Origin: a bacterium | Lineage (GTDB): Bacteria; Electryoneota; Electryoneia; Electryoneales; Electryoneaceae | Assembly (NCBI GenBank): GCA_963669175.1 | Contig: OY769902.1 | Location: forward strand, 1,216,001-1,280,000 | Direction: 5' to 3' | Length of the DNA: 64,000 nucleotides | Part shown: positions 1 to 64,000 of the stretch, piece after piece | Layout: each line of letters opens with the position of its first letter | Position numbering within the stretch: position 1 is the stretch's first letter | Translations under genes and position numbers: made by a program | The notes under the pieces: generated by a model | Database searches by the model: none | The model's input: the letters and a program-made list of their open reading frames with translations, nothing else | What the model was told of the DNA's origin: nothing

Positions 1-2801
1 TGAATTGTCTGTTTATCCGAAACGCCGCTGAACTGGTAGTCGCAGATACGCATGGCGTAAACATCATCGCCATCCTGGAGGCCGCCGGAACCACGATAAT
101 CAGTCCAGGCCGCAAGGACACCTCCCTCACCGTCCGGGATGGTAACCAGGTCTGTTTGCATGAAAATAGCGTCGGTCAGGTAGACACCGTAACCGATATA
201 CTCATCCATGGCCAACTCGCCGTCTGCAAGCAGATGGGTATACCCATAATCGCTTGGCCCGGAATTGTCGCCTTCATACCAGAACAGGTAGAGGCCGCCT
301 GATCCATCCGAAACACCTTGCAGATCATTCCGGCTGTAATCCTCCGGAGTTTCCAGCTCGAGAAGCTTGCCATTAAGCGGGAAGAGCTGTGGAGTACATT
401 CATAGTTATACTGTTGGTAATAGATCTCTGCAGAGGAATACTCCTTCCAGACAATCCAGAATTCACTGTCCCACTTGTCTACAAGAGTGTAATCATAAAG
501 AATATCTCCACGTGCACATTCAATCTCATCTTCCCAGACAGGTGTGCCATCCGCGTAGAAGGCTTTAGCCAGGATGACGTCCGCGTTACCGTGATCATCC
601 GTCCAAGTGCAGATAATCCTGTCTTCTCGCCAGGTCAGCGACGCACTACCGGCAAGACGTTCATCGGATATTAATACCGGCTCATCCCAAAGCGGATTGC
701 CATCAGCGTCGAACAGCGCCAGGTATGTGTACTTCGTCATATCGTTTCGAGATGAATAGACGATCGCGATGGTCTGGTTTTCAAGCAGCAGGATGTCGTC
801 AATGAGGGCATCGGCATCGTCATATGCAATCAGTGTTACCGGTTCGCCTTCATTCAAAAGCAACTCGCCATTCTGGTTAAACCGTTGTGCGACAATGTGG
901 GCATACCAGTTAACCGGATCATATTTGGTGAAGATGGTAAACACAGTTCCATCATCAAGCAGGTACGGATTTGCGCCATGGTATTCAAATGTGACGTCAT
1001 ACTCAGCATCACCAAGTATGATAGCATCCTCTCCCCATACCAAATTGCCGGATTCATCGACCCGTCTCAAGAGCATATCGACCAGGGTTGTTGATGGATC
1101 CATCAAGGAATAGAAAACATACGCGCCCCCGTTACCATCCGGACAAATGTCAGTAAAGTTGTCGTAGATAGAGATATTCGCATCTTCATCGCCTGGCTCT
1201 GATACGTTGATGCCCTGGGTCTCCCACATGGCCATGCCGTTTTCAGGATTCAGGCGTTGCATGAACAAACGATCTCCGAATTCAGAATAGCGCCAATCCA
1301 TCCAACTGATGTAAATGGATTCACCGGAACGGATGATGTTGTTGGCGTAGGTCCGGTTGTCCAGGCCGGATACGACAGTTGTCGCTTCATCGTGTTGAAT
1401 ATTCCCGGAGGCGGGATCAAGAGAATTGAAGAGAATACTGCCTGCACCGGGACCCATTTCCCGCCAGAAAATGTATGGCCTACCGTTGACCAGTTCAGGT
1501 TCCTGCGAGTTGGAACAGGGCGGCATCGCGGTTTCCAGTATAACCGGATTGGAGCCTTCCCAAACCGGGTTGCCATCTTCATCCAGATTATAAATTGCAA
1601 CATCGTATGGGGTTTCATCCGACCAATCTGCGGTAAACGCGGAGAATAGTATCCCATCATTCTCGTTCAGCAATACATGCGGGGGGGCATCGAAACCGCC
1701 GGATTCCAGCTCGTAAATGATGCCATAATTGTTATCACCCCATTGGGCGACAAGATCTCCTTCTTCCAGGATGAACCGTTGGCAACCGGTATAGGTGGAA
1801 GAGTTGGCGTAAGCTCGATAGGCGAGGAACAGGTCGCCGTCAGGCGCCTGAAGCCAACTGGGCTCAAAACTGGAAGGCAAGTCGGCGAACAACACAGCGC
1901 CATTGTCTCCCCACTGGGGATTGCCATCACTGTCAAGATGCTGGCCGTAATAGTGATTGTCGATATGCCTTTCCCACATGACATACGCACCACCGTTCAC
2001 ATCGGTAACGGCCGATACATGAGCATGATAATATGTGTTGTCATTCGAGATAAGAACGGGTTCGCCTTCATTCCACAGGGCGTTACCCTCGGGGGAAAAT
2101 GCCTGGCAGAAGATTCTTGCTGCCTGCTTTTGCCAGGCCAAAACAAGGTGGTCATCCGTTGTCAATGATGCGCTGTAGGTAATAGCTGAGTCAATTGTAG
2201 CAGCCTGCTCTCCCCAGGCAAAAACGCCTTCAGGAGTAATTCGAGTGGCAACCAGTTCAAAATTATCCATGGGTCTGTATACTATGATCACGTCTCCATT
2301 GGCGCAGGGAAGAACAGTTTCGTAGAAATAATCACTGCCGGTTGGAGTGACAATGATATCTTCATCCCAACAGTGGGCGCCGTTGGAATCCAGACGCTGG
2401 ATGGTATATTTGTAATACCCCCATTTAAACTCATCATCACGATGATCCTGCCATCCGAAAACCCACTCGCCGTCTCCGGCATAAAAAACCGATGGGTTTT
2501 GCTGGGCGAAATCGCCGCTGGATACGACAACCGGTTCATCGCCCCACAAGGCGCTACCGTTAGCATCGTATTTCTGGGCGTAGATGTTTTGCGCGCCCGT
2601 GTGTGCATCTGACCAGGTTACGACAAAGTTGCCCGCGTCATCCGTCGCTACACCGGACATCATCCAGAAAATGTGATGTCCCTGGCGTACCATTACGCCA
2701 TTTTCCGGCTCCCAGACATTAAAACGCGCCTGTCCGGTCGCAACCAGAACAAGCGCGGCAATAGTCGAGAGCAGAACCTTCTTACCTAGTTTCCCGTGCA
2801 T
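1..2801 (-). CDS. Large secreted repeat/beta-propeller-like protein, runs off the window start (partial)
   Basis: Absent from the ORF track. Manual translation from ATG at 2801 (GGAGG RBS upstream) gives MHGKLGKKVLLSTIAALVLVATGQA..., a signal peptide followed by repeated 'QRLDxxGNxxW' and 'DGxGGxY' motifs; no stop found before position 1. Confidence 0.8.
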   Translation of the reverse strand, partial: MHGKLGKKVLLSTIAALVLVATGQARFNVWEPENGVMVRQGHHIFWMMSGVATDDAGNFVVTWSDAHTGAQNIYAQKYDANGSALWGDEPVVVSSGDFAQQNPSVFYAGDGEWVFGWQDHRDDEFKWGYYKYTIQRLDSNGAHCWDEDIIVTPTGSDYFYETVLPCANGDVIIVYRPMDNFELVATRITPEGVFAWGEQAATIDSAITYSASLTTDDHLVLAWQKQAARIFCQAFSPEGNALWNEGEPVLISNDNTYYHAHVSAVTDVNGGAYVMWERHIDNHYYGQHLDSDGNPQWGDNGAVLFADLPSSFEPSWLQAPDGDLFLAYRAYANSSTYTGCQRFILEEGDLVAQWGDNNYGIIYELESGGFDAPPHVLLNENDGILFSAFTADWSDETPYDVAIYNLDEDGNPVWEGSNPVILETAMPPCSNSQEPELVNGRPYIFWREMGPGAGSILFNSLDPASGNIQHDEATTVVSGLDNRTYANNIIRSGESIYISWMDWRYSEFGDRLFMQRLNPENGMAMWETQGINVSEPGDEDANISIYDNFTDICPDGNGGAYVFYSLMDPSTTLVDMLLRRVDESGNLVWGEDAIILGDAEYDVTFEYHGANPYLLDDGTVFTIFTKYDPVNWYAHIVAQRFNQNGELLLNEGEPVTLIAYDDADALIDDILLLENQTIAIVYSSRNDMTKYTYLALFDADGNPLWDEPVLISDERLAGSASLTWREDRIICTWTDDHGNADVILAKAFYADGTPVWEDEIECARGDILYDYTLVDKWDSEFWIVWKEYSSAEIYYQQYNYECTPQLFPLNGKLLELETPEDYSRNDLQGVSDGSGGLYLFWYEGDNSGPSDYGYTHLLADGELAMDEYIGYGVYLTDAIFMQTDLVTIPDGEGGVLAAWTDYRGSGGLQDGDDVYAMRICDYQFSGVSDKQTI

Positions 2802-3071
2802 GGTGGCCTCCTTGTTGCTACTCAGATTAGGTATTCTGATCGGTTCCCTAAAAAACGATAGCTCTCAACATTGAAATAAAGCAAGTAAAAGATTGAAATT
2901 GATAAAGTTTCTCAAGATCAGCCCCAATAATTGGCTCTCCTGTATGTTATTGATATTTATAATGTAATAATATTTTCCGGTCAATACATCTTTGACAGGT
3001 GACCGGACGGCCAGTTTTTCCGGCTTGATTCTCCCGGTAGTTGAGTGTTCTTGTTAAGCTCCCCTTATTCA

Positions 3072-3100
3072 TTGACTTTATGATTGTTGAGACCTATCCT
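3072..3100 (+). promoter_or_regulatory. Sigma70-like promoter TTGACT-17-TATCCT
   Basis: Consensus-like -35/-10 with 17-bp spacer upstream of the 3279 ORF. Confidence 0.5.
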
Positions 3101-3278
3101 TTGCCGTGAAGTGGGGGCTCGACGAGGGTCGCCGGGACGTCCGGAACGGCGATATTCGGCGAGCCTTTTCTATCGTGTTTGCATGTGAAGGAAAGCACAA
3201 GGGGGGCGTGTCGTCCGTGGCTTTCCAACGGGCGGCAACCCATGTTTTCCTGAACATCCACAGAACGAGGGTACAGAG

Positions 3279-3587
3279 ATGGAAGAGACGAACGGGGCAG
3301 GAGCCGGCGCCAACGAGGCCAACGCAACAGAACGCCCTGTCTGCAAGCACTGCGGCAAGCCGATGATGAAGTGGCGCACACCGCAACTCACCAACTGGGA
3401 AACGGAATGGTTCTGGGTCTGTTTCGAGGATGACTGCGACTATTTCAAGCGCGGCTGGGCCTGGATGGAGGAACGATTCAACCAGCACTCATCCTATCGT
3501 TACCATATCGATCCCGCTTCCGGTAACGCTGGACCGTTACCCGTATGGTCCGTGCAGGCTTTGAAAAACGGCATCATTGAGGAGTAA
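3279..3587 (+). CDS. Small zinc-ribbon/Cys-containing protein
   Basis: CxxC...CxxxxC motifs, GAGG RBS, directly upstream of the YkgJ-like gene. Confidence 0.75.
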   Translation: MEETNGAGAGANEANATERPVCKHCGKPMMKWRTPQLTNWETEWFWVCFEDDCDYFKRGWAWMEERFNQHSSYRYHIDPASGNAGPLPVWSVQALKNGIIEE

Positions 3588-3591
3588 TACT

Positions 3592-4443
3592 ATGGGCAAG
3601 CCCACCAAGGAAGATCTGAAAGAACAGTTTACACCGTTTGATCACTTCAAAAAGAAGGTGTTCGACAATGCCGAACGGCTGACTCCGGATCACAAGTTCA
3701 AGTTTGGTTGCCATCCTGGCGTGCCGTGCTTCAACAAGTGCTGCACCGATGTGAACATCTTCCTGACTCCTTACGATATTCTCAAGCTCAAGAATCGCCT
3801 GGATATGGACAGCGAGGAATTCCTGCTTCGCTACACGATCATGCCGATCGATCCACGTCAGTCCTACCCGATTGTACACCTGAAGATGATGGATGACGAA
3901 GACAAGAGCTGCCCATTCCTGGATAAGGAAAAGGGATGTTCGGTTTATGAAGATCGTCCCTGGCCCTGCCGCATGTTCCCGATAGGCAAGGCTTCTCCGA
4001 AGAATCCCGATGCGCAGCCTTTCTATTTCTTCATGCACGAAGATGTCTGCCGTGGCTGGGAAGAGACTACCGAGTGGACCATCGGGCAGTACATGGAAGA
4101 CCAGAAGGTTGAAGAATTTGACAAGGCCGGTGAAGAATTCAAGAAAATCGCCCTGCACAGCTTCTTCGGCAAAGGCCAGCGTCTCACCCCGCCATTGATG
4201 GAAATGTTCCACATGGTGGCGTATAACATCGACAAGTTCCGCATTTTTGTTTTCGAGAGTTCGTTCCTTGACCGGTTTGACGTTCCGGAAGAACGCCTTG
4301 CGAAGATGCGCGAGAGCGACTATGAATTGCAGAGCTTCGGGTATGAATGGTTGCGTTTCTCGCTGTTCCAGGAACCGACCATGAAGATCAAGGAAGATGC
4401 AAAGCAGAAAGTGGCCAACAAGGGCAAAGAGGACAAGGAATAA
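3592..4443 (+). CDS. YkgJ-family (CxxCxxCC) cysteine-cluster protein
   Basis: CHPGVPCFNKCC, CPFL...CSVYEDRPWPCRMFP motifs; GAGGAG RBS before ATG 3592. Confidence 0.85.
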   Translation: MGKPTKEDLKEQFTPFDHFKKKVFDNAERLTPDHKFKFGCHPGVPCFNKCCTDVNIFLTPYDILKLKNRLDMDSEEFLLRYTIMPIDPRQSYPIVHLKMMDDEDKSCPFLDKEKGCSVYEDRPWPCRMFPIGKASPKNPDAQPFYFFMHEDVCRGWEETTEWTIGQYMEDQKVEEFDKAGEEFKKIALHSFFGKGQRLTPPLMEMFHMVAYNIDKFRIFVFESSFLDRFDVPEERLAKMRESDYELQSFGYEWLRFSLFQEPTMKIKEDAKQKVANKGKEDKE

Positions 4444-4579
4444 TAAGGAACGGGATACCCCGCATTGGGGCCATCCCGGTTATTCTCCTGTCGAGCTATC
4501 GTGTTGATTTTCAAAGCGGCGTAAGCCGCTTTTTCTTATCTTCACTTTCTGGTTGGAAACAGTGCTGAAAGAAAGTGTC

Positions 4580-5614
4580 ATGTTTGATAAACGAAGCGAC
4601 TATCTCTACGATCTTCCGGAAGAGCTGATCGCGCAGCAGCCCGCAGAAAAGCGAGATGCTTCACGTCTTCTGGTAGTGGATCGCAGCAAAGACAGCCTGA
4701 AGCACAAGGTATTCAGTGACCTGCCGGGATATCTGCGTGAAGGGGATATTCTGGTTATGAATGATACCCGAGTGATTCCCGCACGCTTGATCGGGAAGCG
4801 TCCGACCGGAGGCGAAGTCGAACTGTTCCTGCTGCATCCTGTTGACGCTACGACCTGGGTATGCCTGGCCAAACCGGCAAAACGGTTGAAGCCCGGCGGA
4901 AAAGTGCTGTTCGACGGGGGTGTTGAGGCAGAAATACTGGCCTATGGTGAAGAGGGGCGCCGTACCGTATCGTTCCAGGTGCCGTATGGTGAGTTTCGTG
5001 CATTTTTGGACGATGTGGGCAAAACACCCTTACCGCCGTATATCCAACGTGAACCGGAAAAGAAAGATCGTGACCGGTATCAGACAGTCTATGCTCACCA
5101 TGATGGCGCTGTAGCCGCTCCCACGGCAGGATTGCATTTCACGCCTGAATTGCTGGCTGGACTGGAAGAGAAAGGGATTCAAACGGCACGCTTGACGCTG
5201 CATGTGGGGATCGGAACCTTCCGACCGGTTTCGGTGGAGAACCTGGAAGATCATGTGATGGATCGTGAACGGTATATCGTGACAACGGAAACCGCAGATC
5301 AGATCAACCAGGCACGCGCCAATGGTGGCAGGATTGTCGCTGTGGGAACGACATCGGTGCGCACGCTGGAAACGATCACCGATGACAAGGGTATTGTACA
5401 TCCGGGAGAAGGTGAAGCCGGCCTGTTTATCCGGCCGCCTTACCGTTTCAAGGCGGTAGATGCCCTGTTGACCAATTTCCATCTGCCGGGATCTACATTG
5501 CTAATGCTGGTCAGCGCTTTGGCCGGGCGGGATCGTATTCTTGTGGCTTACCAGGAGGCTGTGCGTCAACAATACAGGTTCTTCTCCTATGGTGATGCCA
5601 TGTTTATTCAGTAA
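4580..5614 (+). CDS. queA: S-adenosylmethionine:tRNA ribosyltransferase-isomerase
   Basis: LPEELIAQ, PLPPYI, AAPTAGLHF, TNFHLPGSTL, YRFFSYGDAM motifs. Confidence 0.97.
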   Translation: MFDKRSDYLYDLPEELIAQQPAEKRDASRLLVVDRSKDSLKHKVFSDLPGYLREGDILVMNDTRVIPARLIGKRPTGGEVELFLLHPVDATTWVCLAKPAKRLKPGGKVLFDGGVEAEILAYGEEGRRTVSFQVPYGEFRAFLDDVGKTPLPPYIQREPEKKDRDRYQTVYAHHDGAVAAPTAGLHFTPELLAGLEEKGIQTARLTLHVGIGTFRPVSVENLEDHVMDRERYIVTTETADQINQARANGGRIVAVGTTSVRTLETITDDKGIVHPGEGEAGLFIRPPYRFKAVDALLTNFHLPGSTLLMLVSALAGRDRILVAYQEAVRQQYRFFSYGDAMFIQ

Positions 5615-5745
5615 TATTACTTGTTCAGGCGCACATTATAACCGTGATTATCCTCACGGTTTTTTAGTTTTTCGGGCTGTATAATTACAAAGAATCCCAA
5701 ATAGGTGGATTCTGCAAAAAACATTTCCGAATAGCCTGGGCTTGC

Positions 5746-5774
5746 TTGACAGATGTGTATCAATCGTCTACCTT
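5746..5774 (+). promoter_or_regulatory. Sigma70-like promoter TTGACA-17-TACCTT
   Basis: Perfect -35 and 17-bp spacer upstream of the TM2 cluster. Confidence 0.5.
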
Positions 5775-5880
5775 CAGAATGCAGGGGATTCTATGGTGGC
5801 GAATGATTGTCAATGACTTGGTCAGGGCGTTTGACTGCAATCGCAAAATAGGGTGGTACAGTTAACAAGCGAGGAGAGCC

Positions 5881-6162
5881 ATGAGTGACGAGATGAACGA
5901 TCAAGTACAGGATGAACAGCCTGTAACAGAAAAGAAGCCAGCCAGCGGTGAGTTCTCACAGTACAAGAAGAAGAACTTCATGTACATCGCATTTTTCCTG
6001 GGGAGTTTTGGTGTTGACCGTTTCCTGCTGGGATACACTTTGCTGGGTGTCCTCAAACTGCTCACGTTGGGTGGATGCGGAATCTGGACCCTGATTGAAT
6101 TCTTCATGTACCTGAACGACAAGATTACAGATTCTGAAGGACGTCCGCTGGATCCGAGCTGA
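5881..6162 (+). CDS. TM2-domain membrane protein
   Basis: [15 protein letters not shown]...[16 protein letters not shown] signature. Confidence 0.9.
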
Positions 6163-6194
6163 TCCGTAGCGATTGATTAAAATGTAAGAAATTC

Positions 6195-6223
6195 AGACAG
6201 GCCCATATAGGTCTGTCTTTTTT
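6195..6223 (+). terminator. Rho-independent terminator
   Basis: AGACAGGCC...GGTCTGTCT hairpin followed by a T-run. Confidence 0.6.
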
Positions 6224-6364
6224 GTTATTGGAGAGTGCCTTTGGGCTTGCAAGGCTGTGTCGTTTTCCTGTACTCTATGGTTGACGGGGACGTGAAAACA
6301 GAGCGCTGGACACAGGTGGAATCCAAGGATCAAGTCTTGCCTGGAATATCGCGGAGGGGGAAAC

Positions 6365-6838
6365 ATGCAGGATGAAAAAGAGTACCAGGAAGAAACTGTA
6401 GATCCTACGGAAGATTCGACAGCAATCCCGGAGGAAAACGTCGAATCTGCTGAACCAGCGTCAGAACCGGAACCTGCGCAAGAACCCGAGGTGGAGCCAG
6501 AGCCCAAGCCAGAACCGGAACCGGAACCGGAACCAGAAACTTCTGAAGCGCGGCAACAGTATGCACCCCCGCCTCCACCGCCACCCCCGCCCCCGTCATA
6601 CTCTGAGGAAATGGATAAGGATTATTCGGACAAGGACTGGACGACGACCATTCTTTTTACGGTATTCCTGGGAACTCTTGGTGTGGACCGGTTTTATCTT
6701 GGTTATACCGGGTTGGGGCTGGTCAAATTGTTTACCCTGGGCGGTTGTGGTATCTGGTGGTTGATTGATCTGATTATGATCATCACAAACCAGCTTCCCG
6801 ATGCACAGGGGAAGCCGTTAAAAAATTCCCAGATGTAG
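6365..6838 (+). CDS. TM2-domain protein with acidic EP-repeat/poly-Pro N-terminus
   Basis: [14 protein letters not shown]...[15 protein letters not shown]; (EP)n and P10 tracts. Confidence 0.9.
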
Positions 6839-6852
6839 TATTGGAACAGACC

Positions 6853-7239
6853 ATGCAAGACAGTTGGCAAACAGAAGATAGATACTACTTATATCGGCAT
6901 GATTCTCAAGAGGGACCGTATACTCTCTACGAAATCCGCCGGATGATTCACCACGGTCACCTGAAACGTAGCGACCGTGCCTGCAACGAACATGGCGGTG
7001 TCTGGATTTCCGTGGGTGAAATACCTCACCTTTATTCAAACAGAAGCCGCCTGGCTGCACTGATTCTGTCCTTTTTCCTCGGGGTGTTCGGATTGGACAG
7101 ACTGTACCTGGGCTATTACTGGAGCAGTTTCTTCAAGGGGCTTACCTGCGGTCTGTGTGGTGTGTGGTTGATCGTGGATTTCGTCATGATTCTGCTGGAT
7201 GAACTCTGGGATGCTTCCGGACGTCCCTTGCGTCCGTAA
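6853..7239 (+). CDS. GYF_2-like plus TM2-domain protein
   Basis: N-terminal YY...QEGPYTL..I motif, C-terminal FLGVFGLDRLYLGY. Confidence 0.8.
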   Translation: MQDSWQTEDRYYLYRHDSQEGPYTLYEIRRMIHHGHLKRSDRACNEHGGVWISVGEIPHLYSNRSRLAALILSFFLGVFGLDRLYLGYYWSSFFKGLTCGLCGVWLIVDFVMILLDELWDASGRPLRP

Positions 7240-7252
7240 GGTTGTCGCCTCC

Positions 7253-7735
7253 ATGAGCATTCCTGCTATCGGTACACCACGTAAACAAGTCCAAACACCG
7301 GAGTCGAACCAGGCTTTTCACGGTGAAGGGACTTTTTTTGCCATTTTGGCTGGCATTTACGGATTCAGCTTCATGGTTCCCGTTCGCTGGATCGATGCAC
7401 ATCCATCACCCTGCCTTTTTCGATCCGTAACCGGATTGCCCTGCCCGGGGTGTGGTTTGTCCCGGTCTTTTGTGCATACCTCACACCGCGATGTTGCCGG
7501 TGCGATCAAATACCATTTTTTCGGTCCGCTTCTGTTCGTGGTCGGTCTGCTGCTGCTGGCCATGAGGGGGATAGACCTTCTCTTCGGCAAGCAACTGGTG
7601 CTGCGATTGGAACTGGGGCTGAAACGATCAAAAAAATGGTGGGCGGCAGCCGCTTTATGGTGGGTATACGCGCTGGGACGTTTTTACCATGTATTCAGGA
7701 TGAAACGTGCCGGACAGCATACCGTCTGGAGCTGA
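7253..7735 (+). CDS. DUF2752-family membrane protein
   Basis: CLFRSVTGLPCPGCGLSRS signature. Confidence 0.85.
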   Translation: MSIPAIGTPRKQVQTPESNQAFHGEGTFFAILAGIYGFSFMVPVRWIDAHPSPCLFRSVTGLPCPGCGLSRSFVHTSHRDVAGAIKYHFFGPLLFVVGLLLLAMRGIDLLFGKQLVLRLELGLKRSKKWWAAAALWWVYALGRFYHVFRMKRAGQHTVWS

Positions 7736-7775
7736 AACATCATAGCCGGTGCAATGGTCCACAGAGGAGCCTGTC

Positions 7776-8687
7776 ATGTGCCACAGAAAATCGAGTTTTA
7801 ACAACGTCTTACTCATACTGTCATTCATCCTGCCTGCAATCGCATTTGCTCAGGACAAGCGCCTGGTTTCACTCTCTTCCGCTGATGAACTGAGCGCCTA
7901 TACCCGCTGGCATATTGACCTTGAGCCACGTATCAGCGCGCATCGTGGCGGGCCTGAGCCGGGATGGCCGGAAAACGCCATTGAGACCTTCGACAACGCC
8001 CTGACGTATGCCCCCTGCATCATCGAGTGTGATGTCAGCATGACCAAAGACAGCGTGCTGGTGATGATGCATGACAATACGCTGGACCGCACAACCACCG
8101 GGTCGGGGCCGGTTTCGGAGGCGACCTGGGAAGAGTTGCAAGGGCTGTACTTGATCGATAATGACGGCGACACGACCGACTTTCGGATTCCGCTGTTCGA
8201 AGACGTGCTGACCTGGGCGGTTGGACGCGCTGTGTTGACAGTCGATGTGAAGCGTGGCGTTCCGCCAGAACGTATCGTTTTCGCTGTCCAGAACGCCAAC
8301 GCACAGGGACATTCGGTCATTATTACCTATAACAAGGGCCAGGCGGCAACGTACAACGCGCTGGATCCTTCGCTGGTACTGTCTGTCGGTATCTATGACT
8401 ATGAAGATTACGAGCAGCTTCGCGCTGAGGGCATCCCGGATGATCGTATGGTTGCTTTTGTCGGGGTGGGGACCAATGATCCGGAAACCATGGCTTTCCT
8501 GCACGATCACGGCATTTCCTGCATCCTTGGCACGATGGGCGATGTGGATAAACTGGCCCGTCGGGAAGGGGCATCGGTGTACGTGGAACTTTATGAAGCC
8601 GGTCTGGATATTTTGTCGACTGATGAAGTTCCGATTGCGTCGAAAGCGTTGCACATGCTGAAAGACATGGAAGAGATGGAGAAGTAG
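7776..8687 (+). CDS. Secreted glycerophosphodiester phosphodiesterase
   Basis: Signal peptide; AHRG, PEN, ECDV, HDNTLDRTT motifs. Confidence 0.9.
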   Translation: MCHRKSSFNNVLLILSFILPAIAFAQDKRLVSLSSADELSAYTRWHIDLEPRISAHRGGPEPGWPENAIETFDNALTYAPCIIECDVSMTKDSVLVMMHDNTLDRTTTGSGPVSEATWEELQGLYLIDNDGDTTDFRIPLFEDVLTWAVGRAVLTVDVKRGVPPERIVFAVQNANAQGHSVIITYNKGQAATYNALDPSLVLSVGIYDYEDYEQLRAEGIPDDRMVAFVGVGTNDPETMAFLHDHGISCILGTMGDVDKLARREGASVYVELYEAGLDILSTDEVPIASKALHMLKDMEEMEK

Positions 8688-8801
8688 TCTGAGATAATCA
8701 TTCGGGGAATGTGGGCAATATCAGCATGTTCCAGTTTATTGGTAAAACCGCGTGGCCCGGTGTGCTTGCACCCGGACAGTGATACGGGCGGTGATACACT
8801 T

Positions 8802-9264
8802 GCCACTTCTGATTGAATCCCGACAGCAAGCAGTCGGGCCAATCGTACTCAAAATTCTTAAAAAGCGTGTCCCAGGCTGAAGTAATCTTGATCTAAGGAA
8901 ATTGCCTAAACGAAACACAGCTTGGGTGGCCCGATCCGCAGGTGATGCAACTTCCACCATCGTTTCAGCAGGCATACTCTCATTACATCCTACATTCAAT
9001 CAATGCTTTTGAGCGCATCGGGAAAATGTCAAGTATTCCAAGAATAGACTTTACGCTCCATCTCTGTCCCGATGCGCTCATAGATTCATCCTGTTCAGCG
9101 ATTTCCTCAGAATATTACAGGTTCAGTTTTAATAGCAACATTGTCACTTGCGGATCGGGCCACCCGTCCAGCCACTCCTGATTGACTGAATCCCGACAGC
9201 AAGCAGTCGGGCCAATCGTACTCAAAATTCTTAAAAAGCGTGTCCCAGGCTGAAGTAAATCTTG
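8802..9264. repeat. About 90-bp direct duplication (8802-8890 and 9171-9264) of the tamA 3' end and downstream hairpin, enclosing a nested inverted-repeat element
   Basis: Near-identical copies; internal IRs at 8924-8945/9144-9165 and 9010-9023/9067-9080. Confidence 0.9.
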
Positions 9265-11051
9265 TATAACGGTTCACCGTGAATAGGCTGCGGATTGAAG
9301 CCAAGATCAAGCCGCATCATGCCGATGAAGGTGTTGGCTCGAAGTCCCAGACCCGGCGACCAGCGCATGGAGAAAGGATCAATGTGGCGAGGTGAGGACC
9401 AGATACCACCGACGTCCAGAAAACCGACCGCTCCGAACATCTTGTAGATAGACTGACGCACTTCGAGGACATTCCAGACAATCTTCAGACGTCCACCCTT
9501 TGGCTTGCCGTTCGAACTGATCGGGCCGATACTCTGGTAGTTGAAGCCGCGCACCGAATTGGGGCCGCCGGCGTAAAATCGTTCCTGCAGTGGGATACCA
9601 CCGATACCATCCGGGCTGTCCATCAGGCCGACATTGACTCGAGTGGCGAGAATGGTCCAGGGAGATGAGGAGTAATAGAAACGGAGGTCATAGCTGGTCC
9701 TGGTGAATGAATTTGTTCCACCGAGGAAATATCCGACAAATTCATTCTTTGTTTCTGCGTAAATGCCATGGGTCGGGTTGAAGAAGTTGTCACGCGTATC
9801 GAAGACGATAGACTGGAAAACGGAACTGATATCAGTTGTAACGTCATCCGGGATTTCACCTTCAGTCGGCTTCAGGTTTTTCAAAAACGCTTTTTCATAT
9901 TGATAACCCAGGGTCAGGGAAGATTGTTGCCAGAAGGAGTGAGCAAAGGAAACAGTCCCTGTGTAACTCTGAACATCATAACTGGGTTCAATCTGGTACT
10001 GTGCCTGTATACGGTTATCCCAGCGCCAGGGGCTATTGAAGGCCCAGGGTTCTGTTGCGAATCCCTCAACGCTATACCCTACAAACGACCCCTTGGTGAT
10101 GAGGCCGATTTTTCGCGCAGTGCCCAACCAGTTTATGTTGGTCGCTTCGAAACGTCCACGGAGCTTTTCAATCGAACCATACCCGAGTGCTACCTGGATT
10201 TCCTTGTTGTCGCGTTCTTTGATGTTGATCCAGATCGATTTCTGCGTAGAGTCCTCATTGGTCGCGGGGTGAATATCCACGGACACGCTTGAGTACAAAC
10301 CAGTCATGTACAACTGCATCTGGGACTGGCGGATTTTGCTGTAATTGGCGACTTCATTCAAGTCATAGTCAAGTTTACGGCGCACAATACGGGGGCGGGT
10401 GAAATCAATCCCAATCACCCGGATCTTTTCAATAGTGTATTGTATCCCTTCCGTTACCTTGAACTCAATCTGAACCAGGTCCGCGGTATCAATCTCGACA
10501 ATTTTCGGGGTAATGGCAGCTTCCAGGTAGCCACGATCCCAGTAAAAGCGCATCATCCGTTTTGTTGCCTGTTCGAGTTCAAGACGACGGAATGGATCGC
10601 CCGGCTTGAATGTCACCAGATTCATGAGTGAATCACTGCTGATGATTTCATTTCCGCTGATGGCGAGATCATCAATGTGGGTTCGAGCGCCTTCAAACAC
10701 TTCCACAGAAAGGCGCGCTTCCTCTCGGGCGCTGTCCAGTTTGACCTCATAGTAAGCAATGCCAGCCTGCTTGAAGCCCTGGTTGTTATAAAAATCAACG
10801 ATAAACTGCAGATCCTGTTTGAAGTTTTCCGGGTAATAATAGTGGTGCCGATACCACTTGGATTTCTTGGATACCATAATTCCCTTGATCTTGGTGTCAC
10901 TGAAAGTTTTATTCCCGGAAATGGTGACTTTTTTGATTTTGAATTTTATTTCTTCGTTAGCGGCAAATCCCGGCAGAGCAAGGAGAAACAGCATCATCAC
11001 GATCAGGATGCCGGTTAACAGGGGGGCAATATGTATGGAAAGTCGCCTCAT
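9231..11051 (-). CDS. Omp85 family (TamA/BamA-like) outer membrane protein
   Basis: POTRA repeats, FYAGGPNSVRGF motif, C-terminal Phe; directly downstream of the TamB-like gene. Confidence 0.9.
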   Translation of the reverse strand: MRRLSIHIAPLLTGILIVMMLFLLALPGFAANEEIKFKIKKVTISGNKTFSDTKIKGIMVSKKSKWYRHHYYYPENFKQDLQFIVDFYNNQGFKQAGIAYYEVKLDSAREEARLSVEVFEGARTHIDDLAISGNEIISSDSLMNLVTFKPGDPFRRLELEQATKRMMRFYWDRGYLEAAITPKIVEIDTADLVQIEFKVTEGIQYTIEKIRVIGIDFTRPRIVRRKLDYDLNEVANYSKIRQSQMQLYMTGLYSSVSVDIHPATNEDSTQKSIWINIKERDNKEIQVALGYGSIEKLRGRFEATNINWLGTARKIGLITKGSFVGYSVEGFATEPWAFNSPWRWDNRIQAQYQIEPSYDVQSYTGTVSFAHSFWQQSSLTLGYQYEKAFLKNLKPTEGEIPDDVTTDISSVFQSIVFDTRDNFFNPTHGIYAETKNEFVGYFLGGTNSFTRTSYDLRFYYSSSPWTILATRVNVGLMDSPDGIGGIPLQERFYAGGPNSVRGFNYQSIGPISSNGKPKGGRLKIVWNVLEVRQSIYKMFGAVGFLDVGGIWSSPRHIDPFSMRWSPGLGLRANTFIGMMRLDLGFNPQPIHGEPLYKIYFSLGHAF

Positions 11052-14000
11052 TTGAATTGCACCCTGTATTTTACATCCACACCGGATTCGCCGTTCTGAT
11101 GAGTTTCTCCTTCCAGTGAAAAGTGTTTGGTCAATTTATAACTGACCCGTATGCCCTGATCGTCCAAGTATCCCAGGCGGGTGATATAGGTGATCGTGAC
11201 CTTATCGCTGACTCGTTTTGATGCTGCGATGGTTGGCATGGATTCCGCATCTTCAGTATCCATCCGGAACAGGTTGCCTTCGATCTCAAGACCATCCAAC
11301 CCGATGGCGTTGCCGACTTTCCGGTCTACATACCCGCTGATGGCCTGGGAGGTGATTTCCTCGGCGCGGCGTTCCAGTACGCCGCCACTGGAGGTGCCGG
11401 ACCCAGATCCATCGGATGAGGATCCAGTCAACTGGGCGCGAGTCATGCCGACTGTTACAAGTGTGACAATGTCAGCCTCGTCCAGTGACGGATCACTGGT
11501 GAGGGTTACTGTCGGGCTAAGGATTTCACCGTTGATAGCCAGCTCAATTTCGTAGGTGCTGGCTTCCATGGATTTATAGCTCTTGACGGTTGTTTCCGCA
11601 ATCAGGTTCAGCGCACCGGAAACACTATCCTGCATCACGAATGTGACACCACCTGAGATAATGTTGAATTTTCGAGCCAGGTAATTGATCGTACCCTGTT
11701 CTACAACTACGTTTCCGGTAATACTGGGTTCTATGGCGCGTCCGGTGACAGCCGCTTCCATTTCCAGGTTCAGGCTGGCCAGGTTGTTGTCTACCCAGAT
11801 GTTGTCAGATTTGAATATTTGCAGGTTGACATTGGTGTCGCGCAGTATAGGATTGGGTTCCCCTGTAGTATGGACCACTTCGGGGGAATCCAGCATGGCC
11901 AGAAGGGCGGCAATGGACAGGGTTTGCGTATATCGTGCTTCTTCAATGCCAAGGGAGCCGATAAGATTGTATGTGTTGCCCATTTTGCTGTAGCTGATGT
12001 CGGCTGTTTCAATGTCCGCTTCGAACATTTTTTCGCCAGCCAGCTCGATGTTTCGCAATCCACCGGTGAAATTCAGGTCTGTAATGCCCGTTTCATCAAA
12101 AGAAACAGTTCCGGAACCGAAGATCCTGCCTTTTTTGTTCTGCTCTATTTCCAGTGTTTCCAGGGTCACCTTGTCCTGATCATACTTCATCTTGATTACG
12201 CCGTTTTTCAACGGATCTTCGAAGAACATCGGCTGCAAGGATAAATTCTTTACCGATAATTGTCCCTCGACACGTGGCTGTGTCGTGGTTCCGCTGATCA
12301 GCATGGTTGTCGTTAATGAACCATCCAGATTCGCGATGTCCTGACTTAGCGCCTGCAGGGAAATCAGGGAAAAATCCGTTATACTGAACCCGAAGTCGAG
12401 GCTGTCTTTTGACAGGGTTCCAATTCCTACGATAGCGTCTTTTTCGTTGATCGCAACATGCATACGGGCGTCGATATGTTGCAGATCATGGACAATGACA
12501 ACTGATTTGAGTTTAAAATCAGTATCCATGATATGAGCTGTAAGCGCCTTGAGCGTGACCACTGAATCTTCCAGCATCATGGCCATATTAATGCCGGTGA
12601 TCGGGGGTGATAAGGGGTCAGTCTGGTAAACCGCATCGGCAATACGCAATTCTCCTGAAACGTGCGGTGTTTCCATCGTTCCCGAAAGTATAAAATTATA
12701 ATTTCCAAGACCGGTCAGGGACTGCTGTTCGGGGAGGAAGGGGTTGACCATGCGCAGGTCCAGGCCGAATCCCGATGCATTAAAGTCGACCGGGGCCTCT
12801 CGATTCGGAGTTAATCCACCCTTGGAATCACGTGTGAACAGCACTTTCCCGCTGGAATGATTCGTGATTTGCCCTTCCTGGAAAACCTGCCAGCGTGACA
12901 ATTCAAATGCGGAGGTGTCCATGTGGGCGACAGCTACAATCGTATCGGAATAAACTTGTCCGATTCGGGGATGCTGCAGGCGAAAGACAATATCGGCAAC
13001 CGGGTTATGAACAGTGCCCTCGAGCCCGAGATTGAAGGTCAGGGCTCCCTCGATATCCTTGGGCTCCGGGAGGAAGGTATTCACCTGTTCCAGGTCAAAC
13101 CCGATGCCCTGGACAGTGATATTCATTACGCTGTCAATCTGGTCATACATGCCGACAATGCGGCCCATGCGCTGATCCGGATTGTCGTTGTTGATGAAGT
13201 TGATGCGCCCGCGCCCGCTGCCGGTTCGCAGGTCATAACGTCCATCCCCTTTTACTTTCAGGCGGTTCCAGTTCAGTTCCAGTTCACTCAGTCGGACCGC
13301 ATTTTCGTCTGCTTTCACCAGTACAGTGGCATCGTCAATCAGGAACGTGTCATATCCCACTGAAACCAGGTCCACTTTGAGCTGTGCATCCATACTGTCC
13401 GGCGACCAGGACGCGGTGCCGTCATAGGTCAGGTTGCCGACCAGGCCTTTTACCCCAAACAGGGCTTTTGATGTGTCAATGGACGTCAGGGTTCCTCGTA
13501 AATGCCCCCCCTGAAGGCTGGGTTTCCCCTTCTGATAAAGGAAGCGAGCTGTCAATGAATCAAGCGGGAAATCCCAATACCGGACATTGCTGACAGAAAG
13601 AGCTGCGTCAATATCCGGTTGCTCGTATGGTCCCTCAATGCTTCCGGCCAGTTCAACCTTTCCACTGGCATTCATGGTGTCAAACATGGCCACATAGGGC
13701 TGGATATCGGGTATCGCAAGGGAAAAATCACCGGACATGCCGGACTGAGTCAGGTCGAGTTCCGCTGAGATTGTCGTTGGTAACTGGGTGATTTGAAGAT
13801 CTGCTCTGCCCATCAGGAATGAGGCGCGGGCCATGATGTATTCCACAGAGAGCGTGTCATAGGTCGGATTGTCAACACGCAAATCCAGGGTCGCGCTGAT
13901 TCCTTCCGGGAAAACCAGCTCGCCACGTGAGTGGAGCAACGCTCCGACCGAACCGCTCACCGGGAGAGAATCCTGTTCCAGGCTTTGCATGAGTCGGGTT

Positions 14001-15253
14001 AATTGTATCGAAGCCAGCCGCAGTTCCAACTCGTGGTTCATGGGTTCCTGAAGCGTTAGCCAGCCGCTGGCTTCCGCAGTGCCCCCCAAGGCGGATAGGT
14101 TCAGCTTGTGCAATGTTACTTTGTCGGGAGTATAGGTTACATCGAGGTAACCTTTAGGCAATCTCCAATGCGGAACACTCAGGTTTGAGACATCCAGGGT
14201 AGCCTCGGCCTGAAGCGCGTCCACCGGGCCGCTGACCCTGCCCTGGAGCGCAATATTTCCACGGATGGGACGAAATTCGGACGGGATAAACGAGGCATAC
14301 GCTTTTGTCAAAGGATTGACATCACCTTCCAGCCAGGCATTTCCATCCATGGTGAAAACGCTGTCCCAGTCCAGTTTTGTGTTCGAGAGGTCCAGCGACA
14401 GTCCGGGCAAGGTCAGATGCAGCGTGTCCACATCAGTCCCGGTTCCGGCATAGACAGCACGCAACAGCCAGTCATTCACAAATGCACGATTGCCGTCAAA
14501 ATCGGTAAAACTGGAATCCACAGTCAGCTCAACCGCATAACTGTCCGGTTCCGGCATCGTAGCGGTGATGTTCAGGTCATGTACGCTTGATTCCAGGGGA
14601 ATCGCATCATCTTTATAGTGCAGGAAAGCGTGATTGATGGTTGCACGTCCCAATTTGAATACAAAGCCTGAGCTGGCGCTGTCTGTGGGAGATTCCGCGT
14701 TTTCTGTCGTGGTGTCAGTTGTGGCCGAGTCTATTTCGGTAGCGCCAAAGTTCGGTATGACCAGGTTGCCCGCAGCGTCACGTCGCAGAAACGCGGTCAG
14801 GTTGTCCACTTCAACCGTGTTTACCACAATCGTCTTTTTCAACAGGGGAAGCAGACTGTAGGTCGCTTTAACCCGTCCGACAGTGGCGAGGTATTCCATC
14901 GTACTGTCATCGGGTTGCGGTACTACAACGCCGGAAATACTGATACGTGACACCAGGTTGGTCTCAATCGCATCAATTCTAACAGGCAGGTTCAATCGTT
15001 GTTGTATCTGTGATTCCGCGATGCTCGCGACGAGATGTTCACCCGGCGGAAGAGTGATGAAGATCAAAATTCCGGCGATCAGCAGGAAGAGAGCGAGGAC
15101 ACACCAGAGAACGACGGCTGTCATTCTCCTAAGGAGAGACCGTTTATTGGGCTTCTTCTCTACGGTCTTGGGAATGCTGTTGTCTGTATCTTCCACCTTC
15201 TTCAAAAAATCTACCCGTACGACGTATGAACGACTTCCCCGGAATAAGTACAA
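11048..15253 (-). CDS. TamB/AsmA-like translocation and assembly module protein (start uncertain, probably near 15196)
   Basis: N-terminal TM anchor, long beta-rich body, C-terminal LTSDPSLDEADIV..L motif, 4-bp overlap with the tamA-like gene. Confidence 0.85.
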   Translation of the reverse strand: MYLFRGSRSYVVRVDFLKKVEDTDNSIPKTVEKKPNKRSLLRRMTAVVLWCVLALFLLIAGILIFITLPPGEHLVASIAESQIQQRLNLPVRIDAIETNLVSRISISGVVVPQPDDSTMEYLATVGRVKATYSLLPLLKKTIVVNTVEVDNLTAFLRRDAAGNLVIPNFGATEIDSATTDTTTENAESPTDSASSGFVFKLGRATINHAFLHYKDDAIPLESSVHDLNITATMPEPDSYAVELTVDSSFTDFDGNRAFVNDWLLRAVYAGTGTDVDTLHLTLPGLSLDLSNTKLDWDSVFTMDGNAWLEGDVNPLTKAYASFIPSEFRPIRGNIALQGRVSGPVDALQAEATLDVSNLSVPHWRLPKGYLDVTYTPDKVTLHKLNLSALGGTAEASGWLTLQEPMNHELELRLASIQLTRLMQSLEQDSLPVSGSVGALLHSRGELVFPEGISATLDLRVDNPTYDTLSVEYIMARASFLMGRADLQITQLPTTISAELDLTQSGMSGDFSLAIPDIQPYVAMFDTMNASGKVELAGSIEGPYEQPDIDAALSVSNVRYWDFPLDSLTARFLYQKGKPSLQGGHLRGTLTSIDTSKALFGVKGLVGNLTYDGTASWSPDSMDAQLKVDLVSVGYDTFLIDDATVLVKADENAVRLSELELNWNRLKVKGDGRYDLRTGSGRGRINFINNDNPDQRMGRIVGMYDQIDSVMNITVQGIGFDLEQVNTFLPEPKDIEGALTFNLGLEGTVHNPVADIVFRLQHPRIGQVYSDTIVAVAHMDTSAFELSRWQVFQEGQITNHSSGKVLFTRDSKGGLTPNREAPVDFNASGFGLDLRMVNPFLPEQQSLTGLGNYNFILSGTMETPHVSGELRIADAVYQTDPLSPPITGINMAMMLEDSVVTLKALTAHIMDTDFKLKSVVIVHDLQHIDARMHVAINEKDAIVGIGTLSKDSLDFGFSITDFSLISLQALSQDIANLDGSLTTTMLISGTTTQPRVEGQLSVKNLSLQPMFFEDPLKNGVIKMKYDQDKVTLETLEIEQNKKGRIFGSGTVSFDETGITDLNFTGGLRNIELAGEKMFEADIETADISYSKMGNTYNLIGSLGIEEARYTQTLSIAALLAMLDSPEVVHTTGEPNPILRDTNVNLQIFKSDNIWVDNNLASLNLEMEAAVTGRAIEPSITGNVVVEQGTINYLARKFNIISGGVTFVMQDSVSGALNLIAETTVKSYKSMEASTYEIELAINGEILSPTVTLTSDPSLDEADIVTLVTVGMTRAQLTGSSSDGSGSGTSSGGVLERRAEEITSQAISGYVDRKVGNAIGLDGLEIEGNLFRMDTEDAESMPTIAASKRVSDKVTITYITRLGYLDDQGIRVSYKLTKHFSLEGETHQNGESGVDVKYRVQFK

Positions 15254-15783
15254 TGAATCCGAGAAGGTACGAGTTCTCGCCAGCTCTGCGAAATAACTTT
15301 TTCATTAACAAGCTGCAAGAGGTTAAAGTCATTTTCTTGTTCCGGCCCACCCTCAAAATGATAAGCAAATTTCTTCTGCGCATATTACATGCCAGCAGAA
15401 AGATCAGTATTTTTATATGATACCTGAAGTTTGGGCTGTTGTTTCGATGATTCAGGATATGATTATCCGGGAGGCATGGTTTCCCTCCTGAATAGTGTCT
15501 TGTGAGACTCGTCAACTCATACCGTTTTTTCAATCGATAAAATACCTAAAAGCATGATAAACGCAAACGTATACTCTTGTTTTTCTAAGAGTTTTTTCAA
15601 AGAGCGAGAGCCTATATTGGGTTGAAAATACAGTGTGAAACGTCTCTTCTAAATGTATATTTGAAGATGTTTTCGCGTTTTATCATATTGATATTATTCT
15701 TGTTGTGACATTTTTTGACCTACAGTAAATGTGAGAAATACGAACAGACGAAGTTGCTTACATTTGCTGCGAAGGAGCGCATC

Positions 15784-18700
15784 ATGCGACATATTGGTAT
15801 TCTGATTGTTCTACTGCTTGGGTTTGGCTGTGCTGCGAACGCGGGTGATTACTACGTGACTGCTGACGGTTCCGATGGCAACACCGGAACGAGTATCGAA
15901 CAGGCCTGGGCGACGATCACTCACGCGGTGGACAACGTGTTCGGAACCGAAGAGGATCCGGCGGTTATTCACCTGATGATGAGCACATTCAGCCGGGAGA
16001 GCGGAGAAGATTTCCCCATTACCGTGGGAAATGTCGGCTATATCGAGATCATTGGTCTGGCAGCCAACTATTCCATCATTGACGGTTCCGGGGCGCAGTC
16101 GTGGGAAGATTATTACATCTTCGAAGTCGATGGTCCAACCAGCTTTACCATGGACATGATGGGGATTCAGGGGTATCGCGGTGGTATTGAGGTTACCGGG
16201 AATACCGGTGATGTCGTGCTACGGAATCTAAGGTTTCATGATATCTCGCTGAATTCGAGCGGAAATGGCGATCCGGCAATTTACCTGCATGATTTTTCCG
16301 GCGATGTCCGGCTTGACAGCATCTATGTGGACGGCAGTCTTTCCGAAAACGACGGTGGTGTTGTCAATATTGAAAACGTGACCGGTGATGTTTATGTCAC
16401 GTACAATTTCTACGAAGACAACCTGGCTCGCTGGGGCAACGGCGGTGCGTTTTATGTTGAAGACCTGCATGGATCTTTCACGGTGGAAGACTGTGAATTC
16501 ACCGAGTCGCAGGCCCAGGATGACGGCGGCGCGTTTTACTTCGACACAGTGGACGACTCCATCGCCTTCAGCCGGGTAACCTTCCTGAATTCCTATGCCG
16601 AATTCGGCGATGGTGGCGACTGTTACATCGTTGGCGCAGAAGGAAGCGTAACCTTTACCGATATCGATACTGATTCCGCGTTTGCTTTCCACGGCGGCAG
16701 CTCCATCTACATGTCCAATAATGCCGGTGATGTTACGATTGACGGCTACGACGCAGTCTATACCGGCGCCAATGAAGGCAGCGGGAACTACGATGATGGC
16801 GGCACGATTTATATCAAGAACAACGGTCACGACGAGCAGGAAATTGCGGTAACGCTGAATAATATTACAATTGACAAGACAACGGCACGAAACTCCGGCG
16901 GCGCGATTTACCTGAAAAACATCGGTGATCCGGGTAATGGTACCTCCGGGGTGACCCTGAGCGGGATATCCATCAACGATGCGACGGCTGTGTGGAATGA
17001 TGGCGGCGCGATTGCTATTGAAAATGTGGATGGTCCGGTCAGCCTAATCCAGATCGATGTTGCCGATGCTTATGCACACGACAACGGCGGCGCGTTTTAC
17101 CTGAAAGATATTACCGGGCTGTTGACCCTGGCTGATATTACAGTGGAAAACTCCTACAACGAATGGAACAAGGGCGGCGCGTTTTACATCAACGATATCG
17201 GCAACGGTATAGAATCGACCAATGTCACAGTAGATGTGGCGCGATCCTACCATCAGGGCGGTGGTGTCTATATTCTGGACGTTGAGCCCTATGCCACATT
17301 CGACGGCCTCTACATCAACAACTGTGAAACCGTATGGGGTGAAGGAGGCGGAATCTATTTCTACACCAACCCCCAGGTGGACAGCCTGCATTTCAACAAC
17401 CTGGCCCTCTGCGCCAATGTGTCCGGCGATGAAGACGGCGGCGGGATGTACCTGTATACCAATGCCAACAACGTCGAGTTGCTGCTTCTGACCAACTTCA
17501 GCGTGATCGAAAACGAAGCGGGGACCTGGGGTCATGGCGGCGGTCTGTACGTGGATAAGGCTGACACGGTCATCATGAAAAACGGCACCCTGTCGATGAA
17601 TGTATCCGGCAACACCGATCAGTGGTCCGAGTATGACGGTGGCGGGATGTGCGCAAAACGCATTACCAGCCTGCAGATGGATAATGTCGTATTCTGGAAC
17701 AACACCGCCAACGGGAACGGCGGCGGTTTGCTGGCCTATGACATCTACGACGAAATGCACTTGGACAACGTCATTTTCTACGGCAATACTGCAGTTCGTG
17801 AAAGCCAGTGGAGTGAAGGCGAAGGCGGCGGGATTTATTTCGAACGCAACAACGCAGAAGGTCCGGACTATTATATCCGTAACGGTCTTTTCGCGGAGAA
17901 TACAGCACAGCGTAACGGCGGCGCGATTTACATGCGCAAAGGCCAGATTGATATGGTTAGCTGTACCGTGGCCTGGAACAACGCCTGGATCGATTACCCG
18001 TCACTGGGTATGAACAACGCCGGTGAAATTGACGCTTTCAACACCATCATCTGGGGCAATAACGATAGCCACGACGGTGAGGATATCACCTACCGTGAAA
18101 ACCGGATGACGTTCAACTATTGTGATGTGGAACGTAACACCGGCACAGTCAGTGGTCCGGGGAACTTCAATGCTGATCCGCTGTATACCGATACCGGCGA
18201 TTATGATTTCACCATTCAATCCGGAAGTCCCTGTTTTGATACCGGAATGCCCTATGATGCGGGCGATCCCTGGACCGATTACAGCCATGAGCCGGAACCC
18301 AACGGCAACCGTATCAATGTTGGCTACTGGGGCGGCGTGGTTGGCGCGGGCGACTGCTATCACTGCGGTGGTACAGGCACCTGGCCCGGTGGCGGCGGGG
18401 GAAGCGGCGGGTCTGAATCGAAGAAAATCGTGTTGAAAGACAAGTACATCTTCATCGGCACACCCGTAGCCCCGTTTGCGGAAGACTCGCAGGAAAACCC
18501 GGATTCGGCATGGGGAGATGATGTCAACTACACCGATCCCGGATGGCAGGATCAGACCTGGCGCTGGAGCCGTTACACCAACGGCACCGAAAGCGACGAA
18601 GGCACCTTTGTCGGGTACCTGCGTTACGATGAGCCGGACGAAATCGGCCACAGCGGCACCTATGTGGACGCCGGGAATCCACCGGCCATCACTCCTGGCC

Positions 18701-19986
18701 TCGGCTACTGGTTTGTCTGGAATTACGGTATCATCCCGGACGGGCAGACTGTGCCGCCGTTCATCTATATCGATATTCACAAGTACGCGCTGCCACGTGA
18801 ACCCTATGCAGTGCAACTGATCGGTGCAACGGAAGAAGGCGGCTATGGCCTGAACCAGATGGCGAACCCGTTCACCTTCCCGATCAACTGGTCGGACGTG
18901 CTGTTCTCCGATGATCAGCAGACCTGGATCAGCCTGGAAGAAGCCTCGGCAGAACCCTATAACTGGGTGAACCGTTACGCCTATACCTGGAACCACCCCA
19001 ACGGTTATTACGAAGTCCGCTCCGACCGGATTGATCCGTGGGAAGGCTTCTGGGTGGTGACCACATCGACCGATTCCGTCTGGATGCAATTCCAGCCGGA
19101 AGTGTCCGAAGAGTCATTGGATGACAACCTGGATGAACTGGACGAGGTGCTGGACTGGAGCCTGACTCTCACCGCACGCCGTACCGATGCCTTGCAAGTT
19201 GACTACTACAACTGGATCGGGGTTGGGGAAGATGTGGAGAATGGGCTGGACAAGTATGACGCTTTCGAGTTTGCCCCGGTTTCCAGTGAAGCGATTTTCC
19301 TGCGCAGCCGTCTGCTGGATGAAAACAACAACCCGACCGATCGCCTGACCTTCGACTTCCGTGAGAATGATCTGGAAGACGTGGACTACAAGGCATGGCT
19401 GATGGAAGGCTGGTTCTGGCATGATACGTCCATACCGGATGCCGGTCCGGCTTACCCGGTGGATGTGCGCCTGCAATGGCCGACGATCAGCTCAGTGCCG
19501 GAGAATGTGACGCTTCGTCTGTACGACTTTACCGGTGCGCCGTTTGAACCGTCACCGGAAAATGTGCTGGTCGATGATTTGCGTGATGAAAACGAGTACA
19601 TCATCACTTTCGATACGCCGTACCAGAGTAAATATTATTATACCCGTTTCTGGGTTGTCGCCACGACCAACCCGGCCTTGCTGGACGCACCGGAAGAGAA
19701 TGTGAGCGAGCTGCCGTTGACAACTACCCTGAAAGCGGTCAGCCCAAACCCGTTCAACCCGAGCACAACCATTCGCTTCGATGTTGCCCACGCGACTGAT
19801 GTACGGCTGGAAGTGTTCAACCTGCTGGGGCAGCGTGTGGCGGTTCTGGCGGATCGTTCCATGCAGGCAGGACGTCACGAGATCACCTGGAACGCCATGG
19901 ATTATTCCAGCGGCGCCTACTTCATCCGGTTCAACGCACCCCTGGCGGGAGTGAACCAGACGCAGAAGGTTATCCTGATGAAGTAG
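15784..19986 (+). CDS. Large secreted right-handed beta-helix (GGAI/GGAF-repeat) protein with a Por/T9SS-type C-terminal domain
   Basis: Signal peptide, YYV..DGSDGNTG N-terminus, many GG(A/G)(I/F)Y repeats, C-terminal PNPFNPSTTIRF...VFNLLGQRV...SSGAYFIR...KVILMK. Confidence 0.9.
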   Translation: MRHIGILIVLLLGFGCAANAGDYYVTADGSDGNTGTSIEQAWATITHAVDNVFGTEEDPAVIHLMMSTFSRESGEDFPITVGNVGYIEIIGLAANYSIIDGSGAQSWEDYYIFEVDGPTSFTMDMMGIQGYRGGIEVTGNTGDVVLRNLRFHDISLNSSGNGDPAIYLHDFSGDVRLDSIYVDGSLSENDGGVVNIENVTGDVYVTYNFYEDNLARWGNGGAFYVEDLHGSFTVEDCEFTESQAQDDGGAFYFDTVDDSIAFSRVTFLNSYAEFGDGGDCYIVGAEGSVTFTDIDTDSAFAFHGGSSIYMSNNAGDVTIDGYDAVYTGANEGSGNYDDGGTIYIKNNGHDEQEIAVTLNNITIDKTTARNSGGAIYLKNIGDPGNGTSGVTLSGISINDATAVWNDGGAIAIENVDGPVSLIQIDVADAYAHDNGGAFYLKDITGLLTLADITVENSYNEWNKGGAFYINDIGNGIESTNVTVDVARSYHQGGGVYILDVEPYATFDGLYINNCETVWGEGGGIYFYTNPQVDSLHFNNLALCANVSGDEDGGGMYLYTNANNVELLLLTNFSVIENEAGTWGHGGGLYVDKADTVIMKNGTLSMNVSGNTDQWSEYDGGGMCAKRITSLQMDNVVFWNNTANGNGGGLLAYDIYDEMHLDNVIFYGNTAVRESQWSEGEGGGIYFERNNAEGPDYYIRNGLFAENTAQRNGGAIYMRKGQIDMVSCTVAWNNAWIDYPSLGMNNAGEIDAFNTIIWGNNDSHDGEDITYRENRMTFNYCDVERNTGTVSGPGNFNADPLYTDTGDYDFTIQSGSPCFDTGMPYDAGDPWTDYSHEPEPNGNRINVGYWGGVVGAGDCYHCGGTGTWPGGGGGSGGSESKKIVLKDKYIFIGTPVAPFAEDSQENPDSAWGDDVNYTDPGWQDQTWRWSRYTNGTESDEGTFVGYLRYDEPDEIGHSGTYVDAGNPPAITPGLGYWFVWNYGIIPDGQTVPPFIYIDIHKYALPREPYAVQLIGATEEGGYGLNQMANPFTFPINWSDVLFSDDQQTWISLEEASAEPYNWVNRYAYTWNHPNGYYEVRSDRIDPWEGFWVVTTSTDSVWMQFQPEVSEESLDDNLDELDEVLDWSLTLTARRTDALQVDYYNWIGVGEDVENGLDKYDAFEFAPVSSEAIFLRSRLLDENNNPTDRLTFDFRENDLEDVDYKAWLMEGWFWHDTSIPDAGPAYPVDVRLQWPTISSVPENVTLRLYDFTGAPFEPSPENVLVDDLRDENEYIITFDTPYQSKYYYTRFWVVATTNPALLDAPEENVSELPLTTTLKAVSPNPFNPSTTIRFDVAHATDVRLEVFNLLGQRVAVLADRSMQAGRHEITWNAMDYSSGAYFIRFNAPLAGVNQTQKVILMK

Positions 19987-20141
19987 GAAGTGGACGAAGT
20001 GAAAAAAGCAGGCAGTGAAAAAGGTGAAAAAAGTGTAGATTGTCTGGCCCGGGTAATTCATCCGGGTCTTTTCTTTCCTGTTTAAAAAAGCAAACAGAAG
20101 CAAAATAGAAATATAGCAGTACTCGAAAAAATGTTGCATTA

Positions 20142-20190
20142 TGTCATCCCCTCCCCGAATGTTGTAGTCGGGAATCAACCGGGGATCTCG
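20142..20190. repeat. GTCATCCC...GGGATC-type palindromic repeat (related copies near 46444-46485, 51452-51500, 55621-55770, 55862-55888, 58883-58909)
   Basis: Shared TCATCCC(C/G)...GGGATC(C/T) hairpin cores; the 20142 and 51452 copies are near reverse complements. Confidence 0.65.
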
Positions 20191-20280
20191 ACGTTTTGCT
20201 GTCCTATGCAACATTTATGCAACCCACTATAATATTTGTAAATCAGGAGGAAAACAACGATGTCAAAGGAAAATGGGAAG

Positions 20281-20870
20281 GGAAAATGGGGACTGCTACA
20301 CTTTTTCGCTTGTGAATATATCGAATATCGTTGACAATATATCATATGGCTGCGCACAAGAATTTTTGCATATTATCGACGAGCACGTTTCGTCAGGTCT
20401 TGACGTGATGCCTTTTTCTTGTTTTTCTCCGTAATTTCAGACATCTGTCCGACTTCACACCTGCTATTTCGCATGATAGATCATCGTCAGGCGTCACGTT
20501 GTGACTTGACGACAGTGAGAGTACCGATACCGGTGGCAGGTCACAACGCGACAATAACAGCACGAGAGGTGGTTTCAGTATCATCGTGTATTCGGGAAAA
20601 CATCGCGAAAGCCGAAAACGGAATGTCGCGTCAAGACCTGCCACAACTTTGCCCGAATGCACAAATTCTTGTGAGGAACCTATCATATTAAGGTAAGAGT
20701 GTTAATTTCCGGGAAAGATGTTGCGAAAAGGTAGCTGTCCCAACATTTTCCCATTCATACGCATGATTCTTCCATATATGGCGAAAAATCTGGTACAGTT
20801 ACCTTTTATTCCAGCATTGGTTCATGTGTTCTACGTTTGTATGATAAAAGGTAACAGTCCCATTTTTCGC
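20281..20870 (-). repeat. REP-like family B copy, interrupted by MITE-A
   Basis: Arms AAAATGGGGACTGCTACAC, AAAAGGTAGCTGTCCC, GGTACAGTTACCTTTT, AAAAGGTAACAGTCCCATTTTTCGC. Confidence 0.8.
20348..20680 (+). mobile_element. MITE-A copy 1 (333 bp), 8-bp TSD TATCATAT
   Basis: Terminal IRs GGCTGCGCACAAGAATTT / AAATTCTTGTGAGGAACC; TSD at 20340-20347 and 20681-20688. Confidence 0.9.
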
Positions 20871-20877
20871 TTCCATA

Positions 20878-21900
20878 CTACTTCTTAAACCGCTTCCGTT
20901 TCACATTCCTGCGTTTCCACCACTTCTTCCGTGCGAGGTCAATTCGTTCGGCAAAAGTGGTCACTACCGGCACCGCCCAGGTCAGAGACAGGCCGACCAT
21001 GGTGCCCGCTAACGCTGCTGCAGCGGTGCTTTCACGCTTCAACAGGGGGCGTGTGGCAAAACCGGTTCCCAGCAGGATAGCGGTGCCCAGCAGGCCACGT
21101 GCGGTCCGTTTTTTCTTGCTGACCGGTTGGTCCAGGTTCAGGCGGAAACGTCCGGACGCATCCGAGCCGACCGCGAGTCCGCCAGCCAGTCCTAACGGGA
21201 ACGCTGCCAAGGGATTTCCGGACAACATTCCGACAATACTGCACGTGTATAGGACGGCAAAACTACGCGCCCCACGTGGTTCACTCGCCCACCATTCACG
21301 GAATTCCGGCTCCACAACAGCTACAGCGGCGGCAGTGGTTGCGCCGATAAGAGCGCCTGCCAGCACATCACGAGGGTAATGCACCCCGAGCTGCCAGCGT
21401 GACCACGGGACAAGAATGGCGAAACTAATCCCGACAACACGCACCCACTGCCGTTTTGCCATCATAGCCAGGTATACCCCGAGGGCAACCGCGTTCTGGG
21501 CGTGACCGCTGGGGAAGGTAAAATCACCCGGCGCAACAAAAGCCAGGCGGTGCATGGCTTCGCGTGGGGGACGGGAATACTTGAACCGTCCTTTGACAAA
21601 CTGGTTGATTACCGTACTGGGGATGATTACCCCGGCAATGGATAGGGCATAATCACGGTCGTAGGAACTGAACACGCCGCCCAGCAGGGAAAAATACATG
21701 ATCTCACTGCCCAGTGCGGCGAAACCCAGGCTGGCGCCATCAAGGAAAGCGTTCCGTTTACGTGATCGTTCAATAATCGATTGCGGGTCCGCCAGCCAGG
21801 GAATAATGTCCCGGCCTTCACGGCGTCCCAACCGAAGCGGATCCTCATCCCATTCGAGAGGCTCGGTACGATCCGAGATATGTAACAGTGGTAGATGCAT
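20878..21900 (-). CDS. PAP2-family membrane phosphatase
   Basis: K....RP, FPSGHA and SR..LGVHYPRDV motifs. Confidence 0.9.
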   Translation of the reverse strand: MHLPLLHISDRTEPLEWDEDPLRLGRREGRDIIPWLADPQSIIERSRKRNAFLDGASLGFAALGSEIMYFSLLGGVFSSYDRDYALSIAGVIIPSTVINQFVKGRFKYSRPPREAMHRLAFVAPGDFTFPSGHAQNAVALGVYLAMMAKRQWVRVVGISFAILVPWSRWQLGVHYPRDVLAGALIGATTAAAVAVVEPEFREWWASEPRGARSFAVLYTCSIVGMLSGNPLAAFPLGLAGGLAVGSDASGRFRLNLDQPVSKKKRTARGLLGTAILLGTGFATRPLLKRESTAAAALAGTMVGLSLTWAVPVVTTFAERIDLARKKWWKRRNVKRKRFKK

Positions 21901-22060
21901 GGCACTCGTCAGTCGTTCAACTCGATTGAATATTCAGTATACAAGCGAAATGGGGGTGCAATCAACTCGGGAGGTTTCGCTTCAAGGGAGACTATGAGGG
22001 ACTGGCCGGTCCGTTTGTAAGGTTTATCCTGCACAGGCAAATCAGATTCCACAAGAGGAA

Positions 22061-22496
22061 TTCACAGGATGAACAGGATCAAGAAGGATAAGACAGGATA
22101 AAAGCATGTGTCAGGGAAGAAATAGCGATTCCCATTATTAGTCCGTCATATGGTCATGTGCCATATCAGTGAAATGCCAACTATATTGTTGGAATATAAG
22201 GATATGGAAAAAGGGGACTGCCTCCTTTCCCTGGGGTAAAGCCTTCCTGTTGTGAGCATGGACCGGGAAAGGTGGCTGTACCCTTTTTCTTGTGAGCAGG
22301 CAGGAATTACTCGGAAAAGGGGACAGTTTCCTTTTCCAAAAGCGAGGCGACGGAGTTCAGGTTATGGCGAGAGGAAAAGGATCCCGTCCCCTTTTCCCGG
22401 CAATCTCTATTATGACGGAATAAAATCGAAAACAGCTACATCAAAACAGTTTTGTTTTATCCTTGTAATCCTTTGTATCCTTGGCATCCTGTAAAT
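22061..22496. repeat. Inverted pair of 9-bp-period ACAGGAT repeats (family D) bracketing a family C element
   Basis: ACAGGATGAACAGGAT... at 22061-22103 and TATCCTTG...ATCCTGTA at 22455-22496. Confidence 0.75.
22121..22440 (+). repeat. REP-like family C copy
   Basis: Near reverse complement of 58940-59260; contains AAAAGGGGACAGTTTCC. Confidence 0.85.
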
Positions 22497-22534
22497 ACTT
22501 GCTGAGTGGTTGGGAATGCAGAAGTCGAGAATGC

Positions 22535-22562
22535 TGAAGAGAAAAGGCCAATCTGCCGATGA
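22535..22562 (+). promoter_or_regulatory. Sigma28 (FliA)-like promoter TGAAG-N15-GCCGATGA
   Basis: GCCGAT -10 box about 40 bp before the 22602 ATG. Confidence 0.55.
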
Positions 22563-22601
22563 GAGATACGAGGCAACAGGCGAAATCGAAACGGAATAGT
22601 C

Positions 22602-23411
22602 ATGCAGCCACTCAGCACCTTCAACATGGTGAACGTGATCGGGACCGCATCACCGGGCGGGCTCTCGTTGAGTACGGATTCTCAACGGAAGTCGCTCGAA
22701 GTGCGTATTGCTGCAGACGAGTATTTTGGATCATCGAAAAATGATGATACCTTGACTGCTGACATCGCCAGCATTTCCGACCAGGCCAAAGAAATGGCAG
22801 CTCGTGCAGAAAGCGCAGGTCTGTCTTCCGAAGAGTTGGAGGAATACGCTGAGATCGCCCAGCAGGTCGAGGATGATGAGGATATCCAGCAGGCACGGAA
22901 GAACCTGGCGACCATCAGGATCGGGGAGAAGGTCTCCCAGGATTTGATGGATAATACGGACAAAGAGCGGATACGTGATCTCGAAGAACGTGACCGCAAG
23001 GTTCGCCAGCGTGAAGAAGCACATGTCCGTGCGGCCGGGTTGCTGGCGTCAGGCGGGCCGAAATACCGTTACGAGATCGGCCCGGACGGCAAACGATACG
23101 CAGTTGAGGGGCATACGGATATCAAGGTGAAAGAGGGCAATACTCCGGAAGAACGTCTCAAGAACGCCAAGCAGGCCGAACGTGCCGCGCAGCAGGGTGG
23201 CGCTGTCACGCCGCAATCCGCAAAAGTACTGGCTGAAGCGCGTGGTGAAGCTCAGAAAGCTCAGCAGGAAATCGAGACGGAACAGAAAGGCGAAGAGCAG
23301 GAATCGTCAAGCTCGCAGCCATTAGTGGATCGTTTCGCGCAGAAAGTCGCCGATACCTACCGTCAACAGGATGACATTCCCTTCCACAAGCAGACCCTGA
23401 AACTGGATTGA
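22602..23411 (+). CDS. SprA-related family protein
   Basis: RDRKVRQREEAH..AAG...Y.YEIGPDGKRYAVEG signature. Confidence 0.8.
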   Translation: MQPLSTFNMVNVIGTASPGGLSLSTDSQRKSLEVRIAADEYFGSSKNDDTLTADIASISDQAKEMAARAESAGLSSEELEEYAEIAQQVEDDEDIQQARKNLATIRIGEKVSQDLMDNTDKERIRDLEERDRKVRQREEAHVRAAGLLASGGPKYRYEIGPDGKRYAVEGHTDIKVKEGNTPEERLKNAKQAERAAQQGGAVTPQSAKVLAEARGEAQKAQQEIETEQKGEEQESSSSQPLVDRFAQKVADTYRQQDDIPFHKQTLKLD

Positions 23412-23415
23412 TCTG

Positions 23416-24051
23416 TCAGCTCTTTCGTTTTAAAACCGCACGCACCGGCGCCCCACAAGCGCCCGCCACTTTCCACGGCAGGCAAATCAAATCGTACCAC
23501 CCCGGTGCTACTTCGCCAAGGTTCAGTCCTTCGACAACAAGAACGTCATTGGAAAGAAGTTTGTAATGCGTTTCGGTTCCTTCATTCTCGTAGAGTTGAA
23601 TGGAGAGATAATCGATTCCCACCAGCTTGATTCCTCGCTCGACAACCCAAGCTGCGCCATCAAGCGTGAGTGCGGCATAGGTGATATCAAAATCCTCGGA
23701 ATCGTTCTGCCATAAGCCTGAATTTGACGTCTTAAAAAGGAGCCGGGTAACTGACGCAGGGATATTAAGCGATTCTAACACTTTCTGATCAATTTTTGTG
23801 ACAGCGGCGGGTATGCCTGCAACAAATGTCTTTCCGATCAGACGGTCCGGTTGAACCTGGTCAATTGTTGTTCCGCCGGGAATGACATGGGCGGGTGCGT
23901 CCATGTGTGTGCCGACATGCAAAGAAGTTGAAATTACAGAGTTTCCAAAATCCTTAGTAGGAGACTCAACGGTTAGTTCCACTCTGTGATCGCCGGGCCA
24001 GACGGGCAAACGGTTGTCAACAGGAACACTGATATCAATCCAACTCGGCAT
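23416..24051 (-). CDS. Cyclase family / kynurenine formamidase-like metal hydrolase
   Basis: HVGTHMDAPAH, GIDYLS and VEGL...GAPVRA motifs. Confidence 0.9.
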   Translation of the reverse strand: MPSWIDISVPVDNRLPVWPGDHRVELTVESPTKDFGNSVISTSLHVGTHMDAPAHVIPGGTTIDQVQPDRLIGKTFVAGIPAAVTKIDQKVLESLNIPASVTRLLFKTSNSGLWQNDSEDFDITYAALTLDGAAWVVERGIKLVGIDYLSIQLYENEGTETHYKLLSNDVLVVEGLNLGEVAPGWYDLICLPWKVAGACGAPVRAVLKRKS

Positions 24052-24169
24052 AAACAAGCTCCTTTTCTCTCGAGTGTACCTGAATTCACCTGAAATCGCA
24101 AGCATGTGTAAACAGTCAGGTTTAGCCAGAAAACCAAGTATACTAACCAATAAGGCGATTAGCAAAATC

Positions 24170-24203
24170 TTGACACGTTATACCCTTGTGCTTATCTTCA
24201 CAA
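24170..24203 (+). promoter_or_regulatory. Sigma70-like promoter (TTGACA-17-TATCTT) overlapped by a Rex-like operator TTGTG-N8-CACAA (24186-24203)
   Basis: 18-bp imperfect palindrome covering the -10 box. Confidence 0.55.
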
Positions 24204-24318
24204 AGTTGTTAAACAGGGTTAACCGTTGGGTTACTGAAAGAATGGACAGATAATAGCAGCAAATGTGTTATCTGATCCAGACTTGGGTATGCAGCTTTCC
24301 ACTCTTCTGGAGGTTTCC

Positions 24319-24942
24319 ATGGCTACGAAACGCGCGGGGGAAATCATGATCCCCCTGGGGGAGTATCCTCATATTCCTCTCCGGTATACGATCAAACAAG
24401 CCGTTGAAGAGATGGAAGCCGCCATGATTGTAAAAAACGGCCGTCATTCTCTTCCCCGAGCCCTCCTGGTGTTTGACCGCGATTATGATCTGGTTGGAAC
24501 CGTACGCCGACGTGATCTGCTACGTACCCTGGAACCCCAATTCCTTCGAAGCCTTCCGGTGCATCATCAGCGGAAACTTTTTGATGTCGAAGCTGATGTG
24601 AACCTGATTGATATCAGTGCGGGACGTATTGCAGATGCAATGCGAGCCAATAGTGAATTGCCTGTGGCAAACTGCGTTCGCCCCATTACGGGAACCTGTA
24701 AGGTCGATGAACACCTTGCCAAGGTCATTTACAAGATGTTCACCTTTGACTTAAACCTGTTGCCTGTTCTGGACAACAAGAACAACGTGATGGGTGTTGT
24801 GCGAAGCGTCGACGTTTTTCATGAAATCGCCAGCATTATCCTTGACGAGATGCCTGAACCTCACTTGCCTCCTTTTTCGAACGAAAAAGGGACTGAGCTT
24901 ACACTCTCCGGTGGCGGTCAACAGGACATAGCCGACGAATAG
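24319..24942 (+). CDS. CBS-domain protein
   Basis: AGEIMIPL.EYP start, GTVRRRDLL and LPV..GVVRSVDVF CBS motifs; GGAGG RBS. Confidence 0.85.
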   Translation: MATKRAGEIMIPLGEYPHIPLRYTIKQAVEEMEAAMIVKNGRHSLPRALLVFDRDYDLVGTVRRRDLLRTLEPQFLRSLPVHHQRKLFDVEADVNLIDISAGRIADAMRANSELPVANCVRPITGTCKVDEHLAKVIYKMFTFDLNLLPVLDNKNNVMGVVRSVDVFHEIASIILDEMPEPHLPPFSNEKGTELTLSGGGQQDIADE

Positions 24943-24981
24943 TGTTCATAGCACAGATTGCCCGTAACTCCAGGACAGAAC

Positions 24982-26859
24982 ATGGCTAACAACCCGTCGC
25001 ACGATGTGCAGTACCATCCGAGGAAGTTGAAGTTTGACTACAGGCGTTTGTTCTTTATGCTGCTCGGTGTGGTTCTTTTTCTGGTCGTTTATTATTCCCC
25101 TGCCTGGCCGGACGCTGTGGACACCGAAGGCACTCATTATGCCCTGCCACATGAAGGCAAAGCGGCAATCGGGCTGTTTTTCTGGGCTGCAACCTGGTGG
25201 GTTTTTGAAGTTGTGCCCATTGGTGTAACGGCTATCCTGATTGGTGTTATCCAGGCGCTTTTCCTGATCCGGGAACCGAAAACAGCGTTTACCGATTTTA
25301 TGGACCCATCCGTATGGTTCATTTTCGGTTCTGTTGTAATCGGGATGTCCTTTTCTCGTACCGGGTTAACCAAACGGATGGCTTATAAGATGCTCATGCT
25401 GGTCGGTGAAAGAACCAGCATGATCTACCTTGGTTGTTTTGTCATGACAGCCGCGTTGACGCTGATTATGGCACATACGGCTGTTGCGGCGGCGGTTTTC
25501 CCGCTGCTGATGGCGATCTACCAGCTCTATGATCCCAGTGAACGTCCCACCAAATTCGGGAAAGGCCTGTTTATCGGCATGGCCTTTGTCGCAGGCGCCG
25601 GGTCGATTATCACCCTGCTTGGCGCGGCGCGTGGCGCGGTAGCGATCGGGTTTTATGAAGAAATCACCTCGACCATGAACCTGCAGGGACCGGCCAAGAT
25701 ACAGGTAGTGGATATCCTGGAGCCGGAGACATTTGTCACCGATATTAAAACCGGCAGCAATCCCATGGCCTTGAGGATTCAGACTGAGTTGTCGCCCTCT
25801 ACGATTGCCATGTTGAACAACTGGCCCGATGGTACAGAACCTTCAGATACCCTGTTGCAGGGATTGCTCTATGATGTGAACCTGCTTACGAAAAAGGTAA
25901 TCTGCTGTGATTCCCTGTTGTTGACCGGTGAAATGGATTTTGAGCCTGGACTTCTACGGTTGGCAACCATGGGCCATGACGGCCAGGATCTGGTGCGTGT
26001 CAATCGTTTGCTGGTCGAACAATCTTTCCCCGGCGTGATCAAGAGTACCTATACCAAGGTTACTGAAATAACTTTCTTTACCCTGTCGAAGTTCATGTTC
26101 CCGGTTGGTGCGCTCATGACAGTGCTGCTCTGGGTGTACATCATGTTCTATTTCAAACCGGAGCAGAAGACCATCCCGGGGCTTCGAAAACGTGTTGCTG
26201 TGTTGAATGAAAGCCTTGGCCCGATGAGCAGGCAGGAGATTCTGACGCTGATTATCGTAGCGTCTACAATTATCCTGATGAGTTCACGTCAGTTTGTGCC
26301 GGGATTGGACCAGCTTCATAAATCCGGGATTATCCTCTGTTCAACAATCCTGTTCTTCGTATTCAAAATCCTGACCATAGAAGATCTCGAGAATATTCCC
26401 TGGAATATTGTGCTGCTCTTCGGTGGCGCCATGTGTATCGGTTTCTGTTTGTGGCAGACCGAAGCCGCGCAGTGGATCGCTATCAACTGGCTGATCCTGT
26501 TCAAGAGTGCGAGCTGGTTTGTGTTTGTGCTTGGGGTGGCGTTCTTTGTGCTGGTGATGACCAACTTTATAATGAACGTGGCGGCGATTGCGATTGTGCT
26601 TCCGGTGGCGTTGTTCCTGGCGCCGCGTCTGGGCGTTTCTCCGGAAGTGATCATGTTCTCTTCCCTGGTTGCCGCAGGCATGCCGTTCCTGCTGCTGGTG
26701 GGCGCTGCGCCAAACGCGATTGCCTATGAATCCAAACAGTTCACGACCGGTGAGTTCTTTATCGCGGGTGTACCGGCCTCAATTCTGCTGATGGTTGTCA
26801 TCGGCCTGTTTGTCTGGCTGATCTGGCCAATGATGGGAATGCCGGTAACGGTTCCGTGA
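24982..26859 (+). CDS. SLC13/DASS sodium:anion (sulfate or dicarboxylate) symporter with an inserted soluble segment
   Basis: WWVFEVVPIG, IPWNIVLLFGG and AAPNAIAY motifs; many TM helices. Confidence 0.9.
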   Translation: MANNPSHDVQYHPRKLKFDYRRLFFMLLGVVLFLVVYYSPAWPDAVDTEGTHYALPHEGKAAIGLFFWAATWWVFEVVPIGVTAILIGVIQALFLIREPKTAFTDFMDPSVWFIFGSVVIGMSFSRTGLTKRMAYKMLMLVGERTSMIYLGCFVMTAALTLIMAHTAVAAAVFPLLMAIYQLYDPSERPTKFGKGLFIGMAFVAGAGSIITLLGAARGAVAIGFYEEITSTMNLQGPAKIQVVDILEPETFVTDIKTGSNPMALRIQTELSPSTIAMLNNWPDGTEPSDTLLQGLLYDVNLLTKKVICCDSLLLTGEMDFEPGLLRLATMGHDGQDLVRVNRLLVEQSFPGVIKSTYTKVTEITFFTLSKFMFPVGALMTVLLWVYIMFYFKPEQKTIPGLRKRVAVLNESLGPMSRQEILTLIIVASTIILMSSRQFVPGLDQLHKSGIILCSTILFFVFKILTIEDLENIPWNIVLLFGGAMCIGFCLWQTEAAQWIAINWLILFKSASWFVFVLGVAFFVLVMTNFIMNVAAIAIVLPVALFLAPRLGVSPEVIMFSSLVAAGMPFLLLVGAAPNAIAYESKQFTTGEFFIAGVPASILLMVVIGLFVWLIWPMMGMPVTVP

Positions 26860-27269
26860 TGCTTGACTTGAAGTGGAAGTCTTTCGACCCGGTGATTATC
26901 ACCGGGTTTACTTTTTTCGGCGAGAACGAAACGCCCGATGGTGGGACCGGGCGTTTCCTGCAGGGACAGACGCTCAAAAGATGAGCGGTACCTCGTTACC
27001 CCGTGTAGGGTAACAGGAAGATAGCGAGGCCTTTTTAACAAAACAAGACAAACAATGACGAAAAATCATTTTATGAACTTCTGGAATTCTCTCATGGCGG
27101 GAGTGTTGCGGTCAATTTATAAGGTTCCAGTCCGGATAAAAGGATTTCACCTGCGGAACTCAATGAAAGGAAAGGCAGACCTGGCACTTCGCTATTTGGA
27201 ATGTGAAGAATTGTTTTCGAAAAGTGGGATTACCCGTATTACGCTTATAAAATACCTCGAAAAGTGGAT

Positions 27270-27519
27270 AAGCAGGCGCATAATGGGACTGTTACCTTTT
27301 CATGCTCTCAAATGCTGGAATGTCAAACCAGTACAGATGAAAAGGTAACTGTACCAGATTTTTCGCCTGCAACAACAGGAGGCTTTCCTACTGGAAAATG
27401 TTGGGACAGCCACCTTTTCGCAATATTTTTTTTCGAAGACATAGTTATGTATATAAATAATAAATAGTTTGCAATGATCGGGCATTCGCACACGAAAAGA
27501 GTGGCAGTCCCCATTTCCC
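27270..27519 (+). repeat. REP-like family B copy, intact four-arm unit
   Basis: ATGGGACTGTTACCTTTT / AAAAGGTAACTGTACC / GGGACAGCCACCTTTT / AAAAGAGTGGCAGTCCCCAT; collinear with 51678-51928. Confidence 0.85.
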
Positions 27520-27564
27520 ACCTGCTATTCCCCGTTTCATCACAATAGCGAAGCACCAGGACTT

Positions 27565-28401
27565 TCAATCTCTGTGTTCGTCAAACCACTGCTGCGGGGT
27601 TTTGGCCTTTTCCCAGAAGACATCGAACAGGATCACAAAAGCGTTGGCAAACGCCGGGTCCTGCACAGCGATCATGGAAAAGTCTGTACCGGATGCGCCG
27701 GGGATGGAGGGAAGGGCGATGAGGGTTTTGCTGCGGTCAAAAACAAACATCTTCAAAGGCAGCTCATCAATCAGGCGCGCTTCTTCGCCACGGCTGCCCA
27801 GTTCATGTAAATCCCGTTCCATAAAATCCCACCATTCGGGGTCTACCATATAAATCGAATGGTGATGCACCCCACGTTCAATCGAGGCCAGTTCGGCCGC
27901 ATTTTGTTTATCGGCTTCATCCGGGTCCACAGAAGCAAAGGGCGGACGCACGAAAGCATGGATTTCTGATTTGGTCTCAGAAACCATCGTGACATAACGA
28001 TGGCTGATCTGGGCTTTGTTTCGAATAACCTCGATGAAGTCGATTCCTTTGCGGTGATACTGGTAGTGCTCGGTCAACTGGTGCAACTGGTCAAAGACTT
28101 TACGCGCCAGGTCAGTACGTCCCTGGCGTTCCGCATCCCAGCGACGTTGTAGTTCCTCGTGAACTTCCTTTGGCGGTACCGCACGGTAATACCGTTTCCG
28201 GCCTTCAATGCGTTCAAAGCAGTAGCCGGCGCTGGTCAAGCGTTCCAGGGTCTCATACACCTTGGTGCGTGGAACACCGGACATACGGTGCAGATCAGAA
28301 GGAGCTGCTTCGTCCACCTGAAGCAATGAATAATAGAGTTTTGCTTCACGTTCGTTCAGGCCAAGCGAGACCAATTGACGGGTTAACGTCGCAGAATCCA
28401 T
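27565..28401 (-). CDS. TrmB-family transcriptional regulator
   Basis: LGLNEREAKLYYSLL...SGVPRTKVYETLERL wHTH; C-terminal PLD-like K..VFD. Confidence 0.9.
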   Translation of the reverse strand: MDSATLTRQLVSLGLNEREAKLYYSLLQVDEAAPSDLHRMSGVPRTKVYETLERLTSAGYCFERIEGRKRYYRAVPPKEVHEELQRRWDAERQGRTDLARKVFDQLHQLTEHYQYHRKGIDFIEVIRNKAQISHRYVTMVSETKSEIHAFVRPPFASVDPDEADKQNAAELASIERGVHHHSIYMVDPEWWDFMERDLHELGSRGEEARLIDELPLKMFVFDRSKTLIALPSIPGASGTDFSMIAVQDPAFANAFVILFDVFWEKAKTPQQWFDEHRD

Positions 28402-28548
28402 GAGGGGGTTCCCAGTTTACGTTTTTTCCAGATGAAAACTCGTGCCAGCAAGCAAGTGACAATGTAGAATTACAAAATTAAATACACAAGATTCAATATT
28501 CCTGTGATAAAAGTCAGCCGGGGGAGTACTATAGTGAAAGGGAAAAAG

Positions 28549-29125
28549 CATATGGAAAAAGGGGACAGTTTCCTTTCCCTGGAATCAAGTCGTTCCGCAG
28601 TGTTTATCGTTCGGGAAAGGTGACTGTACCCTTTTTCTTGCGAGCAGGCAGGAAGTACACGGAAAAGGAGACAGTTTCCTTTTCCAGGAATGCTTCACGA
28701 ATATTTTGCATAAGCGCGAGGAAAAGGATCCCGTCCCCTTTTCCCGGCAAGCTCAGTTATGACATAAGGTTCCACACAAGAATTTGTGCAACCGGGCAAT
28801 GTTGTGGCAGGTCTTGACGCGACGGTCCGTTTTCGGCTTTCGCGATGTTTTCCCGAATACACGATGATACTGAAACCACCTCTCGTCCTGTTATTGTCGC
28901 GTTGTGACCTGCCACCGGTATCAGCACTCTCGGTGTCGTCAGGTCACAACGTGATGCCTGATGATGATCTATCATGCGAAATGGCATGTGTGAAGTCAGA
29001 TAGATGTCTGAAATTGCGGAGAAGAACAAGAAAAAGGCATCACGTCAAGACCTGACGAAACGTGCTCGTCGATAATATGCACAAATTCTTGTGAGCAGCC
29101 TGACATAATAAAATCGAGAACAGCT
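28549..29125 (+). repeat. REP-like family C copy with its 3' tail interrupted by MITE-A
   Basis: Collinear with 22199-22440; tail AATAAAATCGA.AACAGC resumes after 29108. Confidence 0.85.
28768..29100 (-). mobile_element. MITE-A copy 2 (333 bp), 8-bp TSD TGACATAA
   Basis: Reverse complement of copy 1; TSD at 28760-28767 and 29101-29108. Confidence 0.9.
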
Positions 29126-29404
29126 TTAGCTGCAATAATCGATGAAAGTTTCCATGGGGAGATAGTTTTGTGAGAACAACTACTCGCCCTGGTGAAGTAT
29201 TGGAACCCATTAAAAACTGCAAAGACTCTCGAGAAATCTCAAAGTCAACTGTCATCATGTCTAAAAATGAACAACCATGTCCAGAAATGAAAAGTTACAT
29301 CAGAAGATATAGTGCTATTTGCGTGATTATAAACACCTTACATTATTACTCAATCTGGCGCGATCTTTGTTATATACAACTCTCAACTACGAATGGGGGA
29401 GATT

Positions 29405-31804
29405 ATGCTAAAGAACCAGATACTCATTGCATGGCGAAACCTGCTACGCGACAAAGGATATGCAGTGATCAACCTGGTTGGGCTTTCCATAGGATTGGCC
29501 TGCTGTCTGCTTATGCTGTTGTATGTTCTGGACGAGCTATCCTATGATCGTTGGCATGAGAATCCACAGGAATTATATCGTCTCTATTTTCACTATGTCA
29601 CTCCCGAAGAAGAGGGAGCTTGGGCATGTGTTCCGCCTGGTTTTGGCCCCAAGATAGATAATCATTTTACCGATATTACTGCGACAACCCGTATCATGCG
29701 TTCCTGGCGAACAAACACGGTACGTTACCAGGACAATGTCTTCCTTGAAGACAATATTGTATATGCCGATTCCAATGTGTTTTCCATTTTCGGGTATCAC
29801 CTGATCAATGGCGATGAGGCTACTGCACTGAACCGCCCCTTTACCGTCATGATAACCCGTTCCACTGCCGAGAAGTACTTTGGCAATGACGACCCGATCG
29901 GAAAATCGCTTAGCACCGGCACTGATCGGACGTATGAGGTGACTGCGGTTATCGAGGACATTCCACCGCAATCCCATATGCACGCTGACCTGTTTATTTC
30001 CATGGTCACCCTCCGTGAAATCATTGGGGCCGAGTTCCTGGAAAATGATAACCGTTCCAATTTCTATACCTATTTCCGGCTCCGAGACGGGACAGATGTT
30101 AAAGATATGGAGCAACGTATTTACACTTTCCTTGATGATTTGCACCCTGACGAGGAAGGGGATGAAGAACAGGAAGGTCTATACGAATTTCCCTTGCAAC
30201 CGGTTGTTGATATCCACCTTTATTCGACTCTTGAAAAGGAGTTTGAACCTAATGGCAAGGCGGAATATGTCTATGTCTTTTCGGCCGCGGCCCTGCTGGT
30301 TCTGCTGATTGCTACGTTGAACTATATCAACCTTTCAACGGCCCGTTCTTTGCGCCGTGCAAGGGAAATCGGTGTACGAAAGGTGCTGGGGGCAGGGAAG
30401 AGTCGGCTCATTGGACAATTCCTGATTGAATCGCTTCAGTACACGCTGACAGCCATGCTGTTTTCCATTCCGCTTATTCTGTTCGCATTACCCTGGTTTG
30501 ACCGCTTGGCTGGGAAGTCATTTGATGCTCACATCCTGCTGAGTCCACATATTCTCCTTTCGCTGCTGGGTATGACCCTGCTAGTTGGATTGCTCGCTGG
30601 CGTTTACCCTGCGTTGATTCTATCCTCGTTCAGTCCTTCAGAGGTGTTTGGTTCAGTGAGTCGTGGAAGGAAGAAATCACGATTCCGTCAAACCATGGTC
30701 GTGTTGCAGTTCACTCTTTCTGTGGCTTTGATCGCAGCTACCCTGATTGTGCATGAGCAGTTGAACTACATGCGCAGCAAGCCGCTTGGTTTCAACAAGG
30801 AGCAGTTGCTCCTGATTCCTCTTCAGCCTCAAGTCAATCGACAGCTTGAAGTGTTTAAATGCGAGCTTTGCGCTCTTGCAGGAGTAACCGATGCCGGCGC
30901 CAGCATTTCTGTTCCCGGGGTTCGTTTTGAATACTGGCCATTCAGCTTTGAATCACGTGGAGAAAACGTGGCTGTTTCGGGACGCTCGATAACCGTAGAT
31001 CACGACTTTCTACGTACCCTGGGCGTTCATTTTCTTGAGGGACGCGATTTTTCACGAGATTATCCAACTGACATGACATCCGCCATGATTGTCAATAAGG
31101 CGGCAGTAGAACAATATGGCTGGGAAAACCCGATCGGGATGACCATTTCACGCAATATTATCGATGCCGTGCAGGAAAACACGGTTATCGGGGTTATCGA
31201 TAATTTTCATTATGCAACTCTGCATACCTCCATTGAGCCCCTGTTTGTTCAAATCGTGGAGGGACGGTACCGTTTTGTTATCGCCCGCCTTACCGGGCAG
31301 GATATTCCGGGCACGATCGCGCAGATTCAAGATGTATGGGAGAAGTTTGCCCCTGAATCCCCCTTCGATTACAGTTTCGTTGACCAGGATTTTGATACAC
31401 TTTACAAGGGTGAAGAACGTCTGGCACAGGTATTTGGCACTTTCAGCGGGATCGGTATCCTGCTGGCTTACCTGGGTGTTGTTGGCTTGGTGGCCTATTC
31501 ATCCCAGCAACGGTTCAAGGAATTTGCCATCCGGAAGGTACTTGGTGCGGAAGTGACGAACCTGGTGTACCTGATATCACGTGAAACGGTTATTCTTGTC
31601 CTGATTGCGAATGTTATAGCTATCGGGCCGGTTGTCTACTCCATGCAACACTGGCTGAACGGGTTCGCGTATCGTACCGGACTGGCAGCAGGACCGTTCC
31701 TTCTGTCCGGTAGCCTTGCGCTCCTGATCGCATTGATTACGGTGAGCCTGATGGCGCTACGGACGGCAGATCTGAACCCGGTTGAGGCGCTGAGGAATGA
31801 ATAG
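29405..31804 (+). CDS. ABC transporter permease (MacB/FtsX-like, duplicated domains)
   Basis: MLKN...AWRNL, NYINLSTAR..RAREIGVRKVLGA, C-terminal NPVEALRNE. Confidence 0.92.
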   Translation: MLKNQILIAWRNLLRDKGYAVINLVGLSIGLACCLLMLLYVLDELSYDRWHENPQELYRLYFHYVTPEEEGAWACVPPGFGPKIDNHFTDITATTRIMRSWRTNTVRYQDNVFLEDNIVYADSNVFSIFGYHLINGDEATALNRPFTVMITRSTAEKYFGNDDPIGKSLSTGTDRTYEVTAVIEDIPPQSHMHADLFISMVTLREIIGAEFLENDNRSNFYTYFRLRDGTDVKDMEQRIYTFLDDLHPDEEGDEEQEGLYEFPLQPVVDIHLYSTLEKEFEPNGKAEYVYVFSAAALLVLLIATLNYINLSTARSLRRAREIGVRKVLGAGKSRLIGQFLIESLQYTLTAMLFSIPLILFALPWFDRLAGKSFDAHILLSPHILLSLLGMTLLVGLLAGVYPALILSSFSPSEVFGSVSRGRKKSRFRQTMVVLQFTLSVALIAATLIVHEQLNYMRSKPLGFNKEQLLLIPLQPQVNRQLEVFKCELCALAGVTDAGASISVPGVRFEYWPFSFESRGENVAVSGRSITVDHDFLRTLGVHFLEGRDFSRDYPTDMTSAMIVNKAAVEQYGWENPIGMTISRNIIDAVQENTVIGVIDNFHYATLHTSIEPLFVQIVEGRYRFVIARLTGQDIPGTIAQIQDVWEKFAPESPFDYSFVDQDFDTLYKGEERLAQVFGTFSGIGILLAYLGVVGLVAYSSQQRFKEFAIRKVLGAEVTNLVYLISRETVILVLIANVIAIGPVVYSMQHWLNGFAYRTGLAAGPFLLSGSLALLIALITVSLMALRTADLNPVEALRNE

Positions 31805-31944
31805 ATAATTGATGTTTTCCTTATTTCAGTTAGTGTAATGCTTTGTCCTGAAATTAGTATAAACCCTGTTTGACGAGCAAACAGGGGCAGTCAAACAGAG
31901 GTATTCATCCAGGGCAGTCAGTCAGAGGTAGTCAGTCAGTAAAA

Positions 31945-32673
31945 GTCCACCGAAGGTGGACAACTTGAATAGCGCGGTGCGTAAGCGCTGTCTCTTACCC
32001 ACATCTTCTGAAAGCTGTATCAGTAAAAGAGTTGTGGACATAGCATTTTTAGAATCCCGGCGGGATTCCCTATTTTAGCATAGTGTACAGGCCGTCTGTT
32101 TGGCCTGTACACTATGTCAGGTATTCTAACGAATAATCAACCCTGGAAGGGTTGCATAATACGCGATTCATATTAGTACGTTCAATAAATACAGGAAATA
32201 ACGCATTTTATATTCTATACAAACCAATTGGGTGTAAATTATACGTTATGCAACCCTTCCAGGGTTGAGATAAGGTTTGATCTTTTTCGTAGGGTAGACG
32301 CTAAACAGACAGCGTCAACCCTACGCTAAAATATACCACCCCCTCTGGGGTGGCAGAAACACGAAGATGTGAGCAAGAGACAGTGCGTAAGCGCCGGGGA
32401 AACGATCATCCCCCTCATTTTGATCCCGAAGGGATCGCACAATGTTCAAGAAAATTCCACTTTTCCTGATGTGCGTCCCCTTCGGGGACGATTATTGCTA
32501 ACGACTTGATATTCCCGACGCTTACGCACCGCGCTATTCAAGTGTCACCTCTTCGAGGTGGATTGCTCTACCGCAATAAGCAGTCGTTCGTCTCAAGTGT
32601 CACCTCTTCGAGGTGGATTGCTCTATCGCAATAAGCAGTCGTTCGTCTCAAGTGTCACCTCTTCGAGGTGGAT
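31945..32673. repeat. REP-like inverted-repeat cassette (CTTGAATAGCGCGGTGCGTAAGCG ends) with a 55-bp tandem tail at 32538-32673
   Basis: Left arm 31945-31987 mirrored near 32514-32562; 2.5 near-identical 55-bp units follow; related element at 58691-58776. Confidence 0.8.
31988..32383. mobile_element. MITE with IS50/Tn5-like ends and 10-bp TSD TGCGTAAGCG
   Basis: Ends CTGTCTCTTACCCACATCTTC / GAAGATGTGAGCAAGAGACAG; TSD at 31978-31987 and 32384-32393. Confidence 0.85.
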
Positions 32674-32791
32674 GTCCATTCCAGCACAAGTTTGTGCTCC
32701 AATCATACGTCACTTTGATGACAACATGAAAAACGGGACAAATCCATAAGGAATCATCCCGTTTTTAAAAGATATGTATCACCAAAGAAAA

Positions 32792-33745
32792 CTACCTCTT
32801 TTTCCTCTTCAGCAACTCCCGGATCTTGCTGATCATATCCGTATGGCGCAGGCCGAAGGCGTCCAGTAATTCACCCGGTTGGCCGGACTTGCCATAACGA
32901 TCCATCACGGCCACATAGTCCATGGGCACGGGGCAATACTGCGCTGTCACTTGCGCCACGGCGCTGCCCAGTCCGCCATAGATCTGGTGCTCTTCCGCGG
33001 TCAGGATCGCCCCGGTCTGTTCGGCAGCGTCACAAATCGCACGCTCGTCAATCGGCTTGACCGTATGCATGTTCAGCACACGCACCCCCACACCTTCTTT
33101 CGCCAGCATTTCCTGCGCGATCATGGCTTCAGCCACCATATGCCCGATCGCGATGATGGTAACATCGCTGCCCTCGGCCATGATCTGCGCCTTGCCGATC
33201 TCGAAGGTGTCATCCGTAGAGGTTACCGTCGGCACCGGCTCACGTCCGAACCGAATATACACCGGGCCGTCCACTTCATACGCGGCAACTGTGGCAATCC
33301 GTGTCTGGTTAAAATCCGCCGGGGCCAGCACAGTAAAATTCGGCAGCGCACGCACCGCCGCGATATCTTCCAGCATCTGGTGAGTCGCGCCGTCCGGACC
33401 GACACTGATTCCCGAATGAGCGCCGCCAATCTTGATGTTGCAGGGAGTGTAGCCGACGGTGACACGCAACTGGTCCAGCACACGTCCCACTCCAAACGCG
33501 CTGTACGTGACGTAATAAGGCACTTTTCCCAGGCGACTCATTCCAGCCGCCATGGCCACCATGTTCTGCTCCTGTATACCCATCTCGAAATGACGTTCAG
33601 GAAAACGCTCCATGAAATAATTAGTATTCAGGCTGCCGATATTATCGCTGACCAGCACCACGACATCATCATGCTTTTCGCCGATGTCCACCAGCCCACG
33701 TCCCCAACCCTCACGCGGAGGTTTCCAGTCTCCTGTTCCGCTCAT
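32792..33745 (-). CDS. Transketolase, C-terminal (pyrimidine-binding) subunit
   Basis: MGIQEQNM, GPDGATHQ and EEHQIYGGLGSAV motifs. Confidence 0.93.
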   Translation of the reverse strand: MSGTGDWKPPREGWGRGLVDIGEKHDDVVVLVSDNIGSLNTNYFMERFPERHFEMGIQEQNMVAMAAGMSRLGKVPYYVTYSAFGVGRVLDQLRVTVGYTPCNIKIGGAHSGISVGPDGATHQMLEDIAAVRALPNFTVLAPADFNQTRIATVAAYEVDGPVYIRFGREPVPTVTSTDDTFEIGKAQIMAEGSDVTIIAIGHMVAEAMIAQEMLAKEGVGVRVLNMHTVKPIDERAICDAAEQTGAILTAEEHQIYGGLGSAVAQVTAQYCPVPMDYVAVMDRYGKSGQPGELLDAFGLRHTDMISKIRELLKRKKR

Positions 33746-33748
33746 CGT

Positions 33749-34642
33749 CTATGCCTCCGGTTCGTATAGGGTGGTCGATGTTGCCTGCCGCAAACGTGTT
33801 TTCCACGCATCATACCCGGTCCCCAGCTCTTTCAGGAAACGGTCGGCCTCATCCGGTTTCGGGGGACGGCCATGCCAGCGATAATTATCCTCGATCTCGG
33901 CAATCCCACGCCCCATTTTGGTGTGCGCCAGGATCACACTCGGCTTGCCGATGAAGGTGTTCGCTTCGTTGAAAGCGTTCAGGATGGCGTTCATGTCATG
34001 ACCATCAATCTCAAGCACATGCCAGCCGAAGGCAGCGTACTTGCCGGCGAGGGGCTCGATGTTCATGACGTCCGCAGTGGAACCGTCAATCTGGACGCCG
34101 TTGAGGTCTACTATCGCCGTCAGGTTATCCAGCTTGAAATGGGCCGCGCTCATTACCGCTTCCCAGACACTGCCTTCCTGCTGCTCGCCATCCCCCATGA
34201 TGCACCAGCAACGGCGAGGATGGTTGTCCATTTTCGAGGCCATCGCCGCCCCGATAACCACGCCCAATCCTTGTCCCAACGATCCGGCCGCGACCTCCAG
34301 GCCGGGAGTGTCATGGGTGGAAGGGTGCCCCTGGAGATGGCCCTTGAACTGACGGAAGCCCAGCAGGTCAACCGGGGGAAAGTAGCCACGCTCCGCCATG
34401 GCGCTATAAATCACCGGGGTGACATGCCCGATGGAAAAATGCCAGAAATCACGATCTGCCCATTTGGGGTTGGCTGGATCGATGTTCAACTCGTTGAAGA
34501 GTAGGGCGGTCGCGAAATCGGTGCAGGATAACGATCCGCCGGTGTGCCCGCTTCCGGCATTGGCGTTCATGGCGATGATATCTCGACGGATGTCGCGTGC
34601 TTTCGCGATCAGTTTGTCGCTGGACCAGTTCAACCGTGGCAA
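33749..34642 (-). CDS. Transketolase, N-terminal (TPP-binding) subunit
   Basis: SGHTGGSLS, LQGHP, GSLGQG and GDGEQQEG...N TPP motif. Confidence 0.93.
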   Translation of the reverse strand: MPRLNWSSDKLIAKARDIRRDIIAMNANAGSGHTGGSLSCTDFATALLFNELNIDPANPKWADRDFWHFSIGHVTPVIYSAMAERGYFPPVDLLGFRQFKGHLQGHPSTHDTPGLEVAAGSLGQGLGVVIGAAMASKMDNHPRRCWCIMGDGEQQEGSVWEAVMSAAHFKLDNLTAIVDLNGVQIDGSTADVMNIEPLAGKYAAFGWHVLEIDGHDMNAILNAFNEANTFIGKPSVILAHTKMGRGIAEIEDNYRWHGRPPKPDEADRFLKELGTGYDAWKTRLRQATSTTLYEPEA

Positions 34643-34780
34643 GTGAACCTCCTCGCTTTACGGGAATGGTGGTATGGTGGCCTCGTGAAACGCGACGCCA
34701 CATCGGTTGAGACAAAGGTAGGGGAGCAGATGCCTCGTTTCAATCGGTTGAGCGGTTCTCCCGGTCAGGGTATCGCGGAA

Positions 34781-34990
34781 AATTTACAGGATGAACAAGA
34801 TAGTAAGGATGGCAAGGATGAAAAAATGAAGACTTGAACGATATGGATCGTACAACTTGTGATCTTGAATGAGGAACCCAAATTTCATCAACCTTAACGT
34901 GCTATTTCTTTTATAAATTAACCATGTTTTTAACCGGAAAATTGGTTTTATCCTTGATATCCTTTTTATCCTGTTCATCCTGTAAATTCT
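34781..34990. repeat. Family D inverted pair (ACAGGAT 9-mer arrays)
   Basis: AATTTACAGGATGAACA... mirrored by ...TGTTCATCCTGTAAATT. Confidence 0.75.
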
Positions 34991-35169
34991 TGTGCGGCTG
35001 AACTGTAAATTCTTGTTAAGAGTCAAACTGTATACAAAAAACAACGCTACGTCGGGTGGCCCGATTCACAAGTGATGGAGCTTCCGTTGTGGTTGCAGTT
35101 TGAATACTGTGATGGTGTTACAACTCATGACGCAATTTCGAGTGAGTCGGGATTGTGGCCAACTGTATA

Positions 35170-35348
35170 CAAAAAAACAACGCTGCGGGTGCTCAGGCCG
35201 CAGCGTCTATTCCCCAGGCTTACCGACCGAAGACGGAGCCCTTGCTCATCAAGTTTTGACAGGTAGTAGGGAACAGGCGCTTCTTCTTCCGGTATCTCCG
35301 TGAAGGGCGTCAGCCCCTGTCCACTCTGTAACCTGTATCGTTCCTTCC
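35170..35348 (-). ncRNA. Candidate sigma28-dependent small RNA, about 175 nt
   Basis: TGAAG-N15-GCCGATAG promoter at 35382-35355, long internal hairpin, terminator at 35206-35171, no convincing ORF. Confidence 0.45.
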
Positions 35349-36045
35349 CTAATACTATCGGCAACAAGAAGGGGATTCTTCACCCTGATAGGCCACGATG
35401 ACTCCTCGCTTACTTCAAGTTTTTTATGACTTTCAGCGCGTTCTTGAAGTATATTGGCTTCGACTTCAGTTTTTCTTATCTTCGCAGTTAAAGAAAGTTG
35501 CAAGATATACTTCAGGTTTAAAACTCTCCCCGAGAGCTCGAGGCGCAAACAGGGATATTTCGACCTTGGCAATAGTTGCAAATATGTTAGCTTTTTTGTC
35601 GCTTGCGTTTATGAAATTCATTATATCATATTGGTATTTAGTAATTTGTAAAAGAGTAGTACTAAGTGGTTTGTATGGGACTGATGATGCAGGCCATCCA
35701 GAATTTTCTACATGTAAAAGTGTACTTGAAGTATTCCTGAATCAGCGGATTCTGTTGTTCCGTAAACACGAAAAATCACAAAATTAGGTGTCAACAAGAA
35801 GTGTGCATTTTTGCAATATGTGTTAAGTTATTAATAACAGCATGTAACGACAATGAAGCTCTTAATAATTTCTTTTCAGATAAATGGGAGATCGACAAAG
35901 GGACTGTTTTTCAAGCTTAAAGTTATGCTTGTGTTTGTGTGGGTGGCGCCTGTTTCAGGGTTGGTATATTTCAGCTTCTTTTTCTTCAGGTGGATATCAA
36001 TTTTCCAGCGTTTCGCCGATTCCATTGCTATACTCGATTTAATTG

Positions 36046-36252
36046 AGATTGTCGGGAAAAGGGGACGGGATACTTTTCCTCCCTCACATACGGAATACTC
36101 TTGAAGTATTCATGGAAAAGGAAACTGTACCCCTTTTCCGTGTGATTCCTGTCTGCTCGTATTAAAAAGGGTACAGCCACCTTTCACGAACCATAAACAC
36201 TGTGGGACACCTGTATCCCAGGGAAAGGAGGCAGTCCCCTTTTTCCATATCC
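36046..36252 (-). repeat. REP-like family C copy
   Basis: Reverse complement similar to 22199-22410. Confidence 0.8.
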
Positions 36253-36529
36253 TCCCTCCCAATCACCAGTAAATCACCGTTGGATTATACCATTACGATT
36301 GTATATCGAATCCTGTTGTCGCACATCTGTCACAATGTGAGGGCTCGCATTGCTCACTTGTTACCCTGCCTGGGGTAACGTATACTCACGTGAAAAGTTG
36401 CAGCTCTTTTTTACGGAAACCGTTTGGTAGCGGGGGTGCTCGAGCGTACCTTCATCGGCGGGAACCGATTAACGTGATTGTGCATCTAACTTCACAACAA
36501 AAAGTGAACCAGATGACGGGGGTGCGGAC

Positions 36530-38314
36530 GTGAAACGTACGACAACCTTTCTTTTGTCCCTTGCAATTGTAGCGATGTTGCTTCCCTTCCAAGGGGCGTG
36601 GGGGCAATTTGATTTTGAAGAACCGACCATCCCGGTAACCATTACCACAGATCCTTCACCTGCGCCGATTGGCGGTACGGTGACAGTGACTGCGACATTC
36701 GCAGTTCCGCCGGATCATCACATTACCGATAAATCCTACGACCTTTTATCTTTCAACCTGGCCCTCCCTGAAGGGTGGACGGTTACGGATACTGTCTGGC
36801 CTACAGGCGTCGTGGAACATGATGAGGAGGTCTATCGTGGTGAGGTGCCGCTTGGGTTGGTGGTACAGGTTCCCGCTTCGGTGAGTCCCGGTGACTATAC
36901 CATCACGTATGATCATTCTTATCAAGCCTGCCGTGAACTGGAGCCGGAACTCTGTTTCCCGCCGATAAGCGGTGAGGGTGAATTAACCCTGACTACTGCT
37001 GAGGGTGTTGCCGGGGGCAGTGGTGGCGCGTTGGAAGACCGTCTGACCAACGCTCTCGAGAGCGGTTCGGTGATGGCGTTTGTGCTGGTGTTCCTGGCAG
37101 GTATCCTGGTGAGCCTTACCCCCTGTGTCTACCCCATGATTCCGATCATCATCGGTTTTGTTGGCGCTGGTGCGGGCGGAAGCAAGGTGAAGGGCTTCAT
37201 CCTGTCCCTGTTCTTTGTGTTGGGGCTGGTGTTGACCTATGCCGTGCTGGGTGTGATCGCCGGGGCGACTGGCGCGCTGTTTGGCGCGTTCATGTCCAAC
37301 CCGATTGTCTTGTGGGTGATTGTCGCGATTTTCTTTGCGTTGGGCGCTTCCATGCTGGGCGCGTTTGACATTGCGCTTCCCGCATCGGTACAGGGCAAGC
37401 TGATGGGCGGCCAGAGGCAAGGGCTGTTCGGGGCGATTTTCATGGGTGGCGTTACCGGGCTGGTAGCTGCGCCGTGTGCCGGGCCGCCGTTACTGGTACT
37501 GCTCGGCTGGATCGGAAACACCAATAGCCTGGTGCTCGGGTTCTTCCTGATGGCGACCTTTGCCTTCGGTATCGGCATCCTGTTCATCTTCATAGGCACC
37601 TTCGCCGGGGCGATGACCGCCTTGCCGCAAGCCGGGCCGTGGATGGACAACATCAAGAAGGGTCTCGGCATCCTGATCTTTGCCGTAGCCATGTATTACC
37701 TGCACCTGTTGCTGCCGGATACGATGTTCATCCTGCTGTTGGGTGCGTTCCTGATCATTATTGGCGGTGCATTCGGGGCTTGGAAAAAAGTCGAGGAGCT
37801 GGGCAAGGTCGGTATGATCGGCAAGGGCTTGGGGATCGCGCTGATCGTGGCGGGCGCGTTTTATGTGCTGTTCGGCCTGGGTACCTGGCACAAGCTGCCG
37901 TTGGTGACCGGTGAAGGACTATCCGGTGGAGTCGTGGTACAGCAGGGCGGCGGCGCTGTTTCTGAAGTCCATGTCCCCTTCCGGGTGAACGACCATGATG
38001 CGGTCCTGGCCGATGCAGCGGAAACCGATATGCCTGTCCTGATAGATTTCTACGCGGACTGGTGCGCGGTCTGTGTGGAGCTGGATCACAATGTCTGGAA
38101 CCAGGCGGAGGTGATTGATGCGGCGCAGGCGTATATCCCGTTGAAGCTGGATTTCACACGTTCCGTACCCGAACTGGAAGCCTTGCGCAAGCAGTACGGT
38201 GTTGGTGGCTTGCCGACGGTGCTGATTCTCGGCCCTGACGGCAAAGAACGCAGCCGTTTCTCCTCATTCAAAACACCGGAAGAGACAGTCGCGTGGCTGA
38301 ACCAGTATAAGTAG
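36530..38314 (+). CDS. dsbD: DsbD-like protein-disulfide reductase (N-terminal domain, CcdA TM domain, thioredoxin)
   Basis: YQAC...CFPP, SLTPCVYPMIP, AAPCAGP and DFYADWCAVC motifs. Confidence 0.88.
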   Translation: MKRTTTFLLSLAIVAMLLPFQGAWGQFDFEEPTIPVTITTDPSPAPIGGTVTVTATFAVPPDHHITDKSYDLLSFNLALPEGWTVTDTVWPTGVVEHDEEVYRGEVPLGLVVQVPASVSPGDYTITYDHSYQACRELEPELCFPPISGEGELTLTTAEGVAGGSGGALEDRLTNALESGSVMAFVLVFLAGILVSLTPCVYPMIPIIIGFVGAGAGGSKVKGFILSLFFVLGLVLTYAVLGVIAGATGALFGAFMSNPIVLWVIVAIFFALGASMLGAFDIALPASVQGKLMGGQRQGLFGAIFMGGVTGLVAAPCAGPPLLVLLGWIGNTNSLVLGFFLMATFAFGIGILFIFIGTFAGAMTALPQAGPWMDNIKKGLGILIFAVAMYYLHLLLPDTMFILLLGAFLIIIGGAFGAWKKVEELGKVGMIGKGLGIALIVAGAFYVLFGLGTWHKLPLVTGEGLSGGVVVQQGGGAVSEVHVPFRVNDHDAVLADAAETDMPVLIDFYADWCAVCVELDHNVWNQAEVIDAAQAYIPLKLDFTRSVPELEALRKQYGVGGLPTVLILGPDGKERSRFSSFKTPEETVAWLNQYK

Positions 38315-38440
38315 TTGTTGCCATTAGATGTGTTTACAACAAACCGGGACTGCTACTCTTTTTCGCGTGTGAAAACGTCGATGGTTGTGGATTTTATAGG
38401 ATATGGCTGCTCAAATGTTGATTTCCGGTATGGCATGTAG

Positions 38441-38590
38441 CGAAAAAGGTAGCTGTACCTGAATTTTCCCATTCGTGGTCTTTTGAGGTGAGCATCAAGC
38501 GAAAAATCCGGTACAGCTACCTTTTCGTCAAACGTGATGTGAGAGTTCAACAGCAGCGGATCTGAAAAGGTAGCAGTCCCATTTTTCGCT
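38441..38590 (-). repeat. REP-like family B copy (partial)
   Basis: AAAAGGTAGCTGTACC, GGTACAGCTACCTTTT, AAAAGGTAGCAGTCCCATTTTTCGC. Confidence 0.8.
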
Positions 38591-39045
38591 ACCCATTACC
38601 CATTCCTCGTTCAGGTTTTCCCAGCAAGACATACCGAAAGACGCACAGAAGAGAGACACTCCAGGAGACTGGACACGATTACAGGAACACTCCCTGAAAC
38701 TGATACTCTTTATCTTCCGGTTATACCCTCGATCCGGGCAATACGGGTACTCATTGGCCTATGTTAAGACATTCTAATCTATCCGTCTTTTCGAGTGATT
38801 TTAATGTAGAATCCATGGTTAATAAAGAATATGTGGATTATTAATATATTATAAATAATTGATAATACAGTAATGTAAGATAAGAGACTCAAGCTTGTCC
38901 AGAAGGATGAATCGCGAAACAACCTGAAATATTGTACTCAAAAAAATGAAAAATCTCCTCTCTTTTACAGCATCTTTATACTCGATGTACTATATTCCGC
39001 TGAGGACAAAACCAACCTTACAGACAACCCAGGGAGAACCCAAAG

Positions 39046-40773
39046 ATGAGTCCCAGAGGCCGCAGTCGGCGTGGTCCGCAAAAGAACAAACTTCGTATCC
39101 CGAAGGCAAAATATATCTTTATTACCGGCGGTGTGGTTTCCTCGCTGGGAAAGGGTATCATGGCCGCATCGCTGGCCTTGATGCTGAAGAGCCGTGGATA
39201 CAAGGTCACCACTCTTAAATCCGATCCCTACCTGAACGTCGATCCGGGCACGATGAATCCGTTCCAGCATGGCGAAGTGTACGTCACCGATGACGGCGCT
39301 GAAACCGACCTGGACCTGGGGCATTACGAAAGGTTCACCGGGATTTCCATGACGCGGCTGAACAATGTCACGTCCGGCCAGATTTACGAATCGGTGATCC
39401 AGAAGGAACGTGATGGTGAGTACCTGGGCGGTACCGTGCAGGTGATTCCGCACGTGACCGATGAGATCATCTCCAATATCGCGTTGCTGGCCAAGCAGAC
39501 ACCGAAGCCGGAAATTGTGATTGTGGAAGTCGGGGGTACGGTTGGCGACTATGAAAGCCTGCCGTTCTTCGAAGCTTTCCGCCAGTTCAAGCAGAAGGTG
39601 GGACCTCGTGATGTGCTGTTCATTCACCTGACCCTGTTGCCTTATGTGGCTGCGGCTGGCGAACTGAAGACCAAGCCGACGCAGCACAGTGTCAACAAGT
39701 TGCGTGAAATCGGCTTGCAGCCGGATATCATCGGCCTGCGTACACAGCACCCGGTATCCGAAGACATCAAGCAGAAGATCGCCCTGTTCTGTAGTGTGGA
39801 TGTGAAAGACGTCGTCGCGGTGCAGGACGCCAAGTCGATCTATGAAGTGCCGTTGATGCTGGAAGAAGAAGGGCTGGCGCGTTCGGTGATGAGCAAGCTG
39901 AGCCTGAAAGCACGCAAGCCGAACATGACTGAATGGGCGAAGCTGGTTGACCGGATCAGGAAGCCGTCCAAGACAATCAAGGTGGCGTTGTGCGGGAAGT
40001 ACGTCGAATTGCAGGACGCCTACAAATCCATCACGGAAGCTTTCATCCATGCCGGCGCCAAATGTGACGCTCGTGTGGAAGTTAAACGCATCGAAGCGGA
40101 AGATGTGGAAAAGTTCGGTCCGGAAGAGGTTTTCAAGGACGTTCATGGCATCCTCGTTCCTGGCGGATTCGGCACACGCGGCACCGAGGGCAAGATTATC
40201 GCAGCGAAGTATGCTCGTGAAAACAAGATTCCCTATTTCGGTATCTGCCTGGGTATGCAGATCGCGGTGATCGAGTTCGCGCGGAACGTGGCAGACCTGA
40301 AGAACGCCAACTCCAGCGAATTCCGTCGCACACGTTACCCGGTAATCGACCTGATGCCGGGCCAGCGTCGCCTGCGTCAAAAGGGCGGCACCATGCGTCT
40401 GGGCGCGTGGGCCTGCCACCTGAAACGTGGCACCAAGGCGTTTGAAGCCTACGGACAGGAGCTGATCCACGAACGCCACCGTCACCGTTATGAGTTCAAC
40501 AACAAGTACGAGCAGATCCTGACCGAAAACGGCATGATCATCTCCGGCGTCAATCCCGATGAGGGTTTGGTTGAGATGATTGAGCTGAAGGATCATCCCT
40601 GGTTCGTTGCCTGCCAGTTCCACCCGGAATTGAAGAGCCGGTTAACCGATGTGCATCCGTTGTTCTACCGTTTCATTGACGCCTCGATCAAACATCAGGA
40701 TGGCAATGGTGGCACGGTAGAAGCAGTGGAGCCCACGGAACCGGAAGAGGGGCAGGCGACCGAGGGTGCGTGA
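39046..40773 (+). CDS. pyrG: CTP synthase
   Basis: [38 protein letters not shown] and QFHPE motifs. Confidence 0.98.
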
Positions 40774-41944
40774 ACTAAAGCTCAGAAAAGATGAAGAAAA
40801 GCGCATCCGCAGGGGATACCTCTGGGTGTTTGCCAACCAGGTCGCGGATGACCTGAAAGAGTATGAACCCGGTGAGGATGTATCGGTTTTTGCTTCCAAC
40901 GGCGCGCCGCTGGGATCGGGAACGGTCAGTCCGCATTCGTTGATCGCGGTACGGATGCATGACCGTAACATCAAGCAGCCCCTGGACAAGGCATTCCTGA
41001 AACGGAAGATCAAGACCGCGTGGGCTCGACGCCTGCGTTGGGGTTATGAGGATGCCTGCCGGGTTGTACACGGTGAAGCGGATGGCCTGTCCGGGCTGAT
41101 TATCGACCGTCTCGGACCTGAAATTGTAGCTGTTCAGCATGGCAGCGCGGGAATGGACCGGCAGAGCGACGTCATCCAGGGTATCGTCGAGCAGCTTTTC
41201 TCGCCGAAGACGATAATTGTCGCCGATGACACCCAGGCTCGGGCACGTGAGCAGTTACCGCTCAAGCGTGACATTATCGGTGAAGGCAAAGGCGAGCTGC
41301 GCTGGTTCGAGCTGGATGAGATGCTGTGGCCGGTGGATCTTGATCCGGAAGGTGGACAGAAAACCGGATCGTACCTGGACCAGGCGCCCTCACGGCGGAC
41401 GGTTGCGATCATGGCGGAAGGCCGTAGTGTTCTGGACGCTTTCAGTTATACCGGTGGTTTCGGGTTGATGGCGGCTGCGTTTGGTGCGACAGATGTAACC
41501 CTGGTGGACCGGAGCGAACGTGCGCTGGAGATCGCCAAAGAGGCGTTTAAGGTGAATGAGCTGCCGGAGCCACGTATACTGAAGCTGGACCTGCTGAAGC
41601 AGAGCGTACCGGCGAAGGAACTGGGCGGCCCGTTTGACTTGGTGATCAGCGATCCGCCGCCCCTGGTGAAGAGCCGGGCGAAAAAGGCGGAAGGATTTAC
41701 CAAGACTGCGCAAGCATTTCAGGATGCGCTGAGCTGGACCAAGCCGGAAGGGTTGGCGGCCTTGTTTTCCTGCAGTCATTTGGCGACCTTGGCCGATGTG
41801 CAGGAACTGGTGCGCAGAGCAGCACGCAAAGCGAGAACACGAGTCACCCAGTTGCAGGCGTTGCAGGCCGGGCCGGATCATCCTGTGGCGATGGCGCACC
41901 CGGAAACCGAGTACCTGCACGGCTCACTGGTGGAGGTAGGGTAA
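40766..41944 (+). CDS. RlmI-like class I SAM-dependent rRNA methyltransferase
   Basis: PUA-like N-terminus, [31 protein letters not shown] and FSCS motifs. Confidence 0.88.
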
Positions 41945-41945
41945 G

Positions 41946-42332
41946 ATGGAAGCAAACGCAGCATTTGCAAATTACGGCGATATTATCCGTGTCATTGACA
42001 TGTTGTTTCAGGGCCGTCATGGTTGTACCGCCAGCGAACGTGAAGTCGGCGCCACCTTTACCGTGAGCACGGAACTGTTCCTCGACACACGTAAAGCCGC
42101 AGAAACTGACCAGCTTGAGTATACGATTGATGTTGCTGCTGTCCATGAAGTGGTGAAGGCAGTAGTGACCGGTACGACCTGCAACCTGGTTGAAACAGTT
42201 GCAGAGAATATTGCGAAAGACCTGCTGACTGCGTTCCCCATTAACGCAGTACGAGTACGGATGCATAAGGACCGCTCCCCAATGCCGGGACCAACCAACG
42301 GATACGAAGTTGAGTTGTTCCGGAAGGCCTGA
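41946..42332 (+). CDS. folB: Dihydroneopterin aldolase
   Basis: F.GRHGC...ER, TDQLEYTID and LVETVAE motifs; adjacent to folK. Confidence 0.88.
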   Translation: MEANAAFANYGDIIRVIDMLFQGRHGCTASEREVGATFTVSTELFLDTRKAAETDQLEYTIDVAAVHEVVKAVVTGTTCNLVETVAENIAKDLLTAFPINAVRVRMHKDRSPMPGPTNGYEVELFRKA

Positions 42333-42825
42333 GTCCGTACTGGTGTACCTTTGCCTCGGCGGCAACCTGGGAGATGTCCCAGGTGCGTTCGCCGAGGCAA
42401 ACTTACTCCTGGCCGGTTCCGAAGGGTGTGAATGCACCCGAAAAAGCCGGTTGTATCGTTCTGCGCCCTGGGGCGATCCGGATCAGCCGGATTTTTATAA
42501 CCAGGTGGTCGAACTTACATGGTGTGGCGCGTTTGAGGAACTGACCCGGTTGATGGATGAGATCGAGCAGAAGCTGGGACGTACCCGCGACAAGACACGC
42601 CGTTGGGGACCACGAACCCTGGATATCGACATCCTGCTCTATGGCGATACGGCTGTTGATCAAGATGGCTTCGTTGTGCCGCATCGGGAATTAAGAAACC
42701 GTCTCTTCGCATTGATCCCGCTGGCAGAACTGGCGCCGGATATCGTGCCGCCCGGATGGAACTTGTCGGTGAAGGATGCGATTCAGGCAACGACAGATAC
42801 GGGCTCGGTGAACGTGGTTGAGTGA
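42310..42825 (+). CDS. folK: HPPK (start codon uncertain)
   Basis: YLCLGGNLG, QPDFYN, RWGPRTLDIDIL and PH..L..R.F motifs. Confidence 0.93.
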   Translation: MSCSGRPESVLVYLCLGGNLGDVPGAFAEANLLLAGSEGCECTRKSRLYRSAPWGDPDQPDFYNQVVELTWCGAFEELTRLMDEIEQKLGRTRDKTRRWGPRTLDIDILLYGDTAVDQDGFVVPHRELRNRLFALIPLAELAPDIVPPGWNLSVKDAIQATTDTGSVNVVE

Positions 42826-42951
42826 GCGCGTGATAATGAGTGGCGTGGGCGAAAAATGGGACTTTCATGATAAGTAGAGTCAAGGGGAAGACGGAGTTTT
42901 CCCGAGTCCTTTGATTCATCTCTGAACCAGGACGATGCCTAACCTCTTCCT

Positions 42952-43166
42952 CAACGCGTTTTTCCTGACCTTTGCTCGCTCTCGCGTGGGCCGCCAACAG
43001 ACCTTACGGCCAGACATTCATGGTCTGTCTCGGGGCCATATGGCCCGTCACAGAAGATGAAGTTAGGGATCACCCGACCAGCCTCTAAACAGTTTCAAGG
43101 ATGCCCGAAGCATAGTCCCCTGTTTCGTGAGGCCTGGCGGGCAGGTCCGGTTTACAATACGCGTTG
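42952..43166 (-). ncRNA. Predicted bridge/seek RNA of the IS1111-type element (ends approximate)
   Basis: Closing stem CAACGCGU/ACGCGUUG; target-binding loop with guides AGGGGAC (43121-43115) and GAAACUGU (43096-43089); donor-like CAUGAAUGU (43022-43014). Confidence 0.8.
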
Positions 43167-43178
43167 TGGCATAGAATG

Positions 43179-44225
43179 TTAGTTTACAAGTTCTGTTGTC
43201 GTGTCGGCTTGAACAAACGGCGTTCCCCGTCGATCAACCGCCATCAGATACGCTACCAGCTTGCGTGCTACCGCCAAGGTTGCCCGGTTGGGATTGCTGC
43301 GTGCCAGTTCACGGTCATGCACAATCTGCAGCTCTGGATGCCACTGTGGCGCCAGCTTCGCCGCTTCGATCAGTTTCGTCTGCAAATGTTTGTTTCGTTT
43401 CTTGGACAACGGTCCCCGTTTCGTTTTTCCCGCTGATTCCTGCTGCGCACTACACAAACCGCAGTAACTGATTGCCTTGGAAATACTGGCAAACCGTTCC
43501 ACTTCACCCACTTCCAACGCCCATGTCAGCGCGGTCATCACACCAATGCCACGGATCGTCATCAACAACTTCACCCGATCTGCCAACAGCGAATGCGTAG
43601 CCAGCGCCTTAACCAGTTGAAGTTGCAGCGCCTCAAACAGCTCAAGGCCGGCACGATTCATTCGCAACATCTCAACCACAGTGGTCGGAATCTCATCCAG
43701 CGTATCAAGTTCAATGAGCAATTCATGGAAGTAGCGTTTGCCATGTAGACGCCTTTTCGAATACTCAGCGCCCACTTCCATCAGTAATCCGGCCGTCTTG
43801 TTCTTCAGGCTCACGGCATGCCGGACGATTTTGTTGCGAAATCGCAGCACACGGCGTAGCTCACGGATATCTGATGGTGCCATGTAACATTCCGGCAACA
43901 GGTCGATACGGAGCAGATCTGCGATACGTTTGGCGTCATCCTTGTCATTCTTTTTCTTCGCCGCCGTAATCGCCTTCAGCATCGCCGGGTGTGCCACCTT
44001 CAGTGCCGATGCATGCGGCTTCAGAAAATCATAAATCCAGCCTGTAAACAACGTCGCTTCCATCGCCGCCGCCCAGGGAGTCGGTAACTTCGCAACCCAG
44101 TTTGAAAGAGCAGGACGGGTGGATGCAACCATGCCCTGGTCAACTATCTTACCTGCCGACGTTTGAATACAATACGCAATCTTCTTCTTGTGTACGTCCA
44201 GACCGATGTAGTATACTGCCTGCAT
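43179..44225 (-). CDS. IS110-family DEDD recombinase/transposase
   Basis: YIGLDVHK, AMEAT, KNDKDDA (DEDD RuvC-like) and GIG...SYCGL....ESAG (catalytic Ser region); GAGGAGG RBS. Confidence 0.95.
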   Translation of the reverse strand: MQAVYYIGLDVHKKKIAYCIQTSAGKIVDQGMVASTRPALSNWVAKLPTPWAAAMEATLFTGWIYDFLKPHASALKVAHPAMLKAITAAKKKNDKDDAKRIADLLRIDLLPECYMAPSDIRELRRVLRFRNKIVRHAVSLKNKTAGLLMEVGAEYSKRRLHGKRYFHELLIELDTLDEIPTTVVEMLRMNRAGLELFEALQLQLVKALATHSLLADRVKLLMTIRGIGVMTALTWALEVGEVERFASISKAISYCGLCSAQQESAGKTKRGPLSKKRNKHLQTKLIEAAKLAPQWHPELQIVHDRELARSNPNRATLAVARKLVAYLMAVDRRGTPFVQADTTTELVN

Positions 44226-44908
44226 GCCAACCTCCTCGTGTAAGTACTACGGGTAACCTCGTGTTACGCCTTTAACACAAGTTAGCCCGACATGTGTGCT
44301 GCGTCGAGGTTGGCTGCTTCTACTTATGCATTATAACAGTTTCCTTTTCGTGGTTCAGAATGCAGGACATTATATCCAATGATTTTGAAAAGGAAACTGT
44401 ACCGAATTTTTCGCCTGTAATCGTTGCATGTTCCTGCGCGGAAAAATGCTGGGACAGTTACCTTTTTCGCAACAAGTTTCTCAAGCTTATCAAGTCAATA
44501 GCACTGTCATACAGTATCAAGACTGTCAACCAACCTGCCAGCGAAAACGAGTAACAGTCCCCATTTTTCAATTATAGCTTCCTGTTCCCGGTGACAAAGT
44601 TTGCGTGGCCCGATGCACACGTGAGACTGGTTGAGTTGTTGGTGTTGCTTGGATACTGTGATACTGCAATGACCTGTAACACAAGTACGAGTGGATCGGG
44701 ACTGAGCAGAAAACACCGGCAAAAGGGTACAGTCACCTTTTCGATTCATTGAATCACGGGATAGCTAACTAAAGCGCGACGAAAAGGAAACAGTCCCCTT
44801 TTGCTGCCAGATTCCTGTTCCCGGTGACATGCTGAAAAGGGAGACCCGGTGATGCGAAGCTCTCCTTCATGCCGTATTTTACGCTGAACGACAACGATGG
44901 GTTGAAGC

Positions 44909-45556
44909 TTGAGCGATCATAACTACATCGTCATCGAGGGGGTAATTGGTGCGGGCAAAACCAGTTTGGCGACCCTCATGGCAGAGCGGCTGGATGCCAA
45001 GCTGGTTCTGGAACAGCATGAAGAGAATCCTTTCCTCGTCGATTTCTATCGTGACCCGGAACATTTCGCGTTTCAGACGGAACTGTTCTTCCTGCTGAGC
45101 CGGTATCGTCAGCAGACAGAAGAGTTCACGCAGACCGATCTGTTCCAGCAGTACACGATTTCCGATTACCATTTCGCGAAAAACCGTATCTTCGCCAACA
45201 TTACCCTGGACGACCGTGAGCTGTCCCTGTACGACCATGTGGCGACGTTGCTGGAACGTGATGTCCGTACCCCGGACCTGGTGGTTTACCTGCAGTCCAG
45301 CCCGGAACGCCTGATGCGGAATATCCGGATACGGAATCGCACTTACGAACGTGAGATCAGTGGCGAGTATATCAAATCCCTCGTGGAAGCCTATAACTAC
45401 TTCTTCTTCCATTACGAAGCCTCTTCACTGCTGGTGGTCAATACCAACGAAGTGGATTTTGTCCGCAATCCGCAGCATCTGGAAGATTTGCATCAACGTA
45501 TCCTGAACACCCCGGATGGGACATCGTTCTACAATCCTTCCGGGAGGGGAAAATGA
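44909..45556 (+). CDS. Deoxynucleoside kinase
   Basis: IVIEGVIGAGKTSLA P-loop, NPFL..FY, PDLVVYL. Confidence 0.92.
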   Translation: MSDHNYIVIEGVIGAGKTSLATLMAERLDAKLVLEQHEENPFLVDFYRDPEHFAFQTELFFLLSRYRQQTEEFTQTDLFQQYTISDYHFAKNRIFANITLDDRELSLYDHVATLLERDVRTPDLVVYLQSSPERLMRNIRIRNRTYEREISGEYIKSLVEAYNYFFFHYEASSLLVVNTNEVDFVRNPQHLEDLHQRILNTPDGTSFYNPSGRGK

Positions 45557-45750
45557 GCCGCATTTTTCTTGCCCTGGCGGTATTCCTGGGCGTTTCCTGG
45601 TTGCTGAAAAAAACACGGATGTGGATGGCCAGCCAAGAGACCACACCAGAACCGGAACAGGAAGTGAAGGGCAGCCCACGCAATGTGAATCGTGAGATCG
45701 ACCCGGATGATATTATCGATGCCGAATACCACGACGTGGAAGAGAAGTAG
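45553..45750 (+). CDS. Small membrane-anchored hypothetical protein
   Basis: N-terminal TM, C-terminal DIIDAEY.DV motif, 4-bp overlap with the kinase gene. Confidence 0.7.
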   Translation: MSRIFLALAVFLGVSWLLKKTRMWMASQETTPEPEQEVKGSPRNVNREIDPDDIIDAEYHDVEEK

Positions 45751-46011
45751 TTGACTGTACAGGATGAAAAGGACACGAAGGATAGCGAGGATAAACGGAT
45801 TACAGATTCTATTGTAATGATTCAATGAACAGCATGAAGCAATGGCAAACACAAAGAAGCATAAAGCCGCATGGCCCGATTTGCCGGTTGTCAGTGATGT
45901 ATACATGAGCTTGTTGCGATGTTCGCTGGACGTGGATTTGTGATGCAGACAATGAGCAAGTCGGGAAAAGAGCAAGAGTAACATAGAAGTCTAAACGAAC
46001 GTAAAAGTATC

Positions 46012-46308
46012 ATGGGACACAAAGTACCAGGCGATGGCGAAGGTCTAAGTTATCTTCTCCTGCAACGCAGTAAAAACAACCCGCTTCCCGGGAAAGTTTC
46101 TTCCGACAATGCCGGTGTGGAACAGGCGGCGCACAAGTGGTGTACCATCGACTGCGAACACGCCGAATGGCCGCAGGACCATGTCGATGGGGCCAAGAGT
46201 TGCCGTACCTTCAGCGCCCTCTACTGCAAACTTCTGAACGAACACGTCACCCGGAACACCCCCTGCGCGGTCGAGCATGGCCAGCGCCGCCCCAAGCCTA
46301 ACTGGTGA
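46012..46308 (+). CDS. Small Cys-rich hypothetical protein (start uncertain)
   Basis: CTIDC...SCRTFSALYC...PC pattern; coding-like codon usage. Confidence 0.5.
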   Translation: MGHKVPGDGEGLSYLLLQRSKNNPLPGKVSSDNAGVEQAAHKWCTIDCEHAEWPQDHVDGAKSCRTFSALYCKLLNEHVTRNTPCAVEHGQRRPKPNW

Positions 46309-46542
46309 TCCTTCAACGGATTCACAGGCCAGACACAAGGGATTCACAGGATTAACAGGATAGCTACGGATGCACAGGATATGTTTCCTGTGTGAACATA
46401 TTCAGCCATAAAGTAGTTCTCTCAAATAAGAGTAAACTACCACGTCATCCCGAAAACGCTGCCGTTTAATGTTGTTCGGGATCTACTCCCTGGGACACTC
46501 TAGCCAAAGCAGAAATCTCTTACTAATTCACGTGTGAACTTC

Positions 46543-47631
46543 CTAACGCACCACCTCCACTGATGCCGTCGCCTTTTCAATGCCGTTCACCAGGATCGTG
46601 AAGACATGTTTTCCGGGATAGTGCTTACGTGTGGTCATATCCTGGAAGGTGTATTTGCGTTCGATGGTAGAGTTTCCCGGTTGATAGTCGTTTTCCAGGA
46701 TCTGGAAGACTTTCCGTGACGTCTTGCCATTCGCCTTGACATAATCCACCGCATATTCGAGACGAACCTTGACCTGTTGATCTGTTTCAACCAGTAGCTC
46801 AAAGGCAAAGTGTCCATTATCCCCGATTTTGATTGTATCCTGCCCCAGCGAAAAATTCCGGATCTGGATCTTCGCCGGATCACCGAAGCCGAACAGCCTC
46901 ATGGCGCGTGTGTTTCCTTTTTTCAACAGGGTACGCAGGGCGTGTTTTACCAGTTTGTCCGTGTCAGCGCCGTAGTTTCCGACCCATTGCTCAGCCAGGT
47001 CGAGCACCGGCTCCGGGTGGTCTTTGGAGATATCGTTCAGGTTATTTGATACACTGCGACGGACAAACTCGGACGGGTCCGTTTTCAGACGATCCAGGAT
47101 AGGAAGGATAAGGTGGGGATCATGTTGCAGTGCCGGGATCGCCATCGCCCAGGGCAAGCGTGGACGACATCCTTCGCTGGAGAATCGGCGCACGTTCTCA
47201 TGTTCGTCCGTAGAGCATTCCTGCATAAACGCCATGGCACGTTCCAGGTCGGCGATCAGGTAGGGACGGATAGCGAATTCCGACGAGGAGAACCGGGTGA
47301 AGTGACGCATCGCCGGGAGGGATCGGTCCCAGTCGTCCATGCCATACAGTTCGACATAATCCGGCAGGCACATCGCCTCCATACCTTTGATGTCCGGTGC
47401 GATCTCTGCCAGGAGAGTAATCGCTTCCGGGTATTCAAGTGAAAGTATTTTATGCAGCCATTCGGTGGTGCGACGCATACGTGCCTTCAGCTCAAGCTCC
47501 TCCCAGTCACCGGAACGCACGTTTTGCAGGAAGCTGTCTTTATCGAAATTTGGGCGAACATGTACAATTCTCGTGGCAAATGTCGCCAGTGATTCAGGAG
47601 TCAGGAACTGGTTTTTTAGTGGCTCTGCCAT
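46543..47631 (-). CDS. DNA alkylation repair protein (AlkC/HEAT-repeat-like)
   Basis: FSSSEFAIRP, VRRFSSEGCRPRLPW and VRRSVSNNLNDISKDHP motifs. Confidence 0.9.
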   Translation of the reverse strand: MAEPLKNQFLTPESLATFATRIVHVRPNFDKDSFLQNVRSGDWEELELKARMRRTTEWLHKILSLEYPEAITLLAEIAPDIKGMEAMCLPDYVELYGMDDWDRSLPAMRHFTRFSSSEFAIRPYLIADLERAMAFMQECSTDEHENVRRFSSEGCRPRLPWAMAIPALQHDPHLILPILDRLKTDPSEFVRRSVSNNLNDISKDHPEPVLDLAEQWVGNYGADTDKLVKHALRTLLKKGNTRAMRLFGFGDPAKIQIRNFSLGQDTIKIGDNGHFAFELLVETDQQVKVRLEYAVDYVKANGKTSRKVFQILENDYQPGNSTIERKYTFQDMTTRKHYPGKHVFTILVNGIEKATASVEVVR

Positions 47632-47804
47632 GCTTCACTCCTTGGGTTATGTTGCTGCAAAATATACATCTGTTACTTGTGAATATTCCTGTTGTAGGAA
47701 GAATTATCCGAACACGACTTCTACACCTTCACCTCCTGAGAGTTTGCGATAGAGGTCATTTCCTGCTAGCTTATGCAATTCCCCAAAGAGGAGTGTAACT
47801 GTAG

Positions 47805-48728
47805 ATGAAAATATTACTGACAGGTGGCGCCGGGTTTATCGGGTCACATGTTGCCGACTTGTTGTTTGCGCAGGGCCATGATGTTGTCGTGCTGGATAAT
47901 TTGAGTACCGGGCGACTTTCGAATGTGCCGGAGGGAGCAACCTTTGTAGAAATGGATATTCGCAGTGACGAGGTCGATGCATTCTGGGAGCAGCACAAGT
48001 TTGAAGCTATGGTGCATTGCGCCGCCCAGATGAATGTGCGCTTCAGTGTTGAAGATCCCATGTTTGACAGCGATGTGAATATCCGTGGCATTCTGAACCT
48101 GTTGGAAGCGGGACGCAAGCACGGGTTGAAAAAGGTGGTGTTCACTTCCACCGGCGGCGCGGCGTATGATGATAACGGTCCCTTCCCGACCCCGGAATCG
48201 ACACCGGCCTATCCGGTATCGCCTTACGGTATCGCCAAGGTAGCAACGGAACTCTATCTCCGTTACTACAAGATTCAATACGGTATCGATTACGTGGCTC
48301 TCAGGTTGGGGAATGTGTACGGCCCTCGTCAAAACCCTCTCGGTGAGGCGGGCGTGGTTGCCATATTTAGCCGTCGCATGTTGGAAGATCAGCAGGCGTT
48401 TATCAACGGAGATGGATTACAGACACGCGACTATGTGTTCTGCAAGGATGTTGCTCGTGCGATTCTCCTGGGTCTTGAGAGCACAAAGACCGGAGTGTTC
48501 AATATTGGCACCAGTATAGAGACGAATGTTGTTGAGCTTTTCCGCCTGGTTTGTGACGCTGCAGCCTCGACCATGGAAGAGAAACATGCTTCTGCGGCGC
48601 CGGGTGAAGTGCGTCGCAGTTGCCTCGATGCCTCCCTGGCACAAGCGGAACTGGGCTGGAAACCGGAAGTATCCTTGAAGGATGGCATTGATCAAACAGT
48701 CGAGTTTTTCCGTTCTTTCTCCGCGTGA
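47805..48728 (+). CDS. NAD-dependent epimerase (UDP-glucose 4-epimerase-like)
   Basis: TGGAGFIGS, YxxxK (YGIAK), NVYGPRQ and GEAGVV motifs. Confidence 0.93.
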   Translation: MKILLTGGAGFIGSHVADLLFAQGHDVVVLDNLSTGRLSNVPEGATFVEMDIRSDEVDAFWEQHKFEAMVHCAAQMNVRFSVEDPMFDSDVNIRGILNLLEAGRKHGLKKVVFTSTGGAAYDDNGPFPTPESTPAYPVSPYGIAKVATELYLRYYKIQYGIDYVALRLGNVYGPRQNPLGEAGVVAIFSRRMLEDQQAFINGDGLQTRDYVFCKDVARAILLGLESTKTGVFNIGTSIETNVVELFRLVCDAAASTMEEKHASAAPGEVRRSCLDASLAQAELGWKPEVSLKDGIDQTVEFFRSFSA

Positions 48729-48844
48729 ATGGAAATATGTGAATCCTGTTTGCCTACTTGCTTATGCAGGTGATAAGCTGATAAATTCTGTATCAACGGA
48801 ATTCATGCTGGGGATGGAAGGATTATTCAGGTAGAGGATAGCTG

Positions 48845-49237
48845 ATGACCAGGAAAATGCGTCTGCTGTTACCTGCTGCATTGCTGTTTGTAGTATTGCT
48901 GGCGATGGGGTGTGCAAAGGGAGATCCGCCCTGGATAGCTGAGCCTGAAGGGGTGGCTTTAAACCAGATCATAGTTATTGATGGCTATGAGGCGGAACTT
49001 GCCTGGGACCAGGCGGATGAATTCCACTTCGACAGGTATCGTATTTTGTACTCGAAGAATTTTGATACTGTTGAAACATCCACAACGTATAAAGACATTT
49101 ACGACATCGGAAGACTGAGCATGACCCTTATTCTTCCCGAACCTGATGTACAGTATTACTTCGCTATTGCCGTGTATAATGATTACGGCAATTATGCACT
49201 ATCCAATATTGTTGCCGGCAGGTTGGCCAATCCATGA
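48845..49237 (+). CDS. Lipoprotein with FN3-like fold
   Basis: Lipobox LAMG-C; L.P...YYFAI...YG..SN pattern. Confidence 0.7.
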   Translation: MTRKMRLLLPAALLFVVLLAMGCAKGDPPWIAEPEGVALNQIIVIDGYEAELAWDQADEFHFDRYRILYSKNFDTVETSTTYKDIYDIGRLSMTLILPEPDVQYYFAIAVYNDYGNYALSNIVAGRLANP

Positions 49238-49263
49238 TGCTACGAAGGTAACTCTTCAGATAT

Positions 49264-49288
49264 CCCGGCCCGAGGCCGGGTTTTTTAT
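49264..49288 (+). terminator. Rho-independent terminator
   Basis: CCCGGCC-CGA-GGCCGGG followed by T7. Confidence 0.75.
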
Positions 49289-49344
49289 TGCCCGGTGTTC
49301 AGGTATCACCAATTTGCTGGATATCGTGATGCACCGAAAAAATG

Positions 49345-49893
49345 TCAGCGAGTCAGAATCCAGTCCACGGCTTCACGTAGTGTGTCGCAGGTATAATCCG
49401 CTGTCACTTCGCCCTTTTCCTCCGTACCCTTGCCATACCCGGTTCTGACCAGGATGGTCACCGCGCCAGCGTTTTTTCCCGACAGGATATCCATTGCCTT
49501 GTCACCGATCATATACATGTTTCCCGTATCCGCGCCGGTGTTTGCCGCAGCATCAAGCAGCATTTTCGGGCTGGGTTTACGGCAGTCGCAGCCATCATCC
49601 GGTTTGTGAGGGCAATAATGAATGCTGTCAAGAGTGGTGTCGAACTCGCTTAATAGCTGTTGCAGCACATCGTGGATTTCCAGCAAGACGGGTTCGGGGA
49701 TAATACCACGTCCCACGCCGGATTGATTTGTGATCAGGGCAACACGGAAGCCATGATGATGGAGATCGGCCACAGCTTCCCCAGCGCCGGGATAAAGGAA
49801 CACCTGTTCCGGGTCCGCTAAGAAGTTTTTTTCCTGAATCAGTGTGCCGTCACGGTCCATGCAGACCAGTCCGGGTTTTCCGGTTGCAGGCAT
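49345..49893 (-). CDS. gmhB: D-glycero-D-manno-heptose-1,7-bisphosphate phosphatase
   Basis: DRDGT, TNQSG, CPH...CDCRKP and MIGD motifs. Confidence 0.88.
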   Translation of the reverse strand: MPATGKPGLVCMDRDGTLIQEKNFLADPEQVFLYPGAGEAVADLHHHGFRVALITNQSGVGRGIIPEPVLLEIHDVLQQLLSEFDTTLDSIHYCPHKPDDGCDCRKPSPKMLLDAAANTGADTGNMYMIGDKAMDILSGKNAGAVTILVRTGYGKGTEEKGEVTADYTCDTLREAVDWILTR

Positions 49894-50096
49894 GACAAAT
49901 TCCTCGTATCTGGTGAAATCGTGTGAATGGAAGATATCAGGATAGAGGAGGAAAGTAAACGCGTTTTCCTTCGTCACGGGGTTCTCTTTCCGAATAGAAC
50001 CACAGGGAGGGAAACGAGGTCGCTTTCGAACCTGATTTCTCTTAGATTACCTGCTGGTTCTAATTTTTGTTCGAACAGGTCAGCAACGGAAGTGCC

Positions 50097-51188
50097 ATGC
50101 ATATTCTGTCTATTGTCGGGGCGCGCCCCAATTTTCCGAAAATCGCTCCCCTGGCATGGGAGATCGCCTCTCGTGAAGGGATTTGCCATACTATTGTCCA
50201 TACCGGCCAACATTATGACCGCACCTTGTCGGACGGTTTCTTTGACGTGTTATCCATCCCGGAACCGGACCTGAACCTTGGGATCGGATCGGCGACTCAC
50301 GGTGTCCAGACCGGGAAAATCATGATCGCGCTTGAGCCGATCATGCAGGAAATGCGTCCGGACTGGGTGGTGACTGTAGGCGATGTCAATTCCACCGCTG
50401 CCGCATCCCTGGTCGCGGTAAAGCTGGGCATCAAGACTGCGCATGTGGAAGCGGGACTGCGTTCACGCGACCGTGGCATGCCCGAAGAGATCAACCGCAT
50501 GGTAACCGATGCCATCAGTGATCTCCTGTTCACCACAGAAGAAGCCGGAACCACCAACCTGCTGAACGAGGGAGTTCCGCAGGAGAAGGTTATCTTCGCC
50601 GGAAATATCATGATCGACAGCTTGGTGCATGTATTGCCGAAAGCACGTGAAGCGGCGAAATGGCAGGCCTTTGATGTGGAACCGGGGCAGTATATCCTGA
50701 CCACACTGCATCGTCCTTCGAACGTGGACACAAAAGAATCGCTGGAAGGTCTGATCCGTGCGTTGAAAGAAATTAGTCGCACGAACAAGGTGATTTTCCC
50801 GGTACACCCACGCACCCGTAAGAACCTGGAGACATTCGGCCTGCTGAATGCCCTGTCGAACGAACCCGGTATGATCCTGACCGATCCCCTTGACTATTTA
50901 ACCTTCCTGTCGCTGGTAACGAAGGCGAAAGCTTTGCTGACGGATTCGGGCGGTATCCAGGAAGAGACAACCTACCTGCAGATTCCCTGCATGACGCTAC
51001 GGCCCAATACGGAACGTCCCTCGACCATCACACTCGGAACCAATGAGCTGGTACGTCCCGAGTACAGCCCGGTGATGGAAGCGTTTGGACGTCTTGAAGC
51101 AGGCGAATGGAAAAAGGGGAAAGTGCCGCCGTTGTGGGATGGGAAAACGGCGGGGCGAGTGCTGGATGGGTTGATTCGCTTCTGTTGA
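50097..51188 (+). CDS. wecB: UDP-N-acetylglucosamine 2-epimerase (non-hydrolysing)
   Basis: GARPNF, HTGQHY, HVEAGLRS, PEEINR, DSGGIQEE and TERP motifs. Confidence 0.93.
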   Translation: MHILSIVGARPNFPKIAPLAWEIASREGICHTIVHTGQHYDRTLSDGFFDVLSIPEPDLNLGIGSATHGVQTGKIMIALEPIMQEMRPDWVVTVGDVNSTAAASLVAVKLGIKTAHVEAGLRSRDRGMPEEINRMVTDAISDLLFTTEEAGTTNLLNEGVPQEKVIFAGNIMIDSLVHVLPKAREAAKWQAFDVEPGQYILTTLHRPSNVDTKESLEGLIRALKEISRTNKVIFPVHPRTRKNLETFGLLNALSNEPGMILTDPLDYLTFLSLVTKAKALLTDSGGIQEETTYLQIPCMTLRPNTERPSTITLGTNELVRPEYSPVMEAFGRLEAGEWKKGKVPPLWDGKTAGRVLDGLIRFC

Positions 51189-51677
51189 ACAACGGGATTC
51201 ACAAGATTCACAGGATATTCTACATGATGAACAGGATGATAGGATAAAAGGATATCAAGGATGACTCTGTATTGTATTTACAGAATGGAGAGGATAATGA
51301 GGAGAGTAAGGATACAAAACTGTATTTATGTAAAACCCTTGTAGTAAAGTTTGCCATGCGTTGATTAGCTTGACCGTGTGCCGGACCGTGTGGCCCGGGT
51401 GCTGGCACCCGGGATGGGTTCCAGGGAGAATCAGCGATACCAGAAAAACCTCGAGATCCCCGGTTCATCCCCGACTACAACACTCGGGACGGGGATAACA
51501 TTTCGAAGTGAAAAAAGTAGGCAGTGAAAAAAGTGAAAAAGGTGGGAATTTACAAAGAACGTATGGCCCGATTTGCCAGCAGCGGATGCATGAATACTGG
51601 AACGATTGCTATGGAAATGGATTTGTGATAGGTGAGCATAAGCTTCTGAGCAAGTCGGGAATGAACCAGTGATGGGT

Positions 51678-51928
51678 AAGCAGGCGAAAAATGGGACTGT
51701 TACCTTTTCATGCTTTCGAATGCAGAACAATCACATCAGTATTGATGAAAAGGTAACTGTACCAAAATTTTGCCTGTTCTGTACGATGGTTCCGGACTGG
51801 AAAATGCCGGGACAGCCACCTTTTCGCAACATATCTTCCCAGCGATCAATGATTTTGCGTATAAATGAAACATGGTCAACAATATCTGGCATATTCGCAG
51901 GCGAAAAGTGTGGCAGTCCCCATTTTCC
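51678..51928 (+). repeat. REP-like family B copy, intact
   Basis: Collinear with 27270-27519. Confidence 0.85.
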
Positions 51929-52109
51929 GACGGCATTTCCCCTTTTCCATCGAATTAGACCCTTATATCCAGGTTAATGGTATAGCAGAATCTTACCCAC
52001 ACGAAACAGCGAGGCGCCCCTTTTTTACTCCCACAGCCTGTAACTATTCCTCGGTTCTTCCTGTCTTATGTGCGGGGTGGGCGCCCCTTTTCATGATCCG
52101 GGAGGCGGG

Positions 52110-54545
52110 ATGCTGCGCAATATTCTTGTTCAATTCTGGCGTAATGTCAAGAAAAACAAGCTATATACTACATTCAATATCGCGGGTCTTGCGATTGGGA
52201 TGGCAGCGTTTATCCTGATCGGCCTCTATGTTTATTACGAGAATCAATACGATGCCCACCATCCGGACGCGGACCAGATTGTGCAGCTCACCTGTTACGC
52301 CAACCTCGGTGGCGACCAGGTTTTCAATTTCGATACCGGATCTGCGCCCATGGGGCCAGCGCTGGTGCGCGAGATAGACGCCCTCAAGGAATTCCTGCGG
52401 ATCCGCTCCTTTACCGAAAACTTCGCACTCCGTGCCGGGGAACGGGTTATCTCCATCAGCTCCGTAAATGATGCCGATTCCAGCCTGTTCGATTTTTTCC
52501 AGTATGAATTTTTACAGGGTGACCCGAAAAGGGCACTCACCGCCCCCAATTCAGTGGTTCTTTCCGAAGAGACCGCACACAGTCTTTTCGATGATACCGA
52601 TCCCATGGGACAGGAAGTGGTATTCCGAGATTGGACATCGCTAACAGTCACCGGAGTGTTCCGTACCCCGGACAAACCGACTCACCTGCCCGATTTCCCC
52701 ATGATTATGTCCTGGTCTACGAGAAAACGTGATGACGACGGTGGCTGGCTGAACAATATTTCCTACAATACCTATTTCAAGGTGCCGACGGGCACTGATC
52801 TGGCCTCCCTGCAACCCTTCCTGGATCAATCCCTGGACAAGCATGAGGGCGATGCGCTACGGATGTTGGGCGGGGAGAACATCTCGGATTTTACGGACAT
52901 CTTCCGCCTGTACCTGCGTCCTCTGCGTAGCATCCACCTTGCGGCCAACGAGCTGCAGGGTATGCGTGGCAAATACGGCCACCACCGTGACAACCTGTTC
53001 CAGTTGGGCGGACTGGGTTTGTTCATTCTACTGATCGCCTGTTTGAATTATATCAACCTCTCCACCGCCAAGAGCGCGCTTCGCAGCCGTATGGTGGGCG
53101 TAAGCAAAACACTCGGCGCGACACGTTCAATTCTCGTGCGCCAATTCCTCGCCGAATCCGTAATCCTGTCCCTGGTCGCTTTCATTATTGCGCTATTGCT
53201 GGTTTACCTGGCGCTGCCTTATTTCACCAACCTGTTACAAAAGAATCTCGCAATCTTTTTCCTGTCGACGCCGTGGCAGATCCTTGCATTGGTTGCCGGG
53301 GCGATTATCATCGGCCTGCTTGCCGGGATTTACCCTGCGTTTGTGTTGTCCAGCTATCGTCCGGTTACGGTCCTGTCCGGAGCGGTGATACGTGGGACAA
53401 AAGGTACACGCCTGCGTTCGCTGTTTGTCATTCTCCAGTTCGCCATCTCGATTTTCCTGGTGCTGAATACCTTGATTGTGGGGAAGCAGACAGAATTCAT
53501 GCGAACCAAGGATCTTGGCTATGATACGCACCAGATGCTGGTGATCCGGCTGGAGAACGGGGATCTGATGGAACAGCATCGTGTGCTGAAAACCGAAATC
53601 ATGCGCTTGCCGGGTGTGCTGGCGGCGACCACGGCCGATTTTACCCCGGACGACATTCGTAACAACAGCGTCTACCATATCCCTGGCGGGGTGGAAGAGG
53701 ATCAGAAGCTGTTCCATATCTGGCCGGTGGATCATGACGCCATTACCACGTTCGGCCTGACGCTTGTTGACGGGCGAGAATTCAACCCCGACATGGCAAC
53801 CGACTCGACCATGTCCATCATTATCAACGAAGCCGCAGCGAAACTGTTGCCCTGGGAAAATCCTGTCGGTGAACACATCGAGGAAATCGAGACGCTTGAC
53901 CCGGTGACTTACACCCCGATGGACATCATCGGCGTGGTGAAAGATTTCCATTTTCATTCGCTGCATAATGAAATCGCGCCCATGTTCATGCAGATTTATT
54001 ACGGTGAGCCGCCCTACCTGTTTTTCAAGCTTGACGGCGCTCGAATCCCGGAGACGATGGCCGAGATCGAACGGTTGTGGAAGGATTTCGCCCCACGTAT
54101 GCCGTTGCAGTACAAATTCATGGACGAAGGCTTCAACAAGATGTACCATACCGAGCTGCAACTGGGCGTGTTGATCCGTTACGCGACGGGTTTGGCGATC
54201 CTGGTCGCGGCAATCGGCCTGTTCGCCCTGGCGGCGTTCGCGGCGCAACAACGCACCCGTGAAATCGGCATCCGTAAAGTACTGGGCGCGACCTCGGAAG
54301 GCATCACACTGCTGCTGTTGCGTGATTTCCTGACACTGGTCGGGATCGCGTTTGTGCTGGCTGTCCCGCTGGGAGCGTGGGTGATGAACCACTGGCTGCA
54401 AAGCTACGCCTACCGGATCACACTCGGCCCCGGCCCGTTCCTTTTGGCGGGTGTGCTGGCCTTCGGAGTTGCAGTGATCACGGTCGGCGGCCTCGCCTGG
54501 AAAGTCGCCAATGCCAACCCGGTCAAGGCTATCCGGCATCAGTAG
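52110..54545 (+). CDS. ABC transporter permease (MacB/FtsX-like)
   Basis: Paralogue of the 29405 gene; NYINLSTA, REIGIRKVLGA and ANPVKAIR motifs. Confidence 0.92.
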   Translation: MLRNILVQFWRNVKKNKLYTTFNIAGLAIGMAAFILIGLYVYYENQYDAHHPDADQIVQLTCYANLGGDQVFNFDTGSAPMGPALVREIDALKEFLRIRSFTENFALRAGERVISISSVNDADSSLFDFFQYEFLQGDPKRALTAPNSVVLSEETAHSLFDDTDPMGQEVVFRDWTSLTVTGVFRTPDKPTHLPDFPMIMSWSTRKRDDDGGWLNNISYNTYFKVPTGTDLASLQPFLDQSLDKHEGDALRMLGGENISDFTDIFRLYLRPLRSIHLAANELQGMRGKYGHHRDNLFQLGGLGLFILLIACLNYINLSTAKSALRSRMVGVSKTLGATRSILVRQFLAESVILSLVAFIIALLLVYLALPYFTNLLQKNLAIFFLSTPWQILALVAGAIIIGLLAGIYPAFVLSSYRPVTVLSGAVIRGTKGTRLRSLFVILQFAISIFLVLNTLIVGKQTEFMRTKDLGYDTHQMLVIRLENGDLMEQHRVLKTEIMRLPGVLAATTADFTPDDIRNNSVYHIPGGVEEDQKLFHIWPVDHDAITTFGLTLVDGREFNPDMATDSTMSIIINEAAAKLLPWENPVGEHIEEIETLDPVTYTPMDIIGVVKDFHFHSLHNEIAPMFMQIYYGEPPYLFFKLDGARIPETMAEIERLWKDFAPRMPLQYKFMDEGFNKMYHTELQLGVLIRYATGLAILVAAIGLFALAAFAAQQRTREIGIRKVLGATSEGITLLLLRDFLTLVGIAFVLAVPLGAWVMNHWLQSYAYRITLGPGPFLLAGVLAFGVAVITVGGLAWKVANANPVKAIRHQ

Positions 54546-54715
54546 GGGGACTCACAGGGGTTGACGCACGGTACATGACTCACAGGATGATAGGATAGAA
54601 GGATGGCAAGGATGAACTGAATGTATTTACAGAATTTACAGGATGCGTAAGGATTGACAGGATTGTATATGCTTGAATTTACAGGATGTGAAGGATATAA
54701 AGGATGAAAAGGATT
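54545..54715 (+). repeat. Family D ACAGGAT arrays (others at 45758-45810, 46315-46382, 51192-51265, 55518-55555, 63305-63377, 63715-63803)
   Basis: 9-bp-period (A/C)AGGAT units. Confidence 0.75.
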
Positions 54716-54760
54716 ATTTCTTGTGAAAAGACTGGAAAATTTCAAGCAAATTCTTTGGTT

Positions 54761-55162
54761 CTAGAGGAGTAATTGTATCTCATTGGAATGTCTGCCCAGT
54801 TTCTTATCAAAAGTGACCAGCGTATCGCATCCACGGGACAGGCAGCGAACGAGGATCAAGTAGTCGGAGAAGTCGGCGGTGCCCTGAGTGTAGAGGCTGA
54901 TGGCGCTATGGATCAGTTCGCTATCCTCAACGACAATCCCTTCCGATTGAGACAAGCGATGCAGAACGGAACCGATTTCCGGGCGTTTGAAGTGATAGGC
55001 GGATTCCAGCACCCAGACCAGCTCGCAGAAGACGATATCATCCACGTAGAGAGCGGTGCCGTCCTTGACCGCGCTCTCGATGACGTCCGCCGCCTGGGCT
55101 TCCTGTTTGGGATCATCCTGCACGATATAACGGACCAGCACATTGGTGTCCAGTCCGATCAT
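54761..55162 (-). CDS. vapC: VapC-family PIN-domain toxin
   Basis: LDTNVLVR, E-helix, DFSD and TFD PIN motifs. Confidence 0.9.
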   Translation of the reverse strand: MIGLDTNVLVRYIVQDDPKQEAQAADVIESAVKDGTALYVDDIVFCELVWVLESAYHFKRPEIGSVLHRLSQSEGIVVEDSELIHSAISLYTQGTADFSDYLILVRCLSRGCDTLVTFDKKLGRHSNEIQLLL

Positions 55163-55392
55163 TGCCCGCTGCCACGTTTGCGAATGGTTTCCAGGATCTC
55201 GTCCATGCTGACATGACGGTCGGCCTTCAACGCACCACGCAACTGTTCAATCGAGGAACGCCGTTGCAGGATGACGTCATCGGGCGATACCCGCAGGAAC
55301 CGTACCTTGTCGCCCGGATTCAGTTGCAAGTGATCACGCACCGCCTTCGGGATGGTGATCTGCCCCTTTTTACTTAACATCGCCCAGTCCAT
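55159..55392 (-). CDS. AbrB/MazE/SpoVT-family antitoxin
   Basis: KGQITIPK.VR..L.L.PGD motif; 4-bp overlap with the toxin. Confidence 0.9.
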   Translation of the reverse strand: MDWAMLSKKGQITIPKAVRDHLQLNPGDKVRFLRVSPDDVILQRRSSIEQLRGALKADRHVSMDEILETIRKRGSGQ

Positions 55393-56107
55393 AGGATCTC
55401 CTTTACTTTATTGGAAATGTAAAGAATAACTATGGAAAGTGCAATATAGTTCGATGAAATGTGAAACCCGACAGCGAGCAGCACGCCACGACGCACAAGT
55501 CGGGCCAAACTGTTTTACTCACAGGATGATAGGATAGAAGGATTGCAAGAATGAAAGTCATTAATTGCAGAGTATGGACGAGAGGGTAGAGGGAACACTT
55601 GGCTAAAATCAGCGACACTCTCATCCCAGCGCAGGCTGGGATCCAGTCAAATTGCGATGCCAAACAGGGGATCACACTCTCGCTGAGCGTGGGATATCAG
55701 CATTTAGCAGGGTATTTAACTCTTTTCAATGTCGATACTTGCCTGGATCCCAGCCTGCGCTGGGATGAGAGTGTAGTTGGTTCTTGTATTATCCGGAAAA
55801 TGATGTAGGAAAGGAACAAACCATGCAGAGGTCGTCTTGCCTGGCAGAGCGGCCGACGGAGTAGATCCCCGCCGCCGCGGGGATGACAGTGGGGGTTAGT
55901 TCATCAAATGATTCTGCATGTGCGAAAAGGTCGTTTGGCCCGACTTGTGCGCCGTGGCGTACTGCTTGCTGTCGGGTAACCTCTCAAGCCACGATAACTG
56001 CGAAAATGGGACAGACCACGAAGGGTCAGTCCCGATTTTCGCTCCTCTTCACTTCTCTCGACAAAAAACCCGGCCATCAGGCCGGGTCATAAAATCCAAT
56101 CTCAAAC

Positions 56108-56415
56108 TGGGCAATGTTGTGGCAGGTCTTGACGCGACACTCCGTTTTCGGCTTTCGCTATGTTTTCCTGAATTCACGATGATACTGAAACCGCCTCTTG
56201 CCGTGTTTTTGTCGCGTTGTGACCTGCCACCGGTATCAGCATTCTCGCCGTCGTCAGGTTACAACGTGATGCCTGATGACGATCTATCATGCGAAATAGC
56301 AGGCGTGAAGCCAGACAGATGTTTGTAATTACAGCGAGAAACAGGAAAAAGGCATCACGTCAAGACCTGACGAAACATGCTCGTCGATAGTATGCACAAA
56401 TTCTTGTTAGCAGCC
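56108..56415 (-). mobile_element. MITE-A copy 3 (one end truncated)
   Basis: Similar to 28795-29100; left terminus replaced by a duplicated terminator. Confidence 0.85.
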
Positions 56416-56474
56416 AAAATCAAAAACCCGGCCATCTGGCCGGGTCATTGCTGTCCAATCTTAAAACACTGCCA

Positions 56475-56984
56475 TCACTTCTTCTTCAGGGCTTCCAGCG
56501 CACGTTTCAAATCTTCCGGGTCGGCGTTGTCCAGGCTGTTTTTCAGCTCTTGGCGGAGTTTGTCGGCATCATTCGGTTCCTGCCCCGGTTCGACGATCCC
56601 CAGCAGACGGCAGACAGCCGAGACATACTTGGCGGGGGTGACCGGTTTCTCGAGGTAGACGCCTGAGCCGGACATGGTCAGCTCGTCAAAATCGACCTTG
56701 CCCAGGTCATCACGAGCGTGGCCGGTGACGATCAGGATAGGGATTTTGGACGTGGCCGGGTCTTTCTTCATGGCACGGTGGAACTGGGCGCCCGAGCCTT
56801 TCGGCATCACCAGGTCCAGCGACACCAGGTCCGGGTTGATTTCCTTGACCTTTTCCAAGGCCTGCACGCCATCCTCAGCGGTGGACACTTCGAACCCGGC
56901 ATCTTCCAGCGCCATGCTCAGATAGGCACGGATGTCGGCTTCATCGTCAACTACCAGGATATGCTTTCCTGTTTTGGTATCCAT
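56475..56984 (-). CDS. Response regulator (receiver plus short C-terminal extension)
   Basis: VVDDE, PDLVSLDLVMP, TGH and EKP motifs. Confidence 0.92.
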   Translation of the reverse strand: MDTKTGKHILVVDDEADIRAYLSMALEDAGFEVSTAEDGVQALEKVKEINPDLVSLDLVMPKGSGAQFHRAMKKDPATSKIPILIVTGHARDDLGKVDFDELTMSGSGVYLEKPVTPAKYVSAVCRLLGIVEPGQEPNDADKLRQELKNSLDNADPEDLKRALEALKKK

Positions 56985-57003
56985 ACGTACCCCCGTAGGT
57001 ATG

Positions 57004-58461
57004 TTAACTCTCTATGTTTTGTTCCTGATACAGTGTTTGCAGACGTTTGCGCGGGAAACGGATGGTGAAGGTTGAGCCGACATCCGTTTGGGTATTCATC
57101 TCGATCCGTCCGCCATGCTCCTGCACAATTTTCCTCGTGGTCAGCAGGCCCAGCCCGGTGCCCTTGCCGCCCTTGGTGGTGAAGAAGGTGGTGAAAATTT
57201 TGTTCTTGACTTCCTGGTCCATCCCGGCGCCGTTATCCTCGACCTGGAACACCAGCTCGTCATCCCGTTCCAGGGTACGCATGACTACCCGTTTCGGGCC
57301 TTCCTCACGCATCATTACCGCATCGATCGCGTTGGACATCAGGTTGGTCAAACAGGCTTCTATCCCTTCCGGGTCCAGTGGCGCAGGCTGGAGGGTTTCG
57401 TCCAGTTCATGCACCAGCTCCACATCCTGACGAGCCGCGGTTTCGGCGTATAGTTCGACAATATCACGGACTACCTGGTTCGGGTCGAGCAGTTTCATCT
57501 CGGGCAGGCGTCCCTTGGAAAAACTCAGGAAGCCACGCACCAGGTCGGTGGTCTTGGTGAAGTTGCGTTGCAGGACATCCCAGCCCTGGTTGATACGGTC
57601 CTTGTTATCCCGTTTAATCCCGGAATCGACCATGTACATCCCGCCTTCCAGCCCCATCAGCAGGTTCTTGATGGTGTGGGCCAGACCGGCTACGGTTTGA
57701 CCGACCGCGGCGAGACGTTCGGCGTCGATATTCTGCTTCTCCAGTTCCTTGACATGGGTAACGTCGGTCATGATCTCGATAACATGCTCAACATTGCCAT
57801 CGCCACGTGACAGCGGCGAGGTGTGGACTACGTAATAAGTCGTCTGCCCGTCCTTGGTCACGCCGACCTGCTCGCCCATGTGCTCCTGGCCGTCCTCGAA
57901 AGTACGTGCGGCCGGGCAACTGGTGCAGGGTTTGTCACGACGCTTGTTCACCTGGTAGCAGTGACGTCCGCGTCCTTCGCCAAACGTGTTACGGAATTTC
58001 TCGTTGGTGCGAGTGATCTTGAATTCACGGTCAACCACCGAGATGTAACAGGGGACACGGTCGAAGAGGACGTCGTACTGGCGTTGCCATTGACGGATTT
58101 CCGTGATATCACGGCTCAGCTCCAGCAGAAAATGGGCCTTGCCGTCATCGTCAAGGATGGGAATGGTATGGACGACGTAATGGCAGGTGCGTCCATTGCG
58201 GTCAATCCCGGTTTCATCGGATACAATGGTCTCGCCATGGGCGAAGACTTTATCCGCCTTGCAGGCGTCGCAATGCTGGTCCTTGCCCTTGTATACTTCA
58301 TGGCATTTCTTGCCCTGCCAGTCGCCGAAATAGTCACGGAAGTTTTCGTTGGCGCGGATAATATTGTAATCACGGTCAATCACCGCGAGGTTGAAAGGCA
58401 ACTGTTCAAACAGGCTGCGGTAGAGAAGCGCGTTGATCTGCGCATCGGTCGGCTGGTTCAT
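57004..58461 (-). CDS. Cytoplasmic PAS-PAS sensor histidine kinase
   Basis: Two PAS domains with C/CxxC motifs; AHTIKN H-box, NAIDA, DNGAG, FFTTK and GTGLGL boxes. Confidence 0.92.
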   Translation of the reverse strand: MNQPTDAQINALLYRSLFEQLPFNLAVIDRDYNIIRANENFRDYFGDWQGKKCHEVYKGKDQHCDACKADKVFAHGETIVSDETGIDRNGRTCHYVVHTIPILDDDGKAHFLLELSRDITEIRQWQRQYDVLFDRVPCYISVVDREFKITRTNEKFRNTFGEGRGRHCYQVNKRRDKPCTSCPAARTFEDGQEHMGEQVGVTKDGQTTYYVVHTSPLSRGDGNVEHVIEIMTDVTHVKELEKQNIDAERLAAVGQTVAGLAHTIKNLLMGLEGGMYMVDSGIKRDNKDRINQGWDVLQRNFTKTTDLVRGFLSFSKGRLPEMKLLDPNQVVRDIVELYAETAARQDVELVHELDETLQPAPLDPEGIEACLTNLMSNAIDAVMMREEGPKRVVMRTLERDDELVFQVEDNGAGMDQEVKNKIFTTFFTTKGGKGTGLGLLTTRKIVQEHGGRIEMNTQTDVGSTFTIRFPRKRLQTLYQEQNIES

Positions 58462-58939
58462 GGCCGGTCCTCGTAATTCGCCGGTGTGGAAATCCTGGAT
58501 CAGGTTTTTCATGAAAGTATCCAGCCTGTTTGGTTTACACAAGATGCATCAGCCGTTAACGCTACAGTAAAACACGCTCCTTCACTATACTTTTCTACCG
58601 AGTTGTATAGATATTGACAACAGATTTGTATGGTTGTCGTTCCTTTACGACTGAAGGCTGATTCGCTATCTCATTCAGGATCCTTTATGTGCCACCCCTT
58701 CGGGGTTTATAGGGGGTGGTGTCAAGGTTCCCGGGGCTTACGCCCCGCGCTATTCATGTTTCGCTCCTTCGGAGCATGTGGATTCATCTTAGTCGATTCA
58801 TCGGAATCTGTGTATCTACCGTTATCATTATTACCAATAATTCTCGGAAGCGGATAAGCCTCTTCAAAGTTATTGGGACTTGCCTGGATCCCCGCCTGCG
58901 CGAGGATGAAAACCGAAGGATTGATTCTCTTATTTTTAT

Positions 58940-59260
58940 TGCTGTTCTCGATTTTATTCCGACATAATAAAGATTGCCGGGAAAAGGGGACGGGATCCTT
59001 TTCCTCGCGCGCATATGAAACACTCTCGCCGAACTTGTGGAAAAGGAAACTGTCCCCTTTTCCGTGTACGTCCTGCCTGCTCTCAAGAAAAAGGGTACAG
59101 CCACCTTTCCCGGTCCATGCTCACAGCGGGAAGGCTTTGCCCCAAGGAAAGGAAACTGTCCCCTTTTTCCATATCCTTATCCTTTATTCCAACCATATGG
59201 TTGACCTTTCACTGATCTGGCACATGACCACATGACGGAATAATAATGGGAATCGCTATA
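58940..59260 (-). repeat. REP-like family C copy
   Basis: Reverse complement of 22121-22440; two GAAACTGTCCCCT sites. Confidence 0.85.
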
Positions 59261-59284
59261 TTTAGAATAGACCACCGCCGGGCA

Positions 59285-59422
59285 ACCGCCTTCGCAAGCT
59301 ACGGCGTTTTCAAGCCGGCGGGGCCAAAGAACCGCCTTCGCAAGCTATGGCGTTTTCAAGCCGGCGGGGCCAAAGAACCGCCTTCGCAAGCTACGGCGTT
59401 TTCAAGCCGGCGGGGCCAAAGA
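59285..59422. repeat. Three tandem 46-bp units (CGCCTTCGCAAGCTACGGCG hairpin)
   Basis: Units start at 59285, 59331 and 59377 and are nearly identical. Confidence 0.9.
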
Positions 59423-59433
59423 AAGAACGCGTT

Positions 59434-59817
59434 TCACCCCAAGAGTTCCTTCACTTTGGCCAAAACCAGGTCACGGTCAATCGGTTTTTCGAAGAAACCA
59501 TCCGGCTCAACAATCGTACGCCGCGTATGGATGAACTTCTTGAAATTCGGATCTTCGTATCCGGTAATGATGATGACCGGGATATTTTTGGTCGCATCAT
59601 CCTCACGTAACTGTTTGTACGCCTTCACCCCGGACTGTTCCGGCATGGTAATATCCAGCGTGACCAGGTCCGGCAGGTGTTTTTTCGCCTGGGCATATGC
59701 TTCCGCCCCGGTGGATGCCTGCACCACGTTGAAGCCGTTATCCTTGAAAAACGTTCCCAGGTATGTCAATACATCCGGCTCATCATCGACAACGAGAATT
59801 GTTTTCGGTTCACTCAT
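59434..59817 (-). CDS. Single-domain response regulator
   Basis: VVDDE, PDLVTLDITMP and EKP motifs. Confidence 0.92.
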   Translation of the reverse strand: MSEPKTILVVDDEPDVLTYLGTFFKDNGFNVVQASTGAEAYAQAKKHLPDLVTLDITMPEQSGVKAYKQLREDDATKNIPVIIITGYEDPNFKKFIHTRRTIVEPDGFFEKPIDRDLVLAKVKELLG

Positions 59818-59936
59818 GGGTTTATCCCCCGACACTGTATGTCATGACACCTGCGAAGAAGCCAGCAGGCATCTTGATACTTGTTGATGTTCAGGAAAAC
59901 ATTCGCAGCACAAACTTCCTGTCTGAATTGTACTGG

Positions 59937-61565
59937 TTACATCATTTCCCAGTCAAGTATTGGTTCTTCACAATCGACCATGGCGTTGACAATCAGCTCC
60001 ACCAGTCCGCCGTAATAAATGCCGCTTTTTTCCTTTGCGCCGAAGTAGTCCAGCATGTCACGGATCGAGCCCTTGCAGTTGGAGCAGGGAGCGCAAACAT
60101 ACTTCGGAGCGTCCGGGTCGTTCAGGTCCGTATCCTGGAACGCTTCAAGGATCTGGCGGAATTTGCGACGGCTGCTGATCTGGTTACGCCAGTCATTGAA
60201 ATTGAACGGCGCCATGATCGCAAAGCCGGAACCGCCACCGCAGCAGTAGTTACGGACACCGTGCGGGGTCATCTCACGGAACTGCGGGCAGAGATAGCGC
60301 AGGATTTCACGTTGCGGCTCCACAATACCCAGGTTGCGAACGATATTGCAGGGATCATGCAAGGTGACCGGGAAATCATTCTTGCTCGGGTCAAACTTGA
60401 TCTTACCACTGAATACGATATCCCGCAGCAGGGTCAGGATGCTTTCACGGTTGGGCAGGTCCACCCCGACACGGTCGGCGATGACGCCCATGGTCTTGGT
60501 TTCGTGGCCGCATTCGCCCATGACAATTTTCTTGACTCCAAGCTTCTTGGCAGAGTCGAAATGACGATGCGCTACACGAGCGAGCTGGACATCATCGTAA
60601 AACAGGCCATAATTGACACCATCATATGCGACCAGGTCGCTGCTCATGGTCCAGCTTATCCCGGCCTTGTTGAAAATTACTGCGGTGGAACCGTGGTTCT
60701 CCGGCCAGGCCAGGAACTCACCGGCGTTTTCGATCAGCAGGATATCTGCGCCCTGCACATCCCAGGGGGTGACGACTTCGAAACCGACACGCTCGGTCAT
60801 GTCTTCATCGATAAACTCGATGTTGTCCTTGACCACGATCTGGTTCATGCCGGTTGAGGAACCAACTTCCATTTGCTGAATGGTGCCCTTGTCATGCAGC
60901 TCACGTGGCGCCCAACCCAGCTCCTGGCTGAACAGCTTGCGCAGGTCGTGAGTGATCAGACCGTTGTCCACGCCAATCGGGCAGGCCTGGGCACAACGGC
61001 GGCAGAGGGTGCAACGATAGCTCAGCTCGTACAACCGTACGATCAGGTTATAGTTCAGCTCGATGTCGCCGTGCTGGAAACGGTTGAACAGGCCCGGCTT
61101 GACATACTTGAAATAGAGACGACGCAATACTTCGGCGCGATAGGTGGGACGATAGACCTCATTACGGCCGCTCTCGATATAAACCTGGCAGTCATCGACA
61201 CAGGTCTGGCAACGAGCGCAGTGTTCCATGGACAGGGTCAACGGTTCCAGGAAGGTCCAGTTGTTTTCCGGGGTGAACAGTTTTTTCAACCCGGCCAAGA
61301 ATTTGTTGACGATTTCCTGTTCCTGCTCCTTTGTCTCCGGTTTTTTGATTCCGGCGGCAAGGGTATCATCCAGGGAAGTGTCGAATGTTTCCCTGTGCGA
61401 ATCTTTTAAAGGCGCAAACGGCGGAATGTTCTCCGGTTTGTCATAAGGTGGTGGCAGCGGAGGCAGATCTTCGGCGCAAACATGGGTCAACTGCTCGACA
61501 TCCTTGCTGATATCTTTTACACTTGCCGGTTCAAGGCGTCCGCAGGTGCAGTTCGGGCATGTCAT
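59937..61565 (-). CDS. DsrK/HdrD-like Fe-S oxidoreductase (CCG domain)
   Basis: CARCQTCVDDC and CTLCRRCAQAC ferredoxin motifs; ECGH, HDPC, YCCGGG and CSNC motifs. Confidence 0.88.
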   Translation of the reverse strand: MTCPNCTCGRLEPASVKDISKDVEQLTHVCAEDLPPLPPPYDKPENIPPFAPLKDSHRETFDTSLDDTLAAGIKKPETKEQEQEIVNKFLAGLKKLFTPENNWTFLEPLTLSMEHCARCQTCVDDCQVYIESGRNEVYRPTYRAEVLRRLYFKYVKPGLFNRFQHGDIELNYNLIVRLYELSYRCTLCRRCAQACPIGVDNGLITHDLRKLFSQELGWAPRELHDKGTIQQMEVGSSTGMNQIVVKDNIEFIDEDMTERVGFEVVTPWDVQGADILLIENAGEFLAWPENHGSTAVIFNKAGISWTMSSDLVAYDGVNYGLFYDDVQLARVAHRHFDSAKKLGVKKIVMGECGHETKTMGVIADRVGVDLPNRESILTLLRDIVFSGKIKFDPSKNDFPVTLHDPCNIVRNLGIVEPQREILRYLCPQFREMTPHGVRNYCCGGGSGFAIMAPFNFNDWRNQISSRRKFRQILEAFQDTDLNDPDAPKYVCAPCSNCKGSIRDMLDYFGAKEKSGIYYGGLVELIVNAMVDCEEPILDWEMM

Positions 61566-61567
61566 CT

Positions 61568-62509
61568 CTATTTCTCCTTCGCTTCAGCATCTTTTTTCGC
61601 AGGCTCACCACCTGTAAATCCTACCAGGTCCACCCAGGTTTTGGACCCGTCCGCCTGGATATGCGGCGCCGCCCAGGTCGGCTTCTGGGTCAGGTTCTTC
61701 GTCAGAGCGTTGCGCATCTTGTCGCCCTGGTTGGGAGCGTCTTCCCAACGGATGTCATGCCACATGAAATACTTGGTGAAGAAATGGGTCATGTGGGTGA
61801 AAGGCAGATACAGCAGGAAGAACAGGACCACGAGAATGTGAACCATAGCTACTGTGGGGTATCCGGTTTTGTACCCGAATACCAGCACGCTGCCCACACT
61901 GGCGGCAAGATGCTCGCTGAACTGCGGGTCAGAAATAAACCAGACGATTCCGGTAATGAAGATGCCCATAATCAACAGCAGGTTGAAGTAATGACTGGTG
62001 GTGTTGTACATCTTCAGCTTCTTGCTGGTCAAACGCATGAAGAAGAGCTGTATGGTGCCGAAAGCGCCAAGGATGTACGCCACTACAGCTACCCAGGTAA
62101 ATACTGTCGTGACAGTGCCAGCCCAGGGGGCGGTCATATCCACGCCCACCAGATCAAGGACAGTAGCTCCGGCCGACGCGATCATCACCACGATCAGCAT
62201 ATACAGCCCGAAGTGCATACCCCAGGAGGGGAACCACATCTTGCGGTTATGTTCCCAGATGCCTTTCAATAACAAGATTTCCTGCATCAGGAAAGCGAAA
62301 TCCGCCATATGATTCGGATGATGGGGCTTGGTCCACCAGTCCACGTCTTCCAGACGTGAGCCACCATGCTTCGCGCGAGCGCCTTCATGCGGCACCGGGT
62401 ACAATTCCCAGCGAAGATGCATCGGGGTTTGAATGATGCGGACCGCCCGCGCCACTATGGCGATCACAAACACCGTCACCACGACATACGTCAACACATT
62501 CCACAGCAT
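61568..62509 (-). CDS. NarI/DsrM/HdrE-like membrane b-type cytochrome
   Basis: Multiple TM helices with His ligands (MHFG, VH..., PFTHMTH); adjacent to the CCG protein. Confidence 0.85.
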   Translation of the reverse strand: MLWNVLTYVVVTVFVIAIVARAVRIIQTPMHLRWELYPVPHEGARAKHGGSRLEDVDWWTKPHHPNHMADFAFLMQEILLLKGIWEHNRKMWFPSWGMHFGLYMLIVVMIASAGATVLDLVGVDMTAPWAGTVTTVFTWVAVVAYILGAFGTIQLFFMRLTSKKLKMYNTTSHYFNLLLIMGIFITGIVWFISDPQFSEHLAASVGSVLVFGYKTGYPTVAMVHILVVLFFLLYLPFTHMTHFFTKYFMWHDIRWEDAPNQGDKMRNALTKNLTQKPTWAAPHIQADGSKTWVDLVGFTGGEPAKKDAEAKEK

Positions 62510-62547
62510 CTGCTGTCCCCCGTGTCTAAGGTTGGAATAAGGTTGTT

Positions 62548-63060
62548 CTACTGTTTGTTGCCTGTTTTGGCGCTTGACGGTAAACGTCCCTGCTTTACCA
62601 ACAAGTCAAGCACCAGCCGCTTCAAGTCTTCTGTACAAGACGCTGCCATACGATAAATTTCACACGTTCGGCATTTGTTCTGTCCACACCCGCCACGTTC
62701 GCTGTTAATCACCCAGCAGGGATCATTAACTCCCTGACGTACCGGGCATTGTCCCCATTCCTCTTCCGTGCATCCGGTCAATTCCCAGCAGGGAAGCAAC
62801 GCCCACAAGCGGCGAATCCCTTCCAGGTTCAGGCCCTTTTTTTTGATCAGGTGCTGGATCAGACGGATACGTGTGATATCTTCTTTGGACAGCAACCGAT
62901 AGCCGCTTTCGGTCCGGAAATAGACAATCAGCCCGGCAGCTTCATACTTGCGTAACGCCGACATGGACAGCCCGGTCAGCTCAGCCGCCTGTCCGATCGT
63001 ATACACCGGTTCCAGCGGGTCTGCATTGTTTGTTCCGGGGTATAAGCAAGTAGATGCCAC
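62548..63060 (-). CDS. MerR-family regulator with Cys-rich (CW...CP...CW...CxxC) C-terminus
   Basis: YTIGQAAELTG...LRKYE..GL...GYR HTH; GTG start after an AAGGA RBS. Confidence 0.88.
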   Translation of the reverse strand: MASTCLYPGTNNADPLEPVYTIGQAAELTGLSMSALRKYEAAGLIVYFRTESGYRLLSKEDITRIRLIQHLIKKKGLNLEGIRRLWALLPCWELTGCTEEEWGQCPVRQGVNDPCWVINSERGGCGQNKCRTCEIYRMAASCTEDLKRLVLDLLVKQGRLPSSAKTGNKQ

Positions 63061-63076
63061 TGTCGTCCTTTGCCAA

Positions 63077-63174
63077 TTGTATATTTCTTCACAAACAAGT
63101 ATAGAATTGTCTGCCGATACTCCTTTGGATCATGCCTCTGTTGCAAAGGTATAAAGTCTACACTTTGAAGTCAA
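63077..63174 (-). promoter_or_regulatory. Promoter TTGACT-17-TACCTT (63174-63146) with spacer palindrome, plus a Rex-like site at 63077-63094
   Basis: AAAGT-CTAC-ACTTT at 63153-63166; TTGTGAAGAAATATACAA on the minus strand. Confidence 0.5.
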
Positions 63175-63377
63175 GGGTTTGGATTTTCTATCTAGTTGAT
63201 AAATATATAGATAGGAAAACCTAACATCAAGTCTAGCTTATTGTGATTTCTGGATATAGTAGTCTAGAATTAAGGCTTGGACTCCGGGAGTACACTACTC
63301 GCCTGACAGGATAATAGGGTACAAGGATGCTGATGAAGAATTTACAGGACGAAAAGGATGCTAAGGATTATAAGGAT

Positions 63378-63709
63378 GGCTGCTCATAAGAATTTGTGCA
63401 TATTATCGACGAGCACGTTTCGTCAGGTCTTGACGTGATGCCTTTTTCTTGTTCTTCTCCGCAATTTCAGACACCTGTCCGACTTCACCGCTGCTATTTC
63501 GCATGATAGATCGTCGTCAGGCATCACGTTGTGACCTGACGACAGCGAGAGTGCTGATACCGGTGGCAGGTCACAACGCGACAATAACAGGACGAGAGGT
63601 GGTTTCAGTATCATGTGCATTCAGAAATACATTGCGAAAGCCGAAAACGGAATGTCGCGTCAAGACCTGCCACAACTCTGCCCGGATGCACAAATTCGTG
63701 TGAGGAACC
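63378..63709 (+). mobile_element. MITE-A copy 4 (332 bp, no TSD visible)
   Basis: Similar to copy 1; flanked by inverted family D arrays. Confidence 0.88.
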
Positions 63710-63875
63710 AGTTTTTTATCCTTGATATCCTTGTTATCCTTTGCATCCTGTACATGGAACCAAGAAGCTCCCCTTGCCATCCTTCTATCCTATCATCCTG
63801 TGAGTAAGTCCTCTATGTTGGACGGGAGATTCTTGATGCGTTGCCCTGTATGAACCTTAGGGGTTACTTTCTGTC

Positions 63876-64000
63876 ATGGAACAACGAACCACACATCCGC
63901 CAGTCATTATTCTCGTTGGGCCGACAGCTTCCGGGAAAACATCGGTCGCGGTGGACTGGGCGCTACGGAATAATGCGGAAGTGGTCAATGCTGATTCCCG
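63876..64000 (+). CDS. miaA: tRNA dimethylallyltransferase, 5' part (runs off the window)
   Basis: Manual translation MEQRTTHPPVIILVGPTASGKTSVA...AEVVNADS. Confidence 0.9.
   Translation, partial: MEQRTTHPPVIILVGPTASGKTSVAVDWALRNNAEVVNADS

Follow-up and report, generated by a model that had tools for sequence, protein, structure and literature searches.

An insertion sequence of the IS110 family lies in the window, the 64,000-nucleotide stretch of DNA analysed here, among dispersed hairpin repeats whose loops carry a 13-mer, GAAACTGTCCCCT. The locus raises the question of how such an element finds its insertion sites, and whether the empty copies of the 13-mer are sites at which it could land, as the initial annotation proposed. 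An RNA-guided IS1111-type element that targets the loops of host hairpins is very probably the correct explanation. A DEDD/serine recombinase would be guided by a bridge (seek) RNA from the 316-nt non-coding region downstream of its gene. The proposed target is the loop found in one class of a hairpin repeat that is very abundant between genes and has an AAAGG/CCTTT stem.

Architecture of the element and its predicted RNA

42863..44335, minus strand: IS1111-group element body, 1473 bp, with GT at each junction
44336..44337, minus strand: left-junction GT, following T at 44338
42861..42862, minus strand: right-junction GT, following A at 42863
44319..44327, minus strand: left subterminal inverted repeat ATAAGTAGA, kept in relatives
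42870..42878, minus strand: right subterminal inverted repeat TCTACTTAT, complementary partner of the 44319-44327 repeat, kept in relatives
43179..44225, minus strand: transposase/recombinase gene, 348 aa, PF01548 and PF02371
44330..44335, minus strand: -10 box TATAAT as read from the sequence, bases 1 to 6 of the left end
42878..42883, minus strand: -35 box TTGACT as read from the sequence, right end
43073..43141, minus strand: part of the predicted RNA containing both guide segments (RNAalifold, single-sequence fold)
43115..43121, minus strand: 5' guide segment AGGGGAC, complementary to the top strand of core and right target (GTCCCCT)
43089..43096, minus strand: 3' guide segment GAAACUGU, in the same sense as left target and core, pairing with the bottom strand
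43006..43072, minus strand: putative donor-binding loop, with a 5' segment CUAAC (43062-43066) and a 3' segment CAUGAAUGU (43014-43022)

The element is a member of the IS1111 group of the IS110 family. Its homology to a second full copy in the genome ends at 42863 and 44335, shared target bases excepted, and these ends are kept in 80 relatives. The transposase contains the domains DEDD_Tnp_IS110 (PF01548, E 2.6e-20) and Transposase_20 (PF02371, E 7.5e-17), both of which pass the curated cut-offs. Distant similarity (E about 1e-6) links it to the transposases of IS621 and ISCro4, whose structures are solved; the alignment covers the ES(A/G) stretch, which we take to hold the catalytic serine. 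It shares 59-67% identity with its nearest relatives in species-representative genomes. The subterminal inverted repeats of 9 bp fall within the range of about 7-17 bp of the IS1111 group, and insertion is site-specific, with a short GT core at both junctions and without a long target duplication, as is typical of the family. Non-coding DNA around the gene is distributed unevenly, with 110 nt upstream versus 316 nt downstream, and the RNA structure is located in the downstream part.

This structure has two loops, and its conservation extends over 43006-43141, where 13 of 18 pairs show compensatory changes (RNAalifold, 48 sequences). The description of the 13-mer as guide-encoded was borne out, since its halves at 43089-43096 and 43115-43121 occupy the two sides of a conserved internal loop. 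AGGGGAC is predicted to pair with the top strand of GT-CCCCT and GAAACUGU with the bottom strand of GAAACT-GT, so that the two would jointly specify GAAACT-GT-CCCCT. The top-strand match lies 5' of the bottom-strand match and both overlap at the insertion point, the same order as in the IS1111-type seekRNAs in the portion of PMC11187229 available. A scan of 42000-46000 against Rfam 15 at E values up to 1 yielded no curated RNA family, only three unrelated matches at chance level.

The second loop may read the joined element ends. Its 3' segment, on the left-donor side, is identical to the final 5 nt of the right end in 42/48 relatives, and variants (TAGAT) covary. The 5' segment, on the right-donor side, matches the left end weakly (41/66) and without clear covariation. 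Joining of the ends in a circular form would also create a promoter, TTGACT-N17-TATAAT; such junction promoters are described as demonstrated for ISEc11 and ISEc21 in the available text of PMC11187229.

Target sites in the window and in the genome

22318..22330, minus strand: empty exact site in the hairpin loop GGAAAAGG...CCTTTTCC, composite copy 1
28560..28572, minus strand: empty exact site in the terminal hairpin of composite copy 2
28666..28678, minus strand: one-mismatch site GAAACTGTCTCCT, composite copy 2
44787..44799, plus strand: one-mismatch site GAAACAGTCCCCT in a B-type hairpin adjoining the element
59046..59058, plus strand: empty exact site, composite copy 3
59152..59164, plus strand: empty exact site in the terminal hairpin of composite copy 3

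A search of the window recovered the four exact copies of the 13-mer and the one-mismatch copy at 28666-28678 that had been reported before. The site at 44787-44799 was missing from the initial annotation and probably belongs to the class used by both full copies of the element. With at most one mismatch, the window contains six matches compared to 0.03 expected, a number reached in 0/100 shuffles. The four exact copies and the site at 28666 are distributed over three copies of a composite element made up of four hairpins (about 22200-22440, 28550-28790 and 58940-59200), and the four exact copies therefore represent three loci rather than four independent events.

Genome-wide, the 13-mer occurs 82 times exactly versus 0.16 expected (48 copies on the plus and 34 on the minus strand, at 66 loci), and a further 116 copies have one mismatch. 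The genome contains 8.94 million distinct 13-mers, of which only 90 exceed this one in frequency, and GAAACT is the commonest 6-mer preceding GTCCC. Even though ORFs of at least 150 aa cover 85% of the genome, 80/82 exact sites are located outside of them. Together with the target loop and the covariation of the guides described below, these counts support the proposal that the RNA is tuned to abundant intergenic repeats. Since the guide spells the loop of an abundant host hairpin, the empty sites are likely to be real landing pads, and because this loop is intergenic, the element, inserting as a circle, would leave genes unharmed.

The repeats themselves are short, intergenic, imperfect palindromes present in many copies and in composite clusters, as expected of REP-type sequences. 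The composite element is found in about 120 partial and 33-37 near-full copies, and the strict pattern AAAGG-N7-11-CCTTT is matched by 447 hairpins, which fall into about ten loop classes. Tobes and Pareja (2006, as cited in PMC11208160) are said to have described REP and BIME, abundant intergenic palindromic repeats in composite arrays, as landing sites of IS110-family elements. The hairpins studied here differ from these in their purine-rich AAAGG stem, in their loop classes and in the lack of a visible link to flanking Y1 (RAYT-type) genes: 3/10 PF01797 matches in the genome lie within 800 bp of the hairpins, compared to 23% of random windows. The term REP-like is thus to be read as an analogy only. 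At its edge, the composite repeat is also used by a second element, of which 12 copies exist.

Occupied sites and the present state of the element

The genome holds two full copies of the insertion sequence and three truncated fragments. The second full copy (genome 344228-345729) is 99.5% identical, with differences at 7/1502 positions, and GT is present at both junctions of both copies. All four insertions with a preserved left end (4/4) have their left junction at GAAAC-T-GT in the loop of a B- or C-type hairpin, and hence none of them falls outside these repeats or off the GT core. In the window, the occupied site reads GAAACT-GT...GT-CCCAT from its junctions, between the hairpin arms CGAAAAGG/TTTTTCG. 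For annotation, the match between guide and repeat explains the clustering of copies and fragments in this genome's repeat arrays.

A point against the guided-insertion reading is the small number of full copies, two compared to 82 perfect sites. Both of them occupy the rarer B-type hairpins, whereas in C-type hairpins the perfect sites contain no more than two truncated remnants. The low occupancy of the perfect sites, the small number of full copies, the sequence differences between them and the three fragments would fit a decaying relic, in which the match between guide and target is real but the element has ceased to move and the 82 sites do not serve as landing pads at present. Joints indicative of excision or of circles were also not found in the contigs of four sequencing runs, but contigs are blind to rare forms, and this result is therefore not evidence of inactivity. 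Against a relic, both full copies have retained open frames of 355 codons (stop to stop) and identical guide segments, and the ends, subterminal repeats and predicted junction promoter are intact. We consider a relic rather unlikely; the RNA is presumably made and bound, and the element may be active at present.

The initial annotation also suggested that the recombinase might promote rearrangements, for which no support was found. Bridge recombinases can excise or invert DNA between programmed sites, as stated in the portion of PMC11208160 available, and the truncated copy at genome positions 2995185-2995421 has a deletion joint at a GTCC common to an internal site of the element and the right junction, which restores the right half of the target. 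However, the internal site resembles the left target at only 2/6 positions, the joint of another truncated copy (genome 1628745-1629068) lacks GT, and the guides account for neither deletion. Moreover, the RNA pairs a donor with a target and not two targets with each other. The only joints in the four runs are two short skips at about 44469-44543, in the repeat array adjoining the element; they occur in two runs of one sample, and neither is located at an end of the element or at a 13-mer site. Deletions or inversions driven by recombinase and RNA between target-like hairpins are accordingly quite improbable.

Covariation of guide and target

The correspondence between guide and target extends to the relatives of the element. 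The left guide agrees with the left flanks at 4.73 of 6 positions on average compared to 2.85 after shuffling (51 non-redundant pairs), and the right guide with the right flanks at 4.21 of 6 compared to 3.44 (29 pairs). On each side the observed match was reached in 0/2000 shuffles, which were made among relatives of 59-67% identity and ignore kinship among loci. The agreement on the right side is good at the first three bases only (0.97, 0.86, 0.79, 0.55, 0.55 and 0.48 per position), so that the effective target may be shorter than 13 nucleotides. In addition, the right guide half GGGGAC is common to many relatives from other phyla, and hence only the left half looks host-specific. The predicted RNA thus has the properties of a bridge RNA or seekRNA target loop, with two segments that match opposite strands, overlap at the core and covary with the target.

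A natural example of retargeting was found on a contig from a seawater metagenome. This variant is about 95% identical and has changes in both guide segments, namely 43093 T>C, 43095 T>A and a 1-nt deletion at 43117. It reads GTAGCT-GT-CCCTG, where the copy in the window reads GAAACT-GT-CCCCT, and its right flank, GT-CCCTGGATTTTCC, fits the changed guide and equals another hairpin class found in this genome.

It is very improbable that the guide match is a mere by-product of a host hairpin repeat captured in the right end, with a protein that recognises hairpin structure without an RNA guide: the targets are indeed palindromic hairpins entered in the loop, and ISPpu9 is described as preferring clustered REP structures (available text of PMC12288879), but the halves of the 13-mer are swapped within the element, in opposite senses and separated by a hairpin, no AAAGG...CCTTT stem surrounds them, relatives of 59-67% identity keep the surrounding scaffold, with guide positions that vary in step with the flanks of each, and the metagenome variant changed both guide segments and right flank together.

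The base preceding the GT core

In the RNA-guided reading, the base in front of the core deserves separate consideration. It is A in 28/28 empty B-type hairpins, and T only in the two occupied ones. Conversely, the GT of the right junction is preceded by A in both full copies, where the guide has U and 41/44 relatives have T. In one related insertion sequence with three copies in one genome, the last 40 nt differ only at the base before GT. This base therefore appears to be exchanged during insertion, the T of the left junction (44338) probably being derived from the element and the A of the right junction (42863) probably being the target's own. A crossover one base to the left of GT would allow sites with A at this position to be used and would swap the base between the junctions. 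Alternatively, the element might have chosen two rare T variants of B-type hairpins, with a separate T-to-A change in its right end.

The occupied site had been described as a 12/13 match to the guide. This holds for the site as read from its junctions; since the T apparently came from the element, the site before insertion was probably GAAACAGTCCCAT, an 11/13 match. Such an exchange bears on the cut position and the tolerated core heterology of the subfamily, and it matters for the prediction of targets from junctions and for the use of IS1111-type recombinases as tools.

Comparison with known systems

The closest counterparts are the IS1111-family elements ISEc11, ISKpn4, ISPa11 and ISPst6 (Siddiquee et al. 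2024, PMC11187229). In the parts of this source available, they share with the element described here a DEDD transposase, subterminal inverted repeats, a long non-coding region downstream of the gene, an end-joining promoter (predicted here) and natural reprogramming between close relatives. In contrast to that set, the target in this genome is the loop of a different host repeat, and the crossover region apparently takes in a single tolerant base ahead of GT.

IS621 of E. coli (Choi et al. 2003; Durrant et al. 2024, PMC11208160; structures 8WT6 and others) likewise encodes a recombinase of the IS110 family that is guided by RNA, and it enters REP sequences at a single position. According to the available portion, its bridge RNA has two loops for target and donor, the donor side being putative here, and its left-donor position just before the core tolerates a mismatch. 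It differs in belonging to the IS110 group, with the RNA upstream of the gene, a CT core and a reversed order of strand matches, and its protein is only distantly similar to the transposase in the window (E 3.6e-6).

Targeting of REP sequences by IS110-family elements such as IS621 and ISPpu9 is already established, as is RNA guidance, and the idea of safe harbours is long established for the family. The locus opens no new kind of biology. It is a clean natural example of bridge or seek RNA targeting outside model hosts. Sequence alone reveals the guide and the repeat that it matches, 82 perfect sites left unused, the imperfect sites in use and a close variant with a naturally changed target.

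A broader reading is possible but less likely than not. Hairpins of one superfamily, in which the stem is constant and the loops fall into about ten classes, might form a landing field that RNA-guided IS1111-type elements share and partition. Close variants would switch loop class through changes at a few guide positions, the second, 12-copy element would take the composite edge, and a three-base crossover with a tolerant first base would cause junctions to misreport the site before insertion. If this were true, guide evolution would track loop abundance, and insertion pressure might shape the diversification of loops.

Among elements of other hosts, ISPpu9 and ISPpu10 of Pseudomonas putida (PMC12288879) differ, in the available text, in their AG boundary dinucleotide, the small RNAs Asr9 and Ssr9, the lack of a junction promoter and the host phylum. 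They resemble the element in the window as IS110-family members whose copies lie at one position of REP sequences, often in clusters, and which occur with truncated or modular derivatives.

Target sites in the window and genome

The guide-specified target of the IS1111-group element (IS110 family) is the 13-mer GAAACTGTCCCCT (GAAACT-GT-CCCCT), in which GT is the core found at the junctions. The initial annotation had reported four exact copies in the window, and this observation is correct: all four are present (starting at 22318, 28560, 59046 and 59152), as is the one-mismatch copy at 28666. A further one-mismatch copy, absent from that list, lies at 44787, and the matches with at most one mismatch in the window thus number 6, compared with 0.03 expected. 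Three copies of one four-hairpin composite element contain the four exact sites as well as the one at 28666; across the genome, this composite has about 120 partial copies and 33-37 near-full ones.

The source is a single contig of 5.45 Mb, with the window as its bases 1216001-1280000. Genome-wide, the exact 13-mer occurs in 82 copies at 66 loci, compared with 0.16 expected from base composition, and 116 copies have one mismatch; only 90 among 8.94 million distinct 13-mers are commoner. The idea that the RNA is tuned to abundant intergenic repeats is sound, since 80 of the 82 exact sites are located outside ORFs of at least 150 aa, which cover 85 % of the genome, and since GAAACT is the top 6-mer before GTCCC (91, followed by GATCCC with 89). 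However, it is already known in kind. According to the accounts in PMC11208160, PMC11187229 and PMC12288879, both guidance by bridge/seek RNAs and the targeting of REPs by IS110-family elements (IS621, ISPpu9/10 and others) are established. Compared with these known REP-targeting elements, the present one resides in a different host and uses a different repeat.

The element and its insertion sites

Comparison of copies places the IS body at 42863-44335, with GT at either junction and non-coding parts of 110 nt upstream and 316 nt downstream of one gene:

43179-44225, minus strand: transposase ORF, 348 aa, with both IS110-family domains

The transposase has distant similarity to the solved IS621 and ISCro4 transposases, and the subterminal inverted repeats are 9 bp long (ATAAGTAGA). 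These features agree with the IS1111 group as it is described in the relevant parts of Siddiquee et al. (PMC11187229) and Durrant et al. (PMC11208160). TTGACT lies within the right end and TATAAT opens the left end; if the ends were joined through the core, these motifs would form a consensus promoter with a 17-nt spacer on the circle.

A second full copy (genome 344228-345729) is 99.5 % identical, and two truncated 5' fragments (324 and 237 bp), as well as a 162-bp fragment of a 91 %-identical relative, are found elsewhere in the genome. Four of the differences between the full copies are clustered in 28 bp of the transposase gene (window 43251-43278), which could be a small conversion tract.

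In each of the four copies that retain a left end, the adjoining sequence is GAAAC-T-GT in a hairpin loop of family B or family C, the repeat classes defined in the initial annotation, and none of the four lies outside these repeats or away from GT. The two full copies occupy hairpins with CGAAAAGG arms (family B); the two truncated ones are found in family C, at the second hairpin of the composite. Perfect C-type sites hold remnants only, and both intact copies are in imperfect B-type sites. The window copy lies between two genes, at one end of an intergenic array (44336-44812 and 42845-42862) of at least six hairpins with several loop classes. One unit of two hairpins in this array (44714-44812) recurs in about 30 copies across the genome.

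In two sequencing runs from one sample (X1 and X2), contigs break at the IS ends, and the depth of about 59 for the element compared with 22-38 for its flanks fits two full copies. Contigs of another run, X4, cross the left junction without differences, which indicates the same occupancy in that sample. No empty-site or circle joints were found in the contigs of four runs, to which rare forms are invisible. A pre-insertion allele was also sought in a same-genus genome, but none was readable, as the flanks are on separate contigs at 71-79 % identity and the only relative of the element in that genome is a truncated 5' fragment at ...ACCGTCT-GT.

Predicted guide RNA structure and covariation

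On the sense strand, the right end of the element is predicted to form an outer stem around an internal loop with a short hairpin between its two sides. The 5' side contains AGGGGAC, the complement of GTCCCCT, and the 3' side contains GAAACUGU, which is identical to the left target plus core. This order, with the top-strand match first, is that described for IS1111-type seekRNAs in the corresponding part of PMC11187229.

A scan of species-representative genomes identified 80 loci of relatives with 59-67 % protein identity, mostly in metagenome-assembled Desulfobacterota, whose right ends are alignable with that of the window. The 75 loci with at least 300 nt downstream were kept. RNAalifold was applied to 48 sequences, namely the window and 47 loci chosen from 65 distinct sequences, omitting some near-duplicates and two loci with apparent misalignment (L017 and L077). 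It predicted the same outer and inner stems, with compensatory changes in 13 of 18 pairs. This alignment fold was preferred over the single-sequence fold of the whole right end, for which the z-score was only -2.1 and the donor-guide segments were paired with each other. A Rfam scan of 42000-46000 returned no bridge-RNA family and three chance-level matches to unrelated families.

The loop segments differ among relatives and track the flanking DNA. For loci with a junction located by sequence anchors, identical guide-flank pairs were collapsed, leaving 51 pairs from 62 loci on the left and 29 from 43 on the right. The 3' segment matches the left flank at 4.73 of 6 positions (shuffles 2.85), and the complement of the 5' segment matches the right flank at 4.21 of 6 (shuffles 3.44), where agreement is high only at the first three bases. 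None of 2000 shuffles, in which relatedness was ignored, reached the observed match on either side. Many relatives from other phyla share the right half of the guide; therefore, only the left half looks adapted to this host. In one relative (L059), the left junction is GT and the right junction GC, the 5' segment matches GC-CTCATA exactly and the 3' segment ends in GU, which looks like core heterology between donor and target.

A second loop follows the target loop at about 43006-43072. In 42 of 48 relatives, covarying variants included, its 3' segment is identical to the terminal bases of the right end. The fit of its 5' segment to the left end is weak (41 of 66).

Probable position of the crossover

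The B type comprises 30 hairpins (C, then GAAAAGGAAAC, one base and GT). In the 28 empty ones, the base before GT is always A; T is found only in the two that are occupied by the element. At the right junction, GT is preceded by A in both full copies. The donor-loop segment has U there, and the usual base among relatives is T (41 of 44). At the left junction, 64 of 65 relatives carry T. In one relative genome with three copies of the same element, the last 40 nt are identical except for this base (T, A, A).

A less simple explanation would be that the element selected two rare T variants of the B-type hairpin and that its own end changed independently. The simplest reading of these junctions puts the crossover one base to the left of GT, in which case the left junction would receive the T of the element and the right junction would keep the target's own base. 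The circular form would carry T, a perfect match to its own guide. The pre-insertion sites would have been GAAACAGTCCCAT for the window copy (11/13) and GAAACAGTCCCCT for the second full copy (12/13). The occupied site had been described as a 12/13 match, which holds for the junctions as they read but becomes 11/13 if the base before GT was swapped. For IS621, Durrant et al. (PMC11208160) report that mismatches are tolerated at the left-donor base immediately preceding the core. The likely crossover region of three bases with a tolerant first one is a modest new point. If the crossover does lie left of GT, the usable sites would also include the 37 GAAACA-GTCCC sites.

A close variant with an altered guide

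Seawater metagenome contigs contain a variant of the element with about 95 % identity. Two substitutions (T>C at 43093 and T>A at 43095) change its 3' guide segment to GUAGCUGU, and the loss of one C from the run at 43117-43120 changes the 5' segment to ...CAGGGAC. The contigs cover the right flank only, and this flank, GT-CCCTGGATTTTCC, fits the altered guide. The flank sequence corresponds to a further loop class within the hairpin superfamily of the present genome, where GTAGCTGTCCCTG has 2 copies and GTAGCTGTCCCAG 23. This retargeted close variant is a further modest new point.

Truncated copies and suggested rearrangements

The suggestion that the recombinase promotes rearrangements found no support, as neither the joints of the truncated copies nor those in the runs back it. 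In the family C copy at genome 2995185-2995421, the joint falls in a 4-bp GTCC that the right junction shares with an internal site. The right half of the target is thereby restored, but the internal site agrees with the left target at just 2 of 6 positions. No GT is present at the joint of the second family C copy (genome 1628745-1629068). A guide-directed origin of the two copies was rejected because of the poor likeness of the internal site and the joint without GT. The latter copy is joined to sequence also found at window 28796, beside a composite repeat. The sole joints in the four runs are two short skips in the array beside the element (around 44469-44543; X1 and X2), and neither involves the ends of the element or any 13-mer site.

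Host repeats and a second element

Calling the hairpins REP-like is no more than an analogy. No association with Y1 (RAYT) transposase genes was seen: the genome has ten Y1 matches, which the hairpins do not flank, and the assignment as REPs in the strict sense was therefore dismissed. In the genome as a whole, around ten loop classes make up the hairpin superfamily (AAAGG stem, 9-nt loop), and each has between 11 and 88 strict copies. There are also unrelated 13-mers, for example TGTCATCCCCGGC, with up to 119 copies, indicating further repeat families.

A second, unrelated IS110-family element (genome 789358-790727, 1370 bp) has 12 copies in total and an open frame of 378 codons from stop to stop. 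Its subterminal repeats are CTATGT..AAAC, and its junctions show AG or GG. Seven of the 12 copies share one insertion point, which lies at the outer edge of the composite (family C; AAAATCG-AG-AACAGC). Its use of the same composite repeat is also a modest new point. Genome-wide, 23 exact 15-mers represent its empty sites, and those in the window are:

29110-29124, plus strand: empty site of the second element
58941-58955, minus strand: empty site of the second element
22422-22436, plus strand: empty site of the second element, one mismatch

Just downstream of the third composite repeat, three tandem units of about 54 bp (…aaccgccttcgcaagctacggcgttttcaagccggcggggccaaaga…) are located at window 59268-59420.

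Follow-up and report, generated by a model that had tools for sequence, protein, structure and literature searches.

The minus strand of the 64,000-nt window, the whole stretch of DNA analysed here, carries a stem-loop in non-coding DNA 3' of the transposase gene in an IS1111-like element of the IS110 family, and this stem-loop is very probably (probability of about 0.9) the target-binding loop of a bridge RNA or seekRNA. The module was delimited at 43074..43141 (minus strand) with a hold-out covariance model and by covariation, and comprises an outer stem, an internal loop with two guides and an inner hairpin. The original prediction had placed its quoted minus-strand text at 43073-43140, and this text was found at 43141-43073, within one base of that position. 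It had also claimed that the two guides together specify a 13-mer, GAAACTGTCCCCT; this 13-mer turned out to be the exact insertion site of a second full copy of the element, which was not known when the prediction was made, and to occur 82 times in the genome.

The whole insertion sequence (42863..44335, minus strand) is 1473 bp long, has a GT core at both borders and includes 110 nt of non-coding DNA upstream of the transposase gene versus 316 nt downstream. Its right end (42863..42883, minus strand) contains the -35 box TTGACT at 42878-42883 and the subterminal inverted repeat CTACTTAT at 42870-42877, while its left end (44320..44335, minus strand) contains TATAAT at 44330-44335 and the subterminal inverted repeat ATAAGTAG at 44320-44327. 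These inverted repeats are a perfect 8 bp, with ATAAGTAG located 8 nt inside the left tip and CTACTTAT 7 nt inside the right tip, and both are also kept in relatives. The host repeat that the element interrupts is split in two; its left half together with the core (GAAACTGT) lies at 44336..44343 and the core plus the right half, GTCCCAT, which has one change from the common GTCCCCT, lies at 42856..42862 (both minus strand). Insertion occurred without target duplication beyond the core; GT is found at both ends of the element and a single GT in the unoccupied sites that carry GAAACTGTCCCCT.

Two full copies and three left-end fragments of this element were found in the host genome, which is represented by one 5.45-Mb contig. 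The full copies are 99.7% identical, with only 5 of 1473 nt separating them, all within the transposase gene; the 348-aa frame is intact in both copies and their non-coding regions are identical. The expectation that other genomic copies would be found at the same motif was borne out, as A[AG][AG]CTGT is found at all five left junctions of the host genome and the right half of the second full copy is the one that had been predicted, the site of this copy being GAAACTGT followed by GTCCCCT, exactly the 13-mer specified by the guides. A genome of the same genus is available as a fragmented assembly in which the genes flanking the element are split over different contigs, and it yielded no empty orthologous site. 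Its traces of the element are a right-end fragment (L104), whose start lies within the hairpin, and a left end (L105) that has diverged and is without a match to the covariance model, both of which are uninformative with regard to the guides.

Comparison of the loop with the flanks identified two guides that read opposite strands of the insertion site. The left target guide, GAAACUGU (43089..43096, minus strand), equals the top strand of the left flank plus core and would hence pair with the bottom strand; as had been claimed, its identity with the left flank plus GT core (44343-44336) is 8/8, and this is the case for both copies. The right target guide, AACAGGGGAC (43115..43124, minus strand), is complementary to the top strand of the core plus right flank. 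Within it, the word AGGGGAC (43121-43115) matches the reverse complement of the core plus right flank of the window copy (GTCCCAT, 42862-42856) at 6/7 positions, as originally reported, and that of the second copy (GTCCCCT) at 7/7. The original prediction gave this guide 7 nt, but its length is about 10 nt; over the full AACAGGGGAC, 8/10 positions match the flank of the window copy and 9/10 that of the second copy. The refined lengths for this element are 8 nt for GAAACUGU and 10 nt for AACAGGGGAC; the words GAAACUGU and AGGGGAC each have a single occurrence on this strand of the 1473-nt element. The two guides are separated by the inner hairpin U-AUGC-UUCGG-GCAU (43101..43114, minus strand), for which the homologous helix in relatives has seven pairs. 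The order of the guides agrees with the IS1111 order assumed in the original prediction; in the available portion of PMC11187229, IS1111 seekRNAs are described as having the top-strand-complementary segment 5' of the bottom-strand-complementary one, with both segments overlapping at the insertion point.

Relatives of the element were collected by scanning one genome per species; 568 of 599 candidate stretches were confirmed. Of the 80 loci retained, most stem from Desulfobacterota assemblies and some from assemblies with labels such as Bryobacterales or Nitrospiria. The same module could be parsed in 72 of 82 loci (80 relatives and the two copies from the host genome). Among the remainder, a parsable loop was not found by pattern in L027, L040, L053, L067 and L069, of which L067 and L069 were later recovered with the model, and the pattern matches in L038, L074, L082, L084 and L085 were dropped as spurious matches in disrupted or interrupted elements. 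The scaffold in relatives runs from the outer stem through a variable stretch to GGGAC-U and a hairpin of variable sequence, followed 3' of the hairpin by a variable stretch to UGU-UU and then by the return strand of the outer stem. The loop is therefore conserved in homologues in the manner that had been anticipated, with its architecture kept and its guide positions varying.

Covariation of the stems was assessed with RNAalifold and an explicit pair count on an alignment of 63 distinct sequences (62 relatives plus the window sequence). Two-sided changes were found for 9 of the 12 pairs of the outer stem and for all 7 pairs of the inner hairpin. Overall, 95.8% of cells were paired versus 85.4% in shuffles and 16 of 19 pairs showed two-sided changes, with none of 500 shuffles reaching values as high; paired cells fell to 35-42% once the partner was slid by 1-3 columns. 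U-G and G-U pairs are frequent (e.g., 23 U-G pairs at columns 15/103) and are compatible only with an RNA made from the transposase strand. With the window sequence left out, a covariance model of the 62 relatives yielded a sole hit in the window at the loop (43071-43143, minus strand; 49.7 bits, E 2.6e-8) and only two hits in the whole genome, one inside each full copy.

When folded alone, the 73-nt stretch has a predicted free energy of -32.3 kcal/mol (z -3.54), with 0/200 shuffles as stable; the z value for the fold of the whole non-coding region is -2.10. The thermodynamic fold of the window loop closes much of the loop through pairing of AAACAG with CUGUUU, because both guides read opposite strands of a near-palindromic site. 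Hence, of the structure that had been proposed, the outer stem and the inner hairpin are upheld by covariation, and the large internal loop is the family consensus but not the minimum-energy fold. An Rfam scan found no bridge-RNA family; it returned three chance-level matches to microRNA and psbNH models, with E values of 0.18-0.43 and far below the gathering scores. A promoter and terminator scan of the integrated element found nothing on the RNA (minus) strand. Its only reports were a promoter-like site and a terminator-like site, which lie on the plus strand and are no more numerous than in shuffles. Among sequencing runs, this stretch was found in two DNA runs from a single study and in no RNA run.

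The original prediction further proposed to test whether guide positions co-vary with insertion sites. Element ends in relatives were found by comparing copies within genomes and from conserved end motifs; the family ends read GT followed by TTGAATGCATAAGTA on one side and ACTTATCATGGAT followed by GT on the other. In a permutation test, the 12-nt flank (core included) of each element was scanned against its own loop strand and then against the loops of other guide classes. For the right guide (41 classes), the own flank matched at 8.17/12 positions versus 6.99 under permutation, and for the left guide (44 classes) at 8.06/12 versus 6.43; 0/20000 permutations reached the observed value on either side, a significance that is overstated since the permutation ignores relatedness. 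The own flank was the best or tied-best match in 11/41 classes on the right and 16/44 on the left, a frequency kept down by the large invariant portion that both guides have in this clade. Poor matches were seen for L019, L022 and L041 (5/12 on the right) as well as for L073 and L075 (6/12).

By position, the left guide starts with three invariant nucleotides (UGU), its positions 4-8 agree with the own flank at frequencies of 0.68-0.90 versus 0.26-0.39 for flanks of other elements, and position 9 is without signal. In the right guide, positions 1-5 (GGGAC) are near-invariant in both guides and flanks, and positions 6-10 match the own flank at 0.48-0.70 versus 0.26-0.43 for other flanks. As GGGAC and UGU are fixed across the clade, the number of positions that really vary is five per side. 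Several relatives are retargeted. L059 has the guides UUACAGUGGAU and UCAACAUGU and the flanks ATCCACTGTAC and CTCAACATGT, L051 has the guide GUUAUGAGGC and the flank GCCTCATAAT, and L037 and its copies have the guide CUAGGGAC and the flank GTCCCTAG. In L067 and L069, the core is GG in place of GT, with the right guide ending in CC and the left guide ending in GG; moreover, their donor word AUGAAUGG matches an element end reading ATGAAT followed by GG, such that the core switch is mirrored at three RNA positions. Judging from these alignments, the guide positions track the flanks of each individual element while the scaffold is conserved.

The claim that the guides spell a host repeat was likewise confirmed. 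The 82 exact genomic copies of GAAACTGTCCCCT compare with 0.16 expected from composition, and the genome contains 198 copies with up to one mismatch and 409 with up to two mismatches. In the window, seven matches with up to two mismatches were found versus 1.65 expected, including four perfect unoccupied sites. The 13-mer represents the centre of a hairpin-type repeat, GGAAAAGG-N9-CCTTTTCC, of which there are 131 exact copies and 412 copies when up to one mismatch per arm is allowed. The 9-nt loops of this repeat fall into few variants; AAACTGTCC, the variant read by the guides, is the second commonest (77 copies), and ATCCCGTCC has 94 copies. Only 24 of the 412 repeats are located inside open frames of at least 200 aa, although such frames cover 83% of the genome. 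The host repeat is a REP-like family of extragenic palindromes, as it is a short imperfect palindrome with a high copy number that is found mostly outside long open frames, and the element sits in the hairpin loop of this repeat, in one orientation. Targeting of REP-like repeats also explains the position of the insertion sequence in REP-like clusters.

The transposase/recombinase gene (43179..44225, minus strand) encodes 348 aa and was assigned with Pfam and NCBIfam. The protein matches PF01548 (DEDD_Tnp_IS110) in its N-terminal part (E 2.6e-20, 73.2 bits versus a cut-off of 29) and PF02371 (Transposase_20) in its C-terminal part (E 7.5e-17, 61.9 bits versus a cut-off of 21.3), and it scores 176.6 bits against the NCBIfam equivalog NF033542 "IS110 family RNA-guided transposase" (cut-off 140). 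Twenty clade members all have D10, E56, D94, D97 and S264, where the N-terminal residues were assigned by position and spacing; the catalytic residues of IS621 are D11, E60, D102, D105 and S241 (PMC11208158), and S264 aligns with the serine of the ESG motif in ISCro4. For the IS1111 group, the accessible text of PMC11187229 gives a transposase of 330-350 aa with the motif GL-P----S(T)G. The corresponding motif here is GLCSAQQESA, in which GL and the serine are present, and the P and the final G are changed. The serine loop therefore reads S-A-G (S264, A265, G266) and not S-G, and since these three residues are invariant in 20 clade members, SA represents the normal state of this clade.

The closest protein relatives show 63-67% identity, with 67% for the nearest sequence in the protein collection, and the solved IS621 and ISCro4 chains are matched at an E value of about 1e-6 with partial alignment. 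A plasmid search at E 1e-5 matched 623 records, of which one Desulfocapsa record has 62% identity and the other 622 have less than 60%; among the matches listed below the Desulfocapsa record, identity ranges from 31% down to 23%, and the best plasmid match beyond the clade itself is at 31% or less. No named IS1111 member was found among these 623 records. A weak literature search on IS1111 in Geobacter, Desulfobulbus, Desulfuromonas and Desulfocapsa gave no paper with IS1111 in it, and members of this clade may already be listed in ISfinder or in the supplementary tables of PMC11208160 and PMC11187229. As measured by these identities, the protein lineage is distant from characterised orthologues.

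Directly 3' of the target-binding loop, a region that is conserved in relatives forms a donor-binding-like module (43010..43068, minus strand). This module has a 5' strand with the word ACUUCAUC (43056-43063), an inner stem (43050-43053 with 43025-43028) and an apical hairpin (43033-43046) that both co-vary in relatives, and a 3' strand with the word CAUGAAUGU (43014-43022), which matches the right end plus core (CATGAAA+GT) at 8/9 positions (all minus strand). In relatives, the donor word AUGGAUGU equals the right end ATGGAT plus GT, and in L029, L065 and L080 the right end ATAGAT is paired with the donor word AUAGAUGU, with G>A having changed in step; in L068, the change is present in the RNA without the matching change in the DNA. 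On the 5' side, the donor consensus ACUCAAUC matches the reverse complement of GT plus left end at 6/8 positions, compensating changes were found in L073, L049 and L071, and L055 shows a perfect 8/8, while a hand comparison of the 5' donor word of the window element, ACUUCAUC, with its own left end gave 4/8. Taken together, this neighbouring module likely reads the joined ends of the element itself. An alternative 5' donor word, UAAC (43062-43065, pairing with the left-end GTTA), was rejected, as relatives with CUAAC keep GTTTG and covariation is inconsistent. A closing stem for the donor module was also rejected, as it has only two to three constant pairs that fail in the window element.

The ends of the element could also form a promoter upon joining. 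At the right end, 15 nt separate TTGACT from the tip, and the left end starts with TATAAT; joined ends with the 2-nt core would read TTGACT-17 nt-TATAAT, which is a near-consensus match, and the junction in relatives would read TTGACT-17-TTGAAT. Junction promoters of this kind have been described for the IS110 family in the available excerpts of PMC12288879 and PMC11187229.

Three other explanations for these observations were considered. The loop could represent a captured remnant of the host repeat, in which case its likeness to the flanks would reflect shared ancestry rather than guide function. The great abundance of the host repeat (412 hairpins), the location of the element within a repeat cluster and the repeat-like guide words would all fit this origin, but a remnant should be contiguous, whereas one word comes from each strand of the repeat and a conserved hairpin stands between them. 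Moreover, the scaffold is found in the host genome only inside the two copies of the insertion sequence, and relatives in other hosts keep the scaffold while their words match their own, different flanks (L059, L051, L037 and L067), making this explanation highly improbable. Nearly as improbable is that the stem-loop represents an ordinary 3'-UTR element (terminator, stabiliser or antisense-control site, for example) with guide matches that are coincidental. A location 38 nt past the stop codon, a stable fold (z -3.54) and the absence of an Rfam match are consistent with such an element. However, the loop is not followed by a T-run, the terminator scan is empty there on the minus strand, and the 8/8 and 7/7 matches to the insertion site, each found once in the element, together with covariation across the family, would be unexpected of a terminator.

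A somewhat more plausible, albeit still unlikely, explanation is that of a genuine RNA module in an element that has become a relic in this genome, inactivated by the SA serine loop or by a poor 5' donor strand, such that the guides would record a past specificity. The presence of only two full copies versus 82 perfect sites, the three truncated copies, the 4/8 match of the 5' donor strand to the left end (from a hand comparison) and the motif SA in place of SG could all point to loss of activity. By comparison, the 99.7% identity of the two copies, with intact 348-aa frames and identical non-coding regions, and the near-consensus junction promoter argue against a relic, and the invariance of S264, A265 and G266 in 20 clade members indicates that SA is normal for this clade. 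The interpretation of the stem-loop as the target-binding loop of a guide RNA remains the preferred one.

With the stem-loop read as a target-binding loop, we infer the following for RNA production and processing, protein binding, pairing geometry and the promoter. The RNA would be made on the transposase strand, probably within the transposase transcript, from which it would be processed, and this transcript would be driven by the promoter formed at circularisation of the excised element (TTGACT, 17 nt including the GT core, TATAAT). The DEDD/serine recombinase would then bind this RNA. In the loop, the 5' side (AACAGGGGAC) would pair with GT and the right half-site on the top strand and the 3' side (GAAACUGU) with the left half-site and GT on the bottom strand, so that both guides together would select GAAACT-GT-CCCCT, the loop region of one host-repeat variant. 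Insertion would take place at that GT in one orientation, with the neighbouring module reading the joined ends.

This kind of system is already known, as bridge RNAs have been predicted for 93.0% of IS1111 elements by Durrant et al. (in the portion of PMC11208160 at hand) and REP targeting is known for IS621 and ISPpu9/10 (in the excerpts of PMC12288879). Compared with the IS1111-type elements ISEc11, ISPa11, ISKpn4 and ISPst6, as far as they are covered by the accessible text of Siddiquee et al. 2024 (PMC11187229), the window element likewise has a long non-coding region downstream of the transposase, subterminal inverted repeats (7-17 bp in this group) with short terminal extensions, a transposase of about 340 aa and the same order and overlap of guides, and its relatives are also naturally retargeted via the guide segments. 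It differs from these elements in the serine motif of its clade, which is GL-CSAQQE-SA and not GL-P----S(T)G, and in having five right-guide and three left-guide positions fixed across the clade.

IS621 and ISCro4, which belong to the IS110 group (PMC11208160 and PMC11208158, in the parts available; PDB 8wt6 and 9t56), share with the window element both Pfam domains, conserved aspartate, glutamate and serine residues at comparable positions, a two-loop logic (probable for the window element) with a target loop and a joined-ends loop, and a 2-nt core common to all guides; IS621 likewise inserts into REP sequences. By contrast, the window element has its RNA downstream rather than upstream, with a reversed guide order and a GT rather than a CT core, and its donor module looks like a multi-branch region and not like a simple internal loop. 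ISPpu9 and ISPpu10 of Pseudomonas putida, as described in the available portion of PMC12288879, are similarly RNA-guided insertion sequences that target a single position within a species-specific extragenic palindromic repeat, with orphan and partial copies at such repeats. Unlike the window element, they belong to the IS110 group, have an upstream RNA and are without subterminal repeats; they also target a different host repeat, and their core dinucleotide is AG as compared to GT here.

More tentatively, the window element might represent a large uncharacterised IS1111-like lineage in which an extended core, TGT/CCC, is fixed across phyla in both guides and targets, as compared to the 2-nt core of IS621. 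On this doubtful reading, about five freely programmable positions would be left per side, and either the protein or a handshake pairing with the donor module may dictate the fixed part. Handshake pairing would agree with two features of the sequences: the family left end begins with the two bases of the invariant UU found behind the left guide, and the right half-site begins with the C found behind the donor word. If this reading is true, the lineage would have a different balance of protein-read versus RNA-read specificity, and a fixed extended core, if real, would bear on the range over which such enzymes can be retargeted.

Regardless of the nature of the core, this element provides a clean natural case in which target specificity can be read straight from an RNA loop, since a 13-mer predicted from raw sequence alone was then found as the site of a second insertion and as a repeat throughout the genome. 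With its many members in anaerobic sediment bacteria, the clade could supply more scaffolds for programmable recombinases. For annotation purposes, new copies of the element would be predicted at the 82 perfect sites, four of which are located in the window. The lineage is common in Desulfobacterota and was also seen in Acidobacteriota and Nitrospirota assemblies.

Among the copies of the element found in its own genome, three are truncated and retain only the left end: L003 (contig C1:1628759-1629068) comprises the first 310 nt, L004 (C1:2995185-2995407) the first 223 nt, and L005 (C1:4172435-4172586) approximately the first 153 nt, at 92% identity. The left junction of all three reads A[AG][AG]CTGT. 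The breakpoint of L004 lies within a GTCC that is common to an internal sequence of the transposase gene and the right half of a host repeat, a configuration resembling the product of recombination between an internal GT pseudo-site and such a repeat. Guide-assisted deletions of a "half-match" kind have been described for IS621 (preprint 10.64898/2026.08.31.748434), and L004 may represent an event of this type.

Contig 241 of the same-genus genome G001 carries an isolated right end (L104) that belongs to a related element and shows 77% identity. This fragment starts inside the inner hairpin and its left guide reads GUAACUGU; the flank opens with ACCCCTTTTC, which corresponds to a repeat-like right half with AC in place of the expected GT. 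In addition, a related element is present 13 or more times in a single Bryobacterales genome assembly (L073-L085), and some of these copies are followed by tandem arrays with a unit of 142 nt or 330 nt that includes the right end of the element. The RNA region is interrupted in several of these copies (L074, L082 and L085).

In alignment A2/A3 of the target-loop RNA module from homologous elements, the right guide always ends in GGAC and the left guide in GUUU, and these two invariant words are able to pair (columns 27-30 with 98-101). RNAalifold predicts this helix, which, because its columns show no variation, the alignment neither supports nor excludes through covariation. Such a helix may keep the RNA in a closed state as long as it is free, before it binds DNA.

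Another IS110-family element, unrelated to the one in the window, is present in 12 copies in the genome to which the window belongs (L086-L097; for example C1:5155397-5156392). It is approximately 1386-1486 bp long, with a 378-aa frame that scores 245-248 bits against NF033542 (IS110 family RNA-guided transposase). The left flanks vary between copies and insertion is not in the host-repeat loop; a common stretch of approximately 100 nt with two host palindromes follows seven of the 12 copies.

The window element itself borders a cluster in which host palindromes of several loop variants lie together (window 44336-44830). Genome-wide, the commonest spacing between neighboring palindromes is 106 nt (31 cases), followed by approximately 140 nt and 62-63 nt, and these recurrent spacings suggest an arrangement in composite BIME- or MITE-like units.
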